Positions 1 to 64,000 of a stretch of DNA of 64,000 nucleotides are shown piece after piece. The position numbers and the translations under genes are program-made. Source of the stretch: Pecten maximus (lineage: Eukaryota). The stretch lies in NCBI RefSeq assembly GCF_902652985.1, contig NC_047016.1:28458001-28522000 (forward strand), in the 5' to 3' direction. The notes below the pieces were generated by a model, which was not told where the DNA came from, did not search any database, and saw only the letters and a program-made list of their open reading frames with translations. The stretch's first letter is position 1. Each line of letters begins with the position of its first letter.

Positions 1-12977: not shown

Positions 12978-14669
12978 ATGACAAGCCATTCCCGTCTGAG
13001 CTACTCGTATACCTGTCCGCCTAAACCGTTCAGCTATACAACACTCCCGAGAGTGGTGGCAGAAAACGCCCAGAGTCATCCAGATCAAGAGATATTTATC
13101 CTTCGGAGACCTGATGGATCCCGCACACAACTTACCAACACAGAACTATACAACCAGGGAACTCAACTAGCCAGATATATAGTATCGACAGGGATACAGA
13201 AAGGTGATAGAATCGCCCTTATGGGTCCAAATACATTGGAGATGGTTGTTGGTCATGTCGGAATATTAAGCGCTGGTGCCGTTGTCTTGAACATCAACAG
13301 TGAAAAGACAAATGCTTCAGATGTACATGACATTTTCGAATCAGCTGACATAAAATTTGTCATTGTTGACTCGGGAGAACATGATGAACTTTTACCGGCA
13401 ACAAAAGCCTTGCTCCAGCATTCCGATATCCTAAGCGATTATTCAAAAGAAGAAGGAAAGATCGAAGTGTTATTTCTTCGAGCTGTAGATTTGGAGGGGT
13501 TTCACCATACAGTGACTTTAAAGGACATATATGCAATGAACCTGAATGGAATACATTTACCAAACACGTTTCCAGAAGACTCGGCGGTAATTTTTACCAC
13601 ATCTGGCAGCACAGGTAAATCAAAGATGGTTGTCCATACACATTACAGTCTTGCTTGTTGTCCCTTTTCATGGATCCCTGATGTGGATTATGAAAGTATT
13701 GACTACAATGACAGACCATTTAGTTGGGTCGGGGGTACACCTGTTTTCCATATTCTAATGCGCAGATCAAGGGTTTTCATAGATGCTTTTCTAACAATAA
13801 ATGGCAAAAACACAGATTTTCTCTGGAGAGTCATCAAAGAAGAAAGATGCACAGATGCTCTGTTGTTTCCTTACGTGATCCGCGACCTCCTTGACCTTCC
13901 ACAACGTAGTACTGAAGATGGTTATAGATTAAATCATGTTGTCACTGGAGGACAAATGATTGACAGTCTATGTACAAAGATAATGGAAAGTTTTTCTCGC
14001 CATTTGGTCGTTGTGTACGGATGCACAGAACTTCTTGGTTTAAATATGTATGGCCCTTTAGTCAAGGGAGAAACTTTGATGCCGGGAGAGGTTGGTCGGC
14101 CCTACCCTGGTGTTGAGGTACGAATTGTTGATGAGGAGGAAAACCCTATAGGTTTAGATGCAATTGGCAAGGTACAAGCGCGCGGACCTTGTATCTTGAA
14201 GGAATACTTTGGAAGTAAACAGCTCACAGCCAATGCCTTCGCGCCTGGGTCATGGTTCCGAACAGGAGACATAGGCAAAATAAGCTGTAATGGGAGTCTC
14301 GTGATCACGGGAAGAGAAAAAGATGTAATTTCAAGAGGAGGACGAAAGATATATCCTGTTATGTTGGAAGATTTAATCAAACAGATGTCATGCATCAAGT
14401 ACGTATGTGCCGTACCAGTCCCTGACAGGAGGTTGATAGAAGAAGTCTGCGTCTGCTTTGTGAGTTCCGATAGGACAGAACTTAAAGAGAAGGACGTTAA
14501 AATGTTCTGCGAGAAAACCCTCTTTGCACGAAGCACACTGGACGGTTTGGGTGTTTTGCCTGCGTTTTACGTGAAGTTTGAGGAGTTTCCTTCGTTGTCA
14601 AATGGGAAACCCGATAAAAGGGCCATACGAAACGAAGCTATCAGGCGTTTACATTTATCAGTTGAATAA
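12978..14669 (+). CDS. Acyl-CoA synthetase / AMP-binding adenylate-forming enzyme (ACSF2-like), single coding exon, 563 aa
   Basis: Uninterrupted ORF with IFTTSGSTGKSK (A3), YGCTE (A5), WFRTGDIG (A7), GREKD (A8) and SNGKPDK (A10 Lys). Acceptor tttcaattcag at 12968 lies just before ATG 12978, implying an upstream non-coding exon. The ORF track starts at 12942. Confidence 0.93.
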   Translation: MTSHSRLSYSYTCPPKPFSYTTLPRVVAENAQSHPDQEIFILRRPDGSRTQLTNTELYNQGTQLARYIVSTGIQKGDRIALMGPNTLEMVVGHVGILSAGAVVLNINSEKTNASDVHDIFESADIKFVIVDSGEHDELLPATKALLQHSDILSDYSKEEGKIEVLFLRAVDLEGFHHTVTLKDIYAMNLNGIHLPNTFPEDSAVIFTTSGSTGKSKMVVHTHYSLACCPFSWIPDVDYESIDYNDRPFSWVGGTPVFHILMRRSRVFIDAFLTINGKNTDFLWRVIKEERCTDALLFPYVIRDLLDLPQRSTEDGYRLNHVVTGGQMIDSLCTKIMESFSRHLVVVYGCTELLGLNMYGPLVKGETLMPGEVGRPYPGVEVRIVDEEENPIGLDAIGKVQARGPCILKEYFGSKQLTANAFAPGSWFRTGDIGKISCNGSLVITGREKDVISRGGRKIYPVMLEDLIKQMSCIKYVCAVPVPDRRLIEEVCVCFVSSDRTELKEKDVKMFCEKTLFARSTLDGLGVLPAFYVKFEEFPSLSNGKPDKRAIRNEAIRRLHLSVE

Positions 14670-15907
14670 TGGACCAACACGCGTCCTTTTCAAAGTTATT
14701 GCTAGACATCATTTGATGTTTGGGTATGTCCTGCTGTCTGATATAGGTTTGTGTTAAATGATAGAAATATCTTACTATTGATCCGGGGTGTCTATTATAG
14801 CACTTCATTGTCGCTAGGTAATCTTACTTTTTGCATTATCAACAGCTTTGAAAATATCCATGGTGTCCATGATAACTAGTTACTAGATTCCAATTGAATA
14901 ATCCATCATTCGTCAATTTTCACAAAGGTACTTGTAAGCTGAACATTTAACAGTAAAAACAAATCACAAATAAAACTGCTTAGTCAATGTCCTTGATCGA
15001 AGTCATTTGAATGAAACGACGGAGAAACATCTAACATAGGCCTGAACCCTGAGTGTGAATTCTCTGTCCGTGGTACAGTGGTAACTAGATCTCTGTTACT
15101 CGACATGTATATTGTTTTGCCGATAGAAAAAAACAAATAATCACTATTTAATCAGTCCACGTACTTTTATTGCGAATTTTTATCCCAAACAAAAGAATAT
15201 ATAATTCTATTTTGAACACTTGTCTCGTGTCAGAAAACTGTTAAAGCTCAGTATTAGGATTATTTGTTGAAAGGCATGATGTTTCAATAAGCACATCTGA
15301 TGATGAATATTCAAGTAGCACTAACAGCATAACTACAAAGTCCAGGAACGGGCAGATTAGAGAATCGTGCAGTGATTAGTCTTATATTCAGACGGAACGT
15401 TCGATTTTGTGGTATTGAGTATTTGCGCCGAGTTATTAAAATTTTCTATTAATAAATCACACAAATCTATTAGTGTCATACTAATATTTCATTTTGCAAA
15501 ATGACATAATTTACAAACAGAGTCGTTCATTGAAAATAGATTGTACACTTTCCTTCATTCGAACTTTATTTTGTCACTTAGTGATTCGGCTCATTGAATT
15601 TATTGGCTACAATAGGAGAAGTTTAACTTGGTACATTTGTAAGTACAAATGTTATGTAATAAACATCAGCATTATAGTTGAACTCGTTAGTTTATTTTCA
15701 AATTTACAAAAGACACTAGGTATATATCGTGTCAGTTCTTAATCTGGAAATTAACTAATTCGTGTCATATAAACATCATTCGGCATATAGCTGAACTGTT
15801 CATTCTGTGCTTCCTGCAACCACGCGATGTGATTGAAAAAACAAAACAAATCAACGTCCGTATTTATGTTATTATTTGACATATTCATTGACAAAGCTAA
15901 CAAGCAA

Positions 15908-18809
15908 TCATCCAAATATGATCCATCCTGGGTTTGTTGTTGGAGCGGCCGAATTACTGTAAATCAATTGCATAAAATTGGATTACTGTATAAGATACGA
16001 GATTCAGTATAAATTCAATTATTAAAAAGTAGAAAAATAAGATGAATGTAACGTTAACGTACATTTTTGATTGATTACACGAATTAAATGCATAACATGA
16101 ATAAACTATTGTAAATATTACAATCTTTTGTATGTTTCTTTATCATAATTCTGCCATTTATTATGGAGTAGTTAATTAAATTGTTACTTTTGCTGGCAAA
16201 TGAAGCGTCTGTGGATGTAACAGTAATAGTCGCCCATCTGAAACCGGTATGGTCCCCAGAGGAGAAGACAGTCTTCATTAGCTCCATTGCTTGGCTCCCC
16301 CGGCCCCCAATCGGTATAGTTGAGAGGCTTTCCAATCGACGAATATTGCCACTCACTTTCTACTTCAAGGTCATTACCGTCGATCCAGTAACCATGGGCT
16401 AAATAATCGGACGAAAAAAGCTTTATTGTTTAAAATAATTTTAGGTGTTGGCCATATTTGAGTATCTCAAACATAATATACTATTTATAATCAGCGTACA
16501 TCACATGCTTCATATTTCGTTTTTTTTCTTTCTCATACTTGTGAAAATATAAAAGTGAACATATAATATACTGACTGTTTGCACTTTTTCAACTTTTTAT
16601 ACTTTTCTGTTGTTGATCTTGTGAGAATCAAGAAAATAGGACAATCTTTTATTTGCAAACACGAATCTGAAAAATGTGTCAAAAATCTGTTGTGTTGTGC
16701 ATAGAAATGAAAAAAAAGGAGAAAAAACAGTTTTTTTGCCCTTCATGAAAAGCCCATTTCATTTTTTACTCTCGATTGGTCACTCAAATCATCAGTGTGT
16801 GACCATTTTTTATTGTTGCAAATTCATTTTGCTATACAACTTTATATTGTTCAATATAATAGAAATGGTAAACGATAATTCGAAAAATTATTTTTATTTT
16901 TATTTCTGGTGTGACGTTTTAATTCTGACCACAAATGATGAAATGCAACCCAAATAATAATAGGACAAAAAAGAAGCAAAATAACCTCTTATTTTGATAT
17001 TTTTAAGAAAGATTAATTAGTTTTCTCTTGATCTGCTAAACGTTTATTAAAAATATAACATGAACTTTATATATTAAGCGTTAAATATACAAAATTTGGC
17101 GAAAAAATGAGTATTTTGCCAATAAAAACTAAGCCCTAGGGGTAACTTAAATTGCGATTTTAAGTTAAATGAATTGTTTAAAGAAATTCAACTTCCATAA
17201 TTAAAAAAAAATAATTTTGTTAGTTTTGCAAGTATCCATACATATCTGAAAACACATATAGAAGACATGGAATGGATTTGTCTTCTTCAAGGTCAAATCA
17301 GCATGAATCCACTTAAAATCACACATTATATCAAATTGGTATCTTTGAGTGGTCATAGATCGAAAACGATCACACGGACATATACTTACATTTTCTGTCA
17401 TGAATTTAATTCCCTCTACCAAATATGTATATGAGAAAATTTTAAGATGTGAATTTTTTGACATCATAGAGATGTACATGCTTAAGTGTTTTATCTTAAT
17501 GAGCATTAACATTTTGCTAAATTTCTGATTCAAAACATGGCAAACAGCTATATTAATAATATATTTACTCTTTCTAACGTGTAAATTCGTCCTTATCTAC
17601 ATGGCATGTCTTGTAAAGTATCCATGATAAGAAGGTTTATCTCTAAAGATATACGAAATCTTACCGATTGCATGTATTCCATTCAAGTATGCCTTGAGAA
17701 ACGTTTGCTCCTCTTCTGTCTGGATGGTTGCCAGGGTACTATGAAGAATTCCACATGCTTCCTACATAAGATCAAAGATACATTTAAAGCTGATTTCAAA
17801 GGATTGGAAGTGCTCTTGGTTCTTCGGTGAAATGTCTGCACATTGGATTTGTTAATGCAAATTTAGAGCTGACACATTTCTTCGATTCCACAATGTCCTT
17901 GAAAAATACTGCAAACATGTTACTTCCACTTTGATTCATGTGGTAAAATAATATCATAAGGTTTAGTGTATATTAGGTAACGATGAGTTACACACTATGT
18001 CAGCTGCCCATTATAAACTCACTTCAGCGTCAGGCCACGTTAAGACAGTGTGTGAAAACATGTAGCAAGAATTCTGGAAACTGATCCATCCATGTCTGCA
18101 ACTTCCCTGTGAGGTTGCGATAGTGGTTAAGGAACCTAGAACTGCAAACATGTTATTGTGATACTTAAGTTATTTGTAAACTGAAATCTTTCTGAGTATA
18201 TAAGGCGTATATCTCTCTGCAAGTTGAAAAATAGTAACAAATGTTATCAAGAGATATATTTGCACATCAACAATTACTAAAAAGTGTATTGTAAATTAGT
18301 TTTTACACAATGCACTCATCAATATAAACTATTAGTATAACATCACAAAATCAGAAGAAAGATTTTTTCAATTATTTTCAAAAATCATTCTCTTATCGTT
18401 TGAGATAGTATTAATTTGGACTGGTATTGATGTATCTTTTTCCTTGGAAGACAAATCTCATGGCATGCTATGGCTGTGTTTATAAGCTGACCAGTTCCAA
18501 AAGACACGAGGCTCGTAGTCAACTGAGATCGTTGTTCAACATCTGAGTGTTAAAAATTAGTTAACTAGAAAAAATAGAATATTACATTTAAGGTCTCCTA
18601 GAGAGCTAGCATAAGTCTGTCTCGAACATGATTCTAATACTGATATGCTAATGGTCACCTGTACAGAAACGTTATCTATCTTTCAAATGCCAAATATATA
18701 AGTATTTAAGCTTAAAATTAACACGTTTTAATATTGTATAAGTTTTTCTCACAACGTAAATACCTGTATACAACTGGGATACGACGAGCAATACGGTCAC
18801 TCCTGACAT
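15908..18809 (-). CDS. C-type lectin 1 (perlucin-like, secreted, single CRD; EPS/MGD)
   Basis: Exons 18809-18764 (MSGVTVLLVVSQLYT), 18141-18023 (SCRHGWISFQNSCYMFS), 17761-17665, 16398-16188 (YWIDGND..WGPGEPSNGANEDC..MGDYYC..FICQ), 15956-15908 (NSAAPTTNPGWIIFG*). All GT-AG and in phase. Confidence 0.88.
16440..17484. mobile_element. Non-autonomous DNA transposon relic in CTL1 intron 3 (related to 1455-2302)
   Basis: Shared blocks with 1455-2302. Right end gatgtacatgcTTAA. Confidence 0.45.
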
Positions 18810-19644
18810 ATTGGCACGGTTGGTTCTACTCGGTAATGTGTTCGTGTTATCTATGCGTGTTTTATCTCTACATAGACCAATATACAAGGAATTGTCGTCA
18901 AATAGCTAAAGTTTACTACCAACGTGCATTGAACTCGTCTGAGTGCATATCATCCAGAGAATCATGCCTGTGCATATGTCTAGTGGTTCCGTTGTAACCA
19001 CACTAGTTCTGATTTTTAGAATATGTTTTCAATAACTTATCTTGTCGTTTTGACAAAAATAAACCAGAAAACACTGTTTGGTGAGAATCGCATCAACAAT
19101 TCCCCAGTTTAGCAAATGGCATCAGGACGTGACTGACATGGATAACACTTAACACGCCCCCTCCCCCCCCCCCCCCCCCCCCCCCGACCCCCTTCCATGG
19201 CGGGGGAATAACAACAGCTAACGTGATGCATATAACCATAATCAGCCACAAACCTCCCGACACTTCCGCACAAAGCTAAGATAAATAGATCGATGCCCTC
19301 GCTAACGTGTTCCTATACACGACTTGACGTGAAGAACTACATAATATCACCAGCGTTCTTAGTTGTACTTTTAGAGCTTATATCTTCAGACGTTTTCAAC
19401 TGCCCGGCGGGTAGGTAATTAGAATTGTACCTGCTGCTTCCATTGCATTATTGTAACTGAATTTGGGATAGTATCTCACTCCTCTTTCCAATCAACTTCT
19501 GTCTTTTGAAAAAAAAGCTTAGGTTTTCATCGGAAAGTCTGACTTTTCTGAAAAACAAATAAGTTAATGAAATGCATAAGAAAGTACAGAAACGCTTTTC
19601 AAATGACAGGATTATTTATTATCATTTCAACACTACTGTCAGAG

Positions 19645-22158
19645 TCATCCAATAAGGCCATTTTCGAAGTCCGTTTCGACACGGAAAAGATTTTAATGTA
19701 TAAATGCAATTATGTATATAGATATGAAATTTGATTTTTACGTTTGATGTGCACCACTGCATAGAGTCACATCGTACGTTCAATATTGTCTTTAGAGGAG
19801 GGAAGCAGTACTTCGAAACTTTGATTTCTATGACATGCTTCGATAAAGAAAGAAATTCAAGGAGTTCAGGTATGGCAAACGAAGTTATAAACCTTATGCT
19901 TATCTAATAATTACATTCATTTCTTGAATTTACAAATATTAAAGACAGGTATACGATAGTCAGTATTGAAAATATAATATCAGATGCAAAATTCAGTGTA
20001 AATTCAATCTTTAAAAAGTTGAGAAAGAAGATGAATGTAACGTCAACGTATATCTTTTATTGATAGTAACATTTATATACATGTTAAATAATTACAAGAA
20101 TATATTATTGTACATATTACATTGTGTTGTCTATTTCTTTATCATAAGTGTGCCAGTTCACATGGTTTACTTAATTATATTATTACCTATGCTGACAAAT
20201 AAAGCGTTTGTTGACGTGACAGTAATAGCCGCCCATCTGAAACCGGTATAGTCCCCAGAGTCAGATTCGAAACTACGCAAACAGATATAGTCGTAGATGA
20301 AGTCAGTAGGCACAGTCCAAGAACAGCGAATTTTCAAGAGGAATAACACAGTTCCCCGAGTCATCATAAACGACATGAACACACGTCACCTTAAATCGTC
20401 AGTGCGGGGGTATCAATATTGATGTCTGTGAGCCGGAGTGTACTCATAAGAAAATGGTGTTGATATAAAAGATTTCACATACGTGTGCAGGTATGGGGTT
20501 GAACGGGTATCGCACCGGATAGACTCGGTTGTTTCCTAGGAAACGCTTATGTTTCTATCGACTGGATTTACGTTGCGATTTCAAAGATATTTCGCTCGAT
20601 ACAGATTCCATGTCTAACAAGTCAGATCAGTGTCACTAACTAAGCTGACAATTTCATCTTCAAAGAGTTTTGTCTCGTAGTTTGGAGTAAGTAAGGCCCT
20701 TGACATCAGGAAATAGCAGCAACACTAAAGACGAAAACCATGTCGATACCCCCAATTTTTTCTCAAGATCTTTTATAAAAGCTGGACTTTTAGCCTTGTC
20801 GCATCTTCCATTCCTCAGAATTCGGGAACGAGCCCCTGTGATTGTGACGACAGTACCAAATACTCGGATATGGAATACTGCACCACTTGTCATATGTTTG
20901 TGATAGCTATATTTCTTACCATACATTTTTAGCGTCATAGCCTATGAAGTTTTTTTTAGAGACGGACTAAATTCTAACAAATGTCGAAAGGTCTCTTGGC
21001 ATGTTGATACCGAAAGTAACTGAAAGCCATTATTAAGTTGTTTTAAACCTATATCCCCTGATGCTGTATTCCTGCACCGACTGAATCACTGTTAATTGCA
21101 GTATACAGTCTCATAACTACAATTCGGTTCACTAATGACATTTAGACAAATACAACACAGAATGTAGATAAATCTGAAAAAGACATCAATCACACCTGTT
21201 GCATGAAGTCCATTCAGGTATGTCTCGAGAAACGTTTGCTCTTCTTCTGTCTGGACAGTTGCTAGAGTACCATGGGTAATTTCGCACACTTCCTATAATA
21301 GGTAAAAGATACAATTCAGGCATATTTAACAAAACTGGAAATGAGCATGGAATCTGTTGAAACACGTTCATAACGATAACCGATTGTCTTAACATACAGA
21401 GGCTTTTCACGAGAGATTAGTGATGATAGCACTTTTATCAATGTCGATAACATTTATATTGACTAATTCTTTAATTGAAAAGGCGAATATGGTGAACTAA
21501 ATAAGTAAATCTAAAAATAAATGAATGAAACATTCGTATTTTTAATTGTTTCTTCAATATTCAGACTCAGTTATGTCCTTGCCTTCTGTCAAAATCTAAC
21601 CACAACTTTTTTATCAGCTTCCACTAATATCAATGAGGTAGAATGATATGTTTAGTGTGTATTGAACTTTTTGACAGATTATATTCTACGTCAGTTATCC
21701 CGATATAAACTCACCTCAGCTTCAGTCCGCGTTAAGACAGTGTGTGAAAACATGTAGCAGGAATTCTGGAAGCTGATCCATCCATGTCTACAACTTCCCT
21801 GTGAAGTCGCGATAGTGGTAAGGAGACTGAAACTACACACATGTTATTGTTTTGTAATTTGTCAACTGAGAATGGTTGTGGGTATGTTTTAAAACTATGT
21901 TTCTCTCTTCAAGTTGAAATGTTTCAGTAATGCATGCTGTCTCACACATGATTTCATTACAAAAATGACCATGGTCATATGTACATTAATTCTATCGGTC
22001 ACTTATATGCGAAATATATCAATAATTTTTACATATCCGTATTTGTACTGGAATATACTGTACACATGTTTATACTGTACAAGTTGTTCACACAACGTAT
22101 ATTGCAATGTACCTGTATACAACTGGGATACGACGAGCAATACGGCCACTCCAGACAT
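19645..22158 (-). pseudogene. C-type lectin 2, chimeric pseudogene (CTL1-type exons 1-4, CTL3-type exon 5)
   Basis: Exon 1 is 22158-22113. Exon 2 (21832-21715) is 118 nt versus 119 nt in CTL1, a frameshift. Exon 3 is 21292-21196. Only the 3' 74 nt of exon 4 remain (20260-20187, LWGLYRFQMGGYYC..FICQ). Exon 5 (19681-19645, VETDFENGLIG*) has its acceptor mutated from AG to CG. Confidence 0.85.
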
Positions 22159-23532
22159 ACCGTTACAATTGTTCTTACTCGGTAATGTGTGCTTGTTATC
22201 TTTACGTGTTTTATCTCAGACCAATATACAAAAACAGTTGTCGACATATAGCTGCTAGTTTACAACTAACAAGCATTGAACACGTCTGACTGCCTATCGC
22301 CCAGGGATATATGCTTATTTATACGCCTAGTGGATCCATTGTCACCACACTAGCTCTTATTTTGAGAATATGACTTAACTCGTCTTCTAGAATATGAGTT
22401 TACCCGGGTTTTAACTAGATTTTACTGGCAGGTTTCATCGATGAAGCAGAAAGCGTTTAACCTTCTTGTAACACTTGGTCCAATTCTCCGTTTTCTTTTT
22501 CAATGGTATCCATTTAAATCTTAACAATTGTAGTAGGACAGTGAGCAATACAACGAGAGGTTGTCACCTCGACTTGTGTTGTGTTCTAATTATAAGGTCG
22601 AATGGTTTCAACCGGTGACACCCAGTCATGTTCTGCCGCCACCACATCCAGGTTCGATTCGCCAATGGCATAGACGTGAAATGATCACTATAAGAGTATT
22701 GTAAATTTAAAAAGATTATTCAGATAAAGATGATGTATGAAATATGTACAATGAATAAGAGTAGCTAGATGTTTGGGACTAATCCATGTCCAATATGGCG
22801 TGTTCAGGCGAAAAGCGCACTGTAACAAAATACCGGGATTATATGGCCATAAATAACACCTGGTACGATAAAAATGGAACCAAAAGGTAACAAACTATTT
22901 CACCTACATAGCTAATACAACAACACGACCGGACAAAGGGGCAAAACTCCTAACGTGGAACTTATTGAAAACCGATTCCGCCACATAAATATTGGTCTTT
23001 TGTAGTTTGCTTTGTAAGTTATCGGTTATTATTTTGCAGTGAAATGTCGCTTTGAATTGGCTTTGGAGAAGGCTGATTTTCTGTAGTAGGCATAAATATA
23101 ACAACAGCTAATGCGAAGAATGTTACCCCTATAAGCCACACAACAGCCCCTTTCCTACAAAAATGAGATAATCAAATAAATGTTATTGTTAACGCGTTCC
23201 TATACAGGTCTTATCCTAAGGAACTTCATGTTATCACCAGCTTCCCTCGTTTGGCTTCTGGAGCATTCAGCCCATTTTCGCTTCACAGAGGAAACAGACG
23301 TATTCGACTATACTGCGGGTAGATGATAAGAATTGTACCTCTTTCCCCCATAGCACGATCGCACGTCGCGACTAATCTCGTCTTATTCCTCTTTTCTAAT
23401 AACGGAGTGTCTGACTTATATTCTCCTGACAAAACATAAGACGATGAAATACTCGTAACTAGAAACAAATAATAAAGAAACACTTTCCAAGAGACAGAAT
23501 TCTTTATTACCATCACAACATTACTGTCAGAG

Positions 23533-25270
23533 TCACCCAATTAATCCGTTTTCGAAGTCCGTTTCGACACTGAAAAGATATAAATGTGTCAATTCATCTA
23601 CTCATATAGACATTTAAACTATTTACCAGTTTGGTGTGCGATTGAGAATAGAAACTTGGGTGATTTCAACGTTTTAATCTCTATGGCATACATTCTCGGG
23701 AAAAACGAAAAGCAAGGAGTTCGAGTAATCCTTCTACTTATGTTTTGAATATATTCACATCTTGAATTTGATAATTATTTAAACTGATATACGCTAATCA
23801 ATATTGAAAATATATTCATACGTTTGCTGGCATATATAGTTCCGTTTATTTGAACATGCGTTATCCCCCATCTGGAATTTACTGGCTCCCCAAAGGATCA
23901 GACAGTTTTCGTTTTCCCCCATGTTAGGTTCATGCGGTGCCCAGTCGGTGAAGGTTAGGTTCTGGCCTGTTGTCATCCATTTCCATACGTGTTCAACCTC
24001 CAAGTCTGACCCGTCCAGCCAATAATGTACCGATGATATCTTTGGATCTAAAACGTGAATGTTGATATGGGACATTGTGTAATGATACCGGTACGTACTT
24101 TTCAACGACAACAGAAATCAGTTCAAATGTTTTGTACTATAGGATAGTTGTTGAAATAAGTACGTGCATTTATTTTTAACAAATAAATCAGTATTACATA
24201 GAAATAACGGTATTTGATATTATGTTTAATTTACCGTTTTTGTGTAATTCAAGTAAATGCGTTGACAGAAAATTCTGTTCCTCAGCAGAAAGTACAGTAG
24301 CCAGTTCGGCATGGAACGCATGGCAGGTTTCCTGTACCGAAACGAATAAATCTTGAGTAAGGATATAGTATTCATTGTTGCAAAAATGTATATTTTAATG
24401 ATTCCTTCATAAGTGATGAACACAATAACATAACATCAGTATAACAATCTTACTACAAAATGCGACTTGTGAATAATAAAACTATAATTCACTAATAAAT
24501 CAATAAATTACCACTCTTAGAAATGAAAAGGGACATAACTCATGTAGACAAATTATCTCCCTTTACTTAGTTAATGTTGGTTTGCGGCGGGAGTGAAAAA
24601 GATGGCCTCGTAAGTTCCTCCATATTAAAATCTGAAGCCATAGTGATCCCTAGATTAAAGCATAACTACTGCTACTACTACTACTACTACCACTACCATT
24701 ACCACTACCACTACCACTATCACTACCACCATCACTACTACTACTACCACTACCATTACCACTACCACTACCACTATCACTACCATTACCACAACTACTA
24801 CTACTACTACTACTCTGCATACAATCGTTTTGTACTTTGAGCCACAAAATGTGTTCACATATCTTACAGATGCCTCTGACCACGTCAGCTGATTGTGAGA
24901 GAACAGGTAACACCACTCGTCGAATGTAACCCAGCCATTTCTGCAGTTTGCGACTGTAATATAAATCATATCATAAATGGAAATATACATCAATGACTAA
25001 TGCGATATGTATGATATCTTCCGTAGGCTTCATAACCACTATGAATATATAAATAAATCAAACACAGACCATGCTTAAGATAATTGAAATCGCCAAAAGT
25101 TATTAATGATTCTAAAGTAGACGTATTTTAATAAAAATCGAAAACATAAAACGATGAAAAACTTAATTAACTAAATGATGTTGCAACATTTATAGTAGCA
25201 TATGGAAAGACTACTCACATACAAAACTGGCTAAGCTATTCAGCAAGACAAAACCAAACAGGAGCTTCAT
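23533..25270 (-). CDS. C-type lectin 3 (perlucin-like; EPN/MGD)
   Basis: Exons 25270-25219 (MKLLFGFVLLNSLASFV), 24953-24868 (NCRNGWVTFDEWCYLFS), 24331-24235, 24047-23822 (YWLDGSD..WAPHEPNMGENENC..MGDNAC..YICQ), 23569-23533 (VETDFENGLIG*). Confidence 0.92.
24665..24813. repeat. Compound (ACT/ACC/ATC)n trinucleotide microsatellite in CTL3 intron 2
   Basis: Directly visible. Produces the spurious poly-Y/H, S/G and V ORFs. Confidence 0.95.
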
Positions 25271-25703
25271 AATTAGATTATCCAGTGAGTCTACTATCAG
25301 GCACGAAACGACCTCTGTCACCCCAAGACTCGCTTATCTGTATGTATCAATGTTTCGCCAACAATCGAGTCGTCATAAAAAAATTTCAAGGGTTTGTGAA
25401 TTGTATATTGTACCGTTTTTTTGTGTGGATAGGCTTATATGTTTAAGTTCATATACTTTGTTCTTTAAAGAGTTTGGTCCTATTAATCAATTTGACATTT
25501 GCAATGGAAACTTTTCCAGATAAAATTACAACGATTAAATGTCAAGATTGCATTACACCACACATATATAATGCATGTAATAACCCTTCGATGTGATTAG
25601 ACATTGTAATACTCAATAAACTAACATGTTTTGACAGTTAACCTTAAATCACAGGCAGAGGCCGCAAGGTTTAATGCTCGAAATGATTTTTATTTATTTA
25701 TTT

Positions 25704-25738
<35 letters not shown>

Positions 25739-25740
25739 AT
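25704..25740. repeat. (TTG)n microsatellite
   Basis: About 11 TTG units. Confidence 0.9.
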
Positions 25741-27033
25741 GGTAGTTTTGCAGTTTTGCATTATTAATTTGTAAATGAGAATAACAGCCACCGCATACCC
25801 TATAAAACAGTAATTTATTCCAACCCTTTCCTAAGTAATCTAGAAAACAAGTATGTTTCATATAAGAACTCTGATCGTCGACCAACTAATCGGAAGCTGA
25901 TGTCAGCAATCTAGTATATACGATGTATATAATGTCCTCCATTATTTCATAACACTCATACATTATATCAAAAATTGTCGTCAAGGCAGATTCCGGCCAA
26001 AGGGTATCATTTAGTTTATTTTTAGACGGATAGTAGTAGTTGAGTTAGTTCAGTCATAATACGTTTGATCCAAATAAGATGATATGAACATTTCTGTTTA
26101 TCAAGGAAAAGGGATCCAAAGTGATATTCCTAGTGCTGTTAACACACACAATTCAACTTAGTCAGTTAATACGATGTTTCGACTAATTAAAAATCTGTGT
26201 GGTTGTAGACCTTGTTCATATAAGAAAAATATTGACGTTTTACAATATTGTCCATTTGACTCCAATATTCCACGTGTCCGATCTAAATATACGCTTTTTC
26301 TACATGTGATGCATGCTATGCAGTATATACGGTAAACCTCATTCGGGACTTTAAGGCCTTCAGCAAAGCGTACGATTCAGCAACCTCAAAGGGCTTTTCC
26401 AAAGACACGCAGCTGAATAGTAACATTTAACTTCAACGTTAAATCGTGTTTTTAGATACATGAAATGGTCAATATAATCATAACAACACCACCGACATAT
26501 TTTACTTATTTAAGCTAGTAGCGATTACGCTCCGTGATATATATTGCAATAGTATCCAGTTTGTTCAGGATTATATGCAAGTGACACAAAACAATGCATT
26601 AAGTGTACAAACAGACAAATTTACCTTTTATGTCTTGGTGATCGTGTTAATTTGTCAGCAGACCTCGAAAACATGCTGACATGCAAGTGAAATATATGGT
26701 ATCGAGCACGTACACGGAATGAACATTGTCTCATTTCACACAATTTAGATCAGATTCATCTGCTTCCCCTACCTACATTCTTTACATTTCCTAGTTGATT
26801 AAGTATTGAAGAACGTGCTCTTATTATTACGATATCCATGAAAGATTACAGTTACTGACGGCAAAATAAACAACGCGAAGTTTTTAGAGAGGAATGTTAA
26901 TGAAAAGCGATGGGGTCGTTTTATTGTCAAAAGTATGATCTTAGTTGGAAAAAGTCTTATTCTTTGTGCGATATGAAGTCAAACGTATTCGTGGTTTGTT
27001 GATATGCGTCGTGCTTTTGCTGTCAACATCCTA

Positions 27034-27899
27034 CGAGGAATGATTGATATGTTGTGAGCCTCATTTTGAAGGAGGTACTCAAGGATGTTCTTTTTATGTC
27101 TTATTATTATTTGACTATATAGGACCGAGTGCCCAAGGACTGGTCTCATCTAGTTAGTTGATATTGACGATGTAGCATTCCAAAGTAAACAAAACAAGCG
27201 GCTTTTTCAAAATGACAAAATCGGTGAAAGAGCAGCGATCCAATATTTGCATAAAAGGGTTTAACACGTAAGGATATCTATAATCATATGGTAGCAACAC
27301 TAGGGAAATATGTCCCTTCCTATGCTACATTGAAAAGGTGGGTGGCGGAACTTAAGCGCAGCCGACAGAGCTTTGAGAATTACCTCGGTTTTCTGGGATG
27401 CAAATGGTATTCTGCTGATAGATCATCTCCAAAAGGGACAAACAGTCAATGGCACATACCATGCTTCACTCTTGAGGCAATTACAGGAAATATTAAACTT
27501 AGGCGCCGCGGAAAGCTCACTAAAGGTGTGTTATTCTTTCAGAATATTGCTCATGTTCACAAGTCATTGCATTGGCGGCAATTCACGATTGTGGCTCCAA
27601 ATTGATTGAACAGCCGCCTTATTCACCTGATCTTGCTCGATCAGACTTTCATCTATTTCCAAAACTGAAAACAGCTATTTCAGGCACCTATTTTCTGTCT
27701 GATGATGACGTCATACATGCAGTGGATGAATTCTTGAACAGCCAAGAAAAGAAGTTCTATAAAGTGGCATTAGGGCCATTAAACACCACTGGCAAAAGTG
27801 CATAGATACTGAAGGGGATCATGTTGAAAAATAATACAATATGTCCGGCAAAATTCAAATCCTTCAATATGAGGCTCACAACATATTAATCAGCCTTCG
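27034..27899 (+). mobile_element. Mariner (Tc1/mariner, D34D type) transposon, internally deleted and non-functional
   Basis: About 40-bp TIRs: cgaggaatgattgatatgttgtgagcctcattttgaagga and its near-perfect reverse complement at 27860-27899. TA flanks at 27032-33 and 27900-01. Frameshifted transposase pieces: PSYATLKRWVAELKR, SVFWDANGILLIDHLQKGQTVNG, PPYSPDLARSDFHLFPKLK. Confidence 0.95.
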
Positions 27900-28303
27900 T
27901 AGTTCTAATTTTTGACAATGTGACCAGGATTCGATCTTGATTTATGACGGCTGTCGTTTATCAAGTAGAATACACTTCCCCTTATGGGACACCTTATTCT
28001 CCTTGTGCTTTTGCAAGTTTTACCAATTTTGAGTTAGATTGATGGTCTCGTTTCCGTTTCTCTGTTGCGCCACTTGTTTTCTCGTTCCCTTGAGATATAC
28101 TTAAAGGAAAAGGATCTCTTATATTCCTAGTGCTAGTCATTTAAAAGACATGGACGAAAATCAATTGATCTTATAATGAAAGTACACATCTTCTCTTACC
28201 TCATGTAATGAGTCAGCAGTAGTTTTCGTCAGACATATTCCTTTTTTAGCATATTGATAACTAAAAGTCATATCATTCTACTCTGATGGTTTATTCATAA
28301 AAC

Positions 28304-30524
28304 TCAACCAATTATATTTTCACCAGTTTCTAAGCTGTAATGAGAAAACAAAAGCACAAGCTCAATTTCAGTAAATAGAAATTATTCCAATAAAAATATT
28401 GAAATCTGTGTTTTCTTAAAACCGTTAACGAAAACAACTAAACGGTGCCTATTTTTTGTTCTGAAGTAATTGTGATTTGTTATATAATTATCGTTTGTCG
28501 CAATCATTGCTGCACATCCATGAAAATTATACGAGAACATGTTTTTTTTTTGTCAAATATTACCTTGATTTGCAAACGTAGTTCCAACTTGCCCCACACG
28601 GGTTGTCGCCCATCTTGAAGCCCTGTACACCCCACAAAAGAAGACAGTTTTCACTCCCAGTGTTAGTAGGCTCCCCCGTGGCCCACTCCTGATAGGAGAG
28701 GAGTTCCCCTGAAGACGCCCATCGCCAAACATGTTCCACTTCTAGGTCTGTGCCGTCAATCCAATATATTACTTTTGCTGCATCTGAATGTCCGATTTAA
28801 ATATCATAAGTTAATATTTTCAAAATATCTTTATTTGTTTATCTTATTTTCTTAAATATCAATATATTTTTATTTCATATTACAAATTTGCCAATGCTTG
28901 CTTTTATACTGTGCCCGTTTCATTTTTCAATCTTACCACTGGGATGTATTTTCATAAGAGTAGTCTTAAGAAATGTATGTTCTTCGGCTGACAAAACCGT
29001 GGCCAGTGTACTGTGAAGTGCCTCGCATGTTTCCTAGGATAAATGTGTAAAACATTTAAGAAATGATTTAATAATATATGAAATAAAGCATTATCCCGTT
29101 TTTTTACTCGGTATATTGTATAAGTTTCTTATACATAGCATAGCTGATGGAGTATTTTTATTTCTGATATTTGCCTTAAAACAGCACGTTCTGACTAAAT
29201 TAAAATTGAATAGTCGCACTGGCTCAAACTATGTTTGCGAAATTAATGTCCCTTCAAGCTCATCCAGTATTTTGAATTCATTAGAATAATTTTACTTTTT
29301 TGGAAATACATGTATGTTTATTCTGATTTCTTTGTTTTTCCAAACTTTCCTTCTTTGTTGAAAACAAAAAACAACGTTTGACCCATAGCAGAATGAAGAA
29401 TGCATTCCTTAATTATTCGATAAATCCTCTTTTATTTCATATCTAAATTTAATGTACTTGGTGTTTATAAACAAGCTTATATCACTAAAATGTTTGCCTT
29501 TTTATTATATGAATGTCTGCTATCCTCACAATTAGCACAAATCAATGCACGGAGTTCTTCACAAAAATCACAGTAACATAACGTAAATACAATGTATAAT
29601 TAACCACCTGGAAACGAGGTTGACCTGTAAGGTCACCCGGTGTATACAAAATAAACTACTGGTACACAACCGGTGTATATGAAAATAAAGTATAATTTTG
29701 GTGATTACAATTTATACACATCCTATATACATTTAATAATTTAGTGTAATCGAGAATGCATCGACCAACTGAAATACAATGCAGTGAAAATGAAGGAAAT
29801 TTGATAAAATCCCATTCAAATATCATTAATTCACTTGATATAAAACATTACACAAACAAATTAATCACACCAGGATACTTAATTAGATAATTCACTTTCT
29901 TACAGTTTTCTGCCAACCCAACTATGACATGTATGTCATTGGTATGAAATTACTTACTGCAGCCTGTGGCCATGACAGAAGATTATGAGAAAAATAGTAG
30001 CAGTCTTCTTCAAATGGTAACCAGCCGTCTCTACACGGACCTGTGGCTGAAATACAGAAGCGTGTACAGTTGACGCTTCCCAACAATTTAAGTAAAGATG
30101 AATTATTTGTGTATGGAATCAGCAACCTTGTTAAGGGTAGATAACTCGATCAAAGAACGCTGTGCAGTGCTATAGCCGATAAACGTTTTCTTTAAACTTC
30201 AAAATGTAATCTTCTTTAGACAATTTTAGTAATTATGGCACATTTAAACTGCTTACGGAATAAAATTGATAACCTAACCCTAAAACTAAACTATCTTCAG
30301 AAACCAATTCGAATCATAATACAAATTGAATCGAATACAATTTCAGTACAGCCTTTTGACCTGGCATATGACATGCTGCTGGTAAGTCAGCTCTCAAATT
30401 AAAATAATCAATCAAACACATACAAGAATAGTTTAAAATATAAATAGTGAGAAGATAGTTTCATTGACCTACCTGTACAAAGGCCAGTCCAAACGAAAAC
30501 AAATAAAATAACTATCGCTTTCAT
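28304..30524 (-). CDS. C-type lectin 4 (perlucin-like; EPT/MGD)
   Basis: Exons 30524-30473 (MKAIVILFVFVWTGLCT), 30046-29958 (PCRDGWLPFEEDCYYFS), 29033-28937, 28783-28564 (YWIDGTD..WATGEPTNTGSENC..MGDNPC..YVCK), 28334-28304 (LETGENIIG*). Confidence 0.92.
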
Positions 30525-31245
30525 ACTGAACAAGATGACGTCAGTTCTGCTTACAAGGTATACTGATACAATGCACATATGTAGTAGGATTGTCCGCGGG
30601 ACCATTGTCCGATAACCCAAAGTCTGTCTTAGAGAAACCATGATAAGATTTTGTTGTGATAGGTGTTGTAATGTTGTGTACAAAACAATGTTAAAGGTAG
30701 ATTATCATTCCTGGATAATTTGATATTTTTTCCATAGTTCCATTGCTTAAGCATCCCTTTAGTGCTCGGATACCCCAGGTTCGAGTAGGGTTAGTTATTA
30801 TATTTTCAGTGTTCTCATTAGTATCATAACACAGTCTTGTCATTTGTGTATTAGTAATGTAAGGTATTGCAATTGCATAAGGAATTACAAAAATCAAAAC
30901 AATTGGTGATGAATGTATACAATAAAGCGATTCAATATAGGTCACATGGATTCGAATCGGTTTGATTATCTTATATAGATAATACGCCCACACACAGGGT
31001 TAGCATTAGATTATAGTCAAACAATTTCTCCTTAATAGAAATCTATTGTTCACAACTGCTGTTTATAGGAGCAAGGGGATACATCTGTAATTTCTCATAT
31101 CCTTTCGAACGGTGAACGTCTTACCTTGGGTAATGACGTACAACGTAACTATATATATATTATCTTATCGCATCCTTATCTTTGCTACATATATTTCTAG
31201 CGGATGATATTTTTGTATGTCTATCACGGATAAACAACACTAAGA

Positions 31246-34187
31246 ATGATGAAGACCAGTTTGCTTTTACTTTGCTTGGTAGTGTGTTTTACACAGGGGG
31301 AAGGTATATTCTTTATATTTTATTCTATTCTTCGAAAAAGTCTTTATTTCACTCTATATACCTACTTGGACTAGAAGCGACATGTTGTATTCTTTTAAGA
31401 AATGTTAGTCTTCAGGCCAACGTTAGTATAAAGGCGAACGATAGTCTAAGGCGAATATTAGTCGAAGGCGACTGTTAGTCTAAGGCAAATATTAGTCTCA
31501 TGCGAATGTTGTTATACAGGCAAATATTAGTCTCAGGCGAATGTTGTTATACAGGCGAATATTAGTCTCATGCGAATGTTGTTATACAAACGAATATTAG
31601 TCTCAGGCGAATGTTGTTATACAGGCGAATATTAGTCTCAGGCGAATGTAAGTCTAGTTTGTAAGGTTTGCTTATCATCTCATTCCATTAAGTATTATAA
31701 GCTAAGATATGTCATTTCATATTGATCTTATTCGATGTATTTGAATGTTAGTCTAGTTTTTGTTTCCAATACCACGTACTATATTGTAGAGATAGTCTTA
31801 ACGATGGATTCAATTTTATTTGTGCAATATTTCAATGTTTCTCATGTGAATAAGTTTGTATAAATAAACAGCACAATGCCGGGATGGATGGCTAAGATTC
31901 CACGACAACTGCTACCTGTTTTCGAGAGACAGGGCACCATGGGGTGACTCAGCGGTAAATACATTTTGTATACTTAATGTAAAAATGTTTTTAAAAAACC
32001 CAACATTTGGTTAAAGAACTTTGATCTCGTACGAAATTTAAACGAATATGAAATCAGTAAATGGCTCTGCGTTGGTATATAACTTAAACGCACGTGTCTT
32101 TAGCAGAAAAGCCTAACGACTTACGTAAGTGTGCATTGTACTTCTTTTGCTTTATCTGTTAAACGCGATATATAAGTGTTTTGTAACCGATACATAGTTT
32201 GTTTAATTAATAAAATTCTTAGGTATAATTAATGAAAAGTATTTTTATTTCATTGTGCTTGAGGTATAAATTAATTAAACTTTTCGATGTGAGCCTGACA
32301 GGCGACGATCGACACGAAGGCACCGAGGACATTAACGTTAACAGATATGGTCATTATTAAGAAAACATAAATCTATTGTCAAACATGAAAAATTCGAAGT
32401 CCCGCTGTTTCGAAGTTTTTCTGTTAGTCCCTTGAACTTCGAAACATTGAAGTTTTACTGTACTACATTGCTGATATATCTTACTCTCAAGGCATTCCAC
32501 CTCCCTTACGCTTTAAATATTAAAACAAAGTGTGCTTCCTGCCATCAATACAACTTTGAATATACTCATTGTCGAATCATGCAGATGATTTACTTATCAT
32601 TACTAATTTTTTTATATGAAGTCAATATATTGAATAAGCAAAATGACTCGGTATATAACGGATTGTAATCTCACAAACGACATTCTACTTTATAACTTAA
32701 TGATTCAATTTAAAATTTCCTGAGCAATGCTGTTCTATTTTAGGCTGTATGCAATGCTTTTCATAGTCATCTTGCAATTGTGGAGTCTGCAGAAGAAAAT
32801 GCATTTCTGAAGTCGGAACTGAACCATTTGCATGGCGGTAATATTTTTGCTATATTTAAGGGTAACATAATGTAATGATATGATTATTGATATTGACATC
32901 CAATACATTCAGTATAATTATTATTGTAACCGCATAATTATGAAAGATCAAATCTTTAAACATATGAAAAATATGTGTTTGTATACATGTACATTGCGTA
33001 TACGTATGTCCATATCATCGACTTTTCTCCTAATTTCTTGTTTATTTAGGAATAGCAAAACATACATTGTAGTACTTTTCAATTAAATATATATAAAATC
33101 ACTTGGATCATAACTGCATACACAGCAATAATGCTTAGATAGGAAAGGCAATTGTTAATAAAAACAAATGATTTTGTTCGGTTTATGTTTCAAAGAAAAC
33201 AATAAATCAATTGTTACTCCTCCGCTCATTATTTTACTTTCAATTTCGTCGCACACGGATACAGATTGCATTCAATCAGCAAATCAGTTTAAAACATTTG
33301 TAGAGAAGAAACAAATATTTTGATGTGGAAACATTTATAGTGTGTTAATATACATTTTTTATCCTTAGTTCGTGTCCATCCGAAAAGTTACGAAATGAAA
33401 ACAAAATCAGTTCACGGTTAATTTGAAATAAATCCATCTGTATCACACCTTCAGGGCGTCGTGCTAGTATATCACTCCTGTACACACAATATGCCTTGAA
33501 TTGAATTTTAGGCGGGTCGTCTGCTGCGTATTGGCTTGATGGTACTGATATAGAAGTTGAGGACATATGGCGTTGGACATCTACTGGTGACAAAATTACT
33601 TACCTTAATTGGGCAGCAAACCAGCCAAACAACGGCCATGCGTCTAACTGCATGTGTCTGTATGGGGGCCTGTCATTCAATATGGCTGACGAACACTGCA
33701 GTACAAATTATAACTATATATGCGAAATGAGGTAAACAAAATTCTTAGCATTTATGCTAACTTGATCAACGTGCCATTTATTTAAAAAGACACGCTATAT
33801 TTTTAGCGGGATTTTCATTTACAGATATTTGATCGAAAACAAGAAAAAAAAATGTAACATTATGAGATATCGAAGAGTAATATATTACACAGTTAAAGTA
33901 ATATCATGTTTGCTTTGTTTTGAGACTATAGCAATATCAACGGATTTAAAAAAAAAAAAAAAAAAAAAGCCACACGTGCGAATATCGCACAAGCAAATAA
34001 CGCTTTTAAATTGCACTAGTAATTGTAAGAAGTATATCTTAAGTATATGCAATATGTAGGAGTCCGTCCTTCTGTGACTCGACCACGTTGGCAGAGAGCC
34101 TAAATGTGAGAAAGATTGGAAATGTGGTGTTAACACGATATTTAAATTCATTGCAGTGCTGTTGATGCTAGTGAAGTTCTTGGATGA
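31246..34187 (+). CDS. C-type lectin 5 (perlucin-like; QPN/MAD)
   Basis: Exons 31246-31303 (MMKTSLLLLCLVVCFTQGE), 31872-31954 (QCRDGWLRFHDNCYLFS), 32744-32837, 33512-33731 (YWLDGTD..WAANQPNNGHASNCMC..MADEHC..YICE), 34157-34187 (AVDASEVLG*). Confidence 0.9.
31400..31655. repeat. Minisatellite of 17/18-bp monomers forming a 35-bp higher-order unit, in CTL5 intron 1
   Basis: aggcgaatattagtctc alternates with aggcgaatgttgttatac. Confidence 0.9.
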
Positions 34188-35044
34188 TCCCTAAAATATA
34201 TTTTTTATTTCCATAATTATATTTTATCGTATTGTTTGTTCTATTGAATGAAATAAATATAATAAGATAAAATCTTTGCTCATGTTGCTTACTTTCTATA
34301 GAATCATGAGGTATACTTCTATGTTGTTCCCCTTGACTGTCTTGTATAAGATACCCATAGAAAATCAGAACATAATTAAATACCATAAACCTTTCTCTCA
34401 CAGTTTGCTGATTTATCTAGATATGAGAGATTTCTCTGTCAACCCCTATGTCGTGACAGATGGCACGCGTTTACCTTCTTAACGGGAAGTACTTCCGGAA
34501 CTAAATAAAATGAATGAATAACTTGCCCGGCAATCTGGCCTTACACATCACTTGACACACAGATCCCCGGTCCCTCAACAACTACAGATACTTAAACATG
34601 TTCAAAGACAAAAAAAAAAAATGTCCGCGATTCTCTCTAACACAGTAACATCTGAATATGACGTCAACAGCAAACCTACCTCCCATGAAAGTGATAGCGA
34701 TATCATGCAGCTACAAGTGAAGATATGGCACAACAGGATTTCCTTTTGCTCGACTCCTGCTGATTTCACGACTTCAATTTTTCCATCTATCTTAGCATCA
34801 ATAAGTTCTTGACACTTGATACCTTGATACCTCCCTTAGCTTAGTCAACCAGGACTACTTGGAATACTGAGGCATCTATTTATCACAATATAACAATTTT
34901 AGAAAAAAAATGTCTCATAAATGGTTAATGAAAGTTATTGCCGACAAAACTACTGCTTTATTTCTTTGCAAAAAGACGAAATATATCTGACATTTTTGTC
35001 TAAAATTTTAACAATTACTCAACATCATAATTAATAATCAAATG

Positions 35045-35660
35045 ATAGTAGTAGGTCTTGCTATATTGATTGTATTGCTGAATCAGCTTCTATGAAACTA
35101 ATACGACTTCATTTGTAGTCTGGGACGACTGTTCTCGAAAATGTTCATCTATTTGCAGCTCGAATAGTTACCGGTTTACCAGTATATACACCAAAGCAAT
35201 CAATTTATGTTGAAGCAGGACGGGAACTACTATCAGAACCACAAAAACAAAACCAAGTAACGACTCAATTCAAAATCCAAAATATGTCACCAAATTACAT
35301 GTATCTATCAAGTATTCTACCAACTTACGCTCCGATTAATTTGCTTATGCTTCCTGTAATTCGAACAATTTCACTATGCCTTGACGAATAACTTAATTAC
35401 TGAGAAAATACTTTGCCTTACGCTATATCCAAATAAAATTTCCTAACCCTTATATAAAGCCAACTTATTCCCTAACTGCCTCTATAACTCATTTTAAGCA
35501 GGGTATCGTTTCAGTTCCAAAACTCATCACTACTAGAGACAGAAAATTAACAATGATACACACAAGACCTCGTAATGTAGTACACTGAAAAGCGATGTGT
35601 TCAAGGTTTAACTTATAAACGATCCTTCATGTATACGTGGGGATATCGAAAATGACTTGT
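35045..35660 (+). mobile_element. Degenerate CR1/L2-type LINE fragment
   Basis: Remnants IVWDDCS..AARIVTGLPVYTP...IYVEAGRELLS and a CR1-like 3' end. Confidence 0.6.
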
Positions 35661-36620
35661 CCATTGTATCTAGGACCAAGAAATTGTTTACTACGTAATC
35701 GTAGAAGGAAATGTAAAAAGTAATATCAAAAGAAAAGTATGATTGGGGTATATTGGGTTAATTGTTTCAAGATTTGTTTAGTCATTACCGGTCATGTAAT
35801 ATATATGTTTTCCCATAGACTTTAGTGTTAACGTTTTGGAGTATTTTATTCAAATTCTTGAAAAAAAAAAGTTGGGTCCTTAAGCTCAAATTTTCTCCAG
35901 AATAGCCATTTAGAAAATTGGTGAATTTCGCAGTAAAAAGTCTCAAAAATCTTAAATGTTTACCTGTTAATTATTATTACCTGAACTTTTGGGAAAAAAT
36001 CAATCGGACTAACGAAATTTCTATCAACATTTCTTATTGATAGTTACCTATCAGTGGCTGCCAGACATTTTATCCTTGGCTCAACTTTCTATACACAGGG
36101 GCTGTTTCAAAAATATATGTTTTCAATTGGTTGGTTGTTCCCTTCTACAAGTTTCTGGGGCGACACACATAAAAGCCATTTACAAAATGCTTTCAAATCA
36201 ATATAATCTGCGGTATACTTTCTGTTTAGATATTTTTGTGCTTATTGTATGGTTCAAACTATCCTATTTCGTTTAATAAATTATTTTAGGTTTTACTGTT
36301 TTGTGACAATCTTCGTTCTCAGTTTAGTAATTTAGTTACGTATTTGGTTATTTAGACAAATGCATCATCGAATAATTTGGGTTGAATAGCTAAGGGAACA
36401 AACAATGTACCGATGCGTGGTCTTTAAATGTAAAGCAGTCGTTAGGCAGACCTCACTTTTGTAACCTTTTATTACCGTTATCTTATCGAAGTTGGACGAG
36501 GTCAACGACATCATATCACGTTTTGTCCGCCGTTTTCTTTGCAGTTCCAAACTAGATAGTCGCATACAATATAACACAATCATAAGTACGCTTACAGCTA
36601 AAAGAGAAGGATTTCCAATC

Positions 36621-39600
36621 ATGAAACAGTTACAAAAAATTACTGTACTTTGGATTTGTTTAATAGTTCAAGCAGTAAGAATACAAGGTAAGTGACGAAA
36701 TATTCATCTGAATAAATGGTGCATAATTATCGAGGCATCCATTTGGGACGAGATATCAACCATCAACAATTAGGGTAAAATGCCACGTATTCTAAATCTA
36801 TATCATAACATTATATTTCTGTCTATTTTTCCGGTGAATGGAATACGTCAACTAAGACAAATGTATGGGGGGAAAATCAGAAAATATTCATATATGAAAT
36901 CAGGCTAAATTTACATGCATAATAAAATGTATTCCTTTCTGTATAGGTTTCACTTCCCTGTGCCGTTTGAACATCATGATAACAGTAAAAAACAACGACA
37001 AATGATATTGTCGCTGTTAGATCTGTCCGGCCTTTCAGAATTAATAGCTAACTACAACACATGTCGATTTAAAATTATGGCAGGAAGTGCCGGATCACTT
37101 CCGATTGATAGAAAATCATATAACTAACTGTTGTTACCAATTAGTTTAATATTTAGGTTAAGAAAGATCATGTGCAACACTGATTTTCTCAAACCTCAAT
37201 TAAATATGAGTTAGACAGTAATGGAAGAAGTACACACAAATGTATATTTATTATGGAGAACGTAAGTTTAAATATATAAACTGCATGTATTTATCATGAT
37301 AAACAATGAAAGCAAAGAAAACCACATAATCCCCCTTTAAATGAATTCATTATGAACTGAAATTCTGAGGGTGATTGCCCCTTCCTATGTCACAACGTTT
37401 GTCCTTATCATTAGGGTGCAGAAACGGATGGATACAATTTGAAAACTCCTGCTACTTTTTGTCAAAAGACGCGGAGACCTGGGCTGAGGCATCGGTAAGT
37501 AATTTGAATTGCTATTGAAATCACGAAAGACAGTATGCTTCTTCTTTTATAAAGAATTTTATAAAAGAAAGAGATTTGCACTTATTATTGGTAAAAATCC
37601 TCAAAACGTATAAAACTTACTCAACTAAAAAAATGTCCATTAACGTTGGGTTGGTTTATATGTCATAACAAAGATGGCAGGTACCCACCGCGGGCGAATA
37701 GCCCTAAGTATGACTTTACTGAGAGTGCAAGGAAAGAACAAAAACTATATTGTTGTACAAAATGGGCAAGGATGGGGATCACGTCATAGTCACGTGATGA
37801 TATCCGATTAAAACAGCAAATGGCAGACACATCATCGACTATTGATTACCACTGTCATCCTGACCATATTTAAAACGTTTGGAGAGGCATTTAATTGCCA
37901 TTGTGTCATTGTCATACAAACGTTAAATTCGCCTAGTATGCTACTGTTATGATACATAAATAACACAGATTTTTAAAAATATTTTTTTAAACTTTTTGTT
38001 TCTATAATTATTTTACTTTGTCAATATCTAAGTTACATCATATTTCAGATAATTTGTGTCGATCTGCACAGTCGTTTGGCCACTGTGGAGTCAGCTGCTG
38101 AGAATAACTTCTTGAAGGCAGAAGCACATCGTTTGAATGCTGGTAATATTCATTATGTAAATATATATATAAGCAACAACCATAGATATTTGCCGACATT
38201 TACTGCCTGTTTTCTCTGTGAATACTAAATGTATTGTCCATCATGGTGTAACCACTTTCAAATTGATCCGACCTTTGACCTTTGCCACTCATGTTAACGT
38301 ACACAAAGTTAAACACATACATTCACAACGAAATTGATAATGATGTGAGATTTAACTTCACAGCAATAAAAAAATCATTGCCTTAGTTATTTTATTTCAC
38401 TTTGATACACAGGAAAGGTGTTTTGATAGCTTGCATATTAAAGATTACCATTTTTAAAAGGTAATTGCACGTTCGTTTTGGTGAAAAATAGCGAATAAAT
38501 GGTTGAATTACTACGTAATAAAAACAAAGAAGACATGATAAGTAATAGTTTTTCATTGCTCACATTTTTTTCTTTCATCACCATGAACAGAAAACGAAAC
38601 CTTTATTAATATAAGTATATGTTCTTTATCTAGGTTTCACAAGTTTTAATTCGCATCAATAAAAACAAATATATCAAAACGATTTTTGGTCAATGTTTCG
38701 TTAAGTCCATAATTTTTTTTAAGATATTAATAAGTTAAATATTTACTTTATCCCTCCCATCCGTATAGCTGTACATTTAAGATAGAGATAATGTATTGAA
38801 ATAATGAACAACCAAACCTCTGTACTTTAGTGGGATACTGGTTAGATGGCACAGACTTTGAGGTAGAAAATGTATGGCGTTGGGCAGCAAGTGGTAACAC
38901 AATCACCTATACCAACTGGGGAGGTCATGACCCAAACGAGGCAACGCATGCAAACTGCCTAGCTCTTTGGAGAGACTTTGGATATCAATGGGCTGATGAA
39001 GCATGTCGACATGTCTGGAACTTCATTTGCGAAACGAGGTATGTTATTTCTGCCTAATAATATGGATGGTCCCCTAAGTCTTAGTATGATCAGTATGTTA
39101 TAATTAATCCCGTAACAGAGTACAAGCGTTAATATGGATGAATATTGAATGCATTTATGATTATTTGAACAGTTGATGAATTAGTGCCCTGATATTATTG
39201 GTTTGCCTAGATAACTACAATAAGACAGTTCCAGTCTATTGTACTGAAAACAAATTGCTTGGATTACCTGATAAGTCAAAATCGTATGTATATGCTACTC
39301 CGAATAGTTAAATATAGGTAGCAGACTACAGTAGGAGAGGCTGGTCATGGGAGATTTTTTTATTAAGCAAATTACTCCTGTATTATGATATGCATAACAA
39401 TGGGAAAACAATCTTTATCATAATTAGTATATTCATTATCAAATAGTATATACAGGCTTCACATTTGTTTAAAAGAAATTGGTTCCGGATTATCAATTTC
39501 CGGATTTTCTAAAAGTTTGTTTATGACTCACACAACTAAATCAGCCAATCAGCTGGTGTTTTACCTCAACCAAGTCCCCGAGGAAAATGTATTTCTTAGG

Positions 39601-40570
39601 TTTGTAGCTGTTTTCCGGAATAAATAACATATGAAATGGGTACTTTCTATATACGAGAATAAAGGGTAGGGTCTTAAGATTTGAAAAGCAAAAAAATGTA
39701 CACTCCTATTGCTAATAGAATGATGAAGGATTCGAGGTGTAAAAAGGCGGGGATTCCCTAGGTGGGGGTTCCCCAGTGCACAGTAAATGTCAGAGTTACT
39801 GTCTTTCGAGTACCCGTGTGCTCTTATATGCCATTATACCTATATAATAACAGCATTCATTCGATAGAAAAAACTTCAAACTTAAATTTGATATCAATTT
39901 CACATCATTTGAGCGAATGAAGGGATGGGTCACTAGTTATAACATACAGTAAATAATTAAGTTCGGGGAGTTCTCTTTAAACCAGAAATTAAGTTTTGCC
40001 TACAGCGAAGAAAGTATGTAGCAGACAAGGTTAGATAGCAGAAATACTTAATCACGAGCAGAACAAAATTAATTCTGTATTTGGGAGATATATTTTAAAT
40101 TGATTTTAGATAATTGTGAAGGGAATTGTGTCATTCTTCGTCAAATATCATGATATTTTGCAGTTTTTAATGTTTCTAAAATGGTTACCATCGTTTTCAT
40201 AGATGTGAAAAATGTGGGGAAAAAATCCTCATCCTTCACTGCTGTATTAAAATTATAATTATTGTATAGATTACAAATATATGTACTTTGGTATATGTAA
40301 TATATCGGTCTCTGGCTATATTTACATATCTAAAACTTGTACCTGATTTTTTCAGAACTGGGCATTTTTACTGTACAATGCTACCATAATTTCACATAAT
40401 TAAGAGTAACAGCTATATGGTGGAAATACCTTTATATGTACACAATTGATTTATCCTGTTGTTTGCTGTTTATATTTCATCATTTATTTATTTATTGATG
40501 TATTCCTTTAGTTATTTATTGTCATTTCCATTTCAGTGCCACCGTGGACGGCCAGGAAGTAATTGGATAG
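36621..40570 (+). CDS. C-type lectin 6 (perlucin-like; DPN/WAD)
   Basis: Exons 36621-36687 (MKQLQKITVLWICLIVQAVRIQ), 37415-37494 (GCRNGWIQFENSCYFLS), 38049-38142, 38831-39038 (YWLDGTD..WGGHDPNEATHANC..WADEAC..FICE), 40537-40570 (ATVDGQEVIG*). Confidence 0.9.
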
Positions 40571-40919
40571 AGATATTGCTATTACCGGGATATTTCAGCT
40601 GTTCAAAACAATTTTTTTTTATATTTCAACGATTGTGAAAAATACGTTTTGTATTTAATGAGACGAAACTAAAAACAGCAGATACAAATTTAAGAGGATT
40701 ATATTTTTTTATAAATTAAAGAGTAATATCAAGAGGCGGCAGGGCATCCAAATTATTATTATTTTAATCCGAGTTGCAGAAAAGCTAGGGTTTTATTTTA
40801 CCTTTCTCAATCAGTCAAAGCAAAATTGAAAATATAGTCGTTGAATACATGTTAACACAAAGGGAAACACAGATTGCTAATAACAAAATTCAAGAACCAA
40901 ACTACTTTCAATTTTCTAA

Positions 40920-41050
40920 ACCCTGGCGGAAAGTGAGGTCTCCCTGTGGGAGGAAACCGGAGAAAACCGACAGGTGACTTTCATACATTTGAACGTTAAG
41001 TCGAGGAATCGGATCCTGGGTGACTTAGTGGAAGGCACGTGCGTTACTCG
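40920..41050 (-). mobile_element. tRNA-derived SINE fragment (Deu/Nin-domain-like)
   Basis: Reverse strand has a tRNA-like head (ccaggatccgattcctcgac) followed by ggttttctccggtttcctcccaca. Confidence 0.55.
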
Positions 41051-42915
41051 TATGATTTAACCTTCAATTTACAAAATATATTTTTGTTATAGTCGTGATG
41101 GATCGTTATGTTATGAACATAGTAATCTCCGTTTCGGGTTATAGGATTATGTGCGTGAGGCAAATGCAAGCAAAATGAGAAAAATTAGGAACCAAAACTT
41201 TAACATTTAAATCATGAGTTATAGAAAACATCATGGCTTTCTTTATTTCCATTTAATAACCATATCTTATCACATTTAATCACACAGTGTCCGCCATGCA
41301 CACGTGATTGGTGGAATGTGCAGTATCGTTTCAGTATGCATTTCGTCTGAACCAATTGATGTAGGCACTGTCACTTTCGGACATTTATCTGGAGAAAGAT
41401 AACTCGTTCCCCTACAGTGTAGTCGATCTACAATACCATGCATACATTCGAAACGATGTCAGAGGAAGCTTTGCTATTCCTCCGTCGTCGTCGCCGTCTG
41501 CATCGTCGGTGTTCGCAGATAGCTAGGTTAAATACTAATTCTATTCCTCAAACTTAAAAATAACAAAATACATATAGACATTGAAATGGCCACCATAAGT
41601 AACATTTTAATGATAATTCTAGAACAGTTAAACCAATTACATAACAAAGCATAAATTCTAAGTAAAGTTTTGTCCCCACAAGTAAGTTACATTACATTTC
41701 GCCTAAGTAGAGATGTAAAAATCCGCCATAACTAAAACACAAATTAAATCATTTAAACACAACACTTTACTTATATATATTGAATGGGTTGGCATGTGGG
41801 TTGGTTAATACAATTGACAACAGGCACTAAATTGATGAAAAAACTGATTATGATCAAAATGGCGTAAACAAAGGATTTCTCTTTTCTTTATATGAATACG
41901 CATGCGCCGAATACTAATTATGGTACAGCTTATGTACTCGACAAATGCGTTCCTTTTCATCGGTACTACTTTTGTGGACCCGCTGACCTTCATGACCTCC
42001 TTTTTAAATTTTAATAAAAATAAATTTAAAAAAAAACAAGAGATAAAAATAAACAAAAAAAAAACAAAAAAAACACCTCTCTAACCTTGAATTATTAAAA
42101 AGACAGTGTTGCTAGATATATTTGTCAGAATAAGTAACATAGTAAATGATAAAAGTATATTTCATCAACATATGTATATTTCTAAAGACTTGAAGTAATG
42201 TTTACATCACTATCGATTAAGCGGTGACATGCGTTAGAAATCACGACAGTTTCTAACGCACCCCAACGCAACGTGTCTACATTGTAGTGTTTCCATTGAA
42301 TTTAGTAATCAGAAATATAATCCATCTGCGGTAAGAAAAATAACGGGCGATCACTGGCTATAGACATTCATCGAGAATTGAAAATAAATTTGTTACAGGT
42401 CATACTCTAGAGTTCATATTTCAGACACTTCTTACCGTTCAGTGAAATACCTCTCTCCCAGATCGAGTCCTCTCTATTCACCGGGGTAACGGTTGTTTCC
42501 TTCGAAGCGATATATCTCTTATTACCCCCTGATCACAGTATTTGAAGTATTCTTGTGAATAATTCCTGTTCTAACATTAAATCTGGTTACATCCTTCACA
42601 GTCTGACGAAGGTTTTAAATGCTCCGAAAAACAATGATTTTTCAACTTCTGCGTGAATCACCTTTGCGATCTCTTCCTTAAAAAAGGTAAGAAAGTTCTG
42701 GATCGTTCGATTGCTTGTTGCAATGTCAATATCTCCATCCTTATCATATAACTATAATATGTACGATGTTAACTTTTGAGGAATATTGAATAAACTGTAA
42801 AATATAGTTGAAGATGAGGTATTTCCAACACTTTATTTCACAATGAAATTTATTAGTTGAAAATGACATCGGTACCAGTTATCATTTACATGAATTACTT
42901 TTTTATTTCCATACG

Positions 42916-45050
42916 TTAACCAATTAGTTGGTTCCCTTCAGTATCCCTGCAATTAATAGATACAAAATAAACACCCGTAAATCTTAATATATATGTAATG
43001 CGTTACATTAGCATACATCTATCATTTGAAGCACTCTAAATAATATAATGCATGCACCATTTATTTGAAGGAAAACACAGATTGCCCACTTTGCCATTAA
43101 GCTCACATAAAATATCTTCAGTAAAACAAATTGATATCCTATAGTTCGCTACGATAATAATGTTACTGTAGTAAATATCTATTGCAATCTACTTTCGAAT
43201 AACGCATTTTGACTGGAAATAAGATTTAAGAGTTTTAACATGAATTATTTTCAATTAAAAAAAGTGAGCTTCCTCACAACTTAGAAGCTTACTTTATTTG
43301 GCACACATAGTTGTGGTGTTCTTCGCAATTATTGTCGGCGTAACGGAATTCATGTGCTCCCCACAAGTCCAAACAGTTGGCGTCTTCGGCAGCGTTAGGT
43401 TCTCCAGGAGCCCAATCCAGAAAAGAGACTTTCTCTCCATTGTTCATCCACCTCCATACGTTATCTACCTCAAAGTCGTTCCCAGCAATCCAATAAAGCT
43501 GCTGATCAGCATCTAAAGCAGAATAGCTCCACAGCATATTATTTGCAATTGAATTGCCAACAAAGGCTTACGAAAGTGTTACCGATATTTTGCAGTATCA
43601 ATGTTATAAATCATATGGTATTCAGATATTAGAAATACTGACATGTATTATAAGTTATCTTAGTATGTGCTTACCATGTCGATGTATATGTCCTAATTCA
43701 GATTTCAGATAGGTTAATTCGTCGGCTGATTCTATCCTAGCCAAGAACCCTCCGAGCATCTTGCAGACATCCTGCAACCAATATAAGAATTGCCTTTCCA
43801 TACGTTATTATTATGTATGTAAATATTTAACCAACACGTTTGTTCATATACCGGTAAAATTACTATGTCTGTAGTTTTGAGTTTCTAGGAAAACAGAAGG
43901 TAAGCTTGAAGCAAATTTAAACTTACGTTGGCCTCAACCCATGTTGCGAGTCCATGAGAAAGATAGTAACACGAGTCCAGGAAACCATACCATCCAGCTC
44001 TACACTGAGCGGCGCCTGTAAATAGACATGTTGTTTCAAGAAATGTGAAAAATAGATGTTGGAAAACATGGCAACTTACAAATTATAAAAAGTATACATA
44101 ACATGGCTGACTAGTGGTATTAAAATCCTTAGATTGATTTGAAAAACATTAATTCGATGATTCTGTAAACTGCCTTCTTAGTAAAGGTATGCGGCTGATA
44201 TTGAAGTATATGTAGTGTTCCTGATTCTACGGGGTAAATTCAAATATTTTTATTCAAATATGACACATCATCAATATATCTATAGGAGGATTCAAAGGAC
44301 ACGGCATTTTTTTCTACCGAGGACTTGATGTATCCATGTTTTGATCTATTAATTCGAGACTCGTCGAATGCAGTATTCTTTATTTGAATGCGTTATGCGA
44401 AAACAGCAAAACGAAATAAAATTTGTTTTTTTAACAGCCTGCAAGAATATAACTACTACATTAGTTATCTAGAACATGGGAAACACCACACCACGGTGGA
44501 CCGACAGTATTAACACTTTCATGTTTCACTATCTTATCTATATCTTAGACCACAATGTACAGACCGGACATCATCATGTCAGTGAAATGGTGGTAAAAAG
44601 AATGGGGTTTTTACATTCTACATGATAATATTATATCGTCATGTCATTTCATGAATATCTTAAATTCAATCGGCCCAGAAAAAGCACAACACTAGTTAGA
44701 GCTGTATATGATCTATACATTGGAACCTAAATAATCCTCGCCATCAACATTAATTATATCTAATCAGGCACTTAAAATGTGAAGTTATCTGAGTAATTAT
44801 GCATGTATGAATGTGTTCTTTAACATACAACGTCAGCAACGGTAATTGTCCTCAAAATCAGACAATAAGAAAACACATGAGGTCTTCAACATTTTTATAC
44901 ATGTCCAATGTATAATAGTAAAACATACGGACACTGAATTTACCTGTGTATAATGCCATGTTATATTACCAATAACACTATATCAATATACTTACCTGAA
45001 TAAGGAATTATCAATGTAACTGCAAAAACTAAGATATGTAGCTTATCCAT
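42916..45050 (-). CDS. C-type lectin 7 (perlucin-like; EPN/YAD)
   Basis: Exons 45050-44996 (MDKLHILVFAVTLIIPYS), 44015-43927 (QCRAGWYGFLDSCYYLS), 43771-43675, 43512-43293 (YWIAGND..WAPGEPNAAEDANC..YADNNC..YVCQ), 42946-42916 (DTEGNQLIG*). Confidence 0.92.
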
Positions 45051-45490
45051 CACACTAGTTTAGGAAATATGCAGGGCACCAAAGACTGTCCTTAGATTTA
45101 GTGATAAGAATGATAGTTCGAATTCCAAGTAGATAAGATTTACAATTCATTTCACTGTCTTATTTCAATGATATGAACTATGAACATTTAGTGCGTAATT
45201 TCAAACGTTGAACAGATACCTTAAACTTCAAATTGTACGTCGTTACACGGGTTGGGAAAATACCTTTTATCGAGGATTGAACATCTCAACACAGACCTGT
45301 ACATATGACAGTGGCTACAGCAAAACTATCAAACGGTTTTGTTTATTTGTTAATGTGCTGGAATTATATACTCGTTTAACAACTAATTAAATAGTTATAT
45401 CACAGTCTAAAATCAAGCTTAATAACTGAAAGTTAATGTTAAGCCCAGAGATAAATAGAAATGTAAATTTATATCTGAATGTCTATTGTA

Positions 45491-45700
45491 CGGAGCACAT
45501 CGACTGACATGCGACACTCTTTTATCGAAATGATATTTCGTTATATCGAAATTTCATTTCGTTTTTATCGAAGTTTATTTCGTAGAACTTATCGAAATGT
45601 TTGTTATATCGATAAATGAATTATTATTTCGATAAAACGAAATAACATTTCGAAATATTGAAATGAAATAAGTGTATGACATGTTAGTCAAGGGGCTCCG
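45491..45700. mobile_element. MITE with TA target duplication
   Basis: TA-cggagcacatcgactgacatg ... catgttagtcaaggggctccg-TA imperfect TIRs, with internal atcgaaat/atttcg repeats. Confidence 0.8.
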
Positions 45701-46479
45701 TAATAATGTGTTATAGCGACACGCAACGAAATCGTGATATCCCAAAAATGAGATCGTCGTTGATCATTTAGAGGAGCAACAATGACGTAGAACTTAAACT
45801 CTTTCAAAAAAAAAATTTTTTGTAGTTTTTTTCAACTTTCACGATGCACCGAAATACTATAGACAATTACAGATGGACATTATAAAAAAACACCATATGC
45901 CTAAAGAAATAATGTAAGCTAAGTTTGAAATTAAGACATTCAGCAAATGATTTCATGTTGCTTGAATTGGTTTGTCTAATTACACGAAAATGCATCAGAG
46001 GGCAACAATCGTTCATATTTTCCAGGGTTGAAAACATACCTCTGGATCCTCTAACGTACTCGAAACGCTATACAACCTTCTGCCACTTACGCCGATATTT
46101 TTTGTTAAAATAGCAAAAAACCCCACCTGAACACAACAATATCAATTCTGTAGATATGTATTTTCTGTTAACATACATACTAACCACCAAAAGAAAGTTT
46201 TCATAACATCTACAGGTTATAGGAAACAGGAAAATGATATCAGACGTTTCAAAAATTTGACATTGAAGACTTTATTACATATAAGACAGATATGAAGAAG
46301 AAATATATACTGAAGTTAGAGGTAAAACGGGTTGATTATTAGGCAATGAATGGAGGAGAAAGCCGTAGTGTGTTCTTGGAGCCATCCGACAAGTGAGCCG
46401 TTAATGGTGTGGTCGGAAAGGCATCATCGGTATAGTCTAGTATGCTTCACCACAGCATAATGTAATGCAATCAGCCGTG

Positions 46480-46912
46480 TGCCCTGCAGGTAGGGCGTAA
46501 GAATTGTACCTGCTTCCCCCATTGCATGATCGTAGGAGGCGACTAAATTTATTATCTTATCTTTTCTTTTCTTTCTGAACAACTTTCTTCTTCCTAATGT
46601 CTCCCTTGACAATGCCTCACTTTTGGCCTTAAGTTGAGCGTTCGCCCCTGTGAGGAAAGCTTTGGGTTCTGTCCCCTGGCCGAGACATACCAGAGTCTTT
46701 AAAAATGGTAGATACTGCTCCTACTTAGCGCTCAGCATATAAGGTGTGGGACGACTGGTTCGCCCGTTGTCAGTATAATGTGACCGGGTGGGGTGTCCTG
46801 CTGGGTGTCTGCGGCAGTGTGCCTCAGTGAAGTAGCACTATAAATCGGCAAAAGTTCAATGACCTTAGCTGTTAATAGGACGTTAAACAAAATAAACAAA
46901 ACAAAACAAAAC
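46480..46912 (+). mobile_element. Bivalve-type tRNA-related SINE with a 5' extension and (CAAAA)n tail
   Basis: Internal Pol III-like boxes (tggccttaagttgag; gggttctgtcccc), central gtcagtataatgtgaccgggtgggg, 3' atgaccttagctgttaataggacgttaaac(aaaac)n. Partial copies at about 2925-3300, 19400-19500, 23313-23400, 53555-53600 and 60735-60785. Confidence 0.8.
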
Positions 46913-48799
46913 CGTGGGTATCCGAATATGTCGGAAGGTGACCCAATACCTTTTCACGTCCGATCGAGGAGTCGCCTAATAAAGCAAAGAAGAAAACGGT
47001 AATGTATTCACAGATGGTAATTTAATATGCATGAGCATATATGCAGCCTAACACAACAACCACTTAACAAAATAAATCTTATAAACCACTAATTTCGCTC
47101 CTGTGAAGAAACGAAATGCTTTTTGTTCGATGTAATATCAACAGCCCGTAATTCCTTTAAAAAAAAATATTTCGGCAAATCTCAACAGGCATTGGTGGGG
47201 ATAACAACATTTAGACAACTAGTGTACATAGATACATTGTTGAATAACTATATTCTTTTGGATGTATTCTTTGTCTAACGATGTTTAGCTGAGGATATTT
47301 CACTAAAGACAATACCTAGTAAATATTCGTAATACAGTCTATTATCTCTGTTCATGTATATTTTAGCTGTGTTGTAAACCTCTTTTAACAAACATATGGT
47401 CAAGTCAATGTTGTTTCAATAAATACGTGCAAACCAATTCCGAAATCTAATATCCGCAAAACTAAACAATTTTTCGTCTGCAATTGACGTGATATTTATA
47501 GACAGTTATTGAATATATCAGAATTGACTATATGTTCTGTATATATTTGAACCCTTCAAATATGTATATGAAAATACGTTTCAGTTTACTGCTACCGTTA
47601 ACCAATAGCAATGGAAGCTATCCTGTTATGATCATAGTTGTTGCATACACTTAAAACTGAACAGGCAAATCGAATGGATGTTCAGTCGTTGTGTCATTTA
47701 ATCAGCTTCTATGATCTAATATTCTGTGTAATGTGTGTAAGGAAATGTGGCGATACCTTGGTGATACACCTTAAACGACATCACATGATGTTCAGGCCAA
47801 TTTATTTCGAACATAACTGATATTGAATATAATTGGCAATTTTGCATACTACATTCGAGGTATTTTGCGAGCTTTACGTTAACAGGTGATTACCTTGAAC
47901 ACGAAAATGCATCATATAAAGGATATAAATATTTTGAAAATGAATTCCTCTTGTGAAAAACTTCTCAGCGTACTTCTTAAAAGTTGATATACTAAAAAAT
48001 GTTCTTCAAAATATAAGAAATTGAAGCAGAGGGCAATAAACGAATAGATAAAATAGTCTTCTGGTGCTCACAATTGGAATTTTATGTCTGTTTTTTAATT
48101 TAGTTGTCAAAATACAGGAGGGCTACAATAGAGAAATGTTGCCGGGAAAATACCTCACGTTGGCTTTCGAACATTACATCGATCGTCCTGTCATTTAAAG
48201 AAAGCTTGCTATGACCCTCGACAACATCAAGTCTATCAATTGGATTACAACTTTAGTTTAGAAGTTTTTATATAAAACCAAATATGTTTCTGTAGCACAA
48301 CATGATACACTTAGTCAGTTTATAGAATAAATTCTAGTATACTACAACCAGGACAAGTCAAATTGATCATAGTTTTCTACCTCTTCACGCCTCAGTGTAC
48401 ATAGCCCTCACTGGTCATTTGTCTGATGATAATTTTACCGGTATATGCACATCAAACCAGTACTTTATGTGATATGAATCTGTTTAATACTTATTGATGT
48501 AGAAATCGGAGAGTGATTTCCCCTGTTTGAACTCTCTTCCGCGCGAGGTCTAAATCTCGCTTTAAATTCCATCTCCTGAACCGTACAAACGTCTTAGTTA
48601 AACCCCCCTATTGTCTAGTTCTATGGCATTTTTCACAAATCTTCTAGGGAGGACAGGTGATTTTTATACCTGTTTTCTCTACAACATCTATCACCGAAAC
48701 AAAATGTCCAGTTTAAGTAACAAATAAATAACATCCAAAACATCCAAACTTTACAAAATCGACTTTATTATTGTTGTTTATGCATGCATAATAAAGTCA

Positions 48800-51700
48800 T
48801 TAACCAACGATCTCGCTCAACTCTGGATCTCTGAAATGACAGAAATCACAAACATAATCAGTAAAGGTAGAAAGAAATTATATAATTGTTACATCAGTTC
48901 ACTTTTCGACGAAACATTGTGCTTTTTTCATCAGATATGATATCCTCGATAGGTATCAAGAAGCAGTGTACTATTATTTAAGACGAAACTAGCCTTAACA
49001 TATATAATATATAAACTGTTTTGTGTATTGTTGATACTTTTATTAACGTATACAAGTACATACATCTGTGCCGGCATATCCTTGGCGAGAACCCAGGACA
49101 GAGTGCCCAGGAGTGACTGGTGGTCAACTCCAGTGGTCAACTCTATCCTGGGCTCTCGCCAATGGATAGACAAGTACATAATTATGTATGTACTGGTATA
49201 CTCGTATAAGTATCAAAAATACAAAAAAAAAAACAGTAACAATATAATACTGGTACCGTGACCAGGATAGTCAACTCCCCCTCCAGGTATGATTTCAGGT
49301 TCATGAATACCTATAGATGCAATATTTCACGTTATATGGTAATCTAAACATGTCAACGGGTTTAACACTAATAACGTTAGATAGTATGAAAGAACATGAT
49401 AATGCCATGTAACCTAATGCCTAAGTCAGGTCAACGTAGTCTATAATGGTGTAATACATGTACGTCTGACCCTACTGTACAGATGACCAATAACCATGTA
49501 TTGGATAACCTTACTTCATGTCTGGTATTATTTGGTAGTCTGACTATCCATACACGTGTCTAATACTATTTCATAAGTGGACCAATATATTTATTCATTT
49601 TTTTTTTATATATATATTTTTTTTTTTTCGGTTTCGGTACACATGTCAATGGAAACCAACTGTGCCCCTCTGTTCGCCGACTTACTTTTGTTTTCATATA
49701 ACCTCGTATTGAAGAGTTTGTCAGAATAGAAACCTTACAAAATCCATCTACTTCACCTAACGAGATATTAACGATGTTTTGTCTTTATACAGCTAAACCT
49801 TAATTGACTATGGCAATCAAATTTACCCTGTAGAACTTTAATTCAAGGACACTACAGATTCTTCGACACCAACCTCAATCTTTACTTGCAATTTGAAAAG
49901 CCAGGACGGTTGTAACTAAGCAGTGATAAGTGTGATGGCTTCAATATCCAAGGTTGATGTTTTTTCCATTTCTATGTAGCCACATGCCTGCTCCCCCTAT
50001 TCACGATATATATCTTAGTTCGATATGACAGAAAAATGAACAGCACAAGGTTTCGATATATGCTTTATGCCTTGACAAATGATAGCAGTACAAATCATCA
50101 AAGGGTCGATTTAGAAAAAAAAATAAAATAAAAACAAATTCAATACTTATTGCGTACGATTCCATCATTATTGCATGCTAACGCAATACTATTTCGTGCC
50201 ATGATGTGCAATATCATTCTTGTTAGAATAGCAAAAGACAATGTTTTGTGTTAACATGCGAAGTGTTGTATAACGAAAGGATGTTTTCTCGTTTCAGGAC
50301 TTAGAGGATAACTCAAGGTCCTGTCGATGTGAGTATAGGTGATATCGTGGTGAATTCCATAATGTATTGAAACATTACCGTTCTATCTGATTTCTTGAAT
50401 AAAAAATGTGAAAGTGTAATTTGTTATCTAAATGCGACAAATACAGTAAAACGTGGTTATAACGAATCCCACAAGGTCAGAGTTATATCGGAAATTTGTT
50501 TTAAGATTTTAGATTTATAAGGATAAGCCAAATTGGGGGTTTTCAATTCACTTCATTATTAGAAGAAACTTGTATCAAGCGTGCTCATGTAAGAAAGTCT
50601 TACTCTACTATAAAATTGCTCAATCAATGTAATACCTTATTTGGCAGATGTAGTTGTAGTGTTCCTCACAATCATTGTCAGCGTATCGAAATCCACTCTT
50701 TCCCCACAAGTTCATGCAATTATCATTTTCGGCAGCGTTAGGTTCTCCGGGAGCCCATTCCGTAAATGAAATAGTCTGTCCAGTGCTTATATACTTCCAG
50801 ACATTTTCTACTTCAAGGTCGTTACCATCAATCCAATATTGTTTGCTTCCGGCATCTACAATGTAAACTTACATTTATTAGAAAATGCTACTATTATATT
50901 GGGAAAATACAAGTTTGCTCTGGAAATATAATCTATGAAGAAAATCAGGTAAGGTGAAGCATATTGTGCCATACTAGGCTACTGCACATACAAACATACG
51001 GGATAGCTAATCTATATTTAAGAAACACGTGTCTTATTAATCACTTGAACATAGACCATTCAATGGTATATGATTATGACAAATATTTATTTTCACGTGT
51101 GTAATATTCCGTGCTTACCATGCGGATGAATATGTCCTAATTCAGATTTCAGAAATGTCAGTTCATCTGCTGATTCTATCATAGCTAGATAGCCTCCGAG
51201 TGCCTTACAAAGAGCCTGTTACAAAAAAATGCGGTAGTGATTAATCATTCGTCTGGCACATTTTTTTCATTATAAAAGAGCACATTTACAAATTTGATAA
51301 TGCTTTATACCCCACTGTCAAAGATAGAATAACGCACGTTTTTTCAAGGGATACTTTTTTTTCTTTATTTGCGTTACATTACGGTTTTTAAATATACAAT
51401 TTAGAGCATTGTTTTTAATCGGTTAGGGATAGACTGTAGTCGATATATATTGTCACTATACTTACTCCAGCTTCCGCCCATGTTCCGACTCCATGGGAAA
51501 GATAGTAACATGAGTCATGGAAGCCAATCCACCCAGCTCTACACTGAGCGGCGCCTGTAAAAAGCCATACTGTTTTGTACATATTTTGTCGTTAAGGATC
51601 ATTTAAATATGACCGGTAATCAGACTGTCATGTAACAAGTAAGGTGTGGTTTAGTTGCTGGAAACACTATACATCAAAAACATGAAATTTGTTTGAAATA

Positions 51701-52246
51701 GCTGGTGAAATACGAGCCCTCCCCGAGAGTGCCAACTTAGGGGATGTTTAAGCTCAAGTAGAGGTACATATTAATAATAAGATATACCAGGTTTGAGCCT
51801 TATTAGAAGTATCGTTGAGATAGTGGTCTCTGTTATATGGACACTCGTATAAGGTTCCATAATAACTCGGATTTGCTTGGATTTACTCCAACAACATTAT
51901 AAAAGTCTCGATTTTTTTCTAAATATTTAAGCGGGAACAAAAACATACCACAGTGCCGTCACATATTACAAACAAGTCATATTTTTATCGGTAACTAAAA
52001 TATACGATGCTATCGACGCTTATTATGCATATTTAACCGGGAAATTTTACTTTCCACGCTATCGAAACTTACACATCTTTAAACGGGAATTAAAACATAT
52101 GGCGCTACCGACACCAATCATACATGATACGGACACTATTACCTACGACGTCAAAAATACTTCACCATTAACGTTTTATCTGTATGCTTACCCGAATAAG
52201 GAATCACCAGAGTTACGGCAAGTACGATAATATGTAGTGAACCCAT
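48800..52246 (-). CDS. C-type lectin 8 (perlucin-like; EPN/YAD), close paralogue of CTL7
   Basis: Exons 52246-52192 (MGSLHIIVLAVTLVIPYS), 51554-51466 (QCRAGWIGFHDSCYYLS), 51215-51119, 50855-50636 (YWIDGND..WAPGEPNAAENDNC..YADNDC..YICQ), 48830-48800 (DPELSEIVG*). Confidence 0.92.
49640..50030 (+). mobile_element. Penelope-like retroelement RT relic in CTL8 intron 4
   Basis: Remnants TNCAPLFADLLLFSY, RDINDVLSL, IYPVEL.FKDTTDS. Confidence 0.7.
50444..50610. mobile_element. Short Tc1/pogo-type MITE remnant
   Basis: TA-cagtaaaacgtggttataacg start and a degenerate ...cttactcta end. A similar terminus (gaagttttactgta) lies at about 32450-32463. Confidence 0.45.
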
Positions 52247-52938
52247 ACCTCCAGGTTCGATAATGTACAGGTAAACAAAGGCTATCCTTTAATTTAACGA
52301 TAAGCTTGGGATATCGACGCCCACACAAGATAAGATTTGCAATTCAGTTTACCTCTCAATACCAACTATAGTAGTAGTAATGCTGCCCTGTTATATTGTC
52401 TACATAAACAGGTATGCTTTGTATCCATGTATGTTTGTCTGAAGACGAAATGTTGAATAGCTACCAATAAAAGCATTAGTTGAATATAAACATGTCCTAG
52501 TACATACTGCATCAATAACATAATGACATAATGAACAAGGATCTTTATCATTATAAAAAACTAAAATTATGTAAATAACATGTCGGATTCTCTCATTTTT
52601 TAACGAGAATCATATACATCTATTTTGTTCAACGTAACCCTAGTGACTATAATGACCTGCATGTTTGGTCAAAATTTCTATTGATGCAAAAGCTCCAAAA
52701 TGGCTTTAATCCCCTTCCCTTCTGAGATAATTGTATAGAAAGTTCAAACCCATAGAGTTTTAATAAAATGTGTTTAAACAGTCTAACAGCAATATTGTTT
52801 TCTTCATAAAGCTACAAAAAGCCCAGCAGCAGGGAGAATTAAAGCCAGCAATGCTTTATGTAACCTGTTTTGGGCCTCTTCAGTGACAACAAGACCTTAT
52901 CAGTTCTCCTGTCAGGACAGATCAAGATTTTCTCTAAA

Positions 52939-55900
52939 ATGGACGTACGGATACTGATCTTCTTCGTTATTTCAATATTTGCCAATGGAGGTATTTATAT
53001 TGCCAATCATTGTGAATGTAATTTACTGTATTGAAACGTAGACAGTTATTCTTAACGTACTTTTCACTGCATCATGATAAAAGATGCAGCTGCGTAATAT
53101 CCTTTACATGTGAAATATTTGCAGTAGAGGTACTCTCTATAAGGATTTTATACTTTGTAAATGATTAAAATTATTGACGAATAATGTCACTATAGGTCAT
53201 ACGCTTCAATATCAAACTTATTTTGCCTGATAATGTAATGTCACCAAGGGATTTTCAGCTTGTAAACGATTACAGAACTGTCGGACTAGCAATAAACCCA
53301 TGCTATTTATTTCTAAAGGTTTTTATTGAATAAAATGTTGTGATAATTAATCATTATTTTTTTTATATACAAGTATACTAATTTTCATATTTAAAATTTG
53401 TATTAAAGACATATATCGCCACCCTATGACGTTTAGTACTTTTGTGAATCCTAAATTGGACAAAATATTATACAGTGTCCTTTACACGTTCTTTTTAAGG
53501 CTCTATCCTGCTACTGCTTACTTTCACCTTGGTAAATGTAATGCGTACTCAATTTGACCCTGGCTGTTGCTAGGGCGTTAAACTCCTAAAAATAATCAAA
53601 ACATGTGTTTAAGGCAAAAGTACAATCAACGCATAATACAAAGGTCGTAAGCAAATACTATTTCAGGCTTTGCATGCAGATTTGGCTGGACACAGAATGG
53701 GAGTCTATGCTACTTATTTTCCCATGGAACATCTACATGGGCTGAAGCATCGGTTTGTATATACATAGTGTGCATGTATATGTACCGATGTTAGACTTTC
53801 GATATATATTTCACCAGACGTTTTACCTTACCAACAATAATATTTTTGTTGTTTTTTTGTTGTTTTTTTTTTGTTCACTCAGATAAGAGAATAATTCATT
53901 GATGTGAGCAGTTTTCTTATCATTCTTTACATTAATTTTGTGTTAACATTTCCTTACAATCATATAAATACACCCATATAAGCACCACACATGTAGTTAC
54001 AAACATGGGAATGGTACACATTACATACATACACATATACACACATGCACAAGAGAATAATTCATTGATGTGATCAGTTTTCTTATCATTCTTTACATTA
54101 ATTTTGTGTTAACATTTCCTTACAATCATATAAATACACCCATATAAGCACCACACATGTAGTTACAAACATGGGNNNNNNNNNNNNNNNNNNNNNNNNN
54201 NNNNNNNNNNNNNNNNNNNNNNNNNNNNNNNNNNNNNNNNNNNNNNNNNNNNNNNNNNNNNNNNNNNNNNNNNNNNNNNNNNNNNNNNNNNNNNNNNNNN
54301 NNNNNNNNNNNNNNNNNNNNNNNNNNNNNNNNNNNNNNNNNNNNNNNNNNNNNNNNNNNNNNNNNNNNNNNNNNNNNNNNNNNNNNNNNNNNNNNNNNNN
54401 NNNNNNNNNNNNNNNNNNNNNNNNNNNNNNNNNNNNNNNNNNNNNNNNNNNNNNNNNNNATATATCCATTGAAATATTCATAATTTATTATTGAAATGAT
54501 ACAATGCTCACACTTCATATTCTCGTTTCATCATAGTGGTTTGTTATTTTATTTTTCAATTTTCACATTTTTTAAGAAATGCATCATAAAAAAATTATTA
54601 TATTGTTACAATTTTTCTTTTGATTTTACGTAAGTTCAGCAATGCTTGCCTATTTTTAAATGTATTGTATGCACTATACCTCAAGTCTTTTACAGAAAGT
54701 TAGATAATAGGGACATTTTTTTGTAAACTGTCAGGTACAATTTTCTTCTCAATTCGTACCTAAATAGCTGCAGTATATCCACGTATTTCGTTCTTGACTC
54801 ACTGAGATGGAACCATTTGTATATTACAAAACCAATCAATGATAAAAGGGTGTTAATATCATTATATGCATTATAAGTAATTTTGTAGCCGAAAACTATA
54901 TATTTCAAGTTTCTTAAATCAATGGTGTAGCCTAGTCTATCCATCGACTGCTTTATGTGTTGCCAAATTGGATCGACACAACAACAATCAATAAAGTAAT
55001 GATTGTAGTCATCCCTTATATTACAAATATGACAACATTCGCTATCTTTAATGCGCCATCTTTTTAACAGAATACCGTTAGGGATAATGTTATGAAGCAA
55101 TTTCCAGCGAAATATTTTTTCATCGTTTTCAGGTATCATTTTAAAGACAAAACGAAATAGGTTTCTTAGATTGTGAGTCCCCTCTCCGATGTTTAGTATA
55201 TCTTTCTTTATAACTGAATTAAGGGTATCACAAGTTTTTTCCTTTCTGAGTATTGCGTAAATGTGATGGTTATTTAAATTTGCCAATGACACTACACTCT
55301 TTTTAATAGAATTGTATAGACAGACCTCTTTCCATAAAATCTGCACAATTGATTTAGAGTTCTCTGTTTTCAGCTCCTGTAACCAAATTCTAGGTATTGC
55401 GCGTTTAATTGTTAATAATTCCACAATCCAATTTCTTTTGCAAGTTAATTTTTGATGTATAAGATTTTCATCGATAATTCCGTCCTTTCCAATAATGTCA
55501 TTTACATAAATTAAATCAGAATCGCACCAATGTTTAAAGAATAAAGCTTTGCCATTAAAAGTGATGTATTTATTTCCCCAAATCACCTGCTGTTTGATTT
55601 CTCTGAAGTTTTTCTTAACATTGGTATCGGACTGAGCTTTATACCATGCAATAAGTAGATCCAAATAAAAATCTGTAATTCCATGGTGTTTTGGCAGAAG
55701 TTTTATAGTACCAGTGTTCATTTTGAATAAAAGATAATCATCTCCAAACTTTTCAAAGTATAAACTTGGAATTAGTTTCCAGTTAGCTTCCTGTTTGTCT
55801 AACAGACGTTTTATCCATGATATGCGTAATACATTAACATGGCAATAAATGTCCCTAACGTTTAGCCCACCTTTTGCATAATCGCCAATCATTATACTCC

Positions 55901-58900
55901 GCTTTATCTTGTCGGGTTTTCCATCCCATATAAATTGGTAAGTCATCTTTTCTAAAACTGCTATAGTCTTGCTATCAATTCCGATGGTGTTTACAAGAAA
56001 TGTTATCATTGGTCTGATCAGACTTTGTATTATAATAGACTTTCCGAGTAAAGTAAGTTTTCTTTTCTTCCAGTTCTTTAGTAGAAGGTCTATGCTTGTT
56101 ATTTTTTTTTTCCCAACAAAGGTTTGAGCATGTTTTACTGTTTCTGCCAAAGTAAACCCCAAGCGATTTAACCATAGTGACCCATTTGATACCTGCATGA
56201 CTTTCATCTTTATTTTTATTTCTTCCGACAAAAATCCCTTCTGTTTTATCCTTGTTCAACTTTAAGCCAGATACTTCACCAAACTCCTCCACTAACTTCA
56301 ACGCCATTTCAATGTCATTATATTTCATGAACAACGTCGTATCATCAGCTAGTTGAGATAACTTTATAACTTTTTTTCGTACTTTGACGCCATGTAACTC
56401 TTTTTCATTACGCAATGTACAAGCTAAAAGTTCTGCTGCTATTACAAACAATAAACAAGACAAAGGACAGCCTTACCTTATACCACGTGATATCTTATAA
56501 CTTCCGGTTAGCCAATTATTGTTTTTAACACTTCCTCTAATATCATTATATAACGTTTTTACCCAATTAATAAAAGATACCCCAAAACCAAACTTTTCTA
56601 AACTTTTGAACATGAAATCCCACTCAATCGTATCAAAGGCCTTAGAAAAATCTAAAAATAATATGCAGGCATCACTGTTATTTTTTTCCGAAAAGTCAAT
56701 TATGTCTTGAATTAGCCTGATATTGTAGCCAATAAACCTATTTTTTATGTAACCATTTTGATCAGTACTGATAATCTTTGACATGAGAGGTTTGATTCGA
56801 GATGCCAAAGCGTAGGCAGCTATCTTATAGTCTGTATTCAAAAGAGAAATCGGCCTCCAATTACGTAAACTTAATGGGTCATTTTTTTTATAAATCAGTG
56901 ATACAATTCCTCTTTTTTGAGAAGAACTTAATTCGCCCCTTCTATAACAGTTATTAAGGGATTCTTGTACAATTTTTCCTATTTTTCCCCAAAATGTTTT
57001 GTAGAACTCGGCAGTTAAACCATCACTTCCCGGACTTTTATTTAATTTCATATGTTTTACAGCATCTTCACATTCCTTCATGGTCAACTCTCCTTCACAA
57101 GAAGCTTTCTCTTTTTCATTAAGTACATTATCTACCTTACAATTTCCGATATAAGTGTTTATTTTGTTTTTATCAGGATTGTCGGATTGGTATAATTTTG
57201 AGTAAAACAATTCAATTTCACGAAGGATTTTTTCTGGATCTCTTTCGATTTCCCCATTATCCGATCTTAATTGTGTAATCGTGTTTTTTAATTGTCTATG
57301 TTTTTCTATGCCCAAGAAATACTTGGTATTTATTTCCCGTTTTCTACCCAATCCACCCGTGCTCTTATCTGGGCCCCTCTAGCTCGTTCTTGGTAGAGGA
57401 GGTTTAACTGATTCTCAAAATCATTAATTTTATCTTGTGTTTCTTTGCTGGGATTTTCGTCAAATTTTACAATCTCAATTGCCAATTCCCTTTCTAGACG
57501 ATTTATAATGCATAGTTTTTTCTTGCTCTTTTCTTTACAGAATTCGATAGTTTTATGTTTAATCATAACTTTACAATAATCCCATAAATCAGTTGGATTC
57601 AACTTTTCATTGCCATTAATAACATCATCAATGACTTTTTTAACAAAGTCTACATATTCGTCATTCTCTAAATAACTGTTATTGAGTTTCCAAATTCCGC
57701 TTCCCTTACCTTTTGAACTATTTTGAACAATAATATACACATAGAGATCGTTAACTTATATAAAGATTTTCCTGTACAATATATCAGAGCTTACCATATA
57801 GACCCATATATATCAACAATAAACAATACCTTTAATATGTATAATAGAAAAATTGCAAAAAACTACATTTTTTATAGTTCATTTACTAAATTCGAATAAC
57901 ATATTACCTGATGCATGTGTAACATAGATACTTTATGTTAACTTGTATGATAGAAATTTAGCCTTTATTTACTTATCATAAGCGAGCTTTTATTTCAAAT
58001 ATAAAGCTGTGCTTCATTCTTTGTTATTTTAGGCGACATGTTTGGCCCTTAATTCACATCTGGCAATGATTACCTCAGACACGGAACAATCATTCCTCAT
58101 CGATCAACTTGATCAGCTACATCAAACTGGTACCATATCGAAATGTCTAGATAATAGTTCAAGCCTATTTTCAGTCAGTTTGGTAAAAACAAAAATCTGA
58201 TTAATTATGCTAAACCTTATCAGTGTTCATAATTAAATACATATTTGAGTGATAACATCTAGATAGTTGTATTCTCTAATTATTCAAGCGTAGCATAGTT
58301 GGTGTCCGACGATGTCATAATCAAAGATTTCCAAATTTTGACAATTACTTATTTTAAATTTGTAATTGATAAGTTTTCCTTCTCCATATCAAGCAATATA
58401 TTATGGATTTTTGATAACTTGGAACTTTCAGTCTTAATATCTTTTAAACAGCTACGTTACGGAAGCTAAAGAACTGTTTGTAGATAAGTAATATATTCTT
58501 TATATCGATTGCCAGGTACCTCTCATACGCGGTACTGGATAGATGGTACAGATTTGGAAGTAGAAAATGTATGGAGATGGGCCTTAACTGGCGATAAACT
58601 TACTTACACCGCCTGGGCTGACGGTGAACCTAACAATGCACAAAGAGGCAACTGCATGAATCTGTATGAAGGAGGCGGATTTAAGATGGCAGATGATGAT
58701 TGTGAATTACGTCTGCATTATATTTGCCAGGAAAAGTAAGATGAACTTATAGATTTAAATCAATATTTTAATAAAAATGCAAAAAACTTGTTAAAAACTG
58801 TTAATTTAGTTACTTTTTATTTGTATATCATTTTGTTATGAGATCTTATAGAAATATTGCTGTCGTGAATTAAGGCAAAACATATGGATGATCATAAGTG

Positions 58901-59019
58901 TCGTGTTTCATTTAAGACACTATAGAAGTTTGATATTTAAATGTATGGTATCTTCAAACAGTTTACAAAACTTTGTTTTGTTTTTGATTTACAGTGACGG
59001 AGCGAATATCATCGGTTGA
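52939..59019 (+). CDS. C-type lectin 9 (perlucin-like; EPN/MAD), with a LINE in intron 2
   Basis: Exons 52939-52990 (MDVRILIFFVISIFANG), 53667-53752 (ACRFGWTQNGSLCYLFS), 58033-58129, 58516-58735 (YWIDGTD..WADGEPNNAQRGNC..MADDDC..YICQ), 58995-59019 (DGANIIG*). Confidence 0.88.
53885..54175. repeat. About 125-bp direct duplication (period about 167 bp) next to the assembly gap
   Basis: aagagaataattcattgatgtga...agttacaaacatggg occurs twice. Confidence 0.85.
54176..54459. other. Assembly gap (284 N)
   Basis: Run of N. Confidence 1.
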
Positions 59020-59199
59020 TTGTAAACGCAATTTTCAATAAATCAGTTTTAATGCGATTTACTTGTTGTATTTGCGATAGATTCTATTATTTTCCATGTT
59101 TAACATCAGATAGTAATCTAGGCCAAGGCCACTATTCACAACAACATCCATAAGATAAATATCTGAAATTCTGTTCGACATATATTTTGTATTTCAGAG

Positions 59200-60000
59200 T
59201 TTTTGTAAACTCAAAGCTAGAGCCATCTAGAGCAATCCCTCTATACATATGAACAATACTCCTATAAATAATGTATCTTCTCATAAGCACATGGGTGTGT
59301 TCTTCTCAGGAGATTGTCGTTGGATAGATCAAGTAAATTACTTAATTGCCAAAACTTCATCTATAATCAATATAATGAGATCGTTGAAATTTCTGTTAGA
59401 CAGAAAAACTTTGCAAACTATCTTTTTCTCTTTTATAAGACCACTACTTGAATATGCCGATATTGTATGGGGAAATATTCCTAAAGATTTGGAAAAAAAC
59501 TTGAACATTTTAATATTGAAGCTGCTGTATAGTAACTGGCGCAACAAAGCTAACCAGTACTGATAACTTGTTCAATGAGGTAGGATGGACTAGTTTATTT
59601 GATCGTAGACAAAATCGGAAAAAAAAAAAAAAATTCATAAAATGTTCTATCAATATACTCCTCAATATCTATATGGTCTTATACCTAACACAGTTTCGGA
59701 GGGACATAACTATGATACTAGAAACTCTGACCAAACATTTGTCACTCTAATATTGTGCAAAACTGCTTTTTATAAACAATCGATTTTTACCCTCTACAAT
59801 AGATCAATGGAATAAACTTCCACCTCATGTTCGATCAAACCCATCTGTTTTTGCTCTAAAAGCTTACCTCAATCAACAGTTAAGCAGGAAAATACCTATC
59901 CACTACACATTTGGAACCCGAAAGGGTCAATTTATCATGCTCGTCTACGAATGGAATGGAGTTCCCTAAACAGTTATTTATATAATAAAAACACATTGTT
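59200..60000 (+). mobile_element. CR1/L2-type LINE 3' fragment
   Basis: HKHMGVFFSGDCRW, LDRKTLQTIFFSFIRPLLEYADIVW, EVGWTSLFDRR, FLPSTIDQWNKLP, HARLRM. Confidence 0.85.
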
Positions 60001-61949
60001 CAATCTCTTTCACCACCAGAAAATAAGGTCATCGTCTTAGCTCTTCAAGATTATATGCTTAAAACAATCAGGTTTTCATAAAATTTTATTTATCCCAAAA
60101 CCATGTTTTTGTACTTAAAGTCAAGTTGTCTGTCTCAACAATCTGAACTCTACACCAAGTATTCGCCATTTTCCTTTTCTTCTCCTTGCCTAAACTGTTA
60201 TTATTCATTGTTAATATATGGTCTTATATGGCAAATGATATGTTGTCAATCCTCAATATATTTGCTGTTTATGATAAGGTGATAGATTTACATAAGTGTC
60301 TTAGACACTTGTTTCTATTTCCTATTTTGTACATTCAAATTTGTAACTATACATGTTCTGAAATGCCTGAATAAAAGAAAGTTTAAACTAAGCTAGACTT
60401 TCATTAAAACGCATGTAATATGTTCGCAATGCTTCTTTAAAGGTATTATTTACTGGCATGTCGTTCACACAATTCTAACACATGCTGGACATTCAATGAA
60501 TACGATTATAATCATCTATAAACCTTGTCTTGTTAAGAACAAAGACACTATATGAGACATAATAATTCACGTAAACATCGTAGGTCTAACTCAAAATGGT
60601 TTTCATGAAGCTGAATGTGACGAACACCAAGGTAAGAAAACGAAATTTTGAAATACATCAAAACAGGATAAACTTGGTTTCTTTTTTATCGGTGTTACTA
60701 CACATCTAGGTAATGCTAATTCGTTCAGTATTGTTTAATATTGTCTAACCTACTTTCAGCAGCCATGGCCATTTAAGGACGGTAATCGATGATATATGTA
60801 GTGTAGACTAAAACATGTATATGTTTAATATATTTTGACTTTTTATACTGAGATGATACAAATATGGCCTATCTTATATCCATCAGTAAAAGTAAAGTGA
60901 AAGTGAAAGTACTACACTGGGCAGTTAACAGTCTATCTTATGCAATGTTTACTAAACAAAACCACCTTAGACCATGATTAGCTAACACTTCGTCTTGTTG
61001 TGATTTACACAAATAAACCATTTTGTTTGGGTTTAACGGCCCATCGACTAATGTGATAATTTAGAAGTCATGGTTGTTAATTTACTATCTATCATTAACA
61101 AACATTTTGGTGACTTACTCATATAAAAAATGTCCATTCTTTTAAAAAAATCTGCATTGTAACAATCTATGTTCAGATCATTAGAATAAAAAGAGAGTAA
61201 AATAATTAGAGAGACAACGAAATTATGATGTGGACTATGTGATTTCTATAAAATTAAAGGGGATTAGGTAGGTAAAAGGACATCAGAGTTTATAAGATAG
61301 GTAGATAACTTTAAAAACGCTAAATAGTGCCTTCGAATCAACGGGACTGAAACGTGTTTTACATATCCGGGACGCGAAGGTTGTTATCAGGAATGTGCTT
61401 AAAATTGGAAAACATTATACTGTTCCATTGTAACTGAAGAGTCACACACATGGCATGTTGGTAGATCTCGTTGTTTGTTGCTCGTCTGGAGAGACCTACG
61501 TTGCTGCCATTTACTTTTAATGACTGTATAAAACACATCTATCTGGTTAGCTAACAGTCTATCTCTGGTCACACTACAAATATAGACTACTACTACAATT
61601 ACTATAAAACGAGAGATAACCGAATTTCATTATTACATAAACATAATAAAATGTAAGCGGATTTTCCTTATCTCCTTTACTATATTCTAAATATGGCTTT
61701 ATGTTCATATTGAAATATAGGTTATCAGAGAATGTCTTCATCGTAGTCTAGTATTGTTAATGTGACTTTAGTAGTTGTCCTCTTTAACATATTTGTGGTT
61801 ACTTTCAATGCTAAAGGGAAATGGGTTGACCTATTGAAAATACATGTATATCTGCTTTCAGGAAGGTTATTGTTCTTAGAAAATTGTTTAGAAAGTTTAT
61901 GCTCAACCGGCATATCTTATCAAAAATATATGGAACTTTTATTTTACCA

Positions 61950-62680
61950 TTTTTAATATGCTAGTGAGCTATTGGTGGTTGCAGTGAGTTTAAATCTAAT
62001 TTATTAGATGAAAATCCCAGCTGCTCGGATCATAACTGGTTTACCTTCATACGCAAGTGGTGATGCTCTGCATTTTGTAACCTAATTACAAACACTTTCT
62101 CATAGAAGTAAGAGAAGAACATACAATTATTGTATGAGATGAAACACAGTTCAACTTTTCTTAATGCTATTCTTTTACATACAGTTGAACATAAATACCC
62201 CATATTCTCTCCTAGAAATAGAAATGATTATGAAATTCTAAACTACTTACGTTCTACTACACATTCGTTCTTTTTACCTTCAATCCTTCATTATGGAATA
62301 GCCAATATTAACCGCTAGATCTGCACCTTACATTGTAGCCTGAAATAATCTTTTACTCCAGTTTTTACATCCAAAGGTTTTTTTGGGTTTCGGTGATAGG
62401 ATAACTAATATAATACATGGTATATACAAAGTTCTGTCATCAAAATAGTTCATTCATATACGAATTATTTCCTGTTAATCTTGTAGAAACCCCTGAATAT
62501 GTTTATGTGGTAAACCTTGTGAGAACCCATTTCACTTTGTTATTGTCCCTGTTTTGATCTTGAGAAGCGTTACCTTTTTCACAATCTCAGTGATTTAGAT
62601 GTAAACATGAACATTAATTTACTGTTTTGGATATGTTGTTATTTTTGACCCGGAAAACAACGCTACCTCAATCAAAGTAT
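61950..62680 (+). mobile_element. Degenerate CR1/L2-type LINE fragment
   Basis: AARIITGLPSYAS, RNRNDYEI...SFFLPS, C-terminal CGKPCENPFHF remnant. Confidence 0.65.
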
Positions 62681-63066
62681 TTATACACATTTTTTTTTTC
62701 CAAATGAGGTCGTTGGTAATGTTGAAATAGCTATTGCCTAATCCTATTGCTTTTCCTTCTGACAAAAAATATGTTTCAATCAAACTAACGTTGTGTGCAA
62801 ACGACATTGTATTTTAACAAAAGTTGAAAAAAGTAACATCCGGGAAAGTACCTATTTTGTTTCCATTAGCGAAGGTTTTGTAGCTTTTCCCAGATTTCTG
62901 ATACTGTCCCATTAAATTTAGTCGTATATAAGTCTTATAATGCCCCATGTATTGAAGAGTATAGAACCAAATGACCACGTGATATAACAGTCGAAGAGCA
63001 ACACCTGATTATCTTGGGTCATGTCATTATCTCTTCGAACAGGAAAAGCAAGTGACACAATTCAAA

Positions 63067-63498
63067 ATGGACTCCCGGATCTGTCTTCTCTTGGCAGTGT
63101 TCGTATTATGTGTCCCTGGGGGTGAGCATATTATAACTTACATTAATAAAATACAATCGGACATCCGTGTACGTTTAACCAATACACAAGCTATGATGAT
63201 GCATTTGTATATATGTGTATATGCAAACATTTTGACTCGAAATCATGAAATATTTTGTCATCTAAATATTCAACTTAATAAAACTTGTACATAATGAGAA
63301 AAGATCAGATCACAAATAAATAACCATACGCGTAATTGATTTTAAAACATCCTTGTTTCGCTCTCATTATTAATTAATTCACCTTCCATACATAACTTTT
63401 TTCTTTCAGGTTTTGCGACATGTAGAAACGGATGGGTAACATTTGAGAATACATGCTATTTGTTTTCGCATGGTATGTCGACATGGGGCGAAGCAGTT
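63067..63498 (+). CDS. C-type lectin 10, 3'-partial (exons 1-2 only in this window)
   Basis: Exon 63067-63121 (MDSRICLLLAVFVLCVPG) and exon 63410-63498 (FATCRNGWVTFENTCYLFSHGMSTWGEAV), both GT-AG. Confidence 0.88.
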
Positions 63499-64000
63499 GT
63501 AAGTACTAGAACTGGGGATGGTGCAGTTTTATATCATTATACCTCAGGTAACAGCGTTCATGATTAGTTGAAATGCATCACATGGCAGGACTATAAACAG
63601 AGAACTATATATAACCAGTTTGATAGATAGATTATAGTCAATAAATAAAACTTCATATTCACGCGCGTGCCAAAATAGTAACCCTCATATTCCAGGCGGG
63701 GTTGTCTCCCTTCTGGTTGTTTACAAAAGTTAAGGGCAAATGAACAGGAGCACAATTTTGTTTCGTGCAGTTGAAGTAACAGATAAAGTTCTGCAAAACA
63801 AGAACGCTCAGAACACTATAATATTAACAAACAACTTCTTAGACTTTGAAAGGAAACTGGTAAATCGGATCGTAGCGATCTCAGGGTTTTGCAATACAAA
63901 TTATATTCATATCTGAACACCATTTTTCAGTATCATTATTTCTTATTGTTTTTTGGTAACGATCTTTGGTGATATGAAGGTTTATTACATTATTTTTCAA

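Follow-up and report, generated by a model that had tools for sequence, protein, structure and literature searches.

The window analysed here, a 64,000-nucleotide stretch of the Pecten maximus genome, carries C-type lectin genes of five exons each, arranged as a tandem cluster and distributed on both strands. All seven of the cluster proteins that were scanned against Pfam matched PF00059, with scores of 47-59 bits against a curated cut-off of 22.6, and the genes match public proteins named 'perlucin-like [Pecten maximus]'. The single-domain scallop lectins bearing that name in RefSeq are in fact the same proteins (XP_033732131.1 is CTL5 and XP_033732129.1 is CTL3), and their models already include the last exon and the tail that it encodes. 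A tenth lectin gene starts at 63.1 kb, ends beyond the window and has a VIG tail. With regard to putative calcium-dependent sugar binding, the cluster lectins carry EPN, EPS, EPT, QPN or DPN motifs together with MGD, MAD, YAD or WAD at the second site. Their N-termini are hydrophobic in the alignment, as judged by eye, and a helix covers residues 3-16 in the structural model; signal peptides are predicted for these proteins. The features of the cluster are listed in Table 1.

Table 1. Lectin-domain end exons and tail exons of the cluster (positions in the window)
Feature	Position	Strand	Evidence
CTL1 last exon, coding part and stop, IFG*	15908..15956	-	splice signals; named protein P0053
CTL1 exon 4, lectin-domain end, phase-2 donor at 16188	16188..16398	-	sequence; RNA contigs
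CTL2 dead copy of CTL3 tail exon, LIG*	19645..19681	-	acceptor CG at 19683-19682
CTL2 remnant, CTL1-like last third of exon 4	20186..20260	-	tblastn; sequence
CTL3 last exon, coding part, LIG*	23533..23569	-	splice signals; named protein P0321
CTL3 exon 4, donor at 23822	23822..24047	-	sequence; RNA contigs
CTL4 last exon, coding part, IIG*	28304..28334	-	splice signals; named protein P0041
CTL4 exon 4, donor at 28564	28564..28783	-	sequence; RNA contigs
CTL5 exon 4, donor at 33731	33511..33731	+	sequence; RNA contigs
CTL5 last exon, coding part, VLG*	34157..34187	+	splice signals; P0040
CTL6 exon 4, donor at 39038	38830..39038	+	sequence; RNA contigs
CTL6 last exon, coding part, VIG*	40537..40570	+	RNA-bridged junction; P0048
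CTL7 last exon, coding part, LIG*	42916..42946	-	RNA-bridged junction; P0037
CTL7 exon 4, donor at 43293	43293..43512	-	sequence; RNA contigs
CTL8 last exon, coding part, IVG*	48800..48830	-	RNA-bridged junction; P0028
CTL8 alternative acceptor within intron 4, tail without tag	49970..49996	-	one RNA contig; translation
CTL8 exon 4, donor at 50636	50636..50855	-	sequence; RNA contigs
CTL9 exon 4, donor at 58735	58517..58735	+	sequence
CTL9 last exon, coding part, IIG*, predicted only	58995..59019	+	splice signals; orthologues

A sequence-only reading of this DNA had assigned to nine lectin genes a short C-terminal tail closing on hydrophobic-hydrophobic-Gly-stop, and all nine tails are present where it had placed them. 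In the eight intact genes a GT donor lies exactly 8 bases past the last Cys codon, in agreement with the phase 2 splice that had been proposed, and a downstream YAG acceptor leads in each case to an in-phase hydrophobic-hydrophobic-Gly-stop. The coding part of the tail exon measures 25-49 nt, as had been stated, and intron 4 is 229-1805 nt long. CTL5 has two possible acceptors, the choice between them being settled by the protein P0040. Six-frame translation of the window reveals 28 endings with the tag motif, 19 of them unrelated, and it is the splice context, not this common motif alone, that marks the cluster tails as real. Of 520 stretches of 2 kb taken at random from the same genome, 18 held a comparable tag exon (3.5%), a rate that puts the presence of the tag in eight genes out of eight far beyond chance.

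RNA contigs from four runs, belonging to three studies, bridge the junction between exons 4 and 5 with GT..AG in CTL6 (intron of 1498 nt, four of four runs), CTL7 (346 nt, four of four runs) and CTL8 (1805 nt, two of four runs). The tag exons of CTL6 and CTL8, which had been placed 1.5-1.8 kb away from their lectin domains, are thus joined to them in RNA; the junction of CTL9 is predicted only, and the tails of its orthologues P0042 and P0046 are IIG and VIG. For CTL1, CTL3, CTL4 and CTL5, contig pieces among the matches listed end at the donor or within 2 bases of it, and several continue; in CTL1 the donor closes the exon 4 piece, and position 15876 lies under a contig of the same depth. Public named proteins have tails identical to those of CTL1, 3, 4, 5, 6, 7 and 8, and as the public P. 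maximus gene models derive from the same genome they give no independent support for the tails. Transcripts without the tag also occur: one CTL3 contig retains intron 4, and one CTL8 contig, from one run, joins the acceptor at 49996 with 27 letters on its short side. The tail exons had been described as micro-exons, a term that denotes whole exons of about 51 nt or less. This description has to be dropped, for the last exon is a normal one with a short coding part, and RNA contigs extend past the stop by about 490 nt in CTL6 (3' UTR to at least 41061) and about 830 nt in CTL7 (to at least 42084).

The count of nine out of nine genes also has to be amended, since it holds for the eight intact genes and the ninth, CTL2, is a broken chimera and no independent case. 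The front two-thirds of CTL2 exon 4 are absent, the last third remains, and the tail acceptor has lost its AG and reads CG; its parts point to a chimera with a CTL1-like front and a CTL3-like rear. No RNA depth was found over the CTL2 region (19005-20286) in the four runs, a weak indication.

Over 28 paralogue pairs the mean identity is 0.48 in the lectin domain and 0.12 in the linker that follows it, against 0.54 in the last three residues and 1.0 in the last residue. The linker runs for 9 to 20 residues past the last Cys and is acidic and Gly-rich, positions -4 to -9 holding 1 Lys or Arg and 54 Asp or Glu in 180. Three different Gly codons (GGA, GGG and GGT) and all three stops (TGA, TAG and TAA) are used by the eight intact tails, and the tag is therefore no RNA motif. 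In an AlphaFold2 monomer model (mean pLDDT 74) the tail is a coil with pLDDT of about 40, and it is predicted to be disordered and hence accessible. The synonymous variation of the Gly and stop codons, the drift of the linker and this predicted disorder together indicate that selection bears on the peptide end.

Thirty named single-domain homologues were compared, seven from P. maximus and 23 from Ylistrum, Argopecten, Mizuhopecten, Ostrea and Mercenaria. A hydrophobic-Gly end closes 27 of them and the full hydrophobic-hydrophobic-Gly end 25; of the remaining three, one ends in FGR and two have other ends that look like gene-model faults, P0050 as an intron read-through and P0057 as a shifted frame. 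A C-terminal Gly, or Gly followed by Lys or Arg, is found in all eight intact cluster genes and in 28 of the 30 homologues. Among the 27 hydrophobic-Gly homologues, position -2 is occupied by Ile (18), Val (5), Leu (2) or Phe (2), and position -3 is hydrophobic in 25. Retention of the terminal Gly in homologues, on which the case for a functional tail had been made to depend, was observed outside P. maximus as a hydrophobic-Gly end in 20 of 23 proteins from five other bivalve species; the tagged proteins include one from an oyster and one from a clam, and conservation of the tag spans three bivalve orders. A three-domain clam lectin ends in LVG and a VWA-lectin fusion in IFG; in the control set, 3 of 252 multi-domain lectins longer than 900 residues have a hydrophobic-Gly end. 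A similarity search of a protein atlas with the last 24 residues gave scores of 0.76 only. The FG and FGR ends may resemble Atg8-type ends, a reading that was set aside because the lectins have hydrophobic leaders.

Elsewhere in the same genome, 100 exons encoding the end of a lectin domain were sampled from 148 and 68 matches; window genes, intronless hits, hits that stopped short of the end of the profile and a number of near copies were excluded. The same donor at +8 is present in 37 of them. A tag exon was called within 6 kb where at least 10 of the 15 bases before the acceptor were pyrimidines, and with this threshold an in-frame tag was found at 16 of the 37 loci, while the two wrong frames gave 4 and 3 (Fisher p 7e-5); a stricter cut-off of 11 pyrimidines gave 13 in frame and 1 in each wrong frame. 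No in-frame excess was seen at the same 37 loci for eleven other end residues, and 37 loci with other donors gave the tag three times in frame against 1 and 1. Gly-Lys or Gly-Arg ends were called in frame at 2 of the 37 +8-donor loci and at none in either wrong frame (p 0.11), and ends with Gly plus a non-basic residue at 3 against 2 and 2. The tagged share of the 100 sampled exons is 16 by the strict count and about 30 by the loose one. A family-blind pattern search returned 96 hits with Gly against 57 with Ala and 46 with the reversed pattern, many of them repeat copies, and inspection of 40 of the 96 Gly hits with 8 kb upstream tied no gene to a tail.

On a tree of 110 exons (68 columns, a quick method with looser automatic labels, poorly resolved), the tailed rows cluster, with 20 changes of state against 32.7 in shuffled rows (0/500). 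At least five changes of tail state are forced by well-supported branches, and the tag is absent from 23 of the 55 rows of the main fork. A single old origin followed by many losses would be the simplest reading of this distribution. The clustering, and the many relatives that lost the tail, would also suit a tail that is a functionless remnant of an ancestral last exon. We find this reading hardly credible, because the last Gly is fixed where linker identity goes down to 0.12, the codons of the tag vary synonymously and the tag is retained in scallops, oyster and clam; the pattern of conservation appears to disfavour a remnant.

The tag occurs outside lectins as well, where it is rare. On two contigs lie three C1q-domain genes that close with a short linker and QPIVG-stop, encoded with no intron. 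Their domains are 58-88% identical, and QPIVG-stop is kept between copies 58-62% identical while third codon positions of the tag have changed. They represent 3 of 69 C1q ends examined and all belong to one lineage; a chance start is possible for one lineage in some dozens, and its retention looks selected. Three further C1q genes (L242, L348 and L349) have hydrophobic-hydrophobic-Gly placed straight on the last strand, with no linker, and were left out of the count. A C1q-anchored pattern search gave 29 hits against 28 in the control and no new gene. The tag was found in none of 50 fibrinogen-like genes and none of 11 ependymin loci (only three of which reach the end), and SUEL lectins gave 4 candidate tags among 30 loci. 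From these counts the tag seems to be mainly a trait of a lectin subfamily, with one independent occurrence in C1q proteins.

The proposal that the tail is a selected C-terminal signal is supported by its conservation over three orders, by the in-frame enrichment, by the synonymous codons and by the recurrence on C1q. The tag is a real, expressed and selected C-terminal end, and by the homologues and loci compared it appears older and wider than the sequence-only reading could see. Of the three roles which that reading had offered (amidation, granule or matrix sorting, and beta-strand oligomerisation), amidation is, we infer, the most likely.

For oligomerisation, the tail would form a beta-strand that docks on a lectin domain, its own or that of a neighbour, with the Gly doing no more than ending the strand. 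Ile and Val are strand formers. In abalone perlucin C-terminal repeats are reported to influence aggregation (PMC4019660). That protein resembles the scallop lectins in having a C-type lectin domain and a C-terminal extension shaped by splicing; as described there, however, the perlucin extension is a 10-residue repeat tied to aggregation, whereas the CTL tails are a Gly tag, and no perlucin-type C-terminal 10-mer repeats were found in the cluster proteins. We consider strand docking improbable: the monomer model shows the tail as a low-confidence coil, the linkers range in length between 9 and 20 residues, a like tail occurs on the unrelated C1q fold and the invariant last Gly is left unexplained.

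The explanation that we favour, and to which we give an even chance, is that peptidylglycine alpha-amidating monooxygenase (PAM) turns the tag into a hydrophobic amide, which is then recognised by some partner. PAM is reported to require only a C-terminal Gly and to act across the secretory pathway, where CPE and CPD strip terminal Lys and Arg (PMC6313938, PMC3652174), and a Gly end exposed inside that pathway is a PAM substrate (PMC6313938). Hydrophobic penultimate residues are described as aiding the binding of PAM, CHO cells amidate large Fc fusions, and in cells an Arg-Gly end was amidated better than a Tyr-Gly end (PMC4482046), so that hydrophobicity seems unnecessary for amidation. Amidation through loss of Gly is stated for oyster big defensins, bivalve defence proteins that are folded (PMC9786018), and amidated peptide families are reported to be widespread in molluscs (PMC6425005). 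The biochemistry of PAM, the Fc fusions and the amidated mollusc proteins together make the exposed Gly end of the lectins a likely substrate.

By this route PAM would remove the Gly from the lectin tail (-58 Da), and the rare Gly-Arg or Gly-Lys ends would first be trimmed by a carboxypeptidase-B-like enzyme to yield the same product. The only extended ends that follow a tail-like linker are Gly-Arg or Gly-Lys, in P0060, L089 and L041, the tails of L089 and L041 being predictions and L041 having two further candidate exons; these ends may be regarded as weakly compatible with trimming followed by amidation. The tag would stay on the lectin with no peptide released, since the linker is almost without basic residues, and the neuropeptide-precursor type was rejected because there is no basic cleavage site (1 Lys or Arg in 180 linker positions). 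Since the Gly suffices for PAM, a hydrophobic residue in front of it being at most preferred, position -3 is left unexplained and a second reader is postulated there, which could be a sorting receptor, a matrix or mucus partner, or a surface receptor. A single origin in an old subfamily of bivalve lectins, followed by many losses, is probable for the tag, which would have arisen separately in the C1q lineage. Many copper monooxygenase exons exist in the genome, and the best PAM-candidate exon has a weak match to PHM (E 9e-5). The first copper monooxygenase exon considered was rejected as PAM, as it matched dopamine beta-hydroxylase and not PHM. Weighing against the amidation reading are also the tag-less lectins of the main fork, the CTL3 and CTL8 transcripts that miss the tag, its rarity on other folds and the weakness of the Gly-Lys/Gly-Arg signal. 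In a limpet shell peptide list (one of 12 files, with amides outside its search), none of 81 occurrences of IIG, VIG, IVG, LIG or VVG stood at a peptide end.

Conservation of three positions, where PAM needs one, raises another explanation, in which a receptor in the lumen, for cargo or for granule sorting, or else an extracellular partner, binds the hydrophobic-hydrophobic-Gly end directly through its free carboxyl group. Any amidation would then be incidental or would serve for release. The strong bias to Ile and Val at -2, the like end on the C1q lineage and the acidic, flexible spacer agree with it. We nevertheless think it rather unlikely, although a serious contender, given that the Gly-Arg and Gly-Lys ends of P0060, L089 and L041 would mask the Gly unless trimmed, that PAM acts on a Gly end exposed along the secretory route, and that no receptor candidate was found. 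A glycine C-degron, clearing lectins that miss entry into the ER, would also be read at a free Gly. Such pathways are reported to remove secreted proteins that are mislocalised, and no depletion of terminal Gly is reported among secreted proteins (PMC8013793). The CRL2 glycine C-degrons (KLHDC2, KLHDC3 and APPBP2) share with the tails a short Gly-ending motif and an occurrence on secreted proteins; they act in the cytosol, however, and need diGly or an upstream Arg (PMC8013793), and the lectin tails have neither. The motifs given in that source (diGly, RxxG and xRxGx) match no tail, Arg being nearly absent, and those given in bioRxiv 10.1101/2023.08.13.553125 are likewise unlike the tails. A degron would also leave the Ile/Val pair and the dedicated exon unexplained, and we judge it very improbable.

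Like neuropeptides, the oyster big defensins Cg-BigDef1/5 (PMC9786018) and Fc fusions (PMC4482046), the lectins are predicted secretory proteins with a terminal Gly, sometimes as Gly-Arg or Gly-Lys, preceded in both groups by a hydrophobic residue, and mollusc Iamide and Vamide peptide families are on record (PMC6425005). Unlike those substrates, the lectin Gly closes a folded protein of 140 residues with no upstream dibasic site, and is encoded on its own exon throughout a large gene family; here, moreover, amidation is what we infer. No description of the tag or tail was found in the literature searched, which included the accessible text of two papers on bivalve lectins, a 2025 review (PMC12842671) and a genomic survey (PMC10140915); subscription papers, figures or supplements could contain one, and the tag is apparently undescribed.

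Tentatively, and on balance we hold it doubtful, hydrophobic-hydrophobic-Gly-stop in bivalves might be a portable address tag, shared by folded defence proteins that are secreted but have unrelated folds; amidation would switch it, and a dedicated receptor, as yet undescribed, would read it. With the same reserve, such a tag might span C-type lectins, C1q and probably more, be presented on a flexible acidic linker and serve for sorting to granules, mucus or shell matrix. Bivalve C-type lectins form a very large family and have mostly been studied as bacterial recombinants, often tagged at the C-terminus. Recombinant lectins of this kind would lack the tag end or have it blocked, and if a sizeable part of the family is amidated, or sorted by way of the three-residue tag, published lectin activities may reflect an immature form. 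Amidation would then reach beyond peptides and take in an entire family of immune proteins that are folded, and the tag would be a sequence marker of lectin destination.

Comparison of the CTL2 sequence with CTL1 and CTL3 showed this gene to be broken and chimeric. It is CTL1-like in exons 1-3 and in a remnant of exon 4, the exon that ends the lectin domain, and CTL3-like in the tail (the C-terminal hydrophobic-hydrophobic-Gly-stop carried by the last exon) and at the end of intron 4. One assembled RNA contig joins an exon 1 placed at CTL2 to exon 2 of CTL1, which is probably a mis-placement between paralogues. Additionally, the 3' end of CTL1 is present a second time in shortened form (L035); this copy contains the IFG tail and the last third of exon 4, with 83-86% DNA identity to CTL1.

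In the lectin cluster itself, reverse-transcriptase pieces adjoin a stretch of N in intron 2 of CTL9; from their motifs we take them to be LINE-like. A search for a public Pecten maximus protein corresponding to CTL9 found none. Copper type II monooxygenase genes are greatly expanded in this genome (32 and 39 exon matches), and two of these genes lie 70-95 kb before the window.

Features within and outside the lectin cluster (plain coordinates are window positions; G000, Pecten maximus genome; C, its contigs; L, its loci)
Feature	Location	Strand	Remarks
AMP-binding enzyme, single exon	12915-14669	plus	PF00501, E 1e-52; flanks lectin cluster
CTL2, chimeric broken gene	19645-22160	minus	sequence comparison with CTL1, CTL3
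CTL8 intron 4 alternative acceptor	49970-49996	minus	used in one RNA contig
Reverse-transcriptase pieces	54690-57755	minus	several frames; inside CTL9 intron 2
Truncated second copy of CTL1 3' end	L035:2220-3498 = G000:C2 about 28450200-28451500		before window
Copper type II monooxygenase	G000:C2:28362402-28389964; clusters on C2, C9, C18		exon matches
C1q genes ending QPIVG-stop	L227, L241, L245; G000:C19 18.13-18.14 Mb, C16 37.74 Mb		

Glycine is the final residue of 10 of the 69 C1q ends examined. Both C19 genes with the QPIVG-stop tail carry a second C1q domain upstream, and the C1q end at L223 has a GWxxFG-like stretch, as in CTL1. Five further loci (L170, L173, L177, L182 and L189) are candidate tail-like exons, with the tag behind an acidic or Gly-rich linker; no gene was identified in the 8 kb upstream of them.

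Transcript forms lacking the tag may also arise within the lectin cluster. Judging from its sequence, the alternative acceptor of CTL8 would give an end without the tag. In CTL1, CTL7 and CTL9 the exon-4 donor reads AA/GTAA, so that an unspliced transcript stops at Lys directly after the domain, and intron retention could possibly yield a clean tag-less form of these three lectins.
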